Below are positions 1-64,000 of a stretch of 64,000 nt of DNA, one piece after another. The notes beneath the pieces are model-generated. The model was not told the origin of the DNA and searched no databases. It saw nothing but the letters and a program-made list of their open reading frames with translations. Origin of the DNA: an uncultured delta proteobacterium (GTDB taxonomy: Bacteria; Desulfobacterota; Desulfobacteria; Desulfobacterales; JAFDCJ01); contig CAVYNY010000019.1 in assembly GCA_963769935.1 (NCBI GenBank), forward strand, positions 79,147-143,146, written 5' to 3'. Positions within the stretch are counted from its first letter, which is position 1. Every line of letters starts with the position of its first letter. The position numbers were made by a program, and so were the translations under genes.

Positions 1-120
1 AAGTTCCCGGTAGGGCACCTCCGGCAGAACGCCTTTGATGTAATGCTCGCAGGTGAGGATATTGATGCAGCTGGTATCCTTTCTCATCGGATCGCCTGAT
101 ATCAACGGAATCGCTTCCAT
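1..120 (-). CDS. 5' end of a CDS running off the window edge (MEAIPLISGDPMRKDTSCINILTCEHYIKG...), product unknown
   Basis: Manual translation: open frame from ATG at 120 (alternative ATG at 87) to the window edge. Confidence 0.4.
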   Translation of the reverse strand, partial: MEAIPLISGDPMRKDTSCINILTCEHYIKGVLPEVPYREL

Positions 121-584
121 GGGCGCACTCCAACAGCGTTGACTAAGGGCTCACTCAAAAATATCTTCACATTTTAACCACGATGGCAAAAGGACAGGAG
201 ACAGAGCAGTTTGCAATATAAAGATCGGCTTGGGAAAGCGTCAAACTAGAAGATTTGTAAATAACACGGATTACCGGAATTCCGGTTCAGGGCGCCGAAT
301 GAAAACTGATTGAAATTAAGAGAAATACTGTATTTGAATAGAAAAGAGTCAGTAGGAAATCGCAGAAATGCTCATTTTATTGTAATATTTACCCGTCGAT
401 TCAGTAAATTCAAGGCATTGGCCGCACTTGCAGATCTAAAAGCTTATGGTTAAAAGCTTTCATTTGATAAAGGGTTTGCTCAATTTATTTGCCCAATTGA
501 AACGGTTGCACATCTTCTTTACCCAATCTCTCCCACGGGTACTCATCTTGTCCGCAAAGCCTGGCCGGATCTGCCTTAAATGAC

Positions 585-2722
585 TTATTGCGTTTTTGAA
601 CGTTTATCAAGGTATTCGATCCGCTCGAGGATTTGGCGTGCCGCTTTATGATCCGGATCCAGGCGCAGTACCTCTGATACATGATATCTGGCCCGCTCAA
701 ACTCGCCCTGGGAAGCCAGAAGAATACTCAATCGTAAATGAGCATTGATATAATTAGGTTTCAGTCGAATTGCTTCCGTATAATGAAGTTCCGCTTCCTT
801 AAATTTCATTTGTTGTAAAAATATGCCGGCCAGGTTGGCGTGGGCCGTGGCTGAGTCAGGCTCCAGGCGCAGCGCCTCGGAAAACTGATGGGCCGCTTCG
901 TCCAGCCGTTTCTGACGTGCGAGCGCAATTCCGAAGTTGGTGTGCGCGCCGGCATAGCCGGGGTTTAGCCGCAGGGCTTCGAGCAAAATGCTGCTCGGCC
1001 TCCTCGAATTCACCTCGACTGCGCCAATTCAATCCCTAAATTATTGTGCGCCTCTGCAAATCCGGGTTCGATCCGCAACGCTTCTCTGTGGTGTTCTATC
1101 GCCTCGAGATGCCGGCCTTGTTCGGCCAGAGCAAGTCCTAAGTTAGTATGAGCGCGCGCATAATTGGGCACCTGTCGCAGTGCTTCAGAATATTGTTGAA
1201 TCCCTTCCTCGAGCTTGCCCTGACGCACCAGCGCATTGGCGAGATTCAAATGCGCTAAGGCCGAGTCGGGTTCGAAACGCAAGGCCTCTTTAAAGAGACG
1301 GATGGCTTCGACATCCTGTCCCTTTTCGGCCAGAGCAAAACCCAGATTGTTGAGGGCCAAAAAACTGTTGGGGTTGATTTGCAGAGCGTGTTCAAAAAAA
1401 GTTTGGGTATCATGCCAGTACGGGACCTGCCGGGAGCTGCACAGCAGAAAAAATCCTAAGACCATTACGCCGCAGATGGCCGCCAGTTTCTTTCTGGGCC
1501 ATGTCAATCCCCAGGCCAATGCGATCGCCGGCCCGATCATAGCAAAATAAACATACCGGTCTGCAACCGTCGAATTGCGCTGAAATTCAAATGAAATGAA
1601 CCCTAACACCGGCAGCAGGCCGAGGACAAAAATTCCTGCCGCCGCCGCAAGCCACGGCAGTCGTTTCCGCTTTAACCAGAGCCATATGGCAACGATATAC
1701 GGCACCGATCCGGTTATAAACAGCCAGCCGTGTCCCATTATATACTGCGGAGTTCGTCCGTAGTCCGGACCCAACCGCAGGGGCAATACCAGCTGGTAAA
1801 GATAAAACGCAACGGCATCGCCCGCAATCAGAGGGCGGGCCCATAGAGGCGGCTTAAAAGCAAGAATCGAACCGGTCTGCACCCAGCGGGTCAGAAGACC
1901 CCATGCCAGTGCAATAATGAACCACACCCACAGACCGGATAGATTCTCACGCCAGGATTGCCGCCAACCCCATGCAGCCAGCAACCAAACCATTACCGGT
2001 ACAACAACGGCGGTCGGTTTTGCCAAAAGCGCCAGAACATATAGTCCGGTGGCGAGCCCGTAATGTAACCCGGGATGCGGCTGATTGCCCGGCAGCGTTT
2101 TGGCATCGATGGACACCAGATACTGCCAGACGGCCGCCAGCGCTAATAAGCCGAACAACACATCCTTTAGGCCGGTAACCCATGCAACGGGTTCAACTTG
2201 AAGGGGGTGGATGGCAAACAGCAAGGCACCGCCGCAGGCCGCCCAGGACAACGGCATTGCGTCGACCTTGTCTGTCGCTTCCGTCTCTATCTGCCTTGTG
2301 CGACTCAACAGCAGCAACAAAATACGCCACAGAACCAGCACACTCAGCACGTGCAGCAAGAGATTAAAGCTGTGAAAAAGCCCCGGATCGGGAACCACTG
2401 CGGCAGCGGAATTCGCTTTTAGCAGCTTGGGCGCCCATGCCAGCGCGGCATAAATCGTATAGAGGAGCGGCGCATAGAGACGTTCGTAAGGATAGCGCCA
2501 GAAGTGCAGCAGGTTGTCAAGGGAGGGTACCTGGAGGTAGGGATTTTTATAAACATTGACACTGTCGTCCCAGGCCAGAAACTGGTGGTGGGATATCGGC
2601 CAGAAGACAACCGTTGGTACTAAAATGAGGATTATGATGGGGATCAGCCGCATCCAGCGGTTGGTGCGATGAATGGGCGGCTGATGATCAGAGTCTGTAA
2701 TCAGGCACCTTTCAGTCATCAC
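585..2722 (-). CDS. TMTC-like GT-C membrane glycosyltransferase with C-terminal TPR repeats (split by indels near 990-1015)
   Basis: WDD motif after TM1; HPLQVEPVAWV, LAKP and ADRYVY motifs; TPRs (NNLG, AHLNLA). ORFs 1010..2722 and 585..1013 join as ...ELAQ-RGEFEEAEQHF-LEAL if two single bases are removed. Confidence 0.8.
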
Positions 2723-3899
2723 CGATTCCTTGATTGCAATTTTTCTCTACCCACCGGCTCAGAAATTTAGCTGCGTTGGCCGCACCATTCAGATCGATCG
2801 GCAGATCTTTTAACGCGGGTTTAATTTGAAGCAGTCTATGCATGTGCTTGCTTAAACGATCGGCGCGCATATCTTCTTCCGTCAATATTCTCATCGGGAA
2901 AAAATCCTTTATTTTTTCTACCCGCATCGGTTGCTCCCGCTGACGCGAGTAAGGATAAACCAACGCCGGCACCTGGCTAACCAGCAAGTTCATACAGGTA
3001 TTGTATCCGGCCAGGCTGACCGACAGATCGGCCGCGTTCAGATAATCCGGAAAGCGCCGGGTAAAACGACGGATGCGGATATCACTCGAGGCGCGGGCGG
3101 CTAATTTATTAAATTCTTCATCTTGCATGAAGGGACCGGCAAAAGCTTCAAGCCGCAGGGACATGCGGTTGCGCAGCAGTTCGCAGGCCGCGATGACACA
3201 ATCTAAAAGCCGGTATCCGGACCGCCCGCCGCCGGCACTCGCCACAACCAGCTTCCGGCCTGCGGCCACCGCCAAAGAATGTCGCAGGCTGCGGCCGGCC
3301 GCCGGGTCTGTCTGCTGGGTGATATACCCCGTGTAAACCACTGGAATGGCGATGTCGTTCACCCTTGAAAAGGTCTCGTCGAGTCGCAGCAGACGCTCGT
3401 CGGAATGAACCAGCAGGACATCATAGTACCGGTTTAACTTTTGGATGACCCTTTCTTCGTAGGCGGCCGGATCTTTCTTTTCTACCAGGATATCCCTCAG
3501 ACTGCAAACGGTTTTGACGGCACCGAAGGTGCCGCTCCGAATATCTGCCAGCACGGGCTCCAGTTCAAAACCAAATAGGGTGCGGCCGAAGGGATGCAAT
3601 TCAACAATGAAAATATCGGGCTGCTTCTCCCTAAACAATTCGGACAGGATATCTTTGCGTGCCTGCTGAATCTCGGCCACACTTTTTGTGGGGTCGCCGG
3701 GAATCAGGGTGGTGAATTTCTCATCCATGTAAAGCACCGGCAGCCTGACAAGCTGGACATGCCGCGGCAAATCCAGGACCACGTCCTGCCCGCCGGCAAC
3801 CAGCGTTACAGCATGCCCCGACAGGGCACGCGCGAATTCGAGGCTGCGCACCAAATGCCCCATCCCCCAGACGTATTGGCAGTAAATGATGATGTTCAT
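2712..3899 (-). CDS. COG4671-type glycosyltransferase (GT28 C-terminal domain)
   Basis: YCQYVWGMGHLVRS N-terminus, SLRDILVEK, SAGGGRSG, SLAGYNT, REQ motifs. Confidence 0.85.
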   Translation of the reverse strand: MNIIIYCQYVWGMGHLVRSLEFARALSGHAVTLVAGGQDVVLDLPRHVQLVRLPVLYMDEKFTTLIPGDPTKSVAEIQQARKDILSELFREKQPDIFIVELHPFGRTLFGFELEPVLADIRSGTFGAVKTVCSLRDILVEKKDPAAYEERVIQKLNRYYDVLLVHSDERLLRLDETFSRVNDIAIPVVYTGYITQQTDPAAGRSLRHSLAVAAGRKLVVASAGGGRSGYRLLDCVIAACELLRNRMSLRLEAFAGPFMQDEEFNKLAARASSDIRIRRFTRRFPDYLNAADLSVSLAGYNTCMNLLVSQVPALVYPYSRQREQPMRVEKIKDFFPMRILTEEDMRADRLSKHMHRLLQIKPALKDLPIDLNGAANAAKFLSRWVEKNCNQGIGDD

Positions 3900-3995
3900 A
3901 ATTAATCCGCCCTGATAAATAGCACATTCAGGGATACAAATTTTTTCTTAATAACAAAAGACTTGAGTCAGGCCGAAGCGCCGGCGGCTTAATTA
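3899..3995. mobile_element. 97-bp inverted-repeat element, copy 1
   Basis: TAATTAATCCGCC ... GGCGGCTTAATTA termini; internal CCCTGA...TCAGGG hairpin; same length as copies at 13410 and 62735. Confidence 0.7.
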
Positions 3996-4133
3996 CTTTA
4001 TGCTGCGCACATTTTTTAAGATTGGACTATTAATCGAAGTTTACTATCACGGTGCTTACAAACAACAAGTATATTTTATACATATACAGTGCACCGCGTA
4101 TTTGACCGAATGCTGTTTCAAAATGGCATTGAT

Positions 4134-4955
4134 TCATGGTGCGTTTAAACAACTAATTGTAGAACTGGTGTATACCAAATCCTTAAAATGAACCAGTTGA
4201 AGCGTGTTATGGGTTTTGAGTACCTTCAAGAGAATATCCAGAAAATCAAATGCGGCTGAATTCATGCGCTGATGATGAATCATAATTCCGCACCAGCCTT
4301 CTGTAATTCCCCGGTGAAGCTCGTTAAACAGGTTATCCCATCCCGCCTGCGGCGAATCCTCCCTGCGGGTATGCAGATCGACATTGACATCAAAGCTCGG
4401 CAAACCCGGCGGGGGCGGCGGCCGGCTGCCGCGGCTGCGGGATACCGCTCGGTACTCCAAGTTTTTCAGCGTCGCCAGAGCTTCCTGCCCGCATCGATTC
4501 CACGGCGGCGTGAAAACCGGATAGAAACTTTTGCCCATCAGGTCCCACAGGCGCTGCCGGCCGCATCGAATATCGCGGGCCAGCGCATCCGGGGTGCGCC
4601 GTGGGCCGAATTCCTGCTTTTTCCCTGCGAGCTCATGATTTACGTGCCGCCATCCGTGTTGGTGCCAGCACCAGAGGCGGGCGCCCTTTTTTCCGATGCC
4701 TTCGATCGCCTGCCAACGGACCGGAGTCAACCAGGCGGGTACGACGGCCAGACAGAGCGGCGCACCGTGTAAAGAAAAAACTTCCAGCAGACGTCTAAAC
4801 CGGCTGCCGGGGGCAGCGATATCGTCGGCCCGGAAAAAGATGAATGCTTCCCCCGGACCTGATGCCTGTTCACAGGCGGCCTCGATACAACTTGCAGTTC
4901 TTGCAACCAGATCTGAAGGAAGACGTTGCCATATGGATGAAACGTATTTTTGCAT
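4134..4955 (-). CDS. polysaccharide deacetylase family protein (NodB-like fold)
   Basis: FFRADD, HQHGWRH, FTPPWNR, IMIHH motifs. Confidence 0.85.
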   Translation of the reverse strand: MQKYVSSIWQRLPSDLVARTASCIEAACEQASGPGEAFIFFRADDIAAPGSRFRRLLEVFSLHGAPLCLAVVPAWLTPVRWQAIEGIGKKGARLWCWHQHGWRHVNHELAGKKQEFGPRRTPDALARDIRCGRQRLWDLMGKSFYPVFTPPWNRCGQEALATLKNLEYRAVSRSRGSRPPPPPGLPSFDVNVDLHTRREDSPQAGWDNLFNELHRGITEGWCGIMIHHQRMNSAAFDFLDILLKVLKTHNTLQLVHFKDLVYTSSTISCLNAP

Positions 4956-5095
4956 AAAATTAGGTCCAGGGTTCTGGGTTCAAAAGGTTCTGGGCCCAGG
5001 GACTTAAAATTTAAGATTGAATATTATGGAATCCTGTCGTTTTTGGCTTCTTTTAAAATTCGGCAATTTAAACAAAATTAAAAAGACGGAACTCC

Positions 5096-6271
5096 TTAAA
5101 TATTCAATCTGCAATATTCAATCTTCAATTTATCCAGCCAGGCGGCCGTGTTGGCGGCGCCGTCCAGCTCAATTCCGACGGGCACTCGATCCGCGTTAGA
5201 CAATGCCCGCGCCATGATGTCTGCCAGGCGGTCGGGCTCAAGGTCTTGATCTGCGACTACCTTCAGGATTCCCATTTGATCCAGGCGTTCAGCCCGCATC
5301 CGTTGCTCGCGATTCTGGGGAAACGGCCACACCAGGGCGGGCACCCCGGTTGCCAGAATGTTCATGGTTGTGTTGTACCCTCCCATGCTGACCGACAGAT
5401 TTGCCGCCGCCATATATGATAGAAAGTCGGGACTGAACTTGTTTATCTCGACATCCTTGCCGGCCAGCCGCTGCAGACGATTGAATTCCTCCTGATCCAG
5501 GTAAGGCCCGGTGAAAACTTTCAGATACGGCCGCTTTTTCATGCGCAGACGATCAAAGGCGCAGATAACCGCTTCCAGAAGCGGTGCGCCCACATTGCCC
5601 CCCCCGGCACTGGCAACGATCAGGATCTCATCCCGATCGATTTGCAGCCGACGACGCATGTTTGCCCCGGCACCCGGTGGGGGTCGGCGGGCGATGTAAC
5701 CGGTATATATCACGGGAATTCTTATTTCATCAAAGCGGGCAAAGGTTTCGCTGATTCGCGCCAGATTTGGATCGGCATGCACCAGCACCGCATCGAAGCA
5801 GCGGTTGAGGGAGTTGACCGCCCGCAGCTCGTGTTTGGCCGCGTCCTCCTTTTCAACGAGGATATCCCGCACGCTGCAGACGACACGACAGGGGGGCAGC
5901 TTTTTTTCGCCGATGGCCTGCAAAACGGGATCGAGCTCAAAACGAAAGGCTTTGCGCCCGAAGGGATAAAGCTCCACCAGGAAAACATCCGGTTTTTCTT
6001 TTTCGAAAAGGTCGAACAACCGCTTTTGCCGCTGTTCCTTGATTCGATCCAGCGCGGTATTTTTTTGGGAACTGTAAAGCCCTTTAAATTCCCGGTTCAT
6101 CTGCAGGTCGGGCAGGTTGATTTTACGGACATGCTCCGGCAAATCCGTCTCGACCTGCGGGCCGCCGGTTACCAGGATCACCTCGTGTCCGGACAGCGCC
6201 CGGGCAATCTCCAGGCTGCGAAACAGGTGGCCGATTCCCAGAACATGCTGGCAGTATTGAATAATTTTCAT
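5096..6271 (-). CDS. COG4671-type glycosyltransferase (GT28 C-terminal domain)
   Basis: YCQHVLGIGHLFRS, ELYPFGR, SVRDILVEK, SAGGGNVG, SMGGYNT; paralog of 2712..3899. Confidence 0.85.
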   Translation of the reverse strand: MKIIQYCQHVLGIGHLFRSLEIARALSGHEVILVTGGPQVETDLPEHVRKINLPDLQMNREFKGLYSSQKNTALDRIKEQRQKRLFDLFEKEKPDVFLVELYPFGRKAFRFELDPVLQAIGEKKLPPCRVVCSVRDILVEKEDAAKHELRAVNSLNRCFDAVLVHADPNLARISETFARFDEIRIPVIYTGYIARRPPPGAGANMRRRLQIDRDEILIVASAGGGNVGAPLLEAVICAFDRLRMKKRPYLKVFTGPYLDQEEFNRLQRLAGKDVEINKFSPDFLSYMAAANLSVSMGGYNTTMNILATGVPALVWPFPQNREQRMRAERLDQMGILKVVADQDLEPDRLADIMARALSNADRVPVGIELDGAANTAAWLDKLKIEYCRLNI

Positions 6272-6275
6272 TGGA

Positions 6276-7696
6276 TTACATTTGTCTGAGATACCGCAAA
6301 TTGCTTAACAGAATCGACACGGGTTCTTGGCTTTTCACGGGCAGCAAACTGACCGTCTGATCGGTGGCAACCCGCGGCAAACGCGGTTTGTGGATGGCAA
6401 GCCCGGGATGCACCCTTTGCAAAAAATCGCAGAGAATTTCACCGGCCATTTTGGCTGCGGCATACTCGCCCATATCCAAAGGAAGCTCCTCGATCGCCGC
6501 CGAGGAAGGATAGAAAACCTTCTGCAGGCCGGCAGTCGGATCCGCCACACACTGAACCGTCCGGAGAAACCCGGTGACATAGTACTCGCAAAAGGCGGCA
6601 AAGCGCTGCGGCGAAAATTTGCCTTTGGCTGCTCCAAAAATATAAGGCGTGGCGAAATAGTACAAATACAGAGGCCTGGACCGATTGACAAGCCTGTCGA
6701 CCAGCCCTTGGGGCGGATCCAGAACATTCAGCGGCAGGCAATCCGCCCGGGCCCCCTGAGAGACAATTTCATCGACAATCCGTTGGGCGTCCTGCCGGCC
6801 GCGATAATAGGTAAGGATGACCTCGGCGCCGCCGGCAGCCAGGAGCTTGGCGGTGACTTCTCCCAACCCACGGGATCCTCCGACAATCAACGCCCGTTGG
6901 GCTGAAAACTCCTCCGGTTCAACCTGACGGCAGACGTCGCTAAAGGCGGCCTGCTTTTGGGGTTTGGGGCGCAGGAAGGCTTTTACCTCCCCCTTCACCC
7001 CCGGGGCTTCAACCTCAATTGAGACCAGAGCCAGGCGCTTGTTGCAATCCGCAACCTGGTAATTCAGGGTCGCCGTGCCGGCAATCTCCGCAGAAAAAGT
7101 CAGATTGAGGCTTGAATAAATTGAGTGCTGCCCCGGGCATTCCATGCCGACCAGACGCGTGGTCGCCAGCAGAGCGGCAAGCTGTATCGGAGGCAGCACC
7201 CGGATCAGATCGGGGAAAAGCCCGCCGGCAAGCTCAGCCATCCAAATAAAGGGCAACGGTGCCCGAAGCTGCCGTCACCTCGTCAAGCGAGCGTTCGCGG
7301 CATGCTTGCCGGTTCATGAGACATCTTTGGCAGCGTACCCGGGCAGTGATCCTGCAAAGGGCTCCCGCTAATTTCAATCCATGCCGCAGGCGTGCCGTCC
7401 GCCTCAAGTTTGATGGCGAACTGGTATTCATCCTGCCGGGTAACCAAGCCGCAGACGGTTTGCCCCACACCGATTCCGGCCTGAAAATTGGCTTTGACCG
7501 TCCGCAGCGCCAGAGGTTTCGTTCGGGATTTCAGATGATCATTCAGACTCCACAACAGGGCATGCAGACCATGGACGACCTGACGCCCGAACAGCAGACG
7601 CCTGGCAAGCACGGGATCCAGGTGCAGCGGATTATAATCGCCGGAGAGTTTGGCGAAGGCCACCTGATCGTCTGAGGTAAATACGCGTTGGATCAT
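6276..7696 (-). CDS. MaoC-like hotdog dehydratase / SDR ketoreductase fusion (split by indels near 7240-7310)
   Basis: N-terminal FAKLSGDYNPLHLD...VVHG (MaoC); C-terminal GGSRGLG and YAAAK (SDR). Frames of 7283..7696, 7234..7470 and 6276..7256 join with two 1-bp corrections. Confidence 0.75.
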
Positions 7697-7989
7697 AGTT
7701 CGTTAGGCGGATAAGGGTGCCGAAACGACAATTTGTTTCAAAATTGTCGAGGGCAGTTGCATGTGAAATTTTTAAGGTTTCAGTGTTCAGCCCAGCCGCC
7801 GGCCAAAACAACGGCCGGTTTGATCGAAAATTAAAACTTTTGGAAATCGGACAAAGTTGGATTAAATATCACGCCCACTTCGTTAGAGCTCACAGAAATC
7901 GCAGTCCGCCGGAGGCGGATTTCTTTTGCCGCAGGCAGCTGTAAACCCAGACCTTCGTGATCTCTGAGCGCTCTGTGTGAGATGTGGTT

Positions 7990-9674
7990 TCATATAAGCT
8001 CAATATGCCCGGGAACGGAAAAAGGCTGTTTTGCGTCCATGATAAAACACTCCCCCTGCTGCTGGAATCGGGGCGCCAGGCTTTTAAAAAAATCCAGACA
8101 CGGTTTATTTTTGGATGTAGAAGTATATCGGGCGTAAACGTTTGCGACTCCCATTGCCTGCGCCTGGTGAATCGCGACGGCAAGCATGGTTTCTTCTATT
8201 TTGCGTCCCAGCACCCGGCAGCTCAGAATAAAATCCACAATTTGAGCGCTTCGATCCTGAATTTCCAGGCTTATTATACCGGTTAAACCGGCGTCGCCGA
8301 ATTTATCCGAGACGCGCAAGGTCCATAGCCGGTGGTGCTCCTGTTCGGCCCAAGCCATGAGTTCGGCTTCGGACATACGTCTGGTGGACAGGTTCATTTG
8401 ATTGGTTTTGTTCAGCAGCTGCGTGGCCCGTTGCAGGTTGGCCGGATGAAGTTCTTCAACCTGAACCCGAATAGCTAGCCGCATTAGCCATTCCTCTAAT
8501 GAACGGACTGTTTTTTTCAACTCCCGCCGTTTGGTTTCCGAGAGATACATGGTGGACCGGGCCAGGTCTTCCCGGCTGAGAGAAGGCATCTCAAAACACC
8601 GCAGACTGAGCAGGGTCGCCGGATAAAACAGCGGGTCTTCCGGCCAATCAGGCACCAGAACCTCCGGCAGGCTCTCTTTGACCCGCGCCCGCTCAACGGG
8701 ACTGTCGTCAATAAATACCGCCGACTGGGGCCCAAGATTCAATTCGGCCAGCAAATCGATGATATTTTGAACTTTATCCTGCCAGTTAATTCGCCAGCCG
8801 GCAAAATCTTCCAACCTGAGCACCATTTCAGGGTGCTTCCCGATTGCTTCCAGCGCGACCTGCTCCTCATTTTTACTCACAATGGCCAGAAGAATCCCTC
8901 GATTCTGCATCGATTTCAAAGCGTGCTGGAAATCGACATAGGCCTCCCCGATGTGATGATGTCCGCCCAGGACAAGATTCTCCCACCCGGCATCACCGAC
9001 GATGCCGCCCCACAGCGTATCATCCAGATCCACGATGATAAGTTTGCGTGCATACCCGAGCATTCCGCGCAGGGCGGCTTTGATATCCCGGGCGGCCGCC
9101 TTGAAGACCTCGTTGCCGAACGGAATTTTTCCCAAATACCACAGCTTGGGGCTGAAGGCCTGGATGCCCTGCCGGTGCAATCCAGCGCTGGGTATTGAGA
9201 ACATAGATGTTGGCGGCCTTTGCCAGATTCTCGGCCAGCCTGAGATTCATGCGCATGAGGGTGTTCGTCGGCCCGATTTCGGTCTGCATGTCCAGCACCC
9301 CGAAGACGCTTCGATAGGAAGGCAGCACCCAGGATGGAACGAACGCATACTTCACCCGCCCACTCATGTTTACCAGCAGCGCACAATATTCATCTACCTG
9401 TTGCAGCACCTTCTGCAGCGAAACCGGTTCATACTTAAGAAGCGCCTTAAAGGCCGGCACAACGGACTGGGGCCGGGTCCAGATCACGGCGACATCCGGC
9501 GTATTTTGCCAGCAGGGCAACTCCCGGTTTAGCAGGGTTGCAACCGGCTGCCCGAACGGGGCGGAAATCGGCTTGATGCCCGGGAAATTCCGGATCATTG
9601 GCGATATAACCGGCGAAATTCTGCAGATTAAAATCTGAGACGAGAACACATGTGTAGGGTTGCTTATCCAGCAT
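7990..9674 (-). CDS. FkbH-like HAD-IIIC phosphatase / glyceryl transferase (frameshifted)
   Basis: DLDDTLWGG, SKN, FIDDSPVER, NKTNQMNLST, DKFGDAG and LSCR motifs; N-terminus MLDKQPYTCVLVSDFN starts at 9674; spread over three ORFs. Confidence 0.85.
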
Positions 9675-9967
9675 TTTTTTCGTCCAGCCGCAGGTGGATG
9701 TAGTCGGCAAGCGTGCCAAGGGTGCGAAACACCTGATTGATCCGAGACAATGTGCGCTCATCGGTCAACAAAACGGGCCTGCCAAATTCGGCGGCTGTCT
9801 TTTGTTCCGTCACGGCAATCAGGTTAATCAGTCCCGCTGAATCCAATCGGCCGGAATCACCGGCCAGACGGTGTCTCCAGGTCTTTATCCAGGTGTTCAT
9901 CCGGCGGCCGCAGCTGGTTGAGTTCGTCAATAACACTGAACAGCATTTGCGTAATTTGGGCGTGCAT
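9664..9967 (-). CDS. acyl carrier protein (one frameshift near 9870)
   Basis: MHAQITQMLFSVIDELNQLRPPDEHLDKDLET / LAGDSGRLDSAGLINLIA...TLGTLADYI; LDS phosphopantetheine-serine motif; overlaps the fkbH-like start. Confidence 0.75.
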
Positions 9968-10081
9968 TGTCCGGGTTATTCCTTACTGTTCAAAAAAGTT
10001 ATGGGCTTCGCATTTGCCGGTTTGCCTGTTTGCCGGTTTACTTAACCGGCTCACGGGTTAACAGGTCAACGGGCTAACGGA

Positions 10082-11206
10082 TCAATAAAACGCGAGATCT
10101 CCGTCACCACCTTGCAGGCGGCAGTTTGCCAGGGGGATACCGGCAAACGCTTTCGATAGGAGAAATCCTCTCGATTTTTTTTTGGCAGACCAGCAGGGAC
10201 AGCCGAGCCTTAAAAAATCTGCCGCCAACCGCTCGTCATACAGGCTGAGGATGCTTACATCCATCGCCAGCGCGTGTTGGAATGCTGCCGCCGTAATTGA
10301 AGGCGCGTGCCGGCTCTCAAAATAGGCATACACGACACTCATCCGATCATCACGCACTTTCAGCAGTAAAAATCCGATCATCTCATTGTGGTGCTCAAAT
10401 ACCTTGACGCCCAGATTCAGAAATCGGCCGGCGCGTGACGAAAAATAGTATCTTTTGCCGGCCGAATCTTTGAACGGCGCCGATAATATCCAGGGGTTGT
10501 TCATGATCCAGCTGAGGTCGGACTTTTCTTTGCGGGTCAGATCGTGCCGGTGATGCTGTTTTATAAAACGGTCTGTCTCTTCATCGATGGTTGCGATATA
10601 TTCGAACGTCAGATGCCGGCAGTGATTGCTGCGTCTTTGCCAGAAAAAATTTCTGAGATTCACGACTTCATCCGCCATGGCATCAAAGATTTTAAATACT
10701 ACCCGCAATATCTTCAACGCCGGGAGCCGGCGGGAAATACTTGCACTAATATTCAACCGCAGCCGGATATCCAGTCCCTGCAAGGGATTTAAAGCCATAA
10801 ACTTTTGAGAAGCCTGCAGCGCCAGCCCGGCCTCCCGGGAGCTTCCGGACACGCCGATATGCTGGTCATAGGCGTTTAGGGCCTTAAAAAGCAGAATGGT
10901 CCCGACGCCCGCGGTTGCCCGAGAGGGATCGACCCACCAGCTGGTCAACCAGCCCAATTTGTAGACAACGTCATTGACAAAGATTTTATCGGGAAGAATT
11001 CCGAGATAGCCGATCACCCGGTTATCCCGGTAGGCAACCAGCAGGACGGGATCATCCGCATCCGCCCGGGGGTTGCGGCTGTATGACAACGCGCGGTGTT
11101 TGGTTATCGGCAGGGTTTGGGTCAGCCAGAAATCTTCTGACGCCAGCGCCGTCTTTAAATCGGCGACCGTAAAGGCTTTAATTTCCATCGCGTCCCGGTT
11201 TTCCAT
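10082..11206 (-). CDS. GNAT-fold acyltransferase-like protein
   Basis: VIGYLGILP...WLTSWWVDPSRATAGVGTILL resembles GNAT motif A; 374 aa. Confidence 0.6.
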   Translation of the reverse strand: MENRDAMEIKAFTVADLKTALASEDFWLTQTLPITKHRALSYSRNPRADADDPVLLVAYRDNRVIGYLGILPDKIFVNDVVYKLGWLTSWWVDPSRATAGVGTILLFKALNAYDQHIGVSGSSREAGLALQASQKFMALNPLQGLDIRLRLNISASISRRLPALKILRVVFKIFDAMADEVVNLRNFFWQRRSNHCRHLTFEYIATIDEETDRFIKQHHRHDLTRKEKSDLSWIMNNPWILSAPFKDSAGKRYYFSSRAGRFLNLGVKVFEHHNEMIGFLLLKVRDDRMSVVYAYFESRHAPSITAAAFQHALAMDVSILSLYDERLAADFLRLGCPCWSAKKKSRGFLLSKAFAGIPLANCRLQGGDGDLAFY

Positions 11207-11521
11207 AAGGTTTAATTAAACCTGAGCTGAACGATTCCAATACGAAGATTGAAACAGGTGCAAAAACATTTTCGCCACCAAGACACCAAGACGCAAAGAG
11301 GAATATTAACCAACGGTTTCGCTTTGTGTCTTGGTGCCTTTGTGGCAATTTATTCAGGCTTTTCCGGATTAGGATAGAATGTTCCGCTCATATACGGTCC
11401 GAGTATAGCGCAAAGGAATCGGCTGTCAAGCCGGAAGTATGGACAGTGTTTTGCTGCGTCTCAAGAAACCTGGAAAGCGACGGTCTACCAGTATTCCACC
11501 ATTCCAATCGGGGCGAAGCCC

Positions 11522-12262
11522 CTAGCTTGCGACAAGGCTGTCGATATCGATTCTGCCGAGCACTTCGGTACTTATCCCGGGCCGGGCGGCAAAGAATTTT
11601 TTAAACCCGTAGGATTTGAGAATGGCGATGAGTTTTTCAGTGTACTCGTTGAACGGAAAGCAGTACAGATCAGGTCGCAAAGCCAGGTTGTCCTCCATCC
11701 ACCTCAGGCACAGCTCGGTATCATATTTAATGTAGTCTTCCCATTGCGCTTCCGTCCTGCGGGTCAGGACCTCATCTTTAAAATAATAGCCCTGAAATAC
11801 CAGCTTGGAGCGGATGCTCAGGTTGCGGGCCGATATTTCAGGCCGATTTTTAAAGCGCGCCAGTTTCCATGGACTGAGCGGCTTGCGCCGGCGGGCATGA
11901 GTTGCGGTTAAGATCACGTCATGAAAATGACTGTGAACGCCGATTCTCACATTCGGCCGGGCGCATAATGCCTGAATTTCGTCCACCGTCATGAAATGAT
12001 CATAGCGGCCTTCGATAAATGTCCGGTAGGCATACTTTTTGGTTTTTAGATGGGCGATGTATTCGCCGTCAAACATGGGCCGGGCCTTGCCGGGCTTAAC
12101 AAAAGAGGTGGTGATAAAGAAGGTTAATTCAGCGGGATGTTTTTTCAGCAGAGGCAGATAATAATACTGTGAAAAAAGACCGTCATCAAAAGTCAGGCGG
12201 TACCGGTCAAGTCTTAAATCGAAATATTCTTTACGGATATCATGGATCATCAGGTATTGCAT
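11522..12262 (-). CDS. polysaccharide deacetylase family protein
   Basis: LTFDDG, IGVHSHFH, YCFPFN motifs. Confidence 0.8.
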   Translation of the reverse strand: MQYLMIHDIRKEYFDLRLDRYRLTFDDGLFSQYYYLPLLKKHPAELTFFITTSFVKPGKARPMFDGEYIAHLKTKKYAYRTFIEGRYDHFMTVDEIQALCARPNVRIGVHSHFHDVILTATHARRRKPLSPWKLARFKNRPEISARNLSIRSKLVFQGYYFKDEVLTRRTEAQWEDYIKYDTELCLRWMEDNLALRPDLYCFPFNEYTEKLIAILKSYGFKKFFAARPGISTEVLGRIDIDSLVAS

Positions 12263-12340
12263 GCGAATTCCGCTTTGTCAGGTTTGGATCATGAGGATTA
12301 ACTGGTAATATGACAGTTGCCTGCTAATTCGAAATTAATA

Positions 12341-12655
12341 AAATTCCAAGCACCAAATACCAAAACTCAAACAAATCCCAATAACCAAAATTCAAAATTC
12401 CAAACTTATAATCCTTACTATAGCTTTTCTCAAGCGCATCGTCAGCGGCAGACCAGGGTCTATAAACGATGCGTATCAACTATGGAAAATGTTTTGGTCA
12501 TTGAATATTTGAATTTGGGATTTACCTGCCCTGTTAAATTGCCCTGCAGAATTTGTGTGACAGGTCGAAAATATGATCTTCATAACTAACACCTTTACGG
12601 ATTTGTCGAATTATTTAACAGGGTAAATAATTTGGTGCTTGAGATTTCAGATTTC
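12341..12655. repeat. two-armed AT-rich heptamer repeat element with a nested ~100-bp IR-bounded insert
   Basis: Arm 12341-12405 matches the reverse complement of 14797-14861; arm from 12491 matches 55539-55605; insert bounded by CCCTGTTAAAT / ATTTAACAGGG. Confidence 0.7.
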
Positions 12656-12714
12656 TTATTTAACCTTGTTAATGCAAGTGAATCAGAACTATTTTTTGAT
12701 GTTATCTGACCTCA

Positions 12715-13344
12715 TTAAGCATCGGGAATAAGGTCAAGTGCATTTACTTCTCCTATCCGGAGCCTGCAGCGGCGGTGAATCAGCCAGTGAAGCTGATAGG
12801 ATTCAAGAATCGGGGGCTCGCCGGGCAGAAACTTGCGGCCGCACAAATGATAAATTAGGCTTTTAACCACCCCTTCATGAGTAACCACCAAAAGAGTTTG
12901 GCCGGGATACCGTTCGGCCGCTTCCTGCAATGCCATTTGGCTTCTCTGCAAGACACGGCGACGGGATTCTCCCCCGGGTGGACAAAAATCCCAGCCGGCA
13001 TTTACCTGCTTGTCCAATATCCGGGTGGCTTCAGCTTCGATCTCGGGGATGGCCTTTCCCGCCCAATGGCCCCAATCCTGTTCTCTGAGCCGTGAATCGA
13101 CGGTCAGCGGTACCTTCAAATAGGCATTGATTATCTCCGCCGTTGCCACAGCGCGCCCGGTATCACTGGCAAGAAGACGATTCCAGGAGAATGGCTCTAA
13201 AATCCGGCCCCAGCGGGATGCCTGCAGTTCGCCTTCCGGGGTCAACGGAGAGTCGCTGTGCCCCTGGATCTTTCTTTCTCGATTCCAAACGGTTTGCGCG
13301 TGGCGGATCAGGCCAAAGCGGGTAATTTTTGCTAAATCCTGCAT
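12715..13344 (-). CDS. histidine phosphatase family protein
   Basis: LIRHAQTVWN, SDTGRA, LREQDWG, GGES, VTHEG motifs. Confidence 0.9.
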   Translation of the reverse strand: MQDLAKITRFGLIRHAQTVWNRERKIQGHSDSPLTPEGELQASRWGRILEPFSWNRLLASDTGRAVATAEIINAYLKVPLTVDSRLREQDWGHWAGKAIPEIEAEATRILDKQVNAGWDFCPPGGESRRRVLQRSQMALQEAAERYPGQTLLVVTHEGVVKSLIYHLCGRKFLPGEPPILESYQLHWLIHRRCRLRIGEVNALDLIPDA

Positions 13345-13409
13345 ACAGCTTTACTTTTAAACCGGTGTAGTAACGAAATTATCTTTATTAAAAGTTATAC
13401 ACAGCGTCA

Positions 13410-13506
13410 TAATTAATCCGCCCTGAGATATAGAACCTTCAGGGTTGAATTTTGTGCGTTGACAACTTAAGAAAGTTGTTAAATTCGAGATCCGGCGGAT
13501 TAATTA
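13410..13506. mobile_element. 97-bp inverted-repeat element, copy 2
   Basis: Perfect 22-bp IR 13401-13422 / 13494-13515 (ACAGCGTCATAATTAATCCGCC); internal CCCTGA...TCAGGG. Confidence 0.75.
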
Positions 13507-14642
13507 TGACGCTGTTGCGCGATTGATTTAAGCGATATCTCAAGCTGCTGATAATTTTTATTTAAATCATGAAATTCGCGCACATAGGATTTCGCGGCCA
13601 GCCCCATTTGTTGTCTCAGGTTTTTATCGGTCATCAGGCGCTGAATGGCATCCGTAAAGGAATCCAACGCATACATCGGCACCAGAATGGCGGTTTTACC
13701 GTCCTGCACGGCTTCCGGAACGCCGGCATTGTCAAAGGCCACCACCGGCAGCCCGCAGGATTGCGCCTCCAGATAAACCATGCCTAACGATTCCCGGATG
13801 CCGGGAAATACGAATAGATCGGCCGCACTATAGAAACGATACATTTCCCCGCGCGGTATTTTCCCCACAAAGTGCACCCGGCCCGGCACATGCTCGCCGG
13901 CCAGTTGCGCAAGCTTTCCTCGCGCGCGGCCGTCTCCGGCGATGACCAGACGGAAGTTAAGACCCCGGCGCAGTAGTTCGCCGCAGGCCCGAATCACCCA
14001 GGTGAGCCCTTCGGTTTTGACATCCTGTCTGAACATGGCGGCTGAAAAAATTACCGGTTCATCGGCCGCATGCCATTTTTTCCTCAACTCCCGGCGGGCT
14101 TGGGCATCAAAGGAAAAATCAGCGGGGATGATACCCGGCGCCACATAGGTCACCCGGCTCGCCGGCAAAAGACGCTTGAGGTTGAGCAGATCGACGGATT
14201 TATTGGCGAAAACGTGATCGGCGCAACGCAGGGTATTTTGGTTCAGATAAAACCCGGGTTTGGTAATCCACCGGCGCCTTCTTTTGGTGGAGTAGATGCC
14301 CTGGAATATGACATAGGGGATATTCAATTTGCCGGCAACAGGCGGGCCCAGTAAATCCGGCGCCTTGTAATAGCTGTGATAGGTAAGCCATAAGTCGGCG
14401 ACCTGGGCGGAAAGCTTGCGGACCACCCGCCTTCTTTCCCGGAACAATCCCGGCCAGAGCCAGGGCCTCCAGTAGATCCAGCGACACCGTAAATTGCTGA
14501 TCGGAAAAACCTGGTGGCCGCGTTGCGCCAGAAAATCGAAGATCCCGGTGGCCGTAACAAGATCGCCGGAAGGATGCGGATGGCCCAGGGGTTTGAATGG
14601 TGCATAGAAGCATATTCGCAAAGAGCAAGGCGTCGTGCGCAT
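13500..14642 (-). CDS. glycosyltransferase family 4
   Basis: FYAPFKPLGHPHPSGD, HSYYKAPD, ESLGMVYLEAQSCGLPVV (EX7E); exact start uncertain. Confidence 0.9.
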   Translation of the reverse strand: MRTTPCSLRICFYAPFKPLGHPHPSGDLVTATGIFDFLAQRGHQVFPISNLRCRWIYWRPWLWPGLFRERRRVVRKLSAQVADLWLTYHSYYKAPDLLGPPVAGKLNIPYVIFQGIYSTKRRRRWITKPGFYLNQNTLRCADHVFANKSVDLLNLKRLLPASRVTYVAPGIIPADFSFDAQARRELRKKWHAADEPVIFSAAMFRQDVKTEGLTWVIRACGELLRRGLNFRLVIAGDGRARGKLAQLAGEHVPGRVHFVGKIPRGEMYRFYSAADLFVFPGIRESLGMVYLEAQSCGLPVVAFDNAGVPEAVQDGKTAILVPMYALDSFTDAIQRLMTDKNLRQQMGLAAKSYVREFHDLNKNYQQLEISLKSIAQQRHN

Positions 14643-14685
14643 AGAGCATAGGGTAGAGGACATGGCAAACATCAAATACTTCGCA

Positions 14686-14915
14686 AATCAATATTCAATG
14701 ACCATAACAAAACATAAATCACCGTAAACTCCCATCGTTTTGCACAGGATGGTCTAATTGAAATGATGTCTTTGGAAAATTGAAGAAGACGCATTTGTTT
14801 GGAATTTTGAATTTAGGTAATTGAGTTTTGTTTGGGATTTGGTTTTTGGTATTTGGAATTTTCACCAATTTCATTTTTCGAATTTTGCATTCCGAATTCC
14901 CCATTCCGAATTCTC
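14686..14915. repeat. two-armed heptamer element followed by a TTCCGAA/TTCCGCA heptamer tract
   Basis: Partial arm CAATATTCAATGACCATAAC and full arm GTTTGGAATTTTGAATTT...GGAATTT. Confidence 0.65.
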
Positions 14916-14929
14916 GTACGCCCTCGGCC

Positions 14930-16174
14930 CTATATCTCCTTTTTGTACACTTCGGCGAGATCCTGCACCAGCCGGCGATTGTCGAAATCCCTTACAACCC
15001 GCTGTCGGCCGGCCGCCGAGACCTGGTTTCTCAATTGCGCATCGGTCAGCATGCGCAGCATGGCCCCGGCCAGTTTATCCGGATCGCCGGGCGGCACCAG
15101 CACACCGGTTTTTCCATTTTCCACCAGTTCGGGAATCCCCGAAATATTGGTCGCAACCACCGGCACGCCCATGGCCATGCTCTCCACCAGGACGTTGGGA
15201 ATGCCGTCGCGGTCTCCATCCGGAGCGACTTCACAGCCAAGCACGAAGAGATCGGCATTTTTGTATTGCTCTAGAACGACATCATGGGGGCGGGTTCCCA
15301 GCAGCTGTGTCACAGAGGTCAGTCCCAGTTCTCTGATAAGCGACAGGATTTTTTCGCGCTCTTCACCACCGCCGATATGGGTGTGTAAAAATGCAACCTG
15401 CTGATCGCGTAAAATTTTAAGTGCTTTGTAAATTGTGGGCAGGCCCTTTTTGGCCGATAGACGGGCAATGGTCAGAATCCGGTAGGGCTGCACGGGATTG
15501 CTCACAATTTCACTTCCCCGCGAAAAAAGCTCGATATCAATGCCATGATAGATGCAATGAATCGGGGTTTTATGACCGTCGGCCAGCTCAAGCAGGTGTC
15601 GCCGGTTGTATTCGGTGCAGGTAACGACAAACCGGGCCAACCCGATTTTTTCTCGCAGCTGCCCGGGATCGGATGTATAGATATCTTTGGCATGGGCGGT
15701 AAAACTAAACGGCAATCCACTCAGCTGACCGGTGAACATGGCCACCGATGTGGGTGAATGGGCAAAATGGGCATGCAGATGGGTCACGCGGCTGGCCTCC
15801 AGCAACCGATGCACCAGATAGCCTGCCTGCAGCAGATGCTTGATGGTAGCCGACTTGCGCGTTCGCAGGAACCTGCGATAGGCCGTTTTCAGTGCCGCGC
15901 CGTAAACCTTAGGTTTTTTGGCAGCCAGACGGCAATTATGGTAAACCAGCCGCGGCAGCGGCTTTATTAAGGTTTCGGGCAGGTAGTCGACCGGAGCCTT
16001 GATTTTTTTGACGCTGTCATGGGTAAAGTTTTCCCGCGGCTGGCGCATTGAAAACAGGTGAATGGCAAAACCGAGTTTTTCAAGCAGACGGATTTCGTTG
16101 GAGATAAAGGTTTCGGAAATGCGGGGGTACCCTTTCAGGATCATCCCCAGAACCGGTGGGTTGAATGTGCTCAT
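14930..16174 (-). CDS. glycosyltransferase family 4 (WcaL-like)
   Basis: LKGYPRISETFI, HAHFAHSP, FTAHAKDIY, DRDGIPNVLVESMAMG; ATGA overlap with the upstream gene. Confidence 0.9.
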   Translation of the reverse strand: MSTFNPPVLGMILKGYPRISETFISNEIRLLEKLGFAIHLFSMRQPRENFTHDSVKKIKAPVDYLPETLIKPLPRLVYHNCRLAAKKPKVYGAALKTAYRRFLRTRKSATIKHLLQAGYLVHRLLEASRVTHLHAHFAHSPTSVAMFTGQLSGLPFSFTAHAKDIYTSDPGQLREKIGLARFVVTCTEYNRRHLLELADGHKTPIHCIYHGIDIELFSRGSEIVSNPVQPYRILTIARLSAKKGLPTIYKALKILRDQQVAFLHTHIGGGEEREKILSLIRELGLTSVTQLLGTRPHDVVLEQYKNADLFVLGCEVAPDGDRDGIPNVLVESMAMGVPVVATNISGIPELVENGKTGVLVPPGDPDKLAGAMLRMLTDAQLRNQVSAAGRQRVVRDFDNRRLVQDLAEVYKKEI

Positions 16175-17373
16175 AATTTTTTGCACCTGAATTCAAGCAG
16201 GCGCTTTTGCATGGTTTCGATACCGGTCAACTGGAACCGGGAAATGGCTGCTCGATAGGGTTCCGGGTTTTGCAGGAGGGCGGCAACCTTTTTGCTCAAA
16301 AGTTCGGGGGTGAAGTCATCCCACGGGATGTAATCGACCAGATTTTGTCGGTTAAAGGCCCGGGCGCGAATGATCTGCTCCTTGCGTGGGTGTTTCCCGC
16401 GGGATGACCAGGCTGACGGTTCCCTGGCCGAGGATTTCACAAAGTGTATTGTAGCCTCCCATGCTGACGACGAGATCGGCGGCCGCAAAGATTTTCTCCA
16501 TTTGCCGATAAAAATGGATATGTTCGCACGCCCAATTTTCTGGCCCGCTTGAAAACATCCCGTCTTTCCTGCTTGGGCATGAAGGGGCCTGTTATCAGGA
16601 CGCTTTTAAATGACGGGGAGCCGCCATAGGACTCCAGCGCCGTCAGATACGTATCCATGACTCTGTAGCCGTCGCCGCCGCCGCCGGTAGTGACCACCAC
16701 CAATTTCTGATCATTTTTCAGCCCGATTTCTTTTTTGAAATGCCGCACCGTCTCTTTGCTGGGGATTTTACGGGGAATATAGCCGGTAAAATACATTTTC
16801 CGGCTGATGGATTCCGAGATATTATATTCTGTGATCGGGATCATAAAATTCCCGGATCCCGTAGATCCAAATCTCGCTGTAAAGGTTTTCCAGGTGCTGG
16901 TAGACTCTTTTATCCTTCCAGTCTTTCTTGACCGTTTCAGCGTCGTCCATAATATCCCGCAGGCCGAGAATGGATCGGGTGTCGGGCCGGCAGCGCCGCA
17001 GCCACTGTAAGGTCGGCAAGACCTCCCTTTTCAGGCCAAGCGGTTCTTTATCGACAATAAAGAGGTGGGGTTGAAAGGTTTTGGCCGTGGCGGTGATTAT
17101 ATTTTTGCGGATGTCCAGGGCATGCTGGACGTTGATCTTGATGGAAAGCGGCAGATACTCATCGTTGGTCTTTTTGATAATGCCCGGAATCCGGACAAAA
17201 TCGATTTGCTCCGGAAAAGAAAATCGACCGACGATGGGCGAACCGGTCAGGATTAAAATATTGATGCGGGGTCCCAGCAGATGCGATGCAATCGCCATGG
17301 TCCTTCGAATGTGTCCAAGACCGTAAGTGTCGTGCGAATACATCAGAATGTTATAGGTGGAGTTGCGCGCCAT
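16171..17373 (-). CDS. COG4671-type glycosyltransferase (several frameshifts)
   Basis: MYSHDTYGLGHIRR, DKEPLG, LGLRDIMD, TTGGGGDG, SMGGYNT, EQIIRA spread over ORFs 16822..17382, 16437..16844, 16352..16558, 16171..16488. Confidence 0.8.
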
Positions 17374-17647
17374 TCGCCTCACAGATCAACTGGATGCCGG
17401 AATTGTAGTCTGACTAATATTGTGTTTTCGGTGAATTTTCAAAGCAAATTTTTAACGTACACTCCTATATCACATCAAACAAATCGCATCAAACATTCCT
17501 GTAAAAATATCATCAGATTCTTTTCTTTGGGTTGCTATTTTGTTATAGAGAGGAGTCTATCTTTTTGTCCAGAGGGTATAATTAACCATATTCAACCGGA
17601 ACTAAAACCGAATAAACATGTAATATACCCCTGGCAGGGAAAACAGA

Positions 17648-18847
17648 ATGAAAATTGATACCCAACGCTTCATCGATCGGTATGTCGGCGCTTTCATCTG
17701 CAGGATTTTTTCACTGTATTACCGGTTCGTCAAAAAAGATGTCGCTGCCGCCGCGCCCCGCAAAATACTCATTATCCTGTTGTCGGAGATGGGGGCCCTG
17801 GTCCTGGCCTATCCCATGTTTCAACGATTGAAAGAGAAATATCCCCAGGCCGAGCTGCACGTGATGCTGTTTGAAAAAAACCGCGAAGTGGTTGAATTGC
17901 TGGGAATTGTTCCTTCGGAAAATATTTTGACGATCGACAATGATTCCATGCAGTCATTGACCCGGGACATGCTGAAGACGATCGCCGACATGCGGAAGAT
18001 CAAACCCGACACCGTCATCGACTGTGAGCTGTTTTCAAGAATCAGCAGCATCCTGTCATATATCAGCGGCGCCGCCGTCCGAGTAGGATTTCATCCCCAC
18101 ACCCAGGAAGGTCTTTACCGCGGTAATTTTATGAACAGACCCGTGCTGTACAATCCCTATCATCATATTGGCCGGCAGTTTTTAACCCTGGTCGAAGCCA
18201 TCGATTCGTCGACCCGCCCGAAAGCCAAACGTGAAATACCGGATGAAAAACTGGAGGTTCCTGCCATTCAGGTCGAACCGCATGAGATTGAAAATGCCAA
18301 GCAACTTCTGTTCGATAGGGCGCCGGAAATCGAAGGAAAAAAAATCGTGCTCATCTATCCCGGCGGTGGTCTGCTGCCGATTCGGGCCTGGCCCCTTGGC
18401 AATTATTGCCGTCTGTCTGAAGAATTGCTTTACCGGGGGTATGCGGTGGGCGTGATCGGCCTGGCAGAGGATAAAAAGATCGCCGCGGAAATCCTGTCCC
18501 ACAACCGGAATCCAAGTTGCGTGGATTTGACCGGCTACACCAAAACCATCCGGGAGCTGATGTTGATATTTCACTTTTCTTCGCTGCTGATCACCAATGA
18601 CGGCGGTCCCGGCCATTTTGCCGCCATGACGCCGATTCCGGCAATTATTTTTTATGGTCCGGAAACTCCGACCCTGTACGGTACCATTGACGATAGTGCT
18701 GTGAACCTTTTTGTGGGCCTGTCATGCTCGCCATGCGTCACCGCCTATAATCACCGCAATTCTCCCTGCGACGGCGACAATATGTGTTTGAAAAAAATTG
18801 ACCCGGACCAGGTATTATCAAGGGCGCTTGAAATATTGGAATCTTAA
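17648..18847 (+). CDS. glycosyltransferase family 9 (heptosyltransferase-like)
   Basis: LSEMGALVL, RAWP, DLTG, ITNDGGPGHFA, FYGPETP, CSPC motifs. Confidence 0.85.
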   Translation: MKIDTQRFIDRYVGAFICRIFSLYYRFVKKDVAAAAPRKILIILLSEMGALVLAYPMFQRLKEKYPQAELHVMLFEKNREVVELLGIVPSENILTIDNDSMQSLTRDMLKTIADMRKIKPDTVIDCELFSRISSILSYISGAAVRVGFHPHTQEGLYRGNFMNRPVLYNPYHHIGRQFLTLVEAIDSSTRPKAKREIPDEKLEVPAIQVEPHEIENAKQLLFDRAPEIEGKKIVLIYPGGGLLPIRAWPLGNYCRLSEELLYRGYAVGVIGLAEDKKIAAEILSHNRNPSCVDLTGYTKTIRELMLIFHFSSLLITNDGGPGHFAAMTPIPAIIFYGPETPTLYGTIDDSAVNLFVGLSCSPCVTAYNHRNSPCDGDNMCLKKIDPDQVLSRALEILES

Positions 18848-20441
18848 TCAAACGTATAAATGCAATCCAGCACCCAAAAAATATCACCGGCAAAATATCA
18901 GAACGCTGTTCTGGATATTTTTAACCTGTATCACCGCCTTTCGTCTTTTGTTGATTGATAAATTCGGACTGGGTGTTGATGAATCCCATTATCTGCTGTA
19001 TTCCCGCCACCTGGCCTGGGGCTATTTCGATCATCCGCCCATGGTGGGCTTTCTGGCGGCGTTGACCGGTCTGCTGGGAGACAGCGTGTTCTTTGTAAGG
19101 CTGGGACCTGTCCTGTGCTCGGTCATCGGTTTGATCCTGCTGAGATACCTGGCGCTGGCCCTTTACCGGGATGAACGGGTAGCCTTCTGGGCCGTGGTTT
19201 TATTACACCTAATGCCCTACCAGCAGCTTCTGCTGGTGGGCCTGCTGCCGGATGCGGTGCTGAATATTTTCTGGTGCGCTACGCTGCTGGCCGTATGGCG
19301 TGCCATGCATACCGGCAAATGGTCGATGTGGCTCCTGGCCGGCCTTTTATTCGGCGGAGCGCTTCTCAGCAAATATCACGCGGTGTTGCTGGCTCTGTGC
19401 CTGCTGGGCTACCTCGTCACCTCACCCGGGCATCGTTTCTGGCTCAAAAAGATTCAACCCTATGCCGCGGCCGTTATCGGCCTGGCGGTCTTTGGGCCGA
19501 ATATAATCTGGAATGCCCGTCATGGCTGGATTTCCTATGCCTATCAATTAGGGCATGGTGCCGGTGACGGGGTTGATCCCGTTAAATTTTTACTTGGCCT
19601 TGCCGGGCAGGCCGGTGCCTGGTCACCGGTCATCTTCGGGCTGCTGATCGCTGTGTTTATTGTGCTTGTCCGTCAAAAAAAAATCAGCGATGCCGACCGC
19701 TTCGCAGTCTGGACCAGCATCCCGATTTTTGTTTTTTTCGGCCTGGCCGGTCTGACCACCACCATTCTGCCGCACTGGACATCGGCGGGGTGGTGGACCG
19801 GCTCGATTGCGGTGGCCGCCGTGATTTCGCAAAAAATATCACTGGCGAACCTTTCCGCCCGCCGCTGGCGGCGCTGGTCGGTGGCAGCCGCACTGACAGG
19901 ATTCATCATGACCACCTGCCTATACCTGGCGCTGTTTCTGCCCATAACCGCTCCGGTCTATACATGGGCCCGCGATGTTTCATTGAACCTGCATCGCATG
20001 CTCCCGGCGCTAAAGCCTCTGAAGCCCTATGAAACCGGCTTTGACCCCGGTAATCAACTCTACGGCTGGCGGGACATTGCCAGCCAGGTGGAAAACATCC
20101 GGGCGCGGATGCCGCACCCGGAGACCACCTTTGTTTTCTGCCATCGTTTTTACACAACCAGCCAGCTGGCCGTCTATCTTCATCCGGATACCGCCGCCAC
20201 CGCCCTTTTCCACCGGTACAGCCAGTATCGCCTCTGGTTTGTTGCTGAAGCATATTCCGGCTGGGACGCCCTGTTCGTGGTGGACCGCAAGCGGCATCAG
20301 GAGCGCGCCCGGCGCTATATGCCCCTGTTCGAGAGGATGGACCCGCAGCCGGAGGAAATTGAAGTTTATCGCAACGGTCGACCGGCGCATGTGCTGGAGG
20401 TTTACAAATACTATGGATTTAAGGGTAAGTATGAAGAGTAA
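18798..20441 (+). CDS. ArnT/PMT_2-like GT-C glycosyltransferase (GT39/83)
   Basis: DESHY...LAWGYFDHPPMV, LPD, LSKY motifs; multi-TM; true start probably about 18860. Confidence 0.85.
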   Translation: MTRTRYYQGRLKYWNLNQTYKCNPAPKKYHRQNIRTLFWIFLTCITAFRLLLIDKFGLGVDESHYLLYSRHLAWGYFDHPPMVGFLAALTGLLGDSVFFVRLGPVLCSVIGLILLRYLALALYRDERVAFWAVVLLHLMPYQQLLLVGLLPDAVLNIFWCATLLAVWRAMHTGKWSMWLLAGLLFGGALLSKYHAVLLALCLLGYLVTSPGHRFWLKKIQPYAAAVIGLAVFGPNIIWNARHGWISYAYQLGHGAGDGVDPVKFLLGLAGQAGAWSPVIFGLLIAVFIVLVRQKKISDADRFAVWTSIPIFVFFGLAGLTTTILPHWTSAGWWTGSIAVAAVISQKISLANLSARRWRRWSVAAALTGFIMTTCLYLALFLPITAPVYTWARDVSLNLHRMLPALKPLKPYETGFDPGNQLYGWRDIASQVENIRARMPHPETTFVFCHRFYTTSQLAVYLHPDTAATALFHRYSQYRLWFVAEAYSGWDALFVVDRKRHQERARRYMPLFERMDPQPEEIEVYRNGRPAHVLEVYKYYGFKGKYEE

Positions 20442-20453
20442 GAGCAACACAGA

Positions 20454-20493
20454 ATGAACATCGAATCACGCCAAGGCGTGAATCGATGTTCAT
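20454..20493. terminator. 19-bp stem-loop between convergent genes, possible bidirectional terminator
   Basis: ATGAACATCGAATCACGCC-AA-GGCGTGAATCGATGTTCAT (one mismatch). Confidence 0.5.
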
Positions 20494-20497
20494 CTTT

Positions 20498-22331
20498 TCA
20501 GTTTTGCTTCCCCCCTGCCTCTATCATCATCCTGGCCTTTTCGATGCTTTTCCCGGCCTGCGTATTTCGTGGATCGAGTTGCAGGACTCGTTGCCACTCC
20601 GCAATGGCTTGATTCAGTTTTCCCGCCATCGCGTATGCCATCCCGAGGTTATAATGGGCCATTGGGATTTCGGGATCTAATTCATTGACTTGGACATAGT
20701 GAAGAATCGCCTGGTCCCATCGACCCTGCTTGAGGTAGATAGTGGCAAGGTTGTAATGGGCTCGTAAGGATTTCGGATCAAGCGTGACGGATCGGTTAAA
20801 ATATTCCAGGGCTTTTTCCTGATCTCCCTTCTGATAGTAAACGAGGCCCAGGTTGTAATAACTTTTAGCGTCGCCGGGATAAAGCTTGATCGAAATTTTA
20901 AATTGCGCCGCCGCGTCATCCAGCATTCCGCGTTCCAGATAAGCCATGCCCAGGCCGCCACGCGCCGTGAGACTATTCGGCGAGCTTTTAACTGTTTGCG
21001 ACCACAACACTAGATTGTTCTTCCAATCCGGATTGCGTGCGATGGTGCCGGCCGAATAAAGGCCGACCAGGACCACTATCGGTATCAAAGTTGCCGCATT
21101 CACCGTAGATGGATTTGTAAATCGCCTCTTTGCCGCCGCATGAATCACTGCCGGCACCACCAGGCAAAACCCGATTATCGGCAGGTAAAGGTAGCGCTCG
21201 GCCAGCGGATGATAGATTTCGATCAAATTATAAACCGGGAAAAGGGTAATCAAAAACCACCAGATGCCGAAAAAGATCTCTTTCGAATATCGATAAATCA
21301 AAGAGGCGCTGCCGACCAGAGCGATGAGGACCCCCATGCCGATTAAGTTTTTAACATCAAAAAAGCTGTTCGGATAGGAAAACACATAATCCGCGTTTAA
21401 ATTGACGGGAAAGAGTGTCAGCCGGATGAAGCTTAAGATCAGGCCGGGCAGGTAAATAATCCTTTCAAACAGACTGCCGGCAGACGCTTTAAGCGATTCC
21501 TGGGGGCTATATAAAATGAAAAACCGTAAGCAAAGATAAACCAGGCCGACGGCCATAAATCCGGCATAAAAATATATCCTTTTCCTCAAAACGGCCAACC
21601 GCTGTTTGAAATTCGGCGCACCCCGGCCGGCATCGCTCAGCACCAGGTCATACAGCAAAATTATGGCCGGCAGCGTAATGGCCATCTCCTTGGACAGCAA
21701 TCCGAAAAAGTAAAACAGCAGCGCCGGCAAATAATATCGGATACTGGACAATACGAGGTCGGTTTTAATTCGAATATAAGATAGCAGGGCGAGCAGGAAA
21801 AAAAATGTCGCCAGGAGGTCTTCATTAAAACTAATACAATTTACGGCTTCGGAGAGCGCCGGATGACAGGCAAACAGCAGTCCTGCCGCCAAGGCTCTCA
21901 GGCGGTGCTGCAGGACTGAATGCGCCAGCCGGTATACCAGAATGAGCATTCAGCGTATGCAGGATCAGGCCTGCCAGGTGATAGTAAAACGGATTCAGCC
22001 TCGCGAAAGTATAGATTAAAAAGTAGGATAACGTCGCTACCGGCCGGTAGCTCGCCTCGAGTCCGGCGATTTGAAAATATGAATGGTTAAAAATAGACGT
22101 TAAAAATCTGCCCGGTTGATTGAGGTACTTGTTCTCAACGATCACGCCAAAATCGTCATATACAAATCCATTGGACAAAGAATTATAATAAACAATAAGA
22201 CAAAGAAGCACCAGCAACGCAATCGGGAGCAGTGGATGGGTTGCCAACTTGGCAGCCTCCCGGCCGAAACCTGATTCCTGATGAGAACTGGTTGACTGCT
22301 TTGATTTTTTCCGATGTTTGCCGGATTTCAA
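20498..22331 (-). CDS. TMTC-like GT-C + TPR protein (frameshift near 21950)
   Basis: FVYDD, SYRP, HPALSEAV, SKE, AERYLY; TPRs; GAGGTG Shine-Dalgarno before a TTG start. Confidence 0.8.
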
Positions 22332-22345
22332 TTACACCTCAATTT

Positions 22346-22978
22346 TCACGTTAAAAATTGATGCCACTTCAGATGATCTGTCTGATGATTCAACCGGGAG
22401 ATAAAAAGCCAGGCGCCCAGGATACCGATCAGCATCCCGGCCGCAACATCTGATGGATAATGCGAGCCGATAAACACGCGGGATACGGCAATCACAAAGG
22501 CATAGATCAGCGGTAAAAAGCGGCAGGCGGAATATTTAGAATTTTTGAGCAGATAATACAGGAATACCCCGGAGACAAACGCATCGGCCGCGTGACCCGA
22601 AGGAAACGAGTTGTAGCGGAAGGCAAACGAAAAGAAGGTAAATTCAGCGCCGTGCCCGGGACGGGCGCGGCCCAGCACAATCTTTAAGATCCTTACCAGT
22701 ACGAAGGCAAAAACAAGCTGAGCTTTGATATAAGCCAGGCAGGTGCCTAAAAGGCCTTGTTTTTTTTTAATTATGGAGTAGACAAACAGCGCAATAAACA
22801 CTGCATAAAACAAAAACAAACCTTTCGTCGTAATCAGGTCGGTAATGTAATAAGTATTCTGATTCAACAAGTCCCGTGCGGCATGCCAGATCCGGGTATC
22901 GAAGAAAAACAGAACCAGAATTGCTGACAGAGAAACAAGCAAAAAGATCAGTAAATATTTTTTGGGTATATTCTTCAA
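22346..22978 (-). CDS. PAP2 family membrane phosphatase
   Basis: KIVLGRARP, SFPSGH, SRVFIGSHYPSDV; likely TTG start at 22978 after GAGG. Confidence 0.9.
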   Translation of the reverse strand: MKNIPKKYLLIFLLVSLSAILVLFFFDTRIWHAARDLLNQNTYYITDLITTKGLFLFYAVFIALFVYSIIKKKQGLLGTCLAYIKAQLVFAFVLVRILKIVLGRARPGHGAEFTFFSFAFRYNSFPSGHAADAFVSGVFLYYLLKNSKYSACRFLPLIYAFVIAVSRVFIGSHYPSDVAAGMLIGILGAWLFISRLNHQTDHLKWHQFLT

Positions 22979-23111
22979 TCTATCCTCGCCCGGCGGGTTT
23001 TCGTATTTCTTATTTTTTAAAGCCCCCCGGTTTCTGACCGGATCGGTGAAACATCTCCGGGTTCTCCACCGGAAAAGGTACAACTTTGAATGGACCATTG
23101 TTCAGGGCGAT

Positions 23112-24911
23112 TTAATTCAATTTCTCAAGTTGCGCCTTTGCTTTTGAGATGTTATCCTGAGCGCTTTTATTGGCAGGATCAATTTTTAGAACCTTTTGCC
23201 ATTCTGATACCGCTTGCTGCAGTTTGCCCTCAATGGCATAAGCAACCCCCAGGTCGTTGTGAGCTTCATAGTCTTCAGGCATTAATTCAATCACTTTTTT
23301 GTATTGACGAATGGCGTCCGCGATCAATCCCTGTTTATGATACAGAATTGCAAGATTATATTGCGCGTCGGCAAATTCCGGATTAATTGCGATCGACCTC
23401 TTATAGTTATCAATCGCGTTCTGAAAATCGCCTTTTTGATCATACAGCGCTCCCAGAATGTAATACGCCCTGAAGTGATTTGGCAATATTCTCACGGCCT
23501 TTTGAAATTCAACGATGGCTTTATCCAGCTGACCCTTTTTATGGTAAGCATGCCCCAGACCGCCATGGGCATTAGCGCTGTTCGGCGACTGCACCACCGT
23601 TTTTGACCACAGGCTGAAATCGTCTTTAAAATCCTTGTTGCGCCTGATGGCAATTGTCGAGTAGGCGGCTGAGACGGCAATGATGACCAGCAGCGTAGCC
23701 ATCCTGACAAAAAGCGTTCGGTTCAGTATATAGTTGAAAATGCGATAAAGAATGATCGGCAGGATCAGACAAAAACCGATAATCGGAATATAGAGGTAGC
23801 GCTCGGCAAGGGGATAGGGAATTTCAATTATATTGTAGACCGGAAAAAGTGCGATCAAAAACCACCAGATGCCAAAAAATATTTCTTTGGAACGTTTATA
23901 GATAAAAAAACTTAAAACGACCAGTCCTGAAATGATAAAAAAACCGATTAAATTTGAAATTTCAAAAAACCCATGTGGATATGAATACACGTAATCGACG
24001 TTTAAATCATATGGTGCAATTGCCAGTTTGAAAAAACTGAAAATGTGATACGGCAGATAGCGCAGTCTTTCAAGCAGACTGCCAAAGTGGTGCTGATTCC
24101 CGTCTGCCGGATTGACGAAGATTGCAAAACGCAGCAGCAGATACAACCCGGCGACCAGCGCATAGCCTGTATAAAAAGACCATCTGATTTTAATGGTGGT
24201 CAAAATATGCTTTACCGACAGCCCCCGTTCCGCAGCCTCTTTGAAAGCCAGATCATAGAGTAAAATTAGGGCCGGCAAAGAGATGGCCATTTCTTTTGAC
24301 AGCAGGCCGCAAAAGAAAAAAAACAGGGATAACAGATGGGCGAAACCGGCGGGTCTTTTATCCACTGCCTTGACGTAAAGGATAAACGCCAAAAGGATGA
24401 AAAAAGCTGCTAAAAGATCCTCGTTGAAGGCGATGCAATCAACGGCCTCGGTCAAAACCGGATGGCAGGCAAATAAGAGGGCGGCCAGCAAGGCTCTGAA
24501 CCGGTCCTTCAGCAGCAAGGAAATCAAAAAGTAGACGAGTATGACATTCAGCGTGTGCAGGACAACACTGGCGAGGTGATAATAAAAGGGGTTCAGCCCC
24601 GCAAATGAATGGATTAAAAAATAAGAAAGCGTCGCAATCGGCCGGTAGCTGGCTTCACCCCCGGCTATTTTAAAATACGAATCATTGAAAAAAGACGGCA
24701 GGCTATTTCTGAAATCATTGATGTGCTTGTTTTCAACTATGACTCCATAATCATCAAAGACAAATCCGTTCGACAGCGAGTTATAGTAAATTGCCGCACT
24801 GATGATTGCAAGTATTGCCGCGCACAGCAGATTGCCGGCGACAACCCTGGATGCGAATCCATGCGGTTGGCGGGCGTTGCCGTTTGGGAAAAATTTTTGT
24901 TTTGAATTCAT
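23112..24911 (-). CDS. TMTC-like GT-C + TPR protein
   Basis: FVFDD, SYRP, HPVLTEAV, SKE, AERYLY; TPRs; close paralog of 20498..22331. Confidence 0.85.
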   Translation of the reverse strand: MNSKQKFFPNGNARQPHGFASRVVAGNLLCAAILAIISAAIYYNSLSNGFVFDDYGVIVENKHINDFRNSLPSFFNDSYFKIAGGEASYRPIATLSYFLIHSFAGLNPFYYHLASVVLHTLNVILVYFLISLLLKDRFRALLAALLFACHPVLTEAVDCIAFNEDLLAAFFILLAFILYVKAVDKRPAGFAHLLSLFFFFCGLLSKEMAISLPALILLYDLAFKEAAERGLSVKHILTTIKIRWSFYTGYALVAGLYLLLRFAIFVNPADGNQHHFGSLLERLRYLPYHIFSFFKLAIAPYDLNVDYVYSYPHGFFEISNLIGFFIISGLVVLSFFIYKRSKEIFFGIWWFLIALFPVYNIIEIPYPLAERYLYIPIIGFCLILPIILYRIFNYILNRTLFVRMATLLVIIAVSAAYSTIAIRRNKDFKDDFSLWSKTVVQSPNSANAHGGLGHAYHKKGQLDKAIVEFQKAVRILPNHFRAYYILGALYDQKGDFQNAIDNYKRSIAINPEFADAQYNLAILYHKQGLIADAIRQYKKVIELMPEDYEAHNDLGVAYAIEGKLQQAVSEWQKVLKIDPANKSAQDNISKAKAQLEKLN

Positions 24912-25216
24912 TAATATTTGAAAAATATGCCGTATTTGGAATCAACGACCACCTGAAACGCCGCTGGCTTGAATTTCCAGCCATCGGCCGATAAGGCGGA
25001 CGGACGCCGGCACTGATATCATTAGACCTGCAATCGGCTGCGGAGCGCCCGGTTTTTAAGGCAAAACTCACTGACAATCCTTATATCAAGCTGGCCGCCG
25101 GCTGGATTGCCGAGAGCTTGACACGAAATGAAATACTCTTGACTAATTAGCAAAATTCTTACATTATTTCCAATAAATTTCAAGAAACTGATTACTTAAC
25201 AGCGCAAGGGCTACCC

Positions 25217-26644
25217 ATGGAATTCGAACCAGTTATCGGGCTTGAGGTGCATGCCCAGCTAAAAACAAAAACGAAAATTTTCTGCGCGTGTTCAACCGCC
25301 TTCGGAGCGCCGCCCAACACCCATACCTGCCCGGTTTGTCTTGGTATGCCGGGTGTGCTGCCGGTGCTAAACAAAAAAGTGGTGGATTACGCCCTGCGCA
25401 TGGCCCTGGCCACCGGCTGCGAGATTTCCGGTGAAAGCCGTTTTGCCCGCAAAAACTATTTTTATCCGGACCTGCCGAAAGGATACCAGATTTCGCAGTA
25501 TGAACTGCCCATTGCCCAGCATGGATATGCCGATATCGAGGTGAACGGCAGCCTGCGGCGGATTGGAATCACACGCATTCACATGGAGGAAGATGCCGGT
25601 AAACTGGGCCATGATCCGGATCGGCCTGTCAGTATGGTGGATTTTAACCGCACCGGGGTCCCGTTGATTGAAATCGTAAGCGAGCCGGAAATCCGCTCGC
25701 CGGAAGAAGCCGGTGCCTATCTCAGACAGCTGCGGTCCATCGTACGTTATCTTGGAATCTGTGACGGCAACCTGGAAGAGGGAAGCTTCAGATGCGACGC
25801 CAATGTGTCGATTCGACCCAAGGGTACGGAAAAACTGGGCACCCGCACCGAACTTAAAAACCTGAATTCCTTCAAGCACGTGGAAAAAGCACTGCAATAT
25901 GAAATCAGCCGCCAGAGGGAAGTTTTGATAGACGGCGGTCAAATTGTGCAGGAGACCCGGCTCTGGGATCCCGACAAAAATAAAACAACTTCCATGCGCG
26001 GCAAAGAAGAGGCCCACGATTATCGCTATTTTCCGGACCCGGATCTGCTGCCCCTGGTAATCGATGACGAATGGATCCAACGCATCCGAAGCAGCCTGCC
26101 GGAGCTTCCTGATCAAAAAAGGAGCCGTTTCATTGCTCAATATGGCCTTCCCGCTTATGATGCCGACCTGCTGACCTCCGACCGGGAACTCGCAGAATAT
26201 TTCGAGGACGGCGTGCGCAAATTCGCCCAACCCAAAACGGTCAGCAACTGGATAATGGGTTCATTGCTGGGAACATTAAATGCCATGGATAAAACCATCG
26301 ACGAATCACCGGTTTCCCCCGCCAATCTGGCCGCTCTGCTGAAATTGATCGATACGGGTATCATCAGCGGCAAGATTGCCAAGACTGTTTTTGACGAGAT
26401 GGCTCAAACGGGCAAAGCGGCCGAACAAATTGTTGCAGAAAAAGGTCTGGTTCAAATTACCGATACGGATGCCATCGACGACGTGATATCAAAAGTTATC
26501 GCCGGCAATCCCAAAGAAGTTGAAGCCTATCGACTCGGCAAGACCAAATTAATCGGATTTTTCGTCGGACAGGTCATGCAAGCAACCAAAGGCAGGGCCA
26601 ATCCGAAATTGGTTAATGAGATATTGAAAAAAAAGCTGGGATAA
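25217..26644 (+). CDS. gatB: Asp-tRNA(Asn)/Glu-tRNA(Gln) amidotransferase subunit B
   Basis: [44 protein letters not shown]. Confidence 0.98.
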
Positions 26645-26779
26645 AGGATGTTTACGGTCCGTGGTGCTTTGTGAGTTGTTTGTTGCCATTGGTACGTTGT
26701 TTATAGCTGTGACAGAGTCTTTAGAATTTCTTAATCCGTAGAATTGTGCTAACTCCACATTCTGGACAAAACAGCCGGA

Positions 26780-26930
26780 GTAGGTTGGGTTGAGGTACGA
26801 AACCCAACATCACTTGAGTAATTTGTCCCAAACAGTATGAAAGGGCTTTCATTCAGACGCTTTTTAAATTGTAGATTGGTTTTGGAGACCGGTTCTCATT
26901 TGTTGGGTTTCGTACCTCAACCCAACCTAC
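26780..26930. repeat. GTAG-type REP pair in inverted orientation (REPIN-like)
   Basis: Perfect 30-bp IR GTAGGTTGGGTTGAGGTACGAAACCCAACA at 26780-26809 and 26901-26930. Confidence 0.85.
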
Positions 26931-26998
26931 AATATTAAAGCCTGAATTAAGTGCATTTATTTGCACAATCAGCAAAAATCCAATCAGGGAAGAAATGA

Positions 26999-28843
26999 AT
27001 GAAATTAATGATTAACAAATTAAATAAAAAAAATTGCCACAGATTTTCAGCAACGGACATCGGACAACAGACGACGGACAAAAAAACTGAAGGGTGCCAA
27101 TTGGTAAAAAAGCCGACGCCTTCAGTTGGCCGAGTTATACTTACCATAGCATTCATTGGCCTGGTGACCTTGAATTTTTTTTCGGCCGCGGCCGCCACCC
27201 CCAAACGCATCGCCCTGCTGCCGTTTAAAATCAACTCCGATAAGGATCTGTCGTTTTTAAAAGACGGCATCTTTGATATGCTTACCACCCGTCTTTCCAA
27301 AGAAGACCAGGTGGAAGTGCTCGGCCGGACCCAGGTCGAAGAGGCCATCCAATCAGCGGCCCCATCCGGCGTAATAAATGAGAGTGCCGCCCGCACCATC
27401 GGCACCCGCCTGAATGCTGATTTTGTTCTTTTCGGCAGTCTGACGGTTTTAGGAAACAATGTCAGCATCGATGCCAAGATGGTGGATGTTTCCGGCAGCA
27501 AACCGACCATGACCTTTTTCGATCAGAGTCCGGATCTGGGTGCCATCATTACCAAAATCAACCTGATTGCAGCCGACATCAATGAAAAGGTGTTCGGCCG
27601 AACCCAGTCTGCGGCCGCAACCGCAACAGCCGCAGCCGGTGCACCGGCAGCGGCATCCGCAGCGGCCGGCCAGCCGCAGCCACCCCCTAAATCCGACATC
27701 CATGCCCATCCGGAAAAAGTGCTTCAAGAAGACGGCTTCATCGCCCATGAAAAGGCCGAAGGTATTGCAAATCCGGCTACCCTGGCAGGGGTCGCCGAGG
27801 AAACCCATTCGCAGTTCTGGAAAAGCGCCAATTTCAATCATCTTATCAATGGAGTGGCCCTGGGGGATGTGGACGGGGACGGTAAAATTGAAACGGTGAC
27901 GATTGCCCCCCATGCGGTGATTATCTTTCGTTCCGAGGGCGGCGCGTTTCGCAAAATTGCCGAAATCGAAGAAGACACCAACAATAATTTGATTGGCGTC
28001 GATTGCGCCGATATTAATGAAAACGGCTTTGCTGAGATCTTTGTCACCAGCCTCAATGCTGACCACAGTGTTGTAAATTCATATGTTCTTGAATTTGACG
28101 GTAAAAATTTTGCCAAAACAATCAGCGGCAGCCGCTATTACTATCGGGTGGTGAATACGCTTAACCGCGGTAAAATACTGCTGGGCCAGCGGCCCCGAAC
28201 CGGCAAACCGTCTGCCGGTGAAATTAGTGAGATGAAATGGCAGAATCATGAATATGTTCCCGCCGACCCGATCAAGACCCCTCGCGATACCAATCTAATG
28301 GGCTTCACTATCGGCGACGTCATGAACAACGGCCAGGAAACGGTGGTCGCCTACAAGGACGACGACAATATCCAGGTTATTGATTTATCGGGAGATGTCC
28401 AGTGGGACAACCGGGAGCATTTCGGCGGCAGCATGTTGTATGCCAGCATTCCCTTGGATTATCGGGGACAGGTTCAAAACAAATGGTATTATCCCCTGCG
28501 GCTGGTGGTATGGTACAACCCGGCTAAAAAGGAGAGTGAAGTCATCGCCGTTCAAAATTTCGATTCAGCCTTCAACAAATTCCAGGAGTTCCGGTATTTC
28601 ACCAAGACGCATATCGCCGGCTTCACCTGGGATGGCGTCGGGCTGGGGCCGAGCTGGAAAACCCGCGAACTTACCGGCTACATCCAGGACTTGGCCGTCG
28701 GTGATTTCGACAACGACGGCCAGGACGAACTCGTAGCCGTCCTGGTCATTAAAGAAGGTCGGATTACCTTGGTTTCCGATTCCAAGAGCACCATCATCGG
28801 TTACGAGTTGACCAGTCCGCAAAAGCCGGGCGCCCAGCAATGA
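26999..28843 (+). CDS. exported protein with N-terminal TolB-N/CsgG-like domain, Ala-rich linker and FG-GAP/VCBS repeats
   Basis: Signal-like segment, IALLPF, ADFVLFGSLT; GDVDGDG, ADINENG, GDFDNDGQDEL; start may be TTG at 27101. Confidence 0.75.
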   Translation: MKLMINKLNKKNCHRFSATDIGQQTTDKKTEGCQLVKKPTPSVGRVILTIAFIGLVTLNFFSAAAATPKRIALLPFKINSDKDLSFLKDGIFDMLTTRLSKEDQVEVLGRTQVEEAIQSAAPSGVINESAARTIGTRLNADFVLFGSLTVLGNNVSIDAKMVDVSGSKPTMTFFDQSPDLGAIITKINLIAADINEKVFGRTQSAAATATAAAGAPAAASAAAGQPQPPPKSDIHAHPEKVLQEDGFIAHEKAEGIANPATLAGVAEETHSQFWKSANFNHLINGVALGDVDGDGKIETVTIAPHAVIIFRSEGGAFRKIAEIEEDTNNNLIGVDCADINENGFAEIFVTSLNADHSVVNSYVLEFDGKNFAKTISGSRYYYRVVNTLNRGKILLGQRPRTGKPSAGEISEMKWQNHEYVPADPIKTPRDTNLMGFTIGDVMNNGQETVVAYKDDDNIQVIDLSGDVQWDNREHFGGSMLYASIPLDYRGQVQNKWYYPLRLVVWYNPAKKESEVIAVQNFDSAFNKFQEFRYFTKTHIAGFTWDGVGLGPSWKTRELTGYIQDLAVGDFDNDGQDELVAVLVIKEGRITLVSDSKSTIIGYELTSPQKPGAQQ

Positions 28844-29141
28844 CGAATTATACACAGCGTCATCATTAATGCTGTAACCGCATTCTTAGGGTAGCACCTA
28901 TGAAGCGAGAATCTCAGCCTTTCGATACCACTCGATAACTCTGCACCAAACGCGGGTCTTCAGTATTCCCTGGTCCAGACCGATTTTATAGAAAGCCTAC
29001 TCGGCTAAAATATTTAATTTTTGCACGAGAGGCAGCAAATCAGAGGAGAGTCGCGCCAGGGCGGGCCAATACCCCATGCCATTTATTTACGGCAAAGCGT
29101 ATTATCAGTGACCTGGCCCACAGGACCAGGTTTTCAATGTC

Positions 29142-29296
29142 GATGGTCTCTTAAAAAAAGTCATTCTAACGACTGGATACCCGCCCTCGCGGGTATGACG
29201 GGTTTTGTAACTAATCAATATTAATACTATAATTGTCAATCCCGCGCAGGCGGGAATCCAGAAAAATCAGGAAACTCTACTTTTTACGATTCCATC
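29142..29296. repeat. composite element: imperfect outer IR enclosing an inverted pair of GTCAT(T)CCCGCG...GCGGGAATCCAG palindromes
   Basis: Outer GATGG..TAAAAA(AA)GT / ACTTTTTACGATTCCATC; inner palindromes 29173-29200 and 29235-29261. Confidence 0.65.
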
Positions 29297-29335
29297 AATG
29301 TCAGAATAAAAAAATTTGTAACAAATTTTTGACAT

Positions 29336-29364
29336 AAAAAAACCGGGGCCCAAAGGCCCCGGTT
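29336..29364 (-). terminator. rho-independent terminator of the porin gene
   Basis: AACCGGGGCC-caaa-GGCCCCGGTT stem with a U-tract on the minus strand. Confidence 0.85.
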
Positions 29365-29402
29365 ATTTTATTACGACTAAGCGGTTACACTACAAAAACA
29401 GC

Positions 29403-30525
29403 TTAGAAGTTGATCTGCCATTTACCACCCGCGTAGAACAACGTGGAGGCATCGTCGCCGGCGAAGTCTTGGTCGCCGTCAAAGTAACCAATTTCGGGGA
29501 TGATATAGACGCCCGGAGCCAGCGCGATCACAGCCTGTCCGTAAACGGCCCAGGGTTTGCTCTTTTTGGCGTTATTGACATCGGGATCATCCACGCGGTA
29601 ACCAAAACCGGCTTCGAAGGTCAGCATGTCGCTGACTTTCAGACCGGCCACCAAACTGGCCATATAGGACGTGGTGTCTTTGGTACTGTCGTCGCCATCC
29701 CATACGGCAGGACTGCCCTGGTTATGATTGCCTCCCAGATTCCATTTGGCATTATCCCAGTTCTGGCCGTAGCTGACGGTGCCTTTGACATAGCCCGGGC
29801 CGAAGTTGAAGCCCGCATCACCGCCGACGATATAGGAGGTCACGCCGATGTCATTTGTGGTTCCCGGGTTCGTAACGGATGCCACATCTTTGATCGAGTA
29901 GTACTGGTAGCCACCCATCAGGTTGAAGTTGAAGGCATCAAAGCTCATGCCCCATTTGGCCTCGAATTTGGGCAGGACGCGATCTGAGTATCACCGGCGG
30001 TAGTGGTGCCGGCAGCAGTGGTAAGTTGCTGGACATTCATCTCAACGAGCGCAATTTCGAAATTGCCGAAGCTGAAGGCAATCTGGGCTTCGCGGTTGCC
30101 GTAGGCGGTGCCGATACCGAGCAGACCGAGGTCGCCGTCAAACACCTGGCCGGAAGTGAACTGGGAGACCGGGGTGTAGTCTTTACCGACTTTCATCGTA
30201 GCCGGGACCGAAGTCCCACACGCCGTAGAGACGACGGGCGCCGACGTTGCCGCCGCCGGCAGAGTCGCTGCTGACACCCCACTCAAACTGGGCTTTGAGG
30301 TTTTCAGCCTTGATGTTGGCGCCGATACGGCTGTTGCTCTGGAGATCCCACTCCAACTGTTGGTCGTCAGTAGTTTCCGAGCAAGTGTTTGCCAGCCCCT
30401 AAATCTGTGGACTCATAGTAGGTTGCCATACGGGCGTTGCCGTAAAAGTTCCAGTCTACCGCCATGGCCGGGGCGCTGAAGCATACCAGCGCGACTAATG
30501 CTAAAAGTATTGTCAATTTCTTCAT
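29403..30525 (-). CDS. outer-membrane porin (multiple frameshifts)
   Basis: MKKLTILLALVALVCFSAPAMA signal peptide, VDWNFYGNARMATY, NSRIGA; C-terminal GGKWQINF (BamA-type terminal Phe); AAGGAGG Shine-Dalgarno. Confidence 0.8.
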
Positions 30526-30737
30526 CTAATTTTTCCTCCTTAACGGAAATTTGATTTTAAGACTAGCCTAATAACAGTTGATTTAAATTAGCCAAATTTA
30601 AATTTTGCCTTGTGCCGCTTGGGTTTTCACCTCCTTTCCAGGCCGAAGTGTGCCCCCCTCAGCAGTTTGGGACCGCAGCCCCGCCTAATAGCCTAATATT
30701 TTTCATCTTTTTTTTGCTGATTCGGGCAATTTGTTGA

Positions 30738-30767
30738 ATCATAAAATGGAAATAGGTGCAATGTCAA
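30738..30767 (-). promoter_or_regulatory. sigma70-type promoter for the porin
   Basis: TTGACA-N18-TATGAT on the minus strand, preceded by an AT-rich tract. Confidence 0.55.
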
Positions 30768-30891
30768 GATTTTTTTTAATTTTTATAGTTTGTTAATATC
30801 CCTTTTCACAATTATTTTCCAAGCCTTAACTGACACGCCTGCTTGATGACATATTCGATTTTAACCGGTCCTGTTTATAATTTATAATTCT

Positions 30892-31302
30892 TCATCCCTG
30901 TTCAAGCCAATTTTCAACTTGTAGATTCGTTATCCTATGAAAATGACGAATGTTGGCGGTAACCACCGTATGTTGGTTTGCTAATGCTGTGGCCGCAATC
31001 AGTACATCTTCCACTCCAATAAACTGACCGGCTTTTCGTAAATCAGCGAGGATACCGCCGGCAGCCAACGCCTCTTTCTCGCCGATTGGAAGAATGTTGA
31101 TTCTGGAGATTATTTCTTTGTTTATTTTTTGCCAAAATATCTCAAAATCTTTTCGTAAAGCGCTCCCGAAACGCAACTCCATGATGCAGATACAGGATGT
31201 AAACAAAGTGTGTGCCGGCTCTGTACCCAATCGAGACAATAGCTGGGAATTGGGGTGTCGTTTTATCAATTCACTCAATATATTCGTGTCAAGCAGGTAC
31301 AT
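30892..31302 (-). CDS. vapC: PIN-domain toxin (VapC family)
   Basis: YLLDTNILSEL, ELRFG, DVLIAATA, VTANIRHF, VENW. Confidence 0.92.
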   Translation of the reverse strand: MYLLDTNILSELIKRHPNSQLLSRLGTEPAHTLFTSCICIMELRFGSALRKDFEIFWQKINKEIISRINILPIGEKEALAAGGILADLRKAGQFIGVEDVLIAATALANQHTVVTANIRHFHRITNLQVENWLEQG

Positions 31303-31305
31303 TAC

Positions 31306-31575
31306 TTATTTGGCAGAGTTTCCTAATAAAACCCTTGGCACATGCTTCGTTCGATCCTGTATTAATTGGTCTATCTCATCAAAAAAAGGGTCATCATTTT
31401 CCAGCCATCCTTTTGCTTTACTCAGGTGCATGTTGATTTCGTCGGCCGGAATAAGGCGAGCCATCGGTTTGCCTCTTTTTGTGATCAGAATATGTTTTTT
31501 ATTAAAGGCCACCTGGCCTAATAGTTCTGAGAAATGCTTTTTGGCTTCGGCGACATTCACCGTCTTTTCGGTCAT
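31306..31575 (-). CDS. Phd/YefM family antitoxin
   Basis: VNVAEAKKHFSELL...ILITKRGKPMARLIP; ATG at 31575 after AGGAG. Confidence 0.9.
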   Translation of the reverse strand: MTEKTVNVAEAKKHFSELLGQVAFNKKHILITKRGKPMARLIPADEINMHLSKAKGWLENDDPFFDEIDQLIQDRTKHVPRVLLGNSAK

Positions 31576-31707
31576 GATCCTTCTCCTAATTTTGAATGTT
31601 ATAGTCATGTTGACCTAAAAGATAAAAAATGTCAAGGTAGACAATGATTATATTAACTTTTAGCGATAACAAATTATCAATAAATAATTTGCCCCTCTTT
31701 TGGAGTT

Positions 31708-33555
31708 TCAAACAATTCTTTTAAACGACTTCTCGAGTGTTCGCAGCTCCCAGCGCAGCCAGGTGGGGCGTCCGTGGGGACAGTGGAAGGGGTTTTGGCA
31801 TTCGTCGAGTTGAACCAGCAGGCCCCTGATCTGCTTCTCCGTCAATGCCTGGTTGGCGCGAATGGCGCCGTGACAGGCCATGACCATGCGGCATTGATCC
31901 AGCACTTCCGCCAGGCCGGGGCCGGCACCCATCTCCACGATTTTTTCGACGATTTCTAGAATTAAGGGCTTGACCTCGCGCCCTGCCAGCAGTCCGGGCA
32001 CGGCTTTAACCACAAATGTGTTGCCGCCGAAGGGTTCGATCTCCAGTCCGAGTTCGGCCAAGTCGGGTATAAGTTTTTCAAGAACGCCGGCTTCACGAAA
32101 ACCCGGTTCGATGGTTTCCGGAACCAGCAGTCTTTGAACAGCCGGTTTGGTGCCGGCGGAACGGGTGCTGAACGATTCAAAGAGAACCCGTTCATGGGCT
32201 GCATGCTGGTCGATTAAAATCAATCCCGCCTCGGCCTCACAGACAATGTAGGTATTGTGCAATTGACCGATAATCCGCATGTCGCCGAAGGTCTTTTTTT
32301 GCCAGATAGGGGCCTGGCTGGTGCGGGTCGCGGGATGCGAGTCGCGAGTCGCGAGTTGCGGGTTGCGGGGGACGGGTTGATTCCCAGGCTCCGGATACTC
32401 AATACTTGATGTTTGAGGCTGATAATCTGATATCAATTTCCATTCTAAATTCTCTTCTTCCACTTTTCTTTTTCCGCATTCCGCATTCCGAATTCCCTCC
32501 GGGGCGTAAACCCCTACGGGCTGGAGGCCGAATTCCTTTAATTTTGAGACGCCCCATGGCGGTCGATCAACTTCATAAAGGGTCTGCGCGACCGTTCGTC
32601 TCACAGTATCATGAACTTCTTTTTGCCGCGCAAAGCGGATTTCGTTTTTGGTGGGGTGTACGTTGACATCCACTTCCTCAAAGGGAACGTTGATAAAAAG
32701 CACGGCAAGTGGAAATTGTCCTTTTACCAATCGCTGGGAATAGCCTTCAAACAGTGCATGCTGGACGATCCTGTCGCGAACGAACCGGCCATTGACGTAG
32801 ATATATATACCCCGGGAGGTGCGGCGGGTTGCCCGCGGTAAAGAGATCCAGCCGGCAAGTACGATATGGTCGGTTTGTGCGTCAACTGCATACAGGTCAT
32901 TTTTCAGGTCGCCGCCGAGCACATCGACCACCCGATCAAAGGCTGAGGATGTCACCGGCCAGTCTTTTACGATTTTATCATTGTGAGTCAGCCGGAGCTG
33001 AACCCCGGGCTGACCCAGGGCGATACTGGCCACCCGCTCGGCAATGTGGCCCATCTCCGTACCGACGGTCTTTAAAAATTTGCGCCGGGCCGGAATGTTG
33101 AAAAAAAGTTGTTTGACGGTCACCATGGTGCCCTTGGGCGCGCCGACCTCGGCGACATTTTTTATTTTGCCGCCGGCCACCTGTATCTCGGTACCGGCAT
33201 CGGCGGATTCCTCCCGCGTGACCAGGCTGAACTGCGAAACCGATGCAATACTGGGCAATGCTTCTCCCCTGAAGCCGAGGGTATTGATGGAAAAAAGATC
33301 CTGGTCTTTATAAATTTTGCTGGTGGCATAGCGCTCCAGCGCCAGCAAAGCATCGTCATGGCTCATCCCGCTGCCGTCGTCGGATACCCGGATCAAGGAG
33401 CGCCCGCCCTGGACCACGTCAACCATAATCCGCCGGCTGCCGGCATCCAGGGAGTTTTCCACCAGTTCCTTGACCACCGAAGCCGGCCGCTCGACCACCT
33501 CTCCGGCCGCGATTTTGTTGGAGAGGATTTCAGGTAAAATTTTTATTTGGGACAT
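31708..33555 (-). CDS. mutL: DNA mismatch repair endonuclease MutL
   Basis: IAAGEVVERP, GFRGEAL, DVNVHPTK, DQHAAHER, ACH, CPHGRP. Confidence 0.97.
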   Translation of the reverse strand: MSQIKILPEILSNKIAAGEVVERPASVVKELVENSLDAGSRRIMVDVVQGGRSLIRVSDDGSGMSHDDALLALERYATSKIYKDQDLFSINTLGFRGEALPSIASVSQFSLVTREESADAGTEIQVAGGKIKNVAEVGAPKGTMVTVKQLFFNIPARRKFLKTVGTEMGHIAERVASIALGQPGVQLRLTHNDKIVKDWPVTSSAFDRVVDVLGGDLKNDLYAVDAQTDHIVLAGWISLPRATRRTSRGIYIYVNGRFVRDRIVQHALFEGYSQRLVKGQFPLAVLFINVPFEEVDVNVHPTKNEIRFARQKEVHDTVRRTVAQTLYEVDRPPWGVSKLKEFGLQPVGVYAPEGIRNAECGKRKVEEENLEWKLISDYQPQTSSIEYPEPGNQPVPRNPQLATRDSHPATRTSQAPIWQKKTFGDMRIIGQLHNTYIVCEAEAGLILIDQHAAHERVLFESFSTRSAGTKPAVQRLLVPETIEPGFREAGVLEKLIPDLAELGLEIEPFGGNTFVVKAVPGLLAGREVKPLILEIVEKIVEMGAGPGLAEVLDQCRMVMACHGAIRANQALTEKQIRGLLVQLDECQNPFHCPHGRPTWLRWELRTLEKSFKRIV

Positions 33556-33730
33556 GTGACGGTCTTTCGGGTTTTTAACGATAATACGTTTACAAATTAC
33601 AGCTAAGGGAAATTTGTACGAATAAAAATTTTAGTATCAAAAAAATTTTGGGCAAGTTACTCAGATTTTCTACAGCAACAGCAGTTTTCCAGCCACGATC
33701 CGACATTATAATCGTACCCTTCAAAACATG

Positions 33731-33865
33731 GTGTGGGAGCGGTTTTCAACCGCGATTAAAACCGACTATAATTCACCTTAGTTATGCCGCTAAACTCACT
33801 AATCGTATCGGCTTGGTTACCGCGTCAATGCAATTTGGTGTGTGGGAGCGGTTTCCAACCGCGAT
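33731..33865 (+). repeat. two direct copies of a GTGGGAGCGG-type REP-like palindrome
   Basis: GTGTGGGAGCGGTTTYCAACCGCGAT at 33731-33756 and 33840-33865. Confidence 0.7.
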
Positions 33866-33935
33866 GGACTTTGCGGCATTGAATCATCTCCAACGATGGC
33901 AGCGCTTCCAGTGCGGAGCTGAGTGCCGGCCCCAA

Positions 33936-34124
33936 TTATTCGGAGCCTTTATCCTTTCGCAAGAGCTTCGCCAGATATTCAGCATCCATGGGGGACAGAT
34001 TAAATTTTAAGCAAGCCTCTTCAATCAGGTTCGCTGCTTTTTTTTCGGATCCAAATTTCCGCTCTTCCGAGATCCACTTGACGGCTTTTCTCAAATCTTC
34101 ACCTTCCGGTTGTATCGTACTCAT
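33936..34124 (-). CDS. small hypothetical protein (62 aa)
   Basis: AAGGAG Shine-Dalgarno; helical sequence PEGEDLRKAVKWISEE...FNLSP; directly downstream of gatA. Confidence 0.75.
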   Translation of the reverse strand: MSTIQPEGEDLRKAVKWISEERKFGSEKKAANLIEEACLKFNLSPMDAEYLAKLLRKDKGSE

Positions 34125-34176
34125 AGCATGCTCCTTTATCCTTTAACCTTTTTCCTTTATCCTCTATCCCTTGCTA

Positions 34177-35637
34177 TCATATCCTCGGTTTCTTCTTATG
34201 AAACTCCGTCGCCTGTTCAAAGCGATACGCCACCTTTAAAAGCATCTCTTCATTGAAATGCTTTCCCATGATCTGCAGGCCGATGGGAAGGCCATTCGCG
34301 GAAAATCCACAGGGCACGGACATGCCGGGAATGCCGGCCAGATTGGCCGAAAGGGTGAAAATGTCCGACAGGTACATGGTCAGGGGGTCGTCGATCTTTT
34401 CCCCTATTTTAAAAGCTGCCGTGGGAGCCACCGGGCACACAATGACATCGCAGGCCTCAAAAGCCTTGTTGAAGTCTTCCACAATCAGGGTGCGGACCTG
34501 GGAAGCCTTGCCGTAATAGGCATCATAGTAGCCGGCCGAAAGACAATACGTGCCGATGATGATGCGCCGCTGCACTTCCGGGCCGAATCCTTTAGACCGG
34601 GTATCGCGGTACATATTCATCAGATCCGTGTGGTCATTATTTCGAAAACCGTACTTGACGCCATCGTATCGGGCCAGGTTGGAACTGGCTTCCGAAGGCG
34701 CGATTACATAATAGGCGGCCACGGCATACTCGGTGTGCGGCAGCGACACATCAACCCGTGAGGCCCCCAGATTTTCTAGCGCTTCAACGGCCTTGCCGAC
34801 GGCCGACAGCACGGATGGATCCAGCCCCTCCACGGCAGCAAATTCCTCAGGAATGCCGACTCTGATTCCTTTCAGATCGCCCTCGAGGCCGGCGCTATAG
34901 TCCGGCACGTCCTTAGGAACCGATGTGGAGTCGGATTTGTCGTATCCGGCGATAATATTCAACAAGTGCGCACAATCGGTCACATTTTTTGCCAGGGGCC
35001 CGATCTGATCCAGCGATGACGCAAAAGCCACCAGACCGAAACGGGATACCCGACCATAGGTAGGTTTCAGCCCCACCACCCCGCAATGCGAAGCCGGCTG
35101 CCGGATGGATCCGCCGGTATCCGACCCCAGCGCCCCCAGGCACATGTCCGCGGCAACTGCCGCTGCTGATCCGCCGCTGGAACCACCGGGAATCCGGCTT
35201 GGATCCCAGGGGTTGCGCGTTATTTTAAACCCTGAGTTTTCGGTTGATGATCCCATGGCAAACTCATCCATGTTGAGTTTGCCCACGATGACCGCCCCGG
35301 CGTCTTTCAATTTGCGAATAACGGTGGCATCATAGGGCGGCACAAAATTTTCTAGAATTTTGGACCCGCAGGTAGTCGTCATGCCCCGGGTGCACATCAG
35401 ATCTTTAATCCCCAGCGGAATCCCTGCCAGCGGTGAACAATTCCCGGCGGCCAGCGCCCGGTCCGCCTGATCGGCCTGCTGCAGGGCAAGCTCTTCTGAA
35501 ACCGTCAGGAAGGCGTCTATTTTGTCGTCGACCGCACCGATTCTATCCAAAACCGCCCGGGTCAGCTCCCGCGCCGATATCTCCCTGTTTTGTAAGAGCC
35601 GATGAGCTTCGTGGATTGTCAATTCGTAAAGTTTCAC
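34177..35637 (-). CDS. gatA: Asp-tRNA(Asn)/Glu-tRNA(Gln) amidotransferase subunit A
   Basis: Amidase signature [33 protein letters not shown]. Confidence 0.98.
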
Positions 35638-35689
35638 AAATCTTTCTCCTAACCAAACTGAGACTATTTAAAAATACCAAACCGTTATA

Positions 35690-35850
35690 AAATCCCAAAT
35701 CCCAAGCACCAAATTACAAATAAATCTCTTATTCCAATTTTCAATGACCAAAACATGGATAAGAAACCTTATTGTGTTCTTTTGTCAAAATTATATCCAG
35801 GTTTGGAATTTTGAATTTCGGTCATTGGAGTTTATTTGTTATTTGCAATT
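35690..35850. repeat. two-armed heptamer element between gatC and gatA
   Basis: AAATCCCAAGCACCAAATT...CAATGACCAAAAC and GTTTGGAATTTTGAATTT arms. Confidence 0.7.
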
Positions 35851-35958
35851 TCACTCCCAACTATCTTCTGCCGAATTCTCCCTGCGCCTTAACTTTTCCC
35901 CCGACTCACGCATTTCGCTTCCGAATCAGCTCTGCTCTATGCGCCATGCCCTATGCCT

Positions 35959-36246
35959 TTACCCCACCACTTTCGGCACGATAAAATTGCCGTCTTCCTT
36001 TTGCGGCGCATTGGCCAGTGCCTTTTCACGGTCCAGGTGCTGACTTGGCTCGTCTTCGCGGAAGGCATTGGTTAAAGAAATAGCGTGCGATGTGGGCTTG
36101 ACCCCGGCGGTATTCACCTCATTGAGTTTGTCGACATATTCCAATATTTCCCCGATCTGTCCGGCAAACTTCTCGATGGCGGCCGCATCCAGTTTCAGCC
36201 GCGCCAGATCGGCCACATATAACACTTGGTCTTTGGTTATTTTCAT
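35959..36246 (-). CDS. gatC: amidotransferase subunit C
   Basis: VADLARL, ILEYVDKLNEV, PTSH, FRED, NAP, FIVPKV. Confidence 0.96.
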   Translation of the reverse strand: MKITKDQVLYVADLARLKLDAAAIEKFAGQIGEILEYVDKLNEVNTAGVKPTSHAISLTNAFREDEPSQHLDREKALANAPQKEDGNFIVPKVVG

Positions 36247-36321
36247 AAATAATTTCCATTTGGTTGCTGTGGATTAACTTTTTAGTGATTATGCGTATCC
36301 AAATTTAGAGGCTCTAAACAT

Positions 36322-36560
36322 ATGGTATTGGGTATAGGGTATAAGAGGAAAGGACTGCCCGATATTTTTTTTCTTAAAATTAGATCCATTACCTTTACCC
36401 TAAACCTTATACCTTAATACCTTATCTCCTATACCTTAAACCTTATACCTTTCGCCGTGTGCCTTGCGCCGTGAGCCCTGCGCCTTATGTATTTCACCTT
36501 TAACCTTTTGCCTTTGACCTATACCTTCTACCTGGCTGCGCCGTGAGCCCTGCGCCGTGT
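36322..36560. repeat. heptamer tract (CCTTATA / CCTTTAA / CGCCGTG) with inverted GGTATAG arm
   Basis: GGTATTGGGTATAGGGTATAAG facing CCTTATACCTTAATACC; CGCCGTGAGCCCTGCGCC occurs twice. Confidence 0.65.
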
Positions 36561-36576
36561 GTCTTTCACCGTTGGC

Positions 36577-37329
36577 CTACTTATTAACCAGCATCGGCTG
36601 CCGGCCCGCCTTTTTCAGCCTGGACAACGTATCGTCGGCTTCGGCCTTGCTGCTGTACTCCCCGACTCTGACCCGGTACCAGATACCTTGGCCCGGCACC
36701 TTGCCGATTGCCCGGTAGGCGGAAAATCCTTCTTTTTTGAGTTCGGCCACCAGTTTATCTGCATCCCCGGCCGCTTTAAAGGCCGCGACCTGAATTGCGT
36801 AAGGCTTATCGGCCGGTTTCGCATCGCCTTTCGAATCAACCTTTGACGGTTCCGCCGGTTTGGCCGGTTCGCTGTCTGGCGATTCGATTTCAGTTTTATC
36901 CTTATTTGGCGAGACGGTTTTCTTTTTCAGGCTTTCCTTTTTTGGTTTGGACGGCTTATCTTCAAGCGGCGAATCCACTTTTTTATTAATGACCGGTGCC
37001 GGCTTCATTTCAGAAATTTTAGCGTCGCCGCGATCATCCTTCAAAGCCTCGTAAAAATCCAGTTTGGTTTTATCTTTGATGGACTCAGGTTCCTCCTGGG
37101 AACGTCCCTGCTCCTTTTGCTTATTATCTTCCCTGGCAAGTTCCAATTTCCTCTGAAGCTCGCTGATATCAAATTTGATTGGAGCCGTGCCCCTGCCGAC
37201 CAGGACGCCGATGGCAAACATCCAGGCGCAAACAAAAAAAAAGACCACTAACCAGCCGGCAATGGCCCTGCGGCTTAACACCAAAAACGGCTTTTTGGCC
37301 AAAGATACTTTTTTGTTTTTTTTTATCAT
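36577..37329 (-). CDS. SPOR domain-containing membrane protein (FtsN/DedD-like)
   Basis: Single TM, LDFYEAL, Lys/Pro linker, YAIQVAAFK...WYRVRVG. Confidence 0.9.
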   Translation of the reverse strand: MIKKNKKVSLAKKPFLVLSRRAIAGWLVVFFFVCAWMFAIGVLVGRGTAPIKFDISELQRKLELAREDNKQKEQGRSQEEPESIKDKTKLDFYEALKDDRGDAKISEMKPAPVINKKVDSPLEDKPSKPKKESLKKKTVSPNKDKTEIESPDSEPAKPAEPSKVDSKGDAKPADKPYAIQVAAFKAAGDADKLVAELKKEGFSAYRAIGKVPGQGIWYRVRVGEYSSKAEADDTLSRLKKAGRQPMLVNK

Positions 37330-37347
37330 ACCCCGGATATCGTTCGT

Positions 37348-37380
37348 TAATTAATCCGCCCTGAAAAATAGCCGATTCAA
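37348..37380. repeat. partial copy (left end only) of the 97-bp element
   Basis: TAATTAATCCGCCCTGAAAAATAG; no right terminus found. Confidence 0.55.
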
Positions 37381-37785
37381 ATTTGGATATTCTTATAAAA
37401 GGACGAGATCCATACATTACTAAGACCTAAACGCTTCCGCACGATCCTCAAAACCCTTGAACTCTGAATCATGAACCCGTATTTTTTTTAACCTTATTGC
37501 ACAAAAACCTTTCATTGCCAAGTCCGGAAACTTAACCCGGCGATGCGACCTTCTAATTTCCGTCTGATTTTTTTGTTTAATAAAAAATAGTTGTGTGATA
37601 TTTTCTGTGGACTTAAAAAAACAGCTACCGGAGAAAATCAAAGGTATCAACCAGCCGGCTGCAGCCAGCTGAGAATGCAAATGTCCCAGACAAGGGATTG
37701 GCTCTAAATGTGAAATTTAAACCTTCAAATAATTCTTGTCGAGAAGCAATTCGTATCCATCGCGACCAACTTTTTTTATAGATAA

Positions 37786-39387
37786 ATGTCTAAACAAAAA
37801 ACCATCAATCCAGGACAGAAAAAACAAAACAAAATTCAGCAAACGGTTCCCGAAACCAAAAACTTTGCAACTGCCGCGGTTTTTAAAAGAGATAAAAAAT
37901 TTGATTATATTCTAATCGGCTTAATCTTAGCCTATTTTCTTTTTTATTTTTTCAAACTTTATTCATCTCTGGGAAACACATTTTTTTGGGCCGATGAAAA
38001 TGTCCATGCCTATATCAGCTCGATTATCCTGAAAACCAGAAGCCTGCCCGCCGTGCTGCCTGAGGATATATATGGCGGCTTTGAGTATTCATATCCGCCT
38101 CTTTTTCACATTTTCGGCGCCATTGTGATGTCGATCGCCGGATTCTCGGCCCTTAAATTTACCAATCTTATCCTTTTAATCTTTTTTTTAGCTGGATTTT
38201 ATTTCCTGATACGCGCTTATTGCGGAAACAGTGCAGCCTTACTTGCAAGTTTATTGATTAGTTTATCACCGACCATAGCAATGAATGCGATCCGCTTTAT
38301 GACCGAAATGCTCTCAATGGCGCTGGTATTTTTTTCGTTCATTTTTTTGGCAACGGCCATAAAAAAATCAAACCATTGCTACGCCATAATGTCCGGCTTA
38401 TCAACCGGCTTGTTGTTACTGAGCAAGCAGCTCGGAATAGTTGTATTAGGCTTCTATTTTTTGCTGCTTATCTGGTTCTTTTTTAACCACAAGCCGGATG
38501 TGCGTCTGATACTTTACGTTATCGGGGCATCGGCTTGTATTTTTATTCCCTACCTTATTTGGGCAGTTTATAACGGAATCGGAATTTTTGGTTTTTTATC
38601 CGTATTTTCCGGAACTAAAGCAGAGTGGGCTGCTTCGGCGGTGAAATCATTCCGGAGATATGATTCTTCGCTCAAGGAATTTTCTTATCTTTTTTATCTG
38701 GGAAACGGGTTTGTAATATGTATTTCTTTATTAGTGCCGCTTTATCATTTCGTAAGGACCCGCGCCAAAGACCGTCCGCAAAATTATGGTTTTATTTTGC
38801 TCGTCTATCTCGCAGCGGCAATGATAATATGGCATATCACCAACCAAAGACATACGATAACCCTTATACCCTTGCTCGCTTTTTTGTTCGGGTATGCTCT
38901 CCAGCAAATAATCACGAATAAAACGGTAATGAGAGTTTTAATTTTATTTTTAGCAATTATCGCTGGATATTCAACATTTCAAATGCCCAATTATCGCCGG
39001 AGCTATAATGCTCCGGAAGAGTTCCTTGAATTAACCAAGATTATAAAAAACGATGATGTCTCAAAGGGGAAAACCCTTGCTGTTTACGCTTTCGATACTG
39101 TTATATATACGGGCAAACCGGCAATCTGGCCATATCCTAATTTGCGCACGATCCCTATTAATTTATTTGAGAATCAAACCCCGTCAAGTTTATTCGATTT
39201 GCTGAAATATTATAAAATAGATTACATCCTGATTGATTTTCAAATGGTTACAAATTTAGATACGTTTATGGGACGAAACTATCCCATTTCATTTGTTCGG
39301 AACTGTGAAACACTGACGCGGAAAGGAAAACTATCCTTCCAGGCGCTGTCAAAATCAAAGCAGTTCCTTCTGCTCAAGGTTAGCTAA
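37786..39387 (+). CDS. ArnT/PMT_2-like GT-C glycosyltransferase
   Basis: WADE, YPPLFH, LSP, TEML, LSKQ motifs; multi-TM; AT-rich. Confidence 0.8.
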   Translation: MSKQKTINPGQKKQNKIQQTVPETKNFATAAVFKRDKKFDYILIGLILAYFLFYFFKLYSSLGNTFFWADENVHAYISSIILKTRSLPAVLPEDIYGGFEYSYPPLFHIFGAIVMSIAGFSALKFTNLILLIFFLAGFYFLIRAYCGNSAALLASLLISLSPTIAMNAIRFMTEMLSMALVFFSFIFLATAIKKSNHCYAIMSGLSTGLLLLSKQLGIVVLGFYFLLLIWFFFNHKPDVRLILYVIGASACIFIPYLIWAVYNGIGIFGFLSVFSGTKAEWAASAVKSFRRYDSSLKEFSYLFYLGNGFVICISLLVPLYHFVRTRAKDRPQNYGFILLVYLAAAMIIWHITNQRHTITLIPLLAFLFGYALQQIITNKTVMRVLILFLAIIAGYSTFQMPNYRRSYNAPEEFLELTKIIKNDDVSKGKTLAVYAFDTVIYTGKPAIWPYPNLRTIPINLFENQTPSSLFDLLKYYKIDYILIDFQMVTNLDTFMGRNYPISFVRNCETLTRKGKLSFQALSKSKQFLLLKVS

Positions 39388-39414
39388 CATAAGCAGCTTA
39401 CAAGAGAGAATCGT

Positions 39415-40449
39415 ATGTCAAGTCTTCGAATCGTCGGACTAATCATCGGAATTGCGGGTCTTATCGCAACCTTTCTGTTTTACCGTGGCCCCAAGTGGAA
39501 TCGGTTCAATTTTGCTTTTTTCTCTTTATTCAACCTTTCACTTATCGCTGTAACGATTAATCCCAATGTCGTCAACTTTCTGCGCGACCTGTTGTCACTG
39601 CAGGAATATCAATACGGCCGGATTCTGGCATTACTGATCATTTCGAACCTGATCCTCGTTTTTTTCTGCTTTTACAGCCTTTCAAAAGTCGAAAGCTTCA
39701 GGCTGCAATTCGATAAACTGGTCCGCAAAATCGGCTCGGGTTATTTAGACGCTGCCTCCGAAAGTATTAAAGCCGTTATGGTATTAATACCTGCATATAA
39801 TGAGTCGGAAAATTTGAAATATTTACTGCCCATAATGCCCGGACCGTATCAACAATAAAGAAGTCGGCGTTCTGGTGGTGGATGACGGCAGTGATGACGA
39901 TACCAAGGAAATTGTTAAAAGCCACGGCCATACGTTGTCTCCAATGTTATCAACCGCGGCGGAGGAGCAGCTCTGCGTCTCGGATATGACATATTGCGGA
40001 ATTCAGAGGCCGATATCTGTATAACCATGGACGCAGATGGGCAGCATCGACCAGAAGAAATTGAAAAACTGGTCTTGCCTATCATAAAAGATGAGTACGA
40101 TATCGTTATCGGCTCGCGAGTCCTGGGAACCAGAGAAAAGGACAGCCCCATCAGGGCAGCGGGTGTTCGTGTCTTTGGAGTGATTATCAGTTCACTGCTG
40201 GGCCAGCGGATATCAGATCCCTCGAGTGGTTTCAGAGCATTTAAAATGGACAAAATAAAGAACATCGATTTGCGTGAGGATCAATACCATACCAGTGAAC
40301 TGGTCATTGAAGCGGTTAAAAAGGGGTTGCGGGTAAAAGAGGTGCCCATCACCATATTGAAAAGAAAATACGGTAAGAGCAAAAAAGGCAAAAATTTGAA
40401 ATACGGCTTTTATTTCGCAAAAACGATTATTAAGGCCTGGTGGAGGTAG
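39415..40449 (+). CDS. DUF2304-like membrane domain fused to DPM1-like GT2 (polyprenol-phosphate sugar synthase), frameshifted near 39845 and 39930
   Basis: 3 TMs then LIPAYNESENL / VVDDGSDD / NRGGGAALR, MDADGQH, IGSR, DPSSGFRA, EVPI. Confidence 0.75.
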
Positions 40450-40522
40450 CCGAATCTCAGCAGAATTATTCCAAGACTTACAAAACCCGAGGTTGCTCTA
40501 CTGAATACTTCTACATAAAAAT

Positions 40523-41549
40523 ATGAATCCATCAGCTTCATCCAAATCTTGAGACAAATGACTCCCCACCGGTCAGCGTAATTATCCTGACCTACAATGG
40601 AAGTAAATTCATAAAAACGCTTTTAGATTCGATATCGAACCAGTCATACCCGCAGGACCGGATGGAAATACTGGTTGTGGATAATGCTTCCAGTGATGAA
40701 ACCCTCAGCATTATCCGGCAGACCCATCCATCGGTAAAAATTGTTGCCCTTGAGGAAAATATTGGCTATGCCGCTGGCAATAATCACGCGCTATTGCATG
40801 CCAGCCATGATCTGATGGTATTTTTAAACCAAGATACCATTTGTCATCCCCGTTTCTTGCAATCTATGGTCGGTATGATGGAGAGAGATAAGACGCTGGC
40901 CGCCTGCAACCCGAATATTATTACGCCGGAAGCCCCTGGTTTTGGTGAGTTGAGTGCCGACTTTACACCTGAATACTTATATTTATGGGATCTGGCGCCC
41001 TGTGGATATGGACAGAATCGGATTATTAACGGAAAAAATGTGATTTGCACCAAACTGCTGTCCGGCTGCGCGTTTATTATCCGGCGGGAAACAGTTGCAA
41101 AGCTGGGATACCTCTTTGACGATCAACTCTGGATGTATGCTGAAGACACCGACCTATCCTTACGGCTGCACAATCTGGGTCAAAAGATTAGTGTCATCCG
41201 CAACGCGGTTGTATATCATTGGCACCACAGCAATTTGACTTTGGGTAAGAACCGGCTGCTTACGGCCGCCGGCGCCATCAAAAATCGGGTATATGTCTAT
41301 TATAAAAACATGACGGGATTGGAATTTTTCCTATTTTTCCCGTTTTTATTTTTGGGAGGGATATTCAAAATCCTTGAATTTCCCCTCGGCAGCCACCCGC
41401 AAAGCCATATATTTTCTTCCGTTTGGCTTATTTTCTCTGGCTTGCATGATGGCGGCATTTACTAAACTGCCCCGGTTTACGGCCCAAAAACGACTTACCT
41501 GGGGAAACGACGTATTCCAAATTTTTCTCTGTTAAAACTTATACTCTAG
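40523..41549 (+). CDS. glycosyltransferase family 2 (frameshifts at both ends)
   Basis: VSVIILTYNG, VVDNASSD, NIGYAAGNN, FLNQDT, YAEDTDLSLR; core ORF 40662..41465; ends approximate. Confidence 0.8.
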
Positions 41550-41592
41550 ATGAAATATAGGATATTGAAGGCCTTTTGCTGAGGATCAATTT

Positions 41593-42216
41593 ATGAATGT
41601 AGATTTATCGTACCGGCTGCAAATTTTGTCGGAACGCGTCAAATATAGATGGCGATCTCTGAGGTTTTATACCAGAGACATCCTCATTGGTGATAACTAC
41701 CGGATCGGCGAATATACCTATGGACGACCCAAAGTAATTGCTTTCACGAAAAACACTCGGCTTATCATCGGCAAATTTTGTTCAGTAGCGGCCAATGTAA
41801 AAATAATTCTCGGTGCCGACCATAGATTGGACTGGGTGTCCACCTATCCGTTTCCCGCTCTAGGTAAAATATGGCCCGAGGCGGAGGGCGTAGAGGGACA
41901 TCCTGCCTCAAAGGGCGATGTCGTCATTGGCAACGATGTCTGGATTGCAGAAGGTGCCGTAATCCTTTCCGGGGTAAAAATCGGGGACGGGGCTGTGATC
42001 GGCAGCCAAGCAGTTGTATCAAAGGATGTCGCTCCTTATGCCGTAGTTTCCGGTAATCCGGCCAGGCTTGTTAAAATGCGATTCGATGAGGATACAGTAA
42101 AAATGCTGTTGCAAATTCAATGGTGGAACTGGCCCGTCGAAAAAATAAGACAACATCTGCATTTGATATGCAGTCAGAACCTTGATGAATTCCTGCGCCT
42201 GGCTGAAAAATTATGA
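41593..42216 (+). CDS. CatB/Vat-related hexapeptide O-acetyltransferase
   Basis: IGKFCSVA, STYPF, KGDVVIGNDVWI, GNPAR, WWNWP. Confidence 0.9.
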   Translation: MNVDLSYRLQILSERVKYRWRSLRFYTRDILIGDNYRIGEYTYGRPKVIAFTKNTRLIIGKFCSVAANVKIILGADHRLDWVSTYPFPALGKIWPEAEGVEGHPASKGDVVIGNDVWIAEGAVILSGVKIGDGAVIGSQAVVSKDVAPYAVVSGNPARLVKMRFDEDTVKMLLQIQWWNWPVEKIRQHLHLICSQNLDEFLRLAEKL

Positions 42217-43130
42217 ACGGTGCCGACACTAACCCTTGCCGCCTTTGTGGAGAGAAAAGCCACCAGATCATTCTGGGTGATATTATCACCAGGACCAACG
42301 ATCATTTTGCGTTGAACCAATGCGATAATTGCACTCTGGTAACAACATATCCCATGCCTTCGGATAAATTGCTGCAGCAGTATTATAATCAGAATTACTG
42401 GCAATCCGACCGGCAAAATATTAAACCTTCGCTCAATATTCTATATCAGCTGCGCATGAAGCCTATCGTTTCAGCCATTCGGAAGTATACACACGCTGAA
42501 AGCAAGCTCCTGGATTGGGGTTGCGGTGACGGGTCATTTATAAGACTTCTACGCAAATTTGGATTGCACTGTTTCGGCATCGATGCCTACAAACAGAACC
42601 TGGACGATCCGCAGCTATCATTGACATCGATTGAAAAAGCTGATTTCCCGGATGAGTATTTCGATATTATCACCTGTTTTCATGTTCTGGAGCACCTGGC
42701 TGATCCGCTCACCTCGGTTAAAAACGCATTGAGATTGGTAAAAACCGGCGGAGTGATAATCATCGAGGTCCCCAACCTTGATTCAGTCGGCTTTCGGATA
42801 TTTAAGAACCGCTGGCAGCCCCTGGAGATACCGACCCACTTAAATCATTTCACCCCGACTACCTTGCAACGGGTATTTCAATCTGCCGGAAAGGTAAAAA
42901 TTTTTGAGATAGAATTTTTTTCCCACCGTATTTCTCCCAGTGCCCTGGTGTTATCGGTATTACCTTCTCTTTCTCCCAGAAGCGCGCGCAAGAAATATGA
43001 AGGCCGATACCCCTTATCACATTTAACCTTCTATTTTATGACGCAGTTGCTCGCATATCCATTGGCAGCGGCAGGTTCCTCTCTGGGTCATGGAGAAATC
43101 GTCCGTATGTACGTCAGGAAATCCGGCTGA
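42213..43130 (+). CDS. class I SAM-dependent methyltransferase with N-terminal Zn-binding motif
   Basis: CRLC...CDNC, LDWGCGDG, FHVLEH, EVPN. Confidence 0.88.
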   Translation: MNGADTNPCRLCGEKSHQIILGDIITRTNDHFALNQCDNCTLVTTYPMPSDKLLQQYYNQNYWQSDRQNIKPSLNILYQLRMKPIVSAIRKYTHAESKLLDWGCGDGSFIRLLRKFGLHCFGIDAYKQNLDDPQLSLTSIEKADFPDEYFDIITCFHVLEHLADPLTSVKNALRLVKTGGVIIIEVPNLDSVGFRIFKNRWQPLEIPTHLNHFTPTTLQRVFQSAGKVKIFEIEFFSHRISPSALVLSVLPSLSPRSARKKYEGRYPLSHLTFYFMTQLLAYPLAAAGSSLGHGEIVRMYVRKSG

Positions 43131-44062
43131 TGAAATTAAAATTTTTTCTGCGCATAATCGGACCCATTATTTTTATCATCCTATTTTACGTCTACATTGA
43201 TGTTCATAGGCTGATAGATATTCTTAGGGCTTCGAAATGGGAGTTTTTTATTGCCAGTCTGGCGCTCAACCCGCCCTTGATTTTCATTAGAAGCATCCGC
43301 TGGCAGATCATCTTGTCAAAATACGATATTTTCTATAAAAAATGGCAATGCTATAAAATATATTTTGTGGAAATGGTTGCGATCATGGTGGTTGCTGCGG
43401 TCGGGACTTTTGCCAAAGTAGTATATCTTAAACGGGACGGCCACGGTCTGCTGCAGCCGTTGCTGTCCATATTGGCTGAAAAATATTATGATTATCTGCT
43501 GCCGTTGATATTTGGCGCCATCAGTCTTTTTTTAGTGTGGCTAAGGCCTGATTCCGCTGTGGGATTGATCTTATTTTTATTGCTAACGCTACTGGCGTTT
43601 ATTCCGGCCCGCAAAGCCTGTCTGCTGCTTTCTCCGCGGTTGCTGCCGAGGCGCTTAAACGAGCTGCTTAACAAAAAAGGCTGGCCTATAAATGAACATC
43701 TGACAAAAATACATGATATCTTGAATTTTAAAATGTATATTTTCTCAATCATGGCCTTTGGCCTTTATTTTGTCAGCATATATTGTTTAACGAAGGGACT
43801 GCGCCTGGAACTGAGTTTTTTTCAAGTAGTGCTGATCATGACGATTACTTCACTGATCACGCTGATCCCCATATCTTTTTTAGGAATCGGCACTAGAGAC
43901 GCCGGTTTACTGGCAGTTTTCAGTTTTTTTGGGCGCACCCCGGAACAGGCCGTAGCCTTATCCATGGCACTGCTACTCTTGAGAATTGCGATTGTATTTA
44001 TGGGTTCGATTTTCTGGTTTATCGACCCGCCCCCACTGGCTGAGCTGAGGCAATTAAAATAA
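43130..44062 (+). CDS. UPF0104 / lysylphosphatidylglycerol-synthase-TM flippase-like protein
   Basis: RSIRW, EKYYD, PISFLGIGTRD; multi-TM. Confidence 0.8.
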   Translation: MKLKFFLRIIGPIIFIILFYVYIDVHRLIDILRASKWEFFIASLALNPPLIFIRSIRWQIILSKYDIFYKKWQCYKIYFVEMVAIMVVAAVGTFAKVVYLKRDGHGLLQPLLSILAEKYYDYLLPLIFGAISLFLVWLRPDSAVGLILFLLLTLLAFIPARKACLLLSPRLLPRRLNELLNKKGWPINEHLTKIHDILNFKMYIFSIMAFGLYFVSIYCLTKGLRLELSFFQVVLIMTITSLITLIPISFLGIGTRDAGLLAVFSFFGRTPEQAVALSMALLLLRIAIVFMGSIFWFIDPPPLAELRQLK

Positions 44063-44092
44063 AGCCTATATTGATATAAACAGGTAACATTG

Positions 44093-46725
44093 ATGGCCGT
44101 GAAGAAACAATCCCCCGAGCTTAAAAAGAAACAAATCAAACAGGACGCGCAGGTATCGAAAGAGCGCCCAAAGGCACTTGCAGAGAGCGAACGGGTGTCA
44201 TTTATTAATTTCGACCGGTATCAGGCTCTTCTTCTGGCCTTGTTGATTTTGATGGGCTTCATCGTTTATTCCAATACCTTCCACTCACCTTTTGTCTTTG
44301 ATGATAAAACGGCAATAACAGAGAACCCCTTTATTCGAATGGGGGAGATCAACTCCAGGAGCATAATCGATGCTGCAACGGGATATGGCAAAAACCGCCC
44401 GGTGGCAATGATAAGTTTTGCATTTAACTACTATTTTGACCAGTACAATGTGATTGGATACCACCTGGTCAATATATTTATTCATATCATAAATGGCATT
44501 TTGCTCTTCTTCCTAGTGAAACTAACGCTGACGCTGTCAAATCAGCAGGCAGATACAACCCGCAAATTAAATCCGAGAACGGTTACCAACCTGTCCTTTT
44601 TCACAGCGCTTTTATGGCTCCTAAACCCCGTACAAACCCAGTCTGTTACCTATATCGTTCAACGAATGAACAGCATGGGGGCCATGTTCTATATCCTGGC
44701 ACTATGGTTGTACGCCAAAGGGCGAATTGCGCAGCAAATATCCGGCCAGGATGTTGCGGCTCGGTCAAGATGTTATGTTTGGTGGTTTGCGGGATGCTTT
44801 CTGGCGGGCATTCTGGCGTTTGGCAGTAAAGAAAGTACGGCGTTCCTACCGGTAATTATTTTCCTGTACGAATGGTACTTCTTTCAGGATCTCAGCAAAG
44901 ATTGGCTTAAACGCCGTTTGAAATTGGCACTGGCCCTTACAGTTCTTTTAGTTCTCATTGCCTTGATATATACCGATTTTGACCCGTTTGACTAAATTGA
45001 ATCGACTTAATGATTTTTCGAAAAATGAATTTACGATAGCTCAAAGAGCTTTAACTCAACTGCGGGTGGTTATTTACTATATCAGTTTATTGTTTTATCC
45101 CCATCCGTCCCGGCTGAATCTGGATTACGATTTTCCGCTCTCTTATTCACTGATTAATCCCATCACGACCCTGCCGTCTCTGGTATTAATTCTCGGCCTG
45201 GTCGCACTGGGATTATACCTGGCCAAAAAGCAGCGCTTGATATCATTTTGTATTTTCTGGTTTTTAGGAAACCTGGTGGTTGAATCATCTGTGATTCCTC
45301 TGGCCATTATTTTTGAACACCGGCTGTATATGCCTTCCATGCTGGTCGGCCTGGTGGCCGTCCATTGTGTTTATCGGCACCTCAAGCCGCAATGGTTGAC
45401 CGTTGGTATTTGCGGCAGTTCTGGTTGCAATTTTTTCTTACTGGACGTTTCAAAGAAATGATGTCTGGCGAAACGATGTAACTCTGTGGGCAGATTGTGT
45501 AAAAAAATCCCCCGACAAGGCTCGACCCCATTTAAACCTGGGGGAAGCCCTGCTAAATCAGAAACGGTATGATGAAGCCCTGACCAATCTCCTGAAGGCT
45601 ATCCAAATAGACCCAAATTATGTTGAAGCCCATCTTAATCTGGGGGTCCTCTACGACAAGCAGGGGGAAACGGATAAAGCCATCGAACAATACCATAGGG
45701 CCATTCAGATTGATCCAAATTATGCCAAGGCTTACAACAACCTGGGAGCCGCACTCACAAAGCAGGGTAAACCGGACGAGGCGATATCAAGCCTCCAAAA
45801 AGCCTTGCAGATAGATCCTGATTTTTCTGAAGCGCACATGAACGTGGGAGTCGCACTTGCAGCACAGGATAAAAACGATGCGGCGATCGAACACTTTAAA
45901 AAAGCCCTGCAATTGAACCCGAACCTGGCCAGAGCACAATTTCTGCTGGGAGATGCACTGCTGAAGCGAGGTCAGACCGAACAAGGCATCCATCACATTG
46001 AAATCGCATTGCAAATGGATCCCGATTATGCCGAAGCCCACAATAATCTGGGGGCAGAACTTTTGCGGCAGGGAAAAGTCGATGAAGCCCTGGAGCATTT
46101 CAATGCGGCACTGAAAACTAACCCTGACATAGCGGAAGCCCACAACAATGTGGGGATCATCATGATCCAAAAAGGCAATCTCGACGCGGCGATTTCGCAT
46201 TTTCAGAAGGCGCTGCAAATAGCGCCTGAATTTGAACCGGCAAAGAACAATCTGCAAAAAGCGCTGGCCATCCGGCAAAATAAAATGGGTGCGGAGGCCG
46301 AAAGACTCCTGACGGCCCTGAAAAGCAGCCCGGACGATCCGGTATTGAACTATAGATTGGGCAATTTGTATCTCGGCCAGGGAGAATTAAACAACGCCGT
46401 TCGCCGATTTGAAAAAGCACTGGCACTGCAGCCGAAATTTCCGGAGGCCCAGAACAACCTGGCGCTGGCCTATGCCGCCGGCCGGCAATATGATCGGGCG
46501 CTGGCCGCCTTTAAAAAACTAGTCGAGCTTGATCCGGACAACCCCAGCACCTACTACAACATCGCCGTCTTGCATGCCCTGCAGAACAATGTGGCCGACG
46601 CTATAGTTTGGCTAAAAAAAGCGGTTGACAGAGGCTATCAGAACTGGGAGCTGATAAAAACGGATAAGGATCTGGCAAATATCAGGCAGTCGGAAGATTA
46701 TAAGCAACTGGTAAAAGGGCATTAG
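44093..46725 (+). CDS. TMTC-like GT-C + long TPR array (frameshifts near 44990 and 45410)
   Basis: FVFDD, NRP, NPVQTQSVTYIVQR, SKE, FEHRLYMP; more than 10 TPRs; C-terminal YYNIA...IKTDKDLANIR domain. Confidence 0.8.
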
Positions 46726-46726
46726 A

Positions 46727-46950
46727 AGGTTCAGAGGTTTTGGGTTCCGGGTTCAGAGGTTTCTGGTTCAGCGCAGTTGCTGGATATCGATGTCATTGTT
46801 TGAATAGAGTTAATGGCTGGGCTCAACCCTGATTGCGGGGTTGTCTCCTGGGGCTATAGTCCGGAGGGCGAAGTCCCAAGCCCCAAACCTATGGACCCTG
46901 AACGCTGAACCTTCAACTCTGAACCCTGAACCTATGAACCTCTGAACCTA
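46727..46950. repeat. inverted heptamer/octamer arms (GGTTCAG / CTGAACC) with central spacer
   Basis: GGTTCAGAGGTT..GGGTTCAGAGGTT versus CTGAACCCTGAACCTATGAACCTCTGAACC. Confidence 0.7.
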
Positions 46951-47000
46951 AATTTCCATTGACACACCCGCCTGCTTGAGATATGGCTTCATTCAATTAA

Positions 47001-47109
47001 CGTCAGGCTGAAGCCTGGACGACGGATCATTATCACAGAAAAACAGACCAAGAATGCCGGCCACGAAGGTTATGTGCCCTGAAGGCACAAAGTACCCGTG
47101 GCTTTTTTT
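47001..47109 (+). promoter_or_regulatory. structured leader with putative premature terminator upstream of cbiQ
   Basis: Hairpin CGTCAGGCT-GA-AGCCTGGACG; stem GCCACG...CGTGGC enclosing TGTGCC/GGCACA, followed by T7; TTGACA at 46959. Confidence 0.5.
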
Positions 47110-47161
47110 GTTTAGCGCCTATCTCAACATTAGCAGTTCATCGGATTTAGAAAACATCGCT

Positions 47162-47920
47162 ATGATTTCAGAAACTTTTGCCACCGGCAATTCAATTATT
47201 CACAAACTCGACCCGCGAACGCGGATAATCTCTGCAACGGTTTATTGTTTTGTGGTGGCGTTTTCCGAACATTTTCCGGTACTGTTGACCGCTGTCGCTA
47301 TTTCTGCGGCGCTGGTTCTCCTGAGTGGAATTCGATTGAAAGATATCGGCCGACGCATGATGATTGTCAACGGGTTTATTCTGCTGCTGTGGGCAGTACT
47401 GCCCTTGACCTATGGCGGAGAAGCGCTTTTTCAGATTGGCTGGCTTGATGTTTCCCGTCAGGGAGTAAACCTGTCGGCTCGGATCACATTAAAATCAAAT
47501 GCAATTTTACTTGCTTTTATCAGTCTTATCGCCACCATGCCTTTGGCCACCCTGGGCCATGCGCTAAAAAAGCTGGGGGTACCGTCAAAAATAATTCACC
47601 TGCTGCTGATGAACTGCCGCTATGTATTCGTCATCGAGCAGGAATATCAGCGGCTCATCCGGGCGGCTAAAATCCGCGGCTTTCAGCCCGGAACCAATCT
47701 GCACACCTACCGCACCTACGCTTATGTCATCGGCATGCTGCTGGTGCGGACGGCATCCAGAGCCCAGCGGGTTCACCAGGCTATGCTCTGCCGGGGATTT
47801 AAAGGCACCTTTTACAGTCTGCAGGAATTTAGCAGGGACCGCAATGCCTGGATTTTTTCAATGTTGATGACGATCATCAATATTGGACTCATCATCATGG
47901 AACTAACAAAGGTGGGGTAG
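47162..47920 (+). CDS. cbiQ: Co/Ni ECF transporter T component
   Basis: IHKLDPR, ITLKSNAI, RYVFV, RGF, AMLCRGF; start taken at MISETFA. Confidence 0.9.
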   Translation: MISETFATGNSIIHKLDPRTRIISATVYCFVVAFSEHFPVLLTAVAISAALVLLSGIRLKDIGRRMMIVNGFILLLWAVLPLTYGGEALFQIGWLDVSRQGVNLSARITLKSNAILLAFISLIATMPLATLGHALKKLGVPSKIIHLLLMNCRYVFVIEQEYQRLIRAAKIRGFQPGTNLHTYRTYAYVIGMLLVRTASRAQRVHQAMLCRGFKGTFYSLQEFSRDRNAWIFSMLMTIINIGLIIMELTKVG

Positions 47921-48134
47921 AAAATACCCTGAGGATAGGTTTCAGGTGCCGGGTGTCAGATAAAAAACTCACAGCTGATAGCTCATAGTTCATAGTTAAA
48001 AGACACCGAGAAATTCGAATGTTGAACAGCAGAATCTTTCCAATGCGGACAAGTTTTGAAGGGTCGTTTCGCTCGCGCAGTGCAGGCGCTTGCGCCGCGT
48101 GTTACTCAGTCTTTTATAAAAGGGCAACCAACAT

Positions 48135-48878
48135 ATGGCAGCAACTATGAACCCAGACGCCCCGCTCATAAATCTTACAGGCATAACCTATAGATACCCG
48201 GAAGCCGCGCATCCCGTGCTCGATAATCTGGACCTGAAATTTTACCGTGGCCAACGGATGGGGCTGGTGGCTCCCAACGGCAGCGGCAAGACGACCCTTT
48301 TGCATATCATGATGGGGTTGTTGAAACCGGATTCCGGCTGCCTGGAAATTTTCGGCAACCCAGTCTCTGAAGAAAAAGATTTTTTGGAAGTTCGGCGCCG
48401 AATCGGGCTGCTGTTTCAGGACTCGGATGACCAGCTCTTTTCTCCGACGGTTTTGGAGGACGTCGCCTTCGGACCGTTGAATCTGGGCAAATCCAAAGAG
48501 GAGGCCATTGACATCGCCCGCAGGACACTTGCTGATTTGGGATTGGCCGGTTTTGAGGCCCGCATAACAATTAAGCTGTCCGGCGGAGAAAAAAGACTGG
48601 TAGCTCTGGCGACGGTGCTGGCCATGGAACCGGAGGTTCTGCTGCTTGATGAACCGATAAATGGCCTGGATACCGAAACCCAAAAAAAAATTGGACAAAT
48701 TCTTGCCGGCCTGAACCTTTCATATATCATCATCTCCCATGATCTCGATTTTTTGACATCAATAACCGGTTCAATCTATACAATTCGGGCCGGCAAAATC
48801 ATTTTAGACGATAAGCTTCAGGTACACGAGCATGTCCATGCCCATCCCCATGGAACGTACCCCCACCGCCATGAGTAG
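48135..48878 (+). CDS. cbiO: Co/Ni ECF transporter ATPase with His-rich tail
   Basis: APNGSGKTT, FQDSDDQLF, VAFGPLN, LSGGEK, LLDEP; HEHVHAHPHGTYPHRHE. Confidence 0.88.
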   Translation: MAATMNPDAPLINLTGITYRYPEAAHPVLDNLDLKFYRGQRMGLVAPNGSGKTTLLHIMMGLLKPDSGCLEIFGNPVSEEKDFLEVRRRIGLLFQDSDDQLFSPTVLEDVAFGPLNLGKSKEEAIDIARRTLADLGLAGFEARITIKLSGGEKRLVALATVLAMEPEVLLLDEPINGLDTETQKKIGQILAGLNLSYIIISHDLDFLTSITGSIYTIRAGKIILDDKLQVHEHVHAHPHGTYPHRHE

Positions 48879-48883
48879 ACAAT

Positions 48884-50548
48884 CTATGGATTGAGGGCTT
48901 TTTGCTCAATCAATAGATTTTTGTTTGATATTAAAAGCTTATCCCCCTCCTGCGCCAAGACATACACCGGTCTCTTTAGGTCTGAATACCGGTTGCGGGT
49001 GATGATGCAGTATACCTTTTTGTCGGAATCCAGGTAGTTTTGTATTTGGTCGGGTTTTTTCAGCACCTGTGCGCGACGCCCGGTATAGAACAGCGCCGTC
49101 TCCTTTATCCGGCCGCAAAAGGTAAATTTTTCACCCGGCGGAATCAGACGGTCATACTGCAAGGCAAGCTCCCTGGTGCTGCGATACGGGTTGACGGACG
49201 GTACGATCACCAGCATAAAAACATGCAGGGTGGTCACGACCATAAAGACCAGCGCCCCGAAAAACAGACGGTCTTTTTTTCTTAGCAGAAATACAGCCGC
49301 AATCACAATGGACCCAACCAGCCAGAACGCCGCCAGATTCATTTGCCCTACAGTGACACCGGATTCATGTTCAACTTTCACCAGGGGGTGAGTCCACACA
49401 TAAATCAGGGCGAGCATAAAAATTATCACAACGGGCAGAAACGAAATCAAAAAACCCCGGTGCAATCCCGGTGTGGGGGCTTTGAGCAACTCATGCCAAA
49501 GCAGGGCCGTCAGCAGGGAGGCCGCCGGAAATATCGGCAGAATATAGGTCGGCAGCTTCGAACCGGCGATAGAGAAAAAAATAAAAATCACGCCGATCCA
49601 GATTACAAGAAACGCCGTTGCCCCCGGCACGGTTTGAAAACGCCTGCGGACGGCATAAATAAATGCGAGCGGTAAAAAACAGCTCCAGGGGAAAAAGCCC
49701 CCGAACAGCACCGGAAGGTAGTAATAAAAAGGGGCCGGATGTCGCGGATGCGCCGAAACGAAACTTCCGAGGTTCTGGTAAACAAAAAAATATTTGGCGT
49801 AGCCGGGATTTTTCAAGCTGATCAGGATATACCAGGGAGACGCCACCGCCAGAAAAATCAGAATCCCCCAACCGATTTGCATCTGTTTGATAAAACTTAG
49901 TTTTCTCTCAAAGATGAGAAACAGTCCGATAACCATGGCCGGCAGGGCCAGACCCAGCGGTCCCTTGGCCAGGACGGCCAGGCCCATGGCTGCGTATAAA
50001 AAAAGCAGGTTCCGTTTGCGATGCCGGATGTCCTGATAGGCGAGATAAAACAGGTAAAGCGCGAAGGTCACCAAAAAAACCAGGCTGATATCGTGTACGA
50101 CGGTTCGACTCAGAATGATAAATTCCACGGCAGTTGCCAGAATCACACCAGCCAAAAAACCGACCGTCACATTGGCCAGCCTGCGACCCAGCAAATAGGT
50201 GACCAGAACGCATCCGGTTCCCAAAATCGCTGCCGGCAGACGCGCCGCAAATTCAGTAAATCCGAAAACCAGGAAGGCAAGCGCCCCCAGCCAGTTGAAC
50301 AGGACCGGCTTGTCAAAAAAAGGTTCGCCGTTGACGGTCGGGGTGATCCAGTCGCCGCTTCGCACCATTTCCATGGAAGTAACGGCGTGCGTGCCTTCAT
50401 CGACATCCCACAGCGGCCGGACTCCCAAACGCAAAAAGAACAAGCTCAGGCATAGCGTGATCAAGGTGAGAACCAGAAAGGTTTCTTTTCTTCGGATAAT
50501 TTGGGGCAGCATCCGTTTGCCAGGGTCTGTTATCGAATTGAAAAGCAT
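48884..50548 (-). CDS. ArnT-like GT-C glycosyltransferase (GT83)
   Basis: LWDVDEG, GDWITP, FFDKPVLFNW, ARLP, LAKGP, SKLPTYILP. Confidence 0.9.
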   Translation of the reverse strand: MLFNSITDPGKRMLPQIIRRKETFLVLTLITLCLSLFFLRLGVRPLWDVDEGTHAVTSMEMVRSGDWITPTVNGEPFFDKPVLFNWLGALAFLVFGFTEFAARLPAAILGTGCVLVTYLLGRRLANVTVGFLAGVILATAVEFIILSRTVVHDISLVFLVTFALYLFYLAYQDIRHRKRNLLFLYAAMGLAVLAKGPLGLALPAMVIGLFLIFERKLSFIKQMQIGWGILIFLAVASPWYILISLKNPGYAKYFFVYQNLGSFVSAHPRHPAPFYYYLPVLFGGFFPWSCFLPLAFIYAVRRRFQTVPGATAFLVIWIGVIFIFFSIAGSKLPTYILPIFPAASLLTALLWHELLKAPTPGLHRGFLISFLPVVIIFMLALIYVWTHPLVKVEHESGVTVGQMNLAAFWLVGSIVIAAVFLLRKKDRLFFGALVFMVVTTLHVFMLVIVPSVNPYRSTRELALQYDRLIPPGEKFTFCGRIKETALFYTGRRAQVLKKPDQIQNYLDSDKKVYCIITRNRYSDLKRPVYVLAQEGDKLLISNKNLLIEQKALNP

Positions 50549-52602
50549 CAGTCTGCCTTCTCCCATACCAGCAGCACCTTGCCATCCCAGTGCACCCGGC
50601 GATGCTCGCGGTTGACTTGAATCTCATCGGTAGTTCGGCTGACCAATTTCAAGGCAAATCGATTCCGAAGCATTTGTATGAGGGCCTCCCGGGGGCGGTC
50701 ATATTCGCCCGTGTCCCCTGCCGCGGTGATCAACCAGGTCAGGTGACGGCGGTGCTGGACTTCTATTGTTCCAACCAAAAGGGGGATATTGTTTCCGGCA
50801 ATCCTGAAATCCGAGGGCCACAGACGCAGCAGCCAACGCTGAAGCATGACCTCGTGCACAAGGCGCAGGCAGTCAACCCGGCCGCTGTGAAGACGCGGCA
50901 AAACGGGCAATTTTTCAGTCGGCGTGTCCGGGGAAAGCATTGCCAGAAAATTTTTCAGATTCAACGCCGGTGGGTGTTGCCAGCCTTTGGTTGACAGATA
51001 TCGGGATAGCTCATCGGGCGACCCGGCCCACTGGATGGTCAGGGGTTGTTTCCGTTCGCCCGCCATATCAATCCGCCATGCAGGAAAATCCCGCCAGCCA
51101 TCGGCCAGCCATGTCGCCAGCGGCATGGATCGCACGTTTTGTTGGGGCGCATAAAACGTGAGATCATTTGCGTGGCGTTGGGTCACGTGCCACCCCCCGG
51201 CGATGACGATAACGAGTGCAGCCACCAGTCCCAGCAAACGCCGGGGCACGCCGTCATCGGGTCTTTTCAGGTAGGCGATGCCAAGCAGGGCAGCCCAGCT
51301 TGTGCCTATGCAAAATCCGCCCAGGACATCGGAAAGCCAGTGGGCACCCAGGTAAAGGCGCGAAACCGCTATAATAAAGGAGATCAGAAGTACACCGACA
51401 AAAATCCCCCACCGCCAAGTGCTGGAAAGACCTCTAACGAGTATGATGGCCAGAAATCCATATAGGATCACATTCATGGTGGTGTGGCCGCTGGGAAACC
51501 CAAAGGCCGAGGCCCCATGGTAAATGGCCACGGGGCGCGGCAAATGGATCAACCATTTCAGCAATTGAACGCCCACTATACCACCGAGCGCGGCCAATGC
51601 CCAAAAGCCTGCCGTGCGGTAGCAGCGTTTGCCGAGCAGCACAAGAAGAACCGCAGCGGTCAGACATATGTCGACAAAAGAATCGCCGAGTTCCGTTACT
51701 GCTACAAAGATACGGTCGGCCCACGGGGTTCTAAGGAACTGAAAAAGATGGTAGACAGCCTGATCGGCCATCACCAGCGGGTCTTTGGCCAGGACATCCT
51801 GCAAAACACCCAGAAATCCCCATCCTGCCGCAAAAAGCGTCACGACCAGGAAGCCGAGAAACAATTCCTCCTCGTGTTGACGAAGGAATAGGTTGAACAA
51901 AAACCGTTTTACGGGGAGCACCACTTTATGGACAGGTGTGTCCGCGGCAACCCAGCCTTTCAACGCGGCAATCCAGATCGGTCCCCGACGCGCGGCCAGC
52001 AATACCAGCTTGCGGCCAAGCCAGATGAAACCCCAGCAAGTGCCGAGGATAAGAAAGATGAGAACGGCCAGGCGTGTGCTGACCGCTCCCGCCACGGCCA
52101 GCGAAGTTCCGAAAAACACACCGGGCAAAATATAGGCAAAAGCCCAGCCGATGGCCGACAATACGTTGACGACGAAAAAAGGCACTGGCCCCATGCCCAG
52201 CATCCCGGCCACAACCGGGATAACCGGGCGTACCGGGCCCACAAAACGGCCCAACAGAACACTTTTGCCGCCATGACGCAGAAAAAAAATCTCTCCATTT
52301 TTGAGCATGCCTGGATGGTGGGAAAACGGCCATATCCGGCGCAGTTCTTCCTGGTAGTGGCGGCCCAGCCAGTAGCTGATGCCGTCTCCGGCGATGGCTC
52401 CGGCCGCGGCCAGCAGCAATACGGGCTTCAGCCCCAGGCTGCCCGTGGCCACAATCGCGCCCACGCCGAACATGATCACCGTGCCGGGAACAATCAAACC
52501 GACCAGGGCCAGGGATTCGGAAAGGGAAACCAGAAAGATCGCCCCGTAAGCCAGGCCGGAGTGGTGGGTGATAAAAGCCAGCAATGTATTCAGGTAATGC
52601 AT
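50548..52602 (-). CDS. bifunctional DedA / PAP2 protein with LssY-like C-terminal domain
   Basis: ESLALVGLIVPG, GRFVGPVR (DedA); LPRP, FPSGH, SRLYLGAHWLSDV (PAP2); PLTIQWAG, LPVLPRLH. Confidence 0.88.
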   Translation of the reverse strand: MHYLNTLLAFITHHSGLAYGAIFLVSLSESLALVGLIVPGTVIMFGVGAIVATGSLGLKPVLLLAAAGAIAGDGISYWLGRHYQEELRRIWPFSHHPGMLKNGEIFFLRHGGKSVLLGRFVGPVRPVIPVVAGMLGMGPVPFFVVNVLSAIGWAFAYILPGVFFGTSLAVAGAVSTRLAVLIFLILGTCWGFIWLGRKLVLLAARRGPIWIAALKGWVAADTPVHKVVLPVKRFLFNLFLRQHEEELFLGFLVVTLFAAGWGFLGVLQDVLAKDPLVMADQAVYHLFQFLRTPWADRIFVAVTELGDSFVDICLTAAVLLVLLGKRCYRTAGFWALAALGGIVGVQLLKWLIHLPRPVAIYHGASAFGFPSGHTTMNVILYGFLAIILVRGLSSTWRWGIFVGVLLISFIIAVSRLYLGAHWLSDVLGGFCIGTSWAALLGIAYLKRPDDGVPRRLLGLVAALVIVIAGGWHVTQRHANDLTFYAPQQNVRSMPLATWLADGWRDFPAWRIDMAGERKQPLTIQWAGSPDELSRYLSTKGWQHPPALNLKNFLAMLSPDTPTEKLPVLPRLHSGRVDCLRLVHEVMLQRWLLRLWPSDFRIAGNNIPLLVGTIEVQHRRHLTWLITAAGDTGEYDRPREALIQMLRNRFALKLVSRTTDEIQVNREHRRVHWDGKVLLVWEKAD

Positions 52603-52765
52603 CGGGATTACCCCTAATGCCAAATTAAATTTAAGACGAAAGCCTGCATCGAAAGCAGCATCTGCATCTCATTCGTGGCTGTCACTGCATTGAATAAGTC
52701 AATGTCGGGTATCGTTCTTTAGCCCAATCAGGACAAAGGCTATGGGAAAATTCTGCATCCCGACA

Positions 52766-53383
52766 TCATCCTTTTTCAATATCCCTCGAACGCCTGCTCC
52801 ATCTTCGCCAATAAATGACAACCATGCCGAGGCACACAAGAACCAGGCCAAGCGTGATCCAGTGCAAATTTTGCATAACCAGGTCCTCGTTGCGGCCGAA
52901 CCAGTAACCCAGGGCGGCCAACACCAATACCCATATCCCCGCGCCGAAAACGGTAGCTGCACAAAAGGTGAATACATTCATTCGGGCCAGCCCCGCCGGA
53001 AGCGAAATATACTGGCGGATGCCCGGCAGCAGCCGACCGACAAAGGTGCTGATATGCCCGTGGCGTTCAAAAAAGCGGTCCGCTTTTGCCAGCGACCGGG
53101 TGCTGACCAGCAAATACCGTCCATATTTTTCAAAAAAGGGTCTGCCAAATTTCAGGGCCAGCCAATAGTTGAAAACAGCCCCTAAGAGGCTTCCCAAAGT
53201 ACCGCACAGAATGACCATCCCGATGTTCATTTTACCGCTGGCGGCGAGATAGGCGGCCGGCGGAATCACCACCTCGCTGGGAAACGGAAAGAAAGAAGAC
53301 TCCAGGGCCATGAGCATCACAATGCCGGGATATCCCCATTGGCCGACGGTATCTGCAAGCCAGACGACAAACTGATGAAGCAT
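52766..53383 (-). CDS. DedA family protein
   Basis: [37 protein letters not shown] Shine-Dalgarno. Confidence 0.92.
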
Positions 53384-53953
53384 ATCAGAACTCCTTTATT
53401 TTTCGAAATATGTCTGAATCTTCCCTATTAAAACGGTCCCCGCAATGACCGCCGCAAAGACTCACCTTATCGATGTCGCGCTGATCTATCGGAAAAACCT
53501 TGCAGACCCGCGGGGCGACAGAATCCATATACCGAACATCGCTATCGGCGATACCACCCAATTTTGAGCAATTTCTTCTTCTTTCTTTATACCATGTTTA
53601 GCCGGCGTCTTCACCCCTCAACTTTAAGATTTTCTTTTGACAGGATTTCAGGCCTGCTCTTTTGTGCGATGCCTTTGTGGGCGCTCCAGTCTTCCAGGTC
53701 TACGGGTTGTTCATTGCCTGGATCGATTTCCACCAAGCTGATCCACGCCACAAGTCCTTCAATGGAAGCAGACGAACAAGTTGACAACCATTGGTATTTT
53801 GGGTATTTTTTCACACAAATTTTTAAATTTCAAATACCGGGGCGCCGGCAGCGATAGCCGTCAAACCCTGCGAAGCGATTTTCTAACTTGAAAGATTAAG
53901 AGATAATGTCCCTGTCACGGCCTTCATATCCCAGGCAACGTTGCAATAGGGTC

Positions 53954-54049
53954 CGTCATTCCTGCGCAGGCCGGAATCCAGAAAATTCAGCACCGATCGG
54001 ACTGCTGCCTGATTCCCGCCTTCACGGGGACAGGCTATGCGGGCATGAC
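53954..54049. repeat. inverted pair of CGTCATTCC...GGAATCCAG REP-like palindromes
   Basis: 53954-53981 and 54009-54049 (second interrupted); same family as 29173-29261. Confidence 0.6.
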
Positions 54050-54101
54050 AAAGTAACATCCCGACCCCTCAATTAAATAATCCGGAAGCAACTTCAATCA
54101 A

Positions 54102-55535
54102 ATGACGCGAAAACAATCGGCGCAAAGACTTCTGCTGGCAATTATTTTCCTGCTCTTTTTTGTGCTTATCGCATACAAGCTGCTCGAGCTGGGCAAACAT
54201 GGCGATGGGACCGAATACGCGTCGGTGGCCAGAAATATGGCCGAGGGTCGGGGGTCGTTATGGAAGCCGTATTTCAGCGACACGTTTGGCAGGGTATACT
54301 GGGAGCATCCGCCTTTAATCTACTGGATTCAGTCGCTCCTATTCAAGATATTCGGCGATGGCCCGTATTTCGAAGGTTTTTACGGTCTGGCCGTCGGACT
54401 GATTATCTTCGCCTGCACGGCCTTGTTTTGGAACCGCGTAAGACGGGATTTTAAGCTGCCGCCGGCAGGTGCCTGGTGGCCGGTCCTGCTTCTGGTCTCT
54501 GTTCCGGTGTTCACCTACCTGTCCCAGACCAATCGAATGGTCTTCGGCTTTGCGGTCTTTGCAATTTTGGCGGCGTACTTTGCCTACCGCAGCATGTTCG
54601 TTGAAAAATATGCTCTTTTTTACGGTGTTCTGGCCGGCGGATTGACCTACCTGGGATTCATTTCCCAAGGACCGGTCGCCTGCTTTACCTTTGCGGTGCC
54701 GGCGATTTGCCGGCTCACCCTGAATGCCAAACTGTCGCGAACCATCATCCAATCTCTGGTGCTGGTGGGTGTTTTTGCAGTATTGCTGCTCGGGACATTT
54801 CGACTTTATCCCGACAGCCTTGAATTTTTTAAATTTTTCTGGAATTCTCAAATCGTAGCCAGCCTGCAGAACAAGCGCTCGGCCAGAAATGCCTACTGGC
54901 ACCTGGCATATCGATGGTCGGCCGAAATGATCGTACCTTTCATCGTGGCGGTCGTCTTCATGCTCGCAAACCGGGTGTCGCTGCGCAGCATTAAGTTTAG
55001 CCGCCAAGCCATGTTTTTTCTGCTGGTCGCCCTGTCAAGCAGCCTGCCGTTTATGCTCAGCCGCAGACAAAACATCCGCTACATTTTTCAATCGTTTCCT
55101 TTTTATGCGTTGAGCCTGGCCTTCTTAACGCAGGCTGCTGCGTCAAAGATCGAAGCAGCAGTCGCCGGCCGGAAAAAACGCCTGATTGCATTGGCAGCCC
55201 TGGCGCTGCTTCTATTTGCAGGAGGAACGGCCAACATGCTCTACCACAAAGATCATATTTCAAGGAGAAAACCGTTCTTCCGGGATTTTTACCTGCAGCA
55301 CATACAATTGCCCGAACGCAGCATTATCTCCATCTGCCCGCCGACGCTGGACATGGATGACTGGCTGTTTGCCGACATGCAGCGCTTTTACAAAGCCAGC
55401 CTGATTGCCGAGATGGGGCATGACTACCTGATTGTCGACAAAAACAGCGCCTGTGTCGTGCCGGAAGGCTATCAAAAAGTTCAGACAAAACCCTCAGTCA
55501 GATACGTCCTTTATCGGAAAAGAAGCAAAGAGTGA
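54102..55535 (+). CDS. ArnT/PMT_2-like GT-C glycosyltransferase
   Basis: DGTEYASVARNM, WEHPPLIYW, QGP; multi-TM. Confidence 0.8.
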   Translation: MTRKQSAQRLLLAIIFLLFFVLIAYKLLELGKHGDGTEYASVARNMAEGRGSLWKPYFSDTFGRVYWEHPPLIYWIQSLLFKIFGDGPYFEGFYGLAVGLIIFACTALFWNRVRRDFKLPPAGAWWPVLLLVSVPVFTYLSQTNRMVFGFAVFAILAAYFAYRSMFVEKYALFYGVLAGGLTYLGFISQGPVACFTFAVPAICRLTLNAKLSRTIIQSLVLVGVFAVLLLGTFRLYPDSLEFFKFFWNSQIVASLQNKRSARNAYWHLAYRWSAEMIVPFIVAVVFMLANRVSLRSIKFSRQAMFFLLVALSSSLPFMLSRRQNIRYIFQSFPFYALSLAFLTQAAASKIEAAVAGRKKRLIALAALALLLFAGGTANMLYHKDHISRRKPFFRDFYLQHIQLPERSIISICPPTLDMDDWLFADMQRFYKASLIAEMGHDYLIVDKNSACVVPEGYQKVQTKPSVRYVLYRKRSKE

Positions 55536-55538
55536 AAG

Positions 55539-55605
55539 GTTTTGGTCATTGAATATTGAAATTTGGGATTTAATTGCAATTTGGTGCTTGTGATTTGGGA
55601 TTTTA
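55539..55605. repeat. single arm of the two-armed heptamer element (uninterrupted)
   Basis: GTTTTGGTCATTGAATATTGAAATTTGGGATTTAATTGCAATTTGGTGCTTGTGATTTGGGATTTT. Confidence 0.7.
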
Positions 55606-55668
55606 TTTGCTTGTAAGGCACATGTTTGAAGGCTGGAATGCCAAACGAAGGTTCTCGGCATTGACCTC

Positions 55669-56562
55669 CTATAGCCTGCGTCGGATGAATTCCCTGATGA
55701 CCGCGGCACAGGCCTCCGGTTGACCCATGGGCACGAAATGGCCGGCGTTGGGGATGGTCGCTAATTCATAATCGGACAGAAGGCGTTTCAAGCGCACGGC
55801 CGAATCGGCCGTAAAGACATCGGATCGTTCCCCCCGAATCGCCAGTACCGGGCAGGCAATCTTTTTGGCGTAGCGCCACACGTCAAGCGGCACGGCCTCG
55901 AAAATTTGCGCTTCAAGCTCCGGGTCGCATTTAAGAACGGCGGTTTCGGAGTCTTTTTCCAGCAACCCGCATTCCAGGTAGGCTTCCACGAATTCCTGGG
56001 ACCAGCTCTTGAAAATACCACGGCCGGCGGTGAAGCGTTTTAAAGCCTCATTTTTACCCTGGAACATTTTGCGGCGGCGACGTGCCGACCGGGCCAGCTG
56101 CCGGTTGCCGGCCAGACCGATCATTTTCATGGCGGCAAACTGCCAGAGCCGCCGCCGGGGTAAAATAGATGGATCCATTAATATGATGGCGGAAAAAAGC
56201 CGGGGGTATTTGGCGGCAGCGATATAGGTGGCCACCGCCCCCACGGAGTGGCCCATACCGACAATCGGCGGCGACAAGGTGTGTTCGATCAGCAGTTTAA
56301 GATCGTCGGCAAAAATATGCCAGTTGTAAACCCGTTTCAGGTTGAATGGGTCGGAACCGCCATGGCCCCGCAGGTCACTGGCAATGATATGCAGGTCGTC
56401 ACTCAGGAGCTTGACAAAAGGCGAATAGGTTCCCGCGCAAAATCCATTGGCATGCAGCAAATGAACCTGGCGTCCGGTGCCGCCCCAGTCCAGATAATGG
56501 AGCCTGCCGTCCGGCGTATTGAGGAAGCCCTCGCTCGGCTCTCTGGAGTCGGGTGTATTCAT
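55669..56562 (-). CDS. alpha/beta hydrolase
   Basis: LLHANGF, DLRGHG, GHSVG nucleophile elbow, AGHFVP. Confidence 0.9.
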   Translation of the reverse strand: MNTPDSREPSEGFLNTPDGRLHYLDWGGTGRQVHLLHANGFCAGTYSPFVKLLSDDLHIIASDLRGHGGSDPFNLKRVYNWHIFADDLKLLIEHTLSPPIVGMGHSVGAVATYIAAAKYPRLFSAIILMDPSILPRRRLWQFAAMKMIGLAGNRQLARSARRRRKMFQGKNEALKRFTAGRGIFKSWSQEFVEAYLECGLLEKDSETAVLKCDPELEAQIFEAVPLDVWRYAKKIACPVLAIRGERSDVFTADSAVRLKRLLSDYELATIPNAGHFVPMGQPEACAAVIREFIRRRL

Positions 56563-56620
56563 AACCGCCTGGAATTACGACCTTCGGAGAATGAAAGTAG
56601 CATGCTGTAAAATAAGACGT

Positions 56621-56654
56621 AAAAAAAGGTCAAGGCTTAAAAAGCCCTGACCTT
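56621..56654 (-). terminator. terminator downstream of tRNA-Val
   Basis: AAGGTCAAGGCT / AGCCCTGACCTT stem with a U7 tract on the minus strand. Confidence 0.7.
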
Positions 56655-56663
56655 ATGGTTTAC

Positions 56664-56738
56664 TGGTAGGCACGGACAGATTTGAACTGTCGACTTCTAC
56701 CGTGTCAGGGTAGCGCTCTCCCCCTGAGCTACGTGCCT
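56664..56738 (-). tRNA. tRNA-Val(GAC)
   Basis: AGGCACG acceptor stem, anticodon arm CTACC-CTGACAC-GGTAG, T loop TTCAAAT, encoded CCA; 75 nt. Confidence 0.95.
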
Positions 56739-56872
56739 TAAAATTTAAACTCCCAGTAGCACCGGCGGCTTCGCCTGTCAAGGAAAATTCATTAAAGCAA
56801 CAATTCATTCAACTGAGTTTTCGTTCAGCCGCTAACAAATCAACCATTCAACCATTCAACGATTTAACCAAT

Positions 56873-58081
56873 TCATCCCGGAATAATCTCGACTCTCACC
56901 GCATCCGCGGTCACTTCAAAAATATTGATCCCGAAGCCTTCAAACTTTTGCTGCATCAGGGCTGCTGCCAGACCCTGGGGTTTTCCCTTGTACTCCACCT
57001 GCAGGGTCGCTTCGTTGGGTTTGATCTCTTTTACCCGTATTCCGCCGACCCCCGGGATGGTGTTAAGAGACTTGCGAAACTGAACATAGAAGGCGAGATG
57101 GCTTGTGCCGCGAATTACCATGGAGATTTGGGAAGGTTTACCCGCCTGTTTCTGCCAAACCGCGGTCAGTTCCTCTGCCAGGGCCTGCCCCACCAGGCCG
57201 CCGACATCCTCCAGCGCTTGCCTGTTGCCGGTATTGTCATCTTCACTGACCGCCACCGCCGTCCGGGTGAGGTTAAAGAGCGGTTCGACGGGGTCTGTTT
57301 TTATGACCCGGACGCTTGCCGTTCCATTAAATGATCGCATGGCCGAACCCATGATATTCGTTGATGGACTTACAGCCGACATTCCGGTAACGACCACGTC
57401 GGCCTTCAGCTGGGATCCGAGCTCAGCGGCTTCCTGATCCGTTAACTCGGGCTTATCAAAGGCAGCCCATGGCAGCTCGGAAAGGTTGCGGGCGCCCTTG
57501 TGATCGATAATGATAAAACCGGCCGCTTCCAGATGTCCGGCCATGGCCGCTTCCGACAAGGACTTGAAATCAGATCCTTCCGAGCCCCACCAGAACTCGG
57601 GGACAGGCGCCGCCAATCTCTGCTCGGCGATCAGAAACAAAACGCTGGGCAGCGTCGTGTGAACCCGCAGGATACCGCTGTCGCTCAATAGTTTTGAAAT
57701 TTTTCTGCGTGACACGGTGGCCTCAACGGCTACGCGATACCGGTTGTCCAGGTCGGCCTCAGTCAGCACCTTGTAATCCTGGATAAATGTATTCGTCTGC
57801 TCGAACAGCAGTTCGTTGAGTTTGGCAAATTCTCTCACAAACACCTCAACTTCTAAAAGCTCTTCGGTCATCAACGCCACTGCCGTTACCAGACCGTCGG
57901 CAATGGCCTTTTCCCGGGCGGCGGAAACATTGGTGCCTTGCACCGATGCGGTTCCAATCACAACAAATGTTTTGGTTTGATCCGATTCCTGGGCCCAGGC
58001 GGCCTCGGTCAGCAGCAGTCCCCCGGCCGGCAGAAAAATTGCCAAAATCAATATTTGAATCGCCGCAACAGATTTCATCAT
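56873..58081 (-). CDS. exported protein with FlgT-N-like N-terminal domain
   Basis: Signal peptide ending AWA; GTASV...AREKAIADGL...IQDYKVL pattern; function unknown. Confidence 0.6.
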   Translation of the reverse strand: MMKSVAAIQILILAIFLPAGGLLLTEAAWAQESDQTKTFVVIGTASVQGTNVSAAREKAIADGLVTAVALMTEELLEVEVFVREFAKLNELLFEQTNTFIQDYKVLTEADLDNRYRVAVEATVSRRKISKLLSDSGILRVHTTLPSVLFLIAEQRLAAPVPEFWWGSEGSDFKSLSEAAMAGHLEAAGFIIIDHKGARNLSELPWAAFDKPELTDQEAAELGSQLKADVVVTGMSAVSPSTNIMGSAMRSFNGTASVRVIKTDPVEPLFNLTRTAVAVSEDDNTGNRQALEDVGGLVGQALAEELTAVWQKQAGKPSQISMVIRGTSHLAFYVQFRKSLNTIPGVGGIRVKEIKPNEATLQVEYKGKPQGLAAALMQQKFEGFGINIFEVTADAVRVEIIPG

Positions 58082-58188
58082 ATCCTTATCGCTCCAATCT
58101 TTGATTGATTATCCAGGCACCAGCGTATTCAATAAATGAAAAATGGCAGAGAATCAAGAACTAATGCGCAGAGAGCAGATAGCAAATA

Positions 58189-58336
58189 AAGCTCATAGCC
58201 GAGAGCTCATAGATCACAGTAAAAATAGATTACTTTCCTTAGACTATCAGCTATCAGCTATGAACTAAGAGCTACTTTCAGCTATGAACTATGAACTATG
58301 AGCTTACCTTCAGCTATCAGCCACGAGCTATCAGCT
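58189..58336. repeat. inverted heptamer arms (CTCATAG / CTATCAG-CTATGAA)
   Basis: AGCTCATAGCCGAGAGCTCATAG versus CTATCAGCTATCAGCTATGAACT; related tract at 47968-47996. Confidence 0.7.
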
Positions 58337-58337
58337 T

Positions 58338-59318
58338 TTATATGCGCCGTGCCAGGGCGTAATCCGCGAGATCCAGCATAATGTCTTTGGTTTGGCAGGG
58401 TTCGAAAATGGAGAGGGCATTCTTGGAATGATCGATATAAGCGGCCGCAACCTTTTCCGTATAGGCGAGTCCGCCATGTTTATCCAGCAAGCCGATCAGA
58501 GTTTTAAAATCCTCCGTCGAGAAGTCTCTGTCCCGGATAATCTTAACCATCAGATCCCTGTCATCGGATGGCGCCTGTTGGAGGGCAAAGATGACGGGCA
58601 GCGTCAATTTGCCTTCTCTGAGGTCGGCCCCAACCTCTTTGCCGAAATCAGAGGTCGTCAGGGTGTAGTCAAACAGATCGTCGGCCATCTGGAAAGCGAT
58701 TCCCAGATTATAGCCGTACTCAGCCAGCGCATTTTCTTTTTCCACCGGTGCATCGGCAATAATGGCACTGACCCGGCAGGCGGCTTCAAACAGCATAGCG
58801 GTTTTACGGCGGATTACTTCCAGATATTCTTCCTCGGCGAGGCTGATGTCGCCCTTGCGCATTAACTGGTGAACTTCACCCTGGGACATGCTTTCGGTGA
58901 GTTCCGCCAGTACCTGAATGACTCTGAGTCGGCCCGTACCGGCCGAAATCGACAGTGCCCGGGCCAGTAAATAATCGCCTACCAGGACGGCGATGGAGTT
59001 GCCCCACGCTGCGTTGGCCACCTGTTTCCCGCGCCGCAATACGGCCCCGTCCACCAGATCATCATGCAGCAGGGTCGCGGTATGCAGATATTCGAGCGCT
59101 GTTGAAAAGGTTTTTTCATAATTTCCGGTATAGCCGCAGATCCGGGCCGAAAGAACCATTAACAGGGGACGCAGACGTTTGCCGCCGCTGAAAAGAAGGT
59201 GGCCGGCCACTTCCGAGACCAGATCCAGGTAGGGGTTCAAATTATCGGACAGGGCTTTTTCGATTTCATTCAAATCATCTTCAACTGCCGCCAGAATCTT
59301 CTGTTTCAAATCAATCAT
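58338..59318 (-). CDS. polyprenyl diphosphate synthase (IspB-like)
   Basis: GGKRLRP, LLHDDLVD, RRG, FQMADDLFD, DLREGK. Confidence 0.93.
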   Translation of the reverse strand: MIDLKQKILAAVEDDLNEIEKALSDNLNPYLDLVSEVAGHLLFSGGKRLRPLLMVLSARICGYTGNYEKTFSTALEYLHTATLLHDDLVDGAVLRRGKQVANAAWGNSIAVLVGDYLLARALSISAGTGRLRVIQVLAELTESMSQGEVHQLMRKGDISLAEEEYLEVIRRKTAMLFEAACRVSAIIADAPVEKENALAEYGYNLGIAFQMADDLFDYTLTTSDFGKEVGADLREGKLTLPVIFALQQAPSDDRDLMVKIIRDRDFSTEDFKTLIGLLDKHGGLAYTEKVAAAYIDHSKNALSIFEPCQTKDIMLDLADYALARRI

Positions 59319-60679
59319 ACCGCCTCCCCCATAAGATCATATTCCATGGCATCCGTTACCCGCATATCAACAAAACTGCCGATTTTCAAACCAAAAGAAA
59401 GGGGAGCGGTATTAATGTAGCAAATTCCATCAACCTCCGGCGCCTGAAAGTTGGTACGACCGGCAAAAAGATTGTTTTCCAATGATTCTTCCACCAGGAC
59501 TGTTATTATTTTTCCGATATATTTTTGGTTGTTTTCGGATGAAATGCCCGATTGGGCGGACATGAGCTGATGATATCGATCTCGGGCCACATCCGGCGGC
59601 ACATGCTTGGACAGCTGGTGCGATATCAGGTCGTCGGAATCGGAATATATAAATGTGCCCAGATGATCGAATCGTACATCTTCCGCAAATTGCAACAGCT
59701 CATCAAAATCCTTGTCGGTTTCACCGGGAAATCCCACGATAATGGTCGTTCTGAGCACGGCATCCGGCACCCGCGTCCTTATTTTTTCAAACAGACGGTA
59801 CAGATCTTTGCTGGTGTACCGGCGGCCCATGCGTTTTAAAACAGATGTGCTGGCATGCTGAATGGGAATATCAAAATAAGAGCAGACATTATTAAATGCG
59901 GCAACGGTTTTGATAAAGCTGTCTTCAATACTTTCAGGATGCCCGTAAAGGACCCTGAACCATGGTCCGGCATTGTTCTGACTGCCGTCAGCCGTGATTT
60001 CAGCCAGATTTTTCATGAGTTGGCCGAGGCTGGCCGGCGGTGCCAGATCTCTACCATAGGCGGTGGTGTCCTGAGCGACCAGCACCAACTCCTTGGCACC
60101 CTTGGCAACGAGCCGGCGGGCTTCCGAGACGATATCATCAACGGGACGGCTGTTTTGTTTACCGCGCAACTTGGGAATAATACAATAGGTGCAGGATTTG
60201 CTGCAGCCTTCCGCAATTTTGAGATACGCCAGATAAGGTATGGTCAATTCTCTGGGATCATTTTGTTGCTGCAGCGAGATGAGATCAGGGTCCGGCAGGA
60301 CACACTGATGGGTATACTGCGGATCTTGCACCGCGTTGACAATTTGATTGAAGGCACCGGTCCCTAAAAAGACGTCTACCTCCGGCAATGATGCCAATAT
60401 CTCCTCCCGGTAACGTTGCGGCAGGCAGCCGGTGACCACCAATCGGTGGCATATGCCTTCCTTCTTGTATTGCGCCAGCTCCAGAATGGCATCGATGGAC
60501 TCTTCGGCGGCCGATTCGATAAAGCTGCAGGTATTTACTACGATAGCATCGGCTTGCTGGGGATCGTCGGTAAGCGCCCAGCCGGCCCTTTTCAATCGCC
60601 CGGTCATAATTTCACTGTCCACTTGATTTCGGGCGCAGCCCAAACTTTCCAGGTACAACTTTCGCATATATGTTTCCAA
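59315..60679 (-). CDS. rimO: ribosomal protein S12 methylthiotransferase
   Basis: SLGCARNQVDSE, NTCSFI, CSKSCTYC radical-SAM motif, QAPEVDG TRAM domain. Confidence 0.95.
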   Translation of the reverse strand: METYMRKLYLESLGCARNQVDSEIMTGRLKRAGWALTDDPQQADAIVVNTCSFIESAAEESIDAILELAQYKKEGICHRLVVTGCLPQRYREEILASLPEVDVFLGTGAFNQIVNAVQDPQYTHQCVLPDPDLISLQQQNDPRELTIPYLAYLKIAEGCSKSCTYCIIPKLRGKQNSRPVDDIVSEARRLVAKGAKELVLVAQDTTAYGRDLAPPASLGQLMKNLAEITADGSQNNAGPWFRVLYGHPESIEDSFIKTVAAFNNVCSYFDIPIQHASTSVLKRMGRRYTSKDLYRLFEKIRTRVPDAVLRTTIIVGFPGETDKDFDELLQFAEDVRFDHLGTFIYSDSDDLISHQLSKHVPPDVARDRYHQLMSAQSGISSENNQKYIGKIITVLVEESLENNLFAGRTNFQAPEVDGICYINTAPLSFGLKIGSFVDMRVTDAMEYDLMGEAV

Positions 60680-61079
60680 TTTTTTTAACGGTTCACCGGT
60701 TCAGGGTTCAATTTCAGATCGCTGATGGGCAACTTCTCAATCTGCCGATGCTTGCTTTTGGGGTATCAACCGGTTTTGTAACTTTCACGTTGGAACATAG
60801 TTATACATCCAATATTGTCAATGCGCCTCGCGATCGGATTTGAATACAATATCAGTAAAAAATTCGGTAAGTTATTTCGACCTGGGTTTAAAATCAAATA
60901 TTTTTCCATATTCACGATAACGAATTAATGTTATTGTAAAATATTCCGATAATTATATCACGACCAGTTGCATAGTGGAATTGTTCCGGGTAGCTTGCCC
61001 GGATTTTTTCTGCATCCCCTCTGGTGCAAAAATTCCGATGAGGGGCAACGATAATTTAGCTACAGATTGGGAATCGGGC

Positions 61080-61505
61080 ATGGCGCAAAGCATAAAATTG
61101 AAAAAGTACAATATGACCATTGCAAGGCTCATGGAAGTCATTTTGACCATGACTGAAGAGCAGCAGGCCGTAGTTTTAAAACAGGCCGAAGAGGCTGTAA
61201 AAAGCGACCGGCGGATTTTCGTCCGCAAAGCGTGTCACCTGCCGGTCGATTTCGCAACCTCCGACCGCACGCACAAAGGCTACATAAAAAATATCAGCCG
61301 GCACGGCGTGTTTATTTCCGCCAAAGCGCCGATCGTAATCGGGGAAGAGGTGCTGATGGTGTTTAAAGTCAGAAGGGATGCAGAAGTCGTTAAATTAAAA
61401 GGAGAAATTGCACATGCCACCCGCTGGGGCATCGGGGTGGAGTTTACTGCAACGGGACCGCATTTTGATCAGTTCATCATTGATTTGATTCATCAGATTG
61501 GTTAA
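61080..61505 (+). CDS. PilZ domain-containing protein
   Basis: RRIFVR (RxxxR) and NISRHG (D/NxSxxG) motifs, GIGVEF; start uncertain. Confidence 0.8.
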   Translation: MAQSIKLKKYNMTIARLMEVILTMTEEQQAVVLKQAEEAVKSDRRIFVRKACHLPVDFATSDRTHKGYIKNISRHGVFISAKAPIVIGEEVLMVFKVRRDAEVVKLKGEIAHATRWGIGVEFTATGPHFDQFIIDLIHQIG

Positions 61506-61628
61506 CAGTGCGAGGGCCGGTTCGCTCCAACCGGCCGGTCAGGGTCAAGAAAAGCCTGCATTTTGCAGAAATGCCATGCAGCCGCTTAAGCATCCAATCC
61601 AACATTTCCCTGAGGGGAATCCGCATGT

Positions 61629-62667
61629 TCAATTAATCACTTTAAATCCTTTCGAATAATGGTTCCCCAGAGTGCCGTCTTTTTTCTCCGTGATGATGAG
61701 ACCTTCCACTCCGGCCAGCCGGTTGATCAGATCCAAACCCTTGTCTGCCCCATCACCATCACCGCCGTTGCAAGCCCATCGGCCAGCGTACAGGTATCGG
61801 CGACAATCGAGACGCTCGCGACTCCGTTTGAGACCGGATAACCGGTTCTGGGGTCAATCACATGGGAGTAGCGCACCCCATTGACTTCAAAAAAATTTCG
61901 GTAATCACCGCTGGTGGCAAACGCCCGATTGCTCAAATCGACAACTTTATATACCTCATCAAAGGCAGCCTGGCCTGGGGCCGATTGATGCCGATGCGCC
62001 ATTTGCGGCCATCCTTCCGATGTCCGGCGGCAAAAATTTCCCCGCCGATTTCAACCAGGAAGTTTTCAAATCCATTTTTTCTAAGGACATCCGCAACCTG
62101 ATCCACGCCGTATCCCTTGGCAATGGATGACAGGTCAACGGTGACCGCCGGCTGTTTTTTCAATAAAAATTCGGGCGCCAGAACTTCAATCTTTGAAAAT
62201 CCGACATCCGGCAAAAGCGCGTCAATTTCCTTTTGTGAAGGGACTTTATTTTTGCGGGGGCCTGGCCCGAAACCCCACAGCTCCACCAGAGGATTAACCG
62301 TTGCATCCCAGGCGCCTTCGGAAAGCCGATAAATGGTCTGACCCGCTCTCATCACCTGAAAAAAATCATCTGAAACTTTAAATTTACGCCCGGCCTCCTT
62401 AAAGCGATTAAACCGGCTTATCTCGCTGTCCTCCTGGTAGGTGGACATGCTGCGGTTGATTTCGTCCAGTCGTGCGTCAATTTTTTCTTTGAGCCCTGAA
62501 ACTCCCTGAAAATAGCCGGTCACCACCGTGACGTGATAAGTCGTGCCCATGGTGCGGCCCTGAATGAGGTGCTCCTGCTTGGCCTCGCAAATGGCTGGTG
62601 CGAAGGTTATCGCCAAACTTATTATTAAAAATGGAATAATTTTCAGATATTTCAGTTTCGTTAACAC
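61629..62667 (-). CDS. apbE: FAD:protein FMN transferase (frameshifts near 61970 and 61740)
   Basis: TMGTTY, MSTY, SEIS, DLSSIAKGYGVD, EIGGE, ATSGDYRN, HVIDPRTG, ADGLATA; start approximate. Confidence 0.88.
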
Positions 62668-62734
62668 TTGCGATATCTCATTATTTTCATTAGGCTGATT
62701 TAAAATAAAATAAGAAAAAATGCGCAGCATAAAT

Positions 62735-62831
62735 TAATTAATCCGCCGGCCCTTCGATCCTACTAAATTCTTCAGTTTTCAACGAATAATATACAAGCCT
62801 GAAAACACTATTTTCAAGGGCGGAGTAATTA
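62735..62831. mobile_element. 97-bp inverted-repeat element, copy 3 (opposite orientation)
   Basis: TAATTAATCCGCC...GGCGGAGTAATTA; contains the hypE stop codon. Confidence 0.7.
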
Positions 62832-63839
62832 GCAGATTCGCGGCAGCTGCTCCCCCGTCAGCATATCAACGATGCGGCTGCCGCCGATTCTGGTTTCCAG
62901 GATTACTTGGCCGGGGTGCGCTGCGACCACTTCTCCAATCACCGCGGCATCTTGGCCAAAAGGATTCGCTCTTATGGCTGCCAGGACCGCTTCGGTATCC
63001 TGCGGCGCAACGAATGCCAGCAATTTGCCTTCGTTGGCAAGATACAGCGGATCAAAACCCAACAGCTCGCAGGCGGCGACCACTTCTTTTCTCAGCGGTA
63101 TCCGCTCTTCGAAGATTTTTATGCCGACCTGCGATTTCTCGGCAATTTCGTTCAACGCCGTGCCTACGCCGCCCCGGGTGGGATCCCGCAGTACATGAAT
63201 ATTTCGGCTGGCGGAGAGCATTTGACTGACCATTTCGTTCAGCGGCGCCGTATCACTGGTGAGGCCGCTTTCAAATGTGAGCCCCTCACGCTGGGTCAGT
63301 ATGGTAATGCCGTGGTCGGCAATGGTGCCGCTCAAGACAACCAGATCACCGGCCCTGGCATGGTGGCTGGCGATGCGGACCGCCGGCGGTATCAAACCGA
63401 GGCCGGATGTATTGATAAAAATTTTATCCACCGCGCCCCTGGGCACAACCTTGGTATCGCCCGTGACGATGGTGATATGTGCGCTTTTGGCAGCCCTGCC
63501 CATTTCGCCGACAATGACTTCAAGATCCGCCACCGGAAACCCTTCTTCGATAATCAGACCAACGCTCAGGTACAAGGGCTCCGCTCCGCACATTGCAATG
63601 TCGTTAACCGTTCCGTTAATGGCCAGATCGCCGATGTTTCCCCCCGGAAAGAAAATGGGATCCACCGTATAGGAATCGGTTGAAAATGCCAGGCGCATTC
63701 CATTAAGCTCAAATATGGCGCCGTCATTCAACTCGGCGAGGATGGGATTATCAAAGACAGGCAGCAGCATGTCGGTAGTCAACCGATGAGAAATTTTACC
63801 GCCGCTGCCGTGGTCGAGAAGTATTTTGTCTGGTTTCAT
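62829..63839 (-). CDS. hypE: hydrogenase maturation protein HypE
   Basis: HGSGGK, FFPGGNIG, VTGDTKVV, RDPTRGG, ANEG, C-terminal PRIC. Confidence 0.97.
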   Translation of the reverse strand: MKPDKILLDHGSGGKISHRLTTDMLLPVFDNPILAELNDGAIFELNGMRLAFSTDSYTVDPIFFPGGNIGDLAINGTVNDIAMCGAEPLYLSVGLIIEEGFPVADLEVIVGEMGRAAKSAHITIVTGDTKVVPRGAVDKIFINTSGLGLIPPAVRIASHHARAGDLVVLSGTIADHGITILTQREGLTFESGLTSDTAPLNEMVSQMLSASRNIHVLRDPTRGGVGTALNEIAEKSQVGIKIFEERIPLRKEVVAACELLGFDPLYLANEGKLLAFVAPQDTEAVLAAIRANPFGQDAAVIGEVVAAHPGQVILETRIGGSRIVDMLTGEQLPRIC

Positions 63840-63842
63840 AAG

Positions 63843-63928
63843 CGTTTGGTTCGTTTCGATCGTTATCGTCGTTTGGATGGTTTAGTTCGTTGTGATCGTT
63901 TAGATGGTTTAGATCGTTAGGATCGTTA
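63843..63928. repeat. degenerate 9-nt tandem repeat (GTTTAGATC-like)
   Basis: CGTTTGGTT CGTTTCGAT ... GGTTTAGTT CGTTGTGAT CGTTTAGAT GGTTTAGAT CGTTAGGAT. Confidence 0.7.
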
Positions 63929-64000
63929 TATTATTGAATTCGTTCAGAGGTTCAAAGTCCACGGTTCCGGATTCATAGGATAAAATCTGTTTTAATTATT

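What the first reader, a model, noticed from the sequence alone, without database searches (positions are those of the whole stretch)
585..46725. Four bacterial TMTC-like GT-C+TPR proteins: candidate protein O-glycosylation machinery
Seen: 585-2722, 20498-22331, 23112-24911 and 44093-46725 each have a multi-TM domain with a di-acidic motif after TM1 (WDD/YDD/FDD/FDD), an RP/AP motif, H/NP-x-x-x-E/Q-x-V, SKE/AKP and (E/D/H)R(Y/L)xY, followed by TPR arrays of different length. Known: this is the architecture of animal TMTC1-4 protein O-mannosyltransferases, which use lipid-phosphate-sugar donors. Inference: the paralogs glycosylate different exported proteins selected by their TPRs. Automated annotation would label them only as TPR proteins.
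Basis: partly seen in the sequence, partly recalled or inferred. Interest (0 to 1): 0.7.

Follow-up and report, generated by a model that had tools for sequence, protein, structure and literature searches.

The report
Bacterial TMTC/TfpW-type membrane glycosyltransferase paralogues
Four genes encode membrane proteins with a predicted sugar-transferase fold and repeat tails, three of them interrupted by single-base shifts that are likely assembly errors; they belong to a common bacterial family already noted in print that likely adds sugars to exported proteins such as pilus subunits, as the tested Pseudomonas enzyme TfpW does.

Summary
The four loci are real: each has a GT-C-type membrane domain and a TPR tail. 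Only 23112-24911 is intact; the other three carry single-base shifts that related contigs or orthologues lack, so these are probably assembly errors. The predicted 11-helix domain matches only GT-C-fold structures (Z up to 19.3, next fold 4.5). The TMTC motifs are mostly kept; the link to DUF1736 is indirect. The genome holds seven paralogues, and the family occurs in 91 of 121 genomes of the order. Bacterial GT-C+TPR homologues of TMTC are in print (PMC7801869), and P. aeruginosa TfpW is a tested bacterial pilin glycosyltransferase of this architecture. In relatives a family member lies within 1 kb of pilA in 31 of 65 loci (chance about 0.2%), which points to pilins as acceptors; cadherin-like acceptors were not supported. 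The four window genes are not beside pilA, so their sugar and targets stay inferred. This scan noted the family before (172 findings, at least 164 genomes), the pilin link included. Verdict: new members of a known kind, modest interest.

The parts
585..2722 (-). Paralogue A: GT-C domain plus about 6-7 TPRs; two 1-nt shifts between about 977 and 1019 split it into 570 + 142 aa; most divergent copy (16-23% identity to the others), with YAP and AKP in place of YRP and SKE
   Evidence: orthologues have open frames of 698-747 aa in 7 of 18 same-genus genomes searched
20498..22331 (-). Paralogue B: GT-C domain plus about 4 TPRs; one extra base at 21944
   Evidence: base absent in contigs of runs X4 and X5; intact syntenic orthologues in G008 (L021) and G016 (L013)
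23112..24911 (-). Paralogue C: intact 599 aa, 11 predicted TM helices, D53-D54, S88-Y-R-P91, K206-E207, E370-R-Y-L-Y374, 4 TPRs; 54% identical to B in the membrane domain
44090..46725 (+). Paralogue D: GT-C domain plus about 10-11 TPRs and a TPR end-of-group domain; 1-nt shifts near 44990 and 45400-45420
   Evidence: contigs of X1 and X2 spanning the two breaks are each one base shorter (table 8); intact 850-aa syntenic orthologue in G008
39415..40449 (+). GT2 resembling polyprenyl-phosphate-sugar synthases (AglJ/PpgS-like, below the family cut-offs), split in the assembly; candidate donor synthase upstream of D
   Evidence: scan of the intact G008 orthologue; base 39843 absent in X1 and X4
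43130..44062 (+). LPG_synthase_TM (flippase-like) membrane protein directly upstream of D; candidate donor flippase
   Evidence: the gene at the same place in G008 matches TIGR00374 below cut-off
22346..23098 (-). PAP2 phosphatase between C and B; candidate lipid-carrier recycling enzyme, beside B orthologues in G007, G008 and G016
17648..20441 (+). GT9 heptosyltransferase-like gene and an ArnT/PMT_2-type GT-C without TPRs, convergent with B; conserved in G007 and G008

Best explanation
These are inner-membrane proteins with a predicted GT-C glycosyltransferase fold that likely move a single sugar from an undecaprenyl-phosphate carrier onto Ser/Thr residues of exported proteins on the periplasmic face, with pilin-type subunits the likely acceptor class for the family and the targets of these four unlinked copies unidentified. 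Shown: genes, motifs, family membership, gene neighbourhoods. Predicted: fold and topology. Inferred from known GT-C chemistry (PMC7801869, TfpW preprint): a cytoplasmic GT2 loads the sugar on the lipid, a flippase turns it outward, the DD pair in loop 1 activates the acceptor, K206 and R371 hold the lipid phosphate, PAP2 recycles the carrier, and the periplasmic TPR arm holds the protein acceptor. All seven genes are probably intact in the living organism.
For: Fold: the 20 top entries, Z 9.3-19.3, are all GT-C-fold proteins, next row 4.5; the 10 Foldseek hits at E<=0.001 are STT3/AglB/ArnT. Topology: 11 helices in the model, Lys+Arg 17 inside against 2 outside near the membrane (helix limits set by hand from the model). 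Catalytic DD and K kept in all seven paralogues. A profile of 60 DUF1736-bearing homologues matches B, C and D over the whole domain (E 5e-71, 2e-66, 9e-43) and A in part (2e-10); a chordate DUF1736 cluster scores 0.93 by ESM features. Acceptor: of 65 pilA loci from genomes holding the family, 31 have a member within 1 kb and 45 within 6 kb, mostly downstream on the same strand, against about 0.2% and 1.2% by chance; pilA found in 81 of 91 family-positive and 20 of 30 family-negative genomes. pilA-adjacent members fall in or beside all three subfamilies of the window genes. TfpW has the same layout (11 TM, periplasmic DDx and TPR) and O-glycosylates pilin. A synthase-like GT2 lies in 13 of 45 pilA loci with a member and 3 of 35 without.
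Against: None of the seven assembled paralogues lies beside the major pilA, and the clade that is pilA-adjacent in this genus has no member in the assembly. Fold scores tie between protein-acting (AglB, Pmt) and lipid-acting (ArnT) enzymes, and include the non-enzyme PIG-U. B sits with a heptosyltransferase-like and an ArnT-like gene, A with GT28/GT4/deacetylase genes, which fits glycan or lipid acceptors equally. The TfpW motif YX6PFX7P is in 0 of 109 domains. No direct DUF1736 hit in this genome. 20 of the 65 pilA loci have no member within the DNA held. No activity data.
Confidence: 0.5

Rival explanations
1. They are GT-C enzymes for non-protein acceptors: they add side sugars to LPS core/lipid A, a glycolipid or a surface polysaccharide (ArnT- or GtrII-like), and the TPRs bind partner proteins or the polymer.
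For: ArnT ties for best fold match (Z 19.1). B is conserved beside a heptosyltransferase-like gene, an ArnT-like GT-C and PAP2; A lies in a GT28/GT4/deacetylase cluster, and in G044 another family member stands in a similar cluster. None of the four is pilA-linked.
Against: The tested GT-C+TPR enzymes I read about (TMTC, TMEM260, TfpW) act on proteins. The family's strongest neighbour in the order is pilA. No ArnT model is matched by the four; 2 of 33 family domains match it weakly.
Confidence: 0.2
2. The paralogues act in series on the same glycoproteins: one attaches the first sugar and the others extend or branch the chain from different lipid-phosphate-sugars, rather than each choosing its own protein.
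For: TfpW both attaches and polymerises D-Araf. Arrays of two or three divergent members follow a single pilA in several relatives. The subfamilies differ at predicted substrate-contact positions (RP/AP, KE/KP, ER/EH), and the genome has four synthase-like GT2s.
Against: The window genes are dispersed and patchily present in the genus; all keep TPR arms of different length, as would suit different protein partners.
Confidence: 0.2
3. They are true functional equivalents of animal TMTCs, putting single mannoses on cadherin-like or Ig-like domains of large surface proteins.
For: SYRP, KE and AERxLY motifs of B and C match TMTC motifs M2, M4, M7; indirect DUF1736 link; the genome has Big_9 repeats at three loci.
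Against: No PF00028 cadherin in this genome. Big_9 does not track the family: 51 of 91 positive against 14 of 30 negative genomes, p=0.40, and copy-rich genomes G043, G044, G006, G012 have no Big_9 match. The HK of SHKSYRP, proposed to contact mannose, is absent.
Confidence: 0.07
4. A, B and D are decaying pseudogenes and only C is active.
Against: Every break is a single extra base; related contigs lack it at B and are one base shorter across both D breaks; orthologues are intact; unrelated genes show the same defect (16388, 16835, 18898, 39843) and 6 of 44 genes tested genome-wide are shifted.
Confidence: 0.03

Closest known systems
TfpW of Pseudomonas aeruginosa group IV / P. paraeruginosa (Pa5196, PA7), pilin D-arabinofuranosyltransferase
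   Same: As described in bioRxiv 10.1101/2020.04.19.049825: about 650 aa, 11 predicted TMs, cytoplasmic N-terminus, essential DDx in periplasmic loop 1, periplasmic C-terminal TPR domain, ArnT as best template; gene directly downstream of pilA, as for many relatives of the window genes.
   Different: The four window genes are not beside pilA; YX6PFX7P is absent (a [YF]x6P core is in 92 of 109 domains); no DprE1-type domain found in this genome, so the sugar is probably not D-Araf; seven copies instead of one. Sequence homology to TfpW could not be tested.
Animal TMTC1-4 (CAZy GT105, Pfam PF08409), ER protein O-mannosyltransferases of cadherins
   Same: 11-TM GT-C domain plus C-terminal TPRs; DD, (SY)RP, HP..E, KE and ERxxY motifs; indirect profile link through DUF1736-positive bacterial homologues.
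   Different: No direct PF08409 hit; SHK of motif M2 missing; A and D deviate at M2, M4 or M7; no cadherin domain found; bacterial inner membrane, so the carrier would be undecaprenol; donor sugar unknown.
Prokaryotic TMTC-like proteins noted by Eisenhaber et al. 2021 (PMC7801869), example from a deltaproteobacterium
   Same: Full-length sugar transferase followed by TPRs in uncharacterised prokaryotes: the same family description and the same broad taxon.
   Different: In the parts I read, that paper gives no neighbourhood, acceptor or link to pilins or TfpW.
ArnT (GT83), AglB/PglB/STT3 (GT66), Pmt (GT39)
   Same: Shared GT-C fold, Z 17-19, acidic pair in loop 1.
   Different: 10-13% identity, no TPR arm; no STT3/PglB gene found in this genome.

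Membership tests
GT-C superfamily | Conserved multi-TM GT-C fold | tested here: met
   Model pLDDT 91; top 20 entries all GT-C-fold, Z 9.3-19.3 against 4.5; Foldseek. Modelled for C only.
GT-C superfamily | Acidic DD/DE motif in the first external loop | tested here: met
   DD after TM1 in all seven paralogues and 108 of 109 domains.
TMTC / GT105 | 11 TMs, N-in, DD and C-terminal TPRs on the outer side | tested here: met
   Prediction only: helix count, positive-inside 17 against 2, TPR hits.
TMTC / GT105 | Motif M2 SHKSYRP | tested here: inconclusive
   EASYRP in B and C, NRP in D, YAP in A; HK absent.
TMTC / GT105 | Motifs M4 KE and M7 ERxxY | tested here: met
   KE in B, C, D and KP in A; ERYLY in B and C, DRYVY in A, EHRLY variant in D.
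TMTC / GT105 | Direct match to Pfam DUF1736 (PF08409) | tested here: not met
   No hit on the four or anywhere in the genome over cut-off; 1 of 33 aligned homologues passes it and a second matches weakly; indirect link.
TMTC / GT105 | Cadherin-domain acceptors | tested here: not met
   PF00028 not found in this 97% complete genome; Big_9 not associated with the family. PF17803 and other cadherin-like models were not searched.
TMTC / GT105 | Lipid-phosphate-mannose donor and O-mannosyl transfer | not testable with these tools
   Needs biochemistry; four synthase-like GT2s of unknown sugar are present.
TfpW-type pilin glycosyltransferases | 11 TMs, periplasmic DDx and C-terminal TPR domain | tested here: met
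   against the description.
TfpW-type pilin glycosyltransferases | Gene directly downstream of pilA | tested here: not met
   Not for the four window genes; this genome's pilA runs off the end of contig C3. Met by relatives in 31 of 65 loci.
TfpW-type pilin glycosyltransferases | Proline-rich motif YX6PFX7P in loop 4 | tested here: not met
   0 of 109 domains; Yx6Px7P in 44 and [YF]x6P in 92.
TfpW-type pilin glycosyltransferases | D-Araf donor pathway (DprE1/DprE2) | tested here: not met
   PF04030, which I recall as part of DprE1, not found in the genome; it rings in the C. glutamicum control.
TfpW-type pilin glycosyltransferases | Sequence homology to TfpW | not testable with these tools
   No TfpW sequence could be obtained from the tools or papers held.
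ArnT / GT83 | Match to the ArnT family model | tested here: not met
   No match for the four; weak match in 2 of 33 homologues.

The most novel reading that the evidence does not exclude
The TMTC family and Pseudomonas TfpW are one lineage of protein O-glycosyltransferases whose bacterial role is to coat surface filaments. In this order of sulfate reducers the enzymes are swapped in cassettes behind pilA and, in some families, beside tandem secreted DUF6160 proteins, giving a variable sugar coat that may block pilus-specific phages; dispersed copies such as the four here would have been recruited to further exported proteins, a bacterial forerunner of the animal TMTC1-4 division of labour.
Probability: 0.35. 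Interest if true: 0.55.

Novelty: new member of a known kind. Interest (0 to 1): 0.3.

Why it matters
The window adds nothing categorically new: the architecture is in print, common in the order and has a tested bacterial precedent. What remains useful is a testable acceptor. The strong pilA linkage makes pilin the first substrate to try for an untested family that is often annotated only as 'TPR protein', and would tie an animal disease-gene family to bacterial pilus glycosylation, which protects P. aeruginosa from phages (bioRxiv 10.1101/150227). Two searches for a printed link found none in the library held: TfpW with TMTC gave 0 papers, and the Desulfobacter/TPR/mannosyltransferase search listed no paper on such a system.

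Tried and rejected
PDB sequence searches with the membrane domain, single and as profile, found nothing significant. Foldseek with the full-length model returned only TPR proteins; the membrane domain had to be folded alone. No TMTC or TMEM260 structure appeared among the fold matches, which excludes nothing. Direct DUF1736 search of the genome was negative. Cadherin-like acceptors: rejected as main explanation. D-Araf donor: not supported. N-glycosylation partner STT3/PglB: not found. DUF6160 proteins as acceptors in this genome: not found. Pseudogene reading: rejected. No family-size count from the 50% representative library was obtained and no direct alignment to TfpW or an animal TMTC was made, so the tree has neither. 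Kus 2008, Harvey 2011 and Voisin 2007 were not available to read. No complex prediction was run.
Full report
Setting. The window is part of contig C19 of an 8.0-Mb, 41-contig genome, 96.7% complete. Names on the closest homologues (Desulfobacterales bacterium, Olavius Delta 1 symbiont) suggest a Desulfobacterales-type sulfate reducer; this is inferred.

Observation. I call the four loci A (585-2722), B (20498-22331), C (23112-24911) and D (44090-46725). Each has a hydrophobic domain of about 410 residues and TPRs: about 6-7 in A, 4 in B and C, 10-11 in D (Pfam stretches; a rough profile gave 6, 4, 3 and 10). Only C is an open frame. A has two shifts, B one and D two.

The breaks are probably assembly errors. 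Contigs of runs X4 and X5 lack base 21944 in B. Contigs of X1 and X2 that span the two D breaks each carry one gap and are one base shorter (table 8). Other genes show the same single extra base (16388, 16835, 18898, 39843). Orthologues are intact: A has open frames of 698-747 aa in 7 of 18 same-genus genomes; B and D are whole and syntenic in G008. Of 44 genes of this genome compared with relatives, 6 were shifted, 10 shifts in 60 kb; that method did not count D.

Fold and topology. AlphaFold2 models of C (pLDDT 90.2) and of its membrane domain (91.0) show 11 membrane helices with long loops after TM1 and TM7. Against 48,161 chains the 20 best entries are all GT-C-fold proteins: AglB Z 19.3 (rmsd 4.6, 325 aligned), Pmt2 19.3 (4.5, 333), ArnT 19.1 (4.7, 334), Pmt4 19.1 (4.1, 329); the next row is 4.5. 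Foldseek agrees. The tie includes lipid-acting enzymes and the non-enzyme PIG-U, so the fold does not name the acceptor. Lys+Arg near the membrane count 17 on the N-terminal side and 2 on the other, which puts DD and the TPRs in the periplasm (prediction, helix limits set by hand).

Relation to TMTC. Eisenhaber et al. (PMC7801869; I read passages, sections 6 and 8 and part 1 of 2 of section 7) define DD, SHKSYRP, KET(Q)xxT, DW and ERxxY motifs. B and C keep DD, SYRP, KE and AERYLY; A and D deviate. Pfam DUF1736 does not hit this genome. It hits homologue L027 over cut-off and 60 of that protein's 120 listed relatives, counted by eye; a profile of those 60 matches B, C and D end to end and A in part. 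A chordate DUF1736 cluster ranks about 20th of 30 at score 0.93 in both ESM look-ups. So these are TMTC-like by descent, shown indirectly; no animal sequence was aligned.

Distribution. The genome has seven paralogues. In a tree of 109 domains (FastTree, midpoint root, domains under 340 profile positions left out, no outgroup) A, B/C and D fall in three separate subfamilies, 16-26% identical to each other. They are old, scattered paralogues, not one locus.

Acceptor. Cadherin-like targets were not supported: no PF00028, and Big_9 occurs in 51 of 91 family-positive and 14 of 30 family-negative genomes, p=0.40 (ten of the negative handles were inferred from the numbering). Listing neighbours showed instead a pilR-pilA-enzyme layout in four relatives. 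A pilin profile from those four found 101 of 121 genomes. I fetched the best locus of 80 of them, leaving out 3 seed genomes, this genome and 17 weaker hits. Of the 65 in family-positive genomes, 31 have a member within 1 kb, 40 within 3 kb and 45 within 6 kb, mostly downstream on the same strand; these counts include one fragmented and one contig-cut gene; 20 have none, several on short contigs. Chance is about 0.2% and 1.2%. pilA is found in 81 of 91 positive and 20 of 30 negative genomes (p=0.009). Pilins with a neighbour are slightly richer in Ser+Thr (22.6%, n=44, against 20.4%, n=31; p=0.02) and a synthase-like GT2 lies in 13 of 45 such loci against 3 of 35. Kin are not independent and the seed pilins bias the ranking, so the p-values overstate. 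Against this reading: in this genome pilA follows pilR and runs off the end of C3, none of the seven paralogues is beside it, and neither the pilA-adjacent clade of the genus nor two GT-C genes that follow pilA in G006 are in the assembly. One paralogue outside the window lies about 7 kb from other pilin-like genes.

Donor. D is preceded by a GT2 whose intact G008 orthologue resembles AglJ/PpgS lipid-phosphate-sugar synthases below cut-off, and by a flippase-like gene; B and C flank a PAP2 phosphatase. Four such GT2s are in the genome. PF04030 was not found, so D-Araf is unlikely. The sugar is unknown.

What is known. The Discussion of PMC7801869 states that full-length sugar transferase plus TPR homologues occur in many uncharacterised prokaryotes and gives a deltaproteobacterial example. 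A passage in bioRxiv 10.1101/2023.08.23.554508 says GT105 occurs to a limited degree in prokaryotes. TfpW (bioRxiv 10.1101/2020.04.19.049825; passages and parts 1-2 of 4; tables are images and its supplements closed) has 11 TMs, a required DDx, a periplasmic TPR domain, lies behind pilA and glycosylates pilin Ser/Thr. Passages of PMC10580974 describe cable-bacterium pilA clusters with TPR proteins and sugar-modifying enzymes without calling the TPR proteins transferases. Passages of bioRxiv 10.1101/150227 report that pilin glycosylation blocks phages. I also saw passages of PMC10214176, PMC11292533, PMC6801728, PMC12369383 and PMC11841053. A search for TfpW with TMTC gave 0 papers. This scan holds 172 earlier findings on the family in at least 164 genomes and several on the pilin link; these are unchecked notes and are not counted as support.

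Verdict. Works like TfpW and TMTC: likely. Member of GT-C: met by prediction. Member of TMTC/GT105 in the strict sense: homologous, but DUF1736 and cadherin tests are not met. Member of the TfpW family: not filed, since pilA adjacency, the proline motif and the donor pathway are not met and homology was untestable. New members of a known kind; interest 0.3.

Noticed in passing
L023:1138-11500 (G023), L123-L124 (G076), L125 (G127): Arrays of three or four family members that are not beside pilA lie next to tandem small secreted-looking DUF6160 genes (Ser+Thr 15-21% in L123-L125). DUF6160 is in 15 of 121 genomes, 14 of them family-positive. A possible second acceptor class; not found in this genome; one paper in the library mentions the domain (listing only).
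   Followed up: partly
G000:C3:1-2339: pilR followed by the major pilA, which is cut by the contig end; the variable block that follows pilA in relatives is not in the assembly.
   Followed up: partly
window 16000-25200 and 39300-46900: Many single extra bases that related contigs lack (16388, 16516-8, 16835, 18898, 21944, 39843); several genes are split (6276-7696, 16171-17382, 39415-40449). Split genes in this assembly should not be read as pseudogenes.
   Followed up: yes
window 18798-20441, 37786-39387, 48884-50566, 54102-55535: Four further PMT_2/ArnT-type GT-C genes without TPRs; with the four studied, eight GT-C genes in 64 kb, beside two PAP2 and two DedA/VTT genes.
   Followed up: no
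window 2712-17382: Cluster of GT28-like, GT4, histidine phosphatase, deacetylase-like, FkbH and MaoC-SDR genes next to A; in G044 (L128) a different family member stands at the matching place.
   Followed up: partly
G043 (L122): A 2.1-Mb single-contig genome with 14 family matches, none within 6 kb of its best pilin hit and no Big_9 match; acceptor unexplained.
   Followed up: no
L024:8405-9586, L026:9272-10453, L036:9768-10943: A VKOR-DsbA fusion gene recurs inside the pilA-enzyme cassettes of three relatives (Pfam scan of the L024 copy).
   Followed up: no
window 30892-31608: PIN / Phd-YefM type II toxin-antitoxin pair beside mutL.
   Followed up: no

Follow-up and report, generated by a model that had tools for sequence, protein, structure and literature searches.

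Within a conserved glycosyltransferase (GT) operon, the 64-kb stretch of DNA analysed here (the window), from a bacterium of Desulfobacterales type, carries a five-gene accessory insert made of two layers: a deacetylase paired with a tandem-GNAT acyltransferase, and an ACP-FkbH-DH/KR module. Judged from sequence, the insert may be a cytoplasmic unit that swaps N-acetyl for lactyl groups on the glycoconjugate of the surrounding operon, a reading that, taken as a whole, has nearly an even chance of being right. The five genes lie at 6276-12262, all on the minus strand and at the positions given in the preliminary description of this DNA, and they make up exactly the segment between the core genes for a histidine phosphatase and GT28b. 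The genes of the insert and its host operon are as follows.

11522..12262, minus strand: deac1, accessory CE4 de-N-acetylase with a PgaB/IcaB-type circular permutation (PF01522, E 1.5e-9)
10082..11206, minus strand: tandem-GNAT acyltransferase, 368-374 aa (PF00583, E 5e-8; predicted fold)
9664..9967, minus strand: dedicated acyl carrier protein (ACP), 100 aa in relatives (RLDSAG motif, three-frame reading)
7990..9674, minus strand: FkbH-family putative glyceryl-ACP loader, 560 aa in relatives (TIGR01686; DLDDT, LSCR)
6276..7696, minus strand: DH/KR, a fusion of MaoC dehydratase, second hot-dog domain and SDR ketoreductase, 472 aa in relatives (PF01575, PF00106)
12715..13344, minus strand: histidine phosphatase, core, upstream border of the insert (PF00300, E 6.5e-47; 15/15 core loci)
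13500-14675 and 14930-16186, minus strand: two GT4 glycosyltransferases, core (PF00534; conserved order)
16171..17382, minus strand: GT28a, GT28-C-domain GT-B protein, core (intact 399-aa ortholog matches PF04101)
5096..6271, minus strand: GT28b, GT28-C-domain GT-B protein, core, downstream border of the insert (PF04101, E 2e-16)
4134..4955, minus strand: deac2, core, deacetylase-like and DUF2334-like (PF10096, E 7.5e-4, below the cut-off)
2712..3899, minus strand: GT28c, third GT28-C-domain protein (PF04101; 3/15 loci, one a fragment), restricted to the genus of the window and some relatives

Profile matches, motifs and the flanking GT genes bear out the earlier assignment of five co-oriented genes inside a glycosyltransferase operon. 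FkbH scored 293 bits against TIGR01686 (cut-off 146.65) and carries the HAD motif DLDDTLW and a C-terminal LSCR, both in the window and in relatives, and the RLDSAG serine is invariant across 20 aligned ACPs. Profile searches also upheld the claim that ketosynthase and MBOAT are absent from the window: the nearest ketosynthase match on the same contig lies about 60 kb from the cassette (C19:24375), and the single MBOAT match in the genome falls on a different contig (C7). The accompanying claim about NRPS holds across the 38 window ORFs scanned, a subset of those present, among which no AMP-binding/NRPS family was found. The order GNAT-ACP-FkbH-DH/KR recurred in all seven relatives with a close GNAT, so the four-gene cassette is not a chance arrangement, and a neighbourhood search recovered FkbH, ACP, DH/KR and GNAT together without ketosynthase in other genomes, as had been anticipated.

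The DH/KR profile, built from 13 rows and 473 positions, aligned in one piece (positions 6-458/473) to the N-terminus of WP_273995518 (140 bits, single-target E 4e-45), a DH-KR-FkbH PKS protein, taken to be Fr9C, from Burkholderia FERM BP-3421, which makes spliceostatin. A second trans-AT loading module scored 103 bits against this profile; ordinary MaoC-FabG fusions reached 90-100 bits in two separate pieces, neither of them above 58 bits, and no PDB chain exceeded 50 bits. DxNPxHxD, GMxxPG, GGSRGLG and YxxxK are common to DH/KR and the Burkholderia loading module, and local blastp segments show low identity (25-33%) to the Streptomyces module. By profile alignment, the homology between the DH/KR family and the DH-KR-FkbH loading modules of trans-AT PKS extends along the entire DH/KR protein. 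The DH-KR of the FR901464/spliceostatin PKS loading module reportedly forms lactyl-ACP, and glyceryl- to lactyl-ACP chemistry is likely for DH/KR too because the alignment of its profile with the PKS DH-KR runs from one end to the other. 3-Hydroxypropionyl was rejected as the product, since MaoC-type enzymes remove the beta-hydroxyl. The locus resembles loading modules of the FR901464/spliceostatin type in its MaoC, hot-dog and SDR architecture, its motifs, FkbH and ACP, but here the components are encoded by separate genes in all intact relatives rather than as one polypeptide, the window lacks a ketosynthase, and the downstream enzyme is a GNAT in a GT operon. Burkholderia FERM BP-3421 is described as the spliceostatin producer in PMC10190677, and the spliceostatin cluster is listed as BGC 3.3 in an excerpt of PMC10589681. 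In the DH/KR search, 49 of 80 loci had no FkbH match, most of them matching just the MaoC motif over a short stretch; one locus (L035) has a DH/KR gene with no FkbH within 10 kb.

In deac1, the motifs TFDDG, HSHxH and FPFN are conserved and the metal triad (D26/D27, H110, H112, H114) is invariant in 24 aligned homologs. Its model (pLDDT 85.6) had PgaB (E 5e-10), BpsB and IcaB as best Foldseek matches. The enzyme had been called a NodB-like deacetylase; its CE4 membership stands, but motifs and Foldseek assign it to the circularly permuted PgaB/IcaB type rather than the NodB type. Its catalytic core begins right at residue 2, leaving no room for a signal peptide. No sugar aminotransferase was found among the conserved operon genes of the 15 core loci, so a free amine would need unmasking, and deac2, which lies outside the insert and was found in 13/15 core loci by tblastn, could be an alternative supplier of it.

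The GNAT model (pLDDT 83) matched the N-myristoyltransferase (NMT) 2p6e best (Z 16.7, rmsd 4.3, 288 aligned), followed by Eis2 (16.3). The match to PF00583 and the structure prediction confirm the GNAT fold proposed for 10082..11206, which in the model comprises two GNAT domains in one chain of NMT/Eis-like type. A Pfam scan to E 0.05 returned only Acetyltransf_1, _7 and _9 and no match to the NodA family. The C-terminal DxD is conserved, and the CoA pyrophosphate-binding motif is degenerate. The motif R-G-x-G-x-[GA] is present in 14/14 lone GNATs vs 0/114 module GNATs (114 parsed of 120), the latter all belonging to one clade and not counting as independent cases. Lone and module clades were sisters in a quick tree with long branches (SH-aLRT 99). 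Because the module GNATs lost the R-G-x-G motif that their lone sisters kept, the sequences suggest that the module GNAT switched its donor from acyl-CoA to acyl-ACP. The module GNATs keep G-x-G and may therefore still bind CoA; one FkbH-linked GNAT outside the module clade (L109) has Q-x-x-G-x-G. NCBIfam has no name for either clade, and the Atlas holds only unnamed GNAT clusters.

The two layers became apparent from distribution across 301 genomes of the order (155 genera). GT28b was matched in 103 genomes, deac1 in 25 and the GNAT family in 21, with 19 genomes sharing deac1 and GNAT, and about three quarters of the GT28b genomes have neither. A Fisher test of deac1 against GNAT within the 103 genomes gave p 1e-13, a value overstated because kin are not independent; the count to use is therefore that at genus level, where both occur in the same 9/155 genera, all inside the GT28b set. 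The idea, drawn from genus-only data, that deac1 belongs to the operon core and has no connection with the GNAT was rejected on this order-wide co-occurrence. The pair mostly occurs without FkbH, and it lies together but away from the GT operon in 5/20 further loci, with GT28b elsewhere in those genomes. Within the genus, FkbH and the close GNAT are in the same 8/23 genomes, and GNAT-ACP-FkbH-DH/KR relocate as a block or are inverted. The five genes had been proposed as a single cassette; the coupling of deac1 and GNAT holds across the order, and the cassette resolves into two layers, deac1 with GNAT and ACP-FkbH-DH/KR, the second of which was added to a single GNAT clade within a single genus. 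One module-bearing genome (G002; 85% complete, 780 contigs) has no deac1 match, and in another (G020) the deac1 match is split, with internal stops. A CE4 deacetylase is likewise present at four distant loci of the FkbH-ACP-DH/KR-GNAT type (L033, L036, L039, L044).

We propose the following route. As expected from its family, FkbH would put glycerate from 1,3-bisphosphoglycerate on the dedicated ACP. By full-length homology to the PKS module, removal of the 3-OH by the MaoC part of DH/KR would then yield pyruvoyl-ACP, which the SDR would reduce to lactyl-ACP; we regard the production of lactyl-ACP as fairly likely. From its co-occurrence with the GNAT, the PgaB/IcaB-type deac1 would expose a sugar amine. 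Linkage and motif loss suggest that the tandem GNAT, adapted from the acyl-CoA-using sister clade, would move lactyl from the ACP to this amine. That the GNAT takes the lactyl group from the ACP is probable; that the acceptor is made by the GT operon is only slightly less so; an N-acyl swap involving deac1 is somewhat favoured. For export, the product would probably rely on an FtsX-type ABC system whose genes lie downstream of the operon.

The strongest alternative, though unlikely, is that lactyl is transferred with no acetyl swap: the GNAT would acylate a hydroxyl or a deac2-freed amine while deac1 acts elsewhere, or deac1 would later remove a group installed by the GNAT, much as ArnD takes off a transient formyl group. 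In one genus, six genomes have deac1 but no GNAT of the insert family, so deac1 works without re-acylation there, and deac2 belongs to the operon core. Genes of ArnT-like and PAP2 type lie beside the operon (the former at 18798-20441, opposite strand: PMT_2 E 4e-30; ArnT 23 bits vs a cut-off of 567). Furthermore, lone GNATs working on acetyl-CoA would make acetyl removal and re-addition futile, and they would therefore use another acyl-CoA or deac1 would act at another position. Against this, the GNAT family is nearly always accompanied by deac1 (19/21) and the pair moves together; deac1 is far closer to the GlcNAc de-N-acetylase PgaB than to ArnD (8t0j; Foldseek rank 20, E 0.02); and the closest GNAT folds are N-acyltransferases.

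A further alternative, also unlikely, retains the logic of the cassette with another three-carbon acyl group, either glyceryl, with DH/KR bypassed or slow, or pyruvoyl, with the KR idle. N-glyceroyl sugars are known, according to part of PMC9912281; two loci (L117, L120) combine FkbH-ACP with MBOAT and have no DH/KR annotated nearby, and three archaeal loci (L085, L094, L103) have FkbH-ACP-MaoC with no adjacent SDR. The architecture of DH/KR, which matches the PKS module, and its intact dehydratase and YxxxK motifs in 7/7 module-bearing relatives argue for lactyl instead.

It is improbable that the acceptor is a lipid, a protein amine or a small molecule, with the insert merely sharing a slot in the operon. 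NMT and Eis, whose folds are nearest, act on peptides or aminoglycosides; the module sits amid unrelated genes in 3/7 relatives, and in the five loci above the deac1-GNAT pair is separate from the operon. Against this, each of the 25 genomes with deac1 and of the 21 with the GNAT falls among the 103 with GT28b, and the distant homologous modules are situated in glycan loci.

The proposed lactyl swap is reminiscent of Nod factor N-acylation, in which the deacetylase NodB frees an amine, NodA adds an acyl group and NodF is a dedicated ACP. The Nod system combines a CE4 deacetylase that frees an amine with an acyltransferase using an acyl group from a dedicated ACP, and the same combination is predicted here. 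In contrast to the Nod system, the deacetylase here is of PgaB/IcaB type, the GNAT is a tandem NMT/Eis-like protein without a NodA Pfam match, the predicted acyl group has three carbons and comes from glycolysis instead of being a fatty acid, and the operon has GT4 and GT28-like enzymes where the Nod system has NodC; no NodC-type GT2 chitooligomer synthase is in the operon. FkbH also loads glycerate from 1,3-bisphosphoglycerate on stand-alone ACPs in tetronate/methoxymalonyl pathways, such as Mad7/Mad8 and Mad14/Mad12, as stated in part of PMC7489565. The insert shares the FkbH and stand-alone ACP, with loading predicted, but has DH/KR and GNAT instead of a FabH-like condensing enzyme and FkbI/FkbK-type dehydrogenases. 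FkbH-ACP-MBOAT loci (L037, L095, L117), one of which (L037) uses the same DH/KR subfamily, resemble Dlt-like acylation of envelope polymers fed by a carrier protein, whereas transfer here is predicted to be cytoplasmic and catalysed by the GNAT. In Campylobacter jejuni, cj1302 is likewise an FkbH-domain gene in a glycan locus (flagellar glycosylation) without a PKS, and the portion of PMC7099621 consulted describes no DH/KR or GNAT link.

N-lactyl sugars occur in bacterial polysaccharides but are rare, according to part of PMC9912281. A literature search, which reached few subscription journals, found no paper on a lactyl route or linking N-lactyl sugars to FkbH/ACP enzymes, and, among the FkbH papers listed, titles and abstract openings mention no glycan lactylation; COG4671 did not occur in the papers listed for it. 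The locus provides small, soluble candidates for every enzyme of the N-lactyl sugar route. It also points to a conserved, unexplained GT operon, whose marker GT28b occurs in 103/301 order genomes as well as on 230 plasmid records, the majority of them rhizobial. Close relatives offer built-in controls, namely a GNAT of the sister clade that retains its CoA motif, operons with the deacetylase alone and slots without any insert, and simpler versions of the insert in related genomes would ease dissection of the proposed chemistry. More tentatively, the locus may be an optional decoration slot in a widespread ABC-linked glycoconjugate pathway of Desulfobacterales and rhizobia, in which the GNAT switched donor from CoA to ACP on capture of the module; this would provide the first enzymes for N-lactyl sugars and a donor module that plugs into GNAT, MBOAT or WcbI transferases in other phyla. 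Such a slot would have four states: empty, deacetylase only, deacetylase with an acyl-CoA GNAT, and deacetylase with an ACP-adapted GNAT and free-standing lactyl module.

Three cassette genes contain five frameshifts, uncounted in the preliminary description: one in ACP (near 9867), which is legible in the window only across two frames, two in FkbH (near 9578 and 9161-9167) and two in DH/KR (near 7235 and 7303). Comparison with two relatives showed each to be a single extra base. The same error type occurs outside the insert in a TPR gene and in GT28a (near 16386, 16517 and 16835). Public contigs, which come from related strains and not the same individual, lack the extra base at 9167, 9579, 16388, 16519 and 16835, and seven relatives carry intact cassette genes, the ACP gene included. 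The frameshifts are probably assembly errors, and real decay of ACP, FkbH and DH/KR into pseudogenes, to which five frameshifts across three genes might point, is very improbable given the uniform error type and the intact relatives. Contigs of metatranscriptome X5 cover parts of GNAT, ACP, FkbH and DH/KR, but not the middle of deac1; this coverage was not counted as expression because the contigs belong to related strains and may reflect carried-over DNA.

Judged from sequence, the five-gene insert on the minus strand appears to be a genuine and uncharacterised form of glycan acylation fed by a carrier protein, and all its parts belong to known families. All five genes of the cassette outlined in the preliminary description (deacetylase, GNAT, ACP, FkbH and MaoC-SDR, the last hereafter DH/KR) were found there, and its coordinates, 6276-12262, coincide precisely with the segment inserted between the histidine phosphatase and GT28b genes (the slot) of a glycosyltransferase operon. 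The deacetylase and the GNAT are present as open reading frames:

11522-12262, minus strand, insert deacetylase (deac1)
10082-11206, minus strand, GNAT

Compared with two relatives, the ACP gene has a single extra base at one site and the FkbH and DH/KR genes at two sites each; GT28a, outside the insert, is broken by the same type of error. At no fewer than five positions (at least 9167, 9579, 16388, 16519 and 16835) the extra base is absent from public contigs of related strains. The extra bases are most likely assembly errors. The GNAT-ACP-FkbH-DH/KR block recurs in seven genomes of the same genus, where the intact proteins measure about 368, 100, 560 and 472 aa; this bears out the co-occurrence anticipated earlier. 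Likewise, neither a ketosynthase nor an MBOAT was found within the window, and a phosphopantetheinyl transferase is encoded elsewhere in the genome, apart from the insert. Contigs of two runs leave out 292 bp between FkbH and DH/KR (7700-7993), where the depth is 100-160 versus about 5 elsewhere; this segment is probably an intergenic insertion present in many copies, and another repeat-like segment of this kind is found near 12340-12650.

In 15 loci chosen from GT28b-positive genomes, the host operon has the conserved order GT28a, GT4, GT4, histidine phosphatase, GT28b and a second deacetylase-like protein (deac2), some loci lacking individual members; nine of the 15 also contain a large FtsX-type permease. 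In the source genome, the FtsX genes and one for a DUF6785 protein are located 3-13 kb beyond the left edge of the window, where the operon continues (G000:C19:65880-75813) with an O-methyltransferase, a small FtsX-type permease, a 1650-aa FtsX-type permease with an M28-like domain and the DUF6785 protein; this FtsX-type system is the probable exporter. GT28b homologs, which we take to be COG4671, occur in 230 plasmid records, mostly rhizobial, adjoining GT4 and ABC genes, and our literature search for the product of such proteins found no paper. Plasmids of Sinorhizobium meliloti (L117, L118) carry both an MBOAT-ACP-FkbH locus and, at a separate place, host-operon homologs next to an ABC system, so that the core pathway should be experimentally accessible in this species. 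The operon is surrounded (window 585-2722, 17648-24911, 37786-39387 and 48884-50566) by numerous genes for glycosyltransferase-like membrane proteins (TPR-tailed, PMT_2 type) and by genes for a GT9 and two PAP2 phosphatases; these may be users of the operon product.

FkbH scored 293 bits, above the TIGR01686 cut-off of 146.65. The 472-aa DH/KR protein combines the motif of a MaoC dehydratase, a further hot-dog domain and an SDR in which YxxxK is present. Its 13-row profile aligned in a single piece (positions 6-458 of 473, 140 bits) with the N-terminal end of a DH-KR-FkbH PKS protein that the spliceostatin producer Burkholderia FERM BP-3421 encodes on its plasmid p1, and at 103 bits with a Streptomyces trans-AT loading module; ordinary MaoC-FabG fusions aligned in two pieces only (90-100 bits in total), and no PDB chain exceeded 50 bits. 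DH-KR-FkbH PKS loading modules make lactyl-ACP. The proposed likeness to trans-AT PKS loading holds as homology to two such modules and makes lactyl-ACP formation by the insert likely. The DH/KR subfamily is patchy (3/401 phylum genomes at E 1e-30, versus 19/401 for FkbH). Among its ten best genome loci, three of them from genomes already counted, eight contain FkbH. Because the adjoining transferase varies (GNAT in L033, L034 and L036, MBOAT in L037, WcbI in L108), the donor module of ACP, FkbH and DH/KR is separable from it.

The GNAT fold expected at 10082-11206 was recovered as a tandem GNAT (model pLDDT 83), closest to N-myristoyltransferase (Z 16.7) and Eis (Z 16.3), which are tied. In a quick tree, whose branches are long, GNATs linked to the donor module (module GNATs) and those without it (lone GNATs) form sister clades; the two kinds are about 22% identical and share a C-terminal DxD. 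The usual CoA pyrophosphate loop, R-G-x-G-x-[GA], is kept in 14/14 lone GNATs checked and in none of the 114 module homologs parsed (of 120), 97 of which have Ala for the expected Arg. This loss fits an acyl-ACP donor, but the module homologs are a single clade and retain G-x-G. The deac1 model (pLDDT 85.6) matches PgaB, BpsB and IcaB, with ArnD far lower; its catalytic core starts at residue 2, and deac1 is therefore probably cytoplasmic.

Across 301 genomes of the order, GT28b occurs in 103, deac1 in 25 and the GNAT family in 21, the latter two co-occurring in 19 and sharing an identical set of 9 genera out of 155, entirely within the GT28b set. The slot is empty in most of the 15 core loci; it holds deac1 only in six genomes of one genus, where a genome-wide search found no member of the GNAT family, deac1 with a lone GNAT in others (e.g. 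L023, L025-L027, L125, L126, L131, L144), and deac1 with the module in L016, L017 and L021 as well as, in reversed orientation, in L022 and L031. Among 20 fetched deac1 loci, a lone GNAT adjoins in nine (five away from the operon) and lies 8 kb off in one, six have deac1 only and four are uninformative; FkbH was found in none of the 20, nor in the lone-GNAT genomes G008, G009, G010, G018, G025 and G049. In G018, a 54-residue module-GNAT remnant (L027:8180-8335, 75% identity) directly ahead of the lone GNAT on the other strand suggests replacement. In G002, G012 and G020 the module is located outside the operon; the operon of G020 is retained but has no GNAT in its slot, consistent with action in trans. 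Further passengers of the slot or its surroundings (L031:5227-6723; L026:11560-12714; L156:11663-12808; L153:2948-4531; L025:6529-8901) are radical SAM enzymes (one of them B12-binding), a carbamoyltransferase and a membrane protein of about 750 aa that lacks annotation and also occurs in L030, L115 and L116; the operon product seems to take many decorations. Stand-alone deac1-GNAT pairs in two genera (L134:10366-12060; L135:10332-12050) have an AsmA-family gene directly upstream.

Our best reading, to which we give slightly less than an even chance, is that an amino sugar in the operon product would be deacetylated and the same sugar then lactylated. One main rival keeps the acylation and replaces lactyl with a different three-carbon group. 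The other uncouples lactylation from deac1, and against a coupled swap stand the persistence of deac1 without a GNAT, deac2 as a second possible amine source, the lack of a deac1 match in G002 and the futile cycle that a lone GNAT using acetyl-CoA would create.

In predicted logic, deacetylation followed by lactylation resembles a NodB/NodA/NodF system whose acyl group comes from a PKS lactyl starter module; however, the insert system has neither NodA nor NodC, and neither the fusion nor the ketosynthase of the PKS module. Published work documents N-lactyl and N-glyceroyl sugars (PMC9912281) and notes an FkbH gene in the Campylobacter flagellar glycan locus (PMC7099621). Our literature search for an FkbH/ACP-based lactylation route found no paper.

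Acidobacterial loci (L039, L044, L047, L050, L051, L055, L057, L059, L070; Pfam assignments cover L039 and L044) combine NeuB, MaoC-FabG, FkbH, ACP, GNAT and a deacetylase, with NeuC and NeuA also in L044, and represent a parallel predicted swap on nonulosonic acid. Ammonia-oxidising archaea (L043, L085, L094, L103) have FkbH-ACP-MaoC-AcpS in glycan loci with no adjacent SDR, L094 additionally having a deacetylase and a hexapeptide transferase. An NRPS-like cluster (L110:9113-16937) encodes two fusions, GT4-MaoC-hotdog-SDR and FkbH-FkbM-ACP, together with a B12 radical SAM enzyme, and on a Maritalea plasmid (L121:7756-11734) a fusion of an AAC(3)-type acyltransferase domain with FkbH adjoins MaoC-SDR, pseB and a NeuB-family gene.
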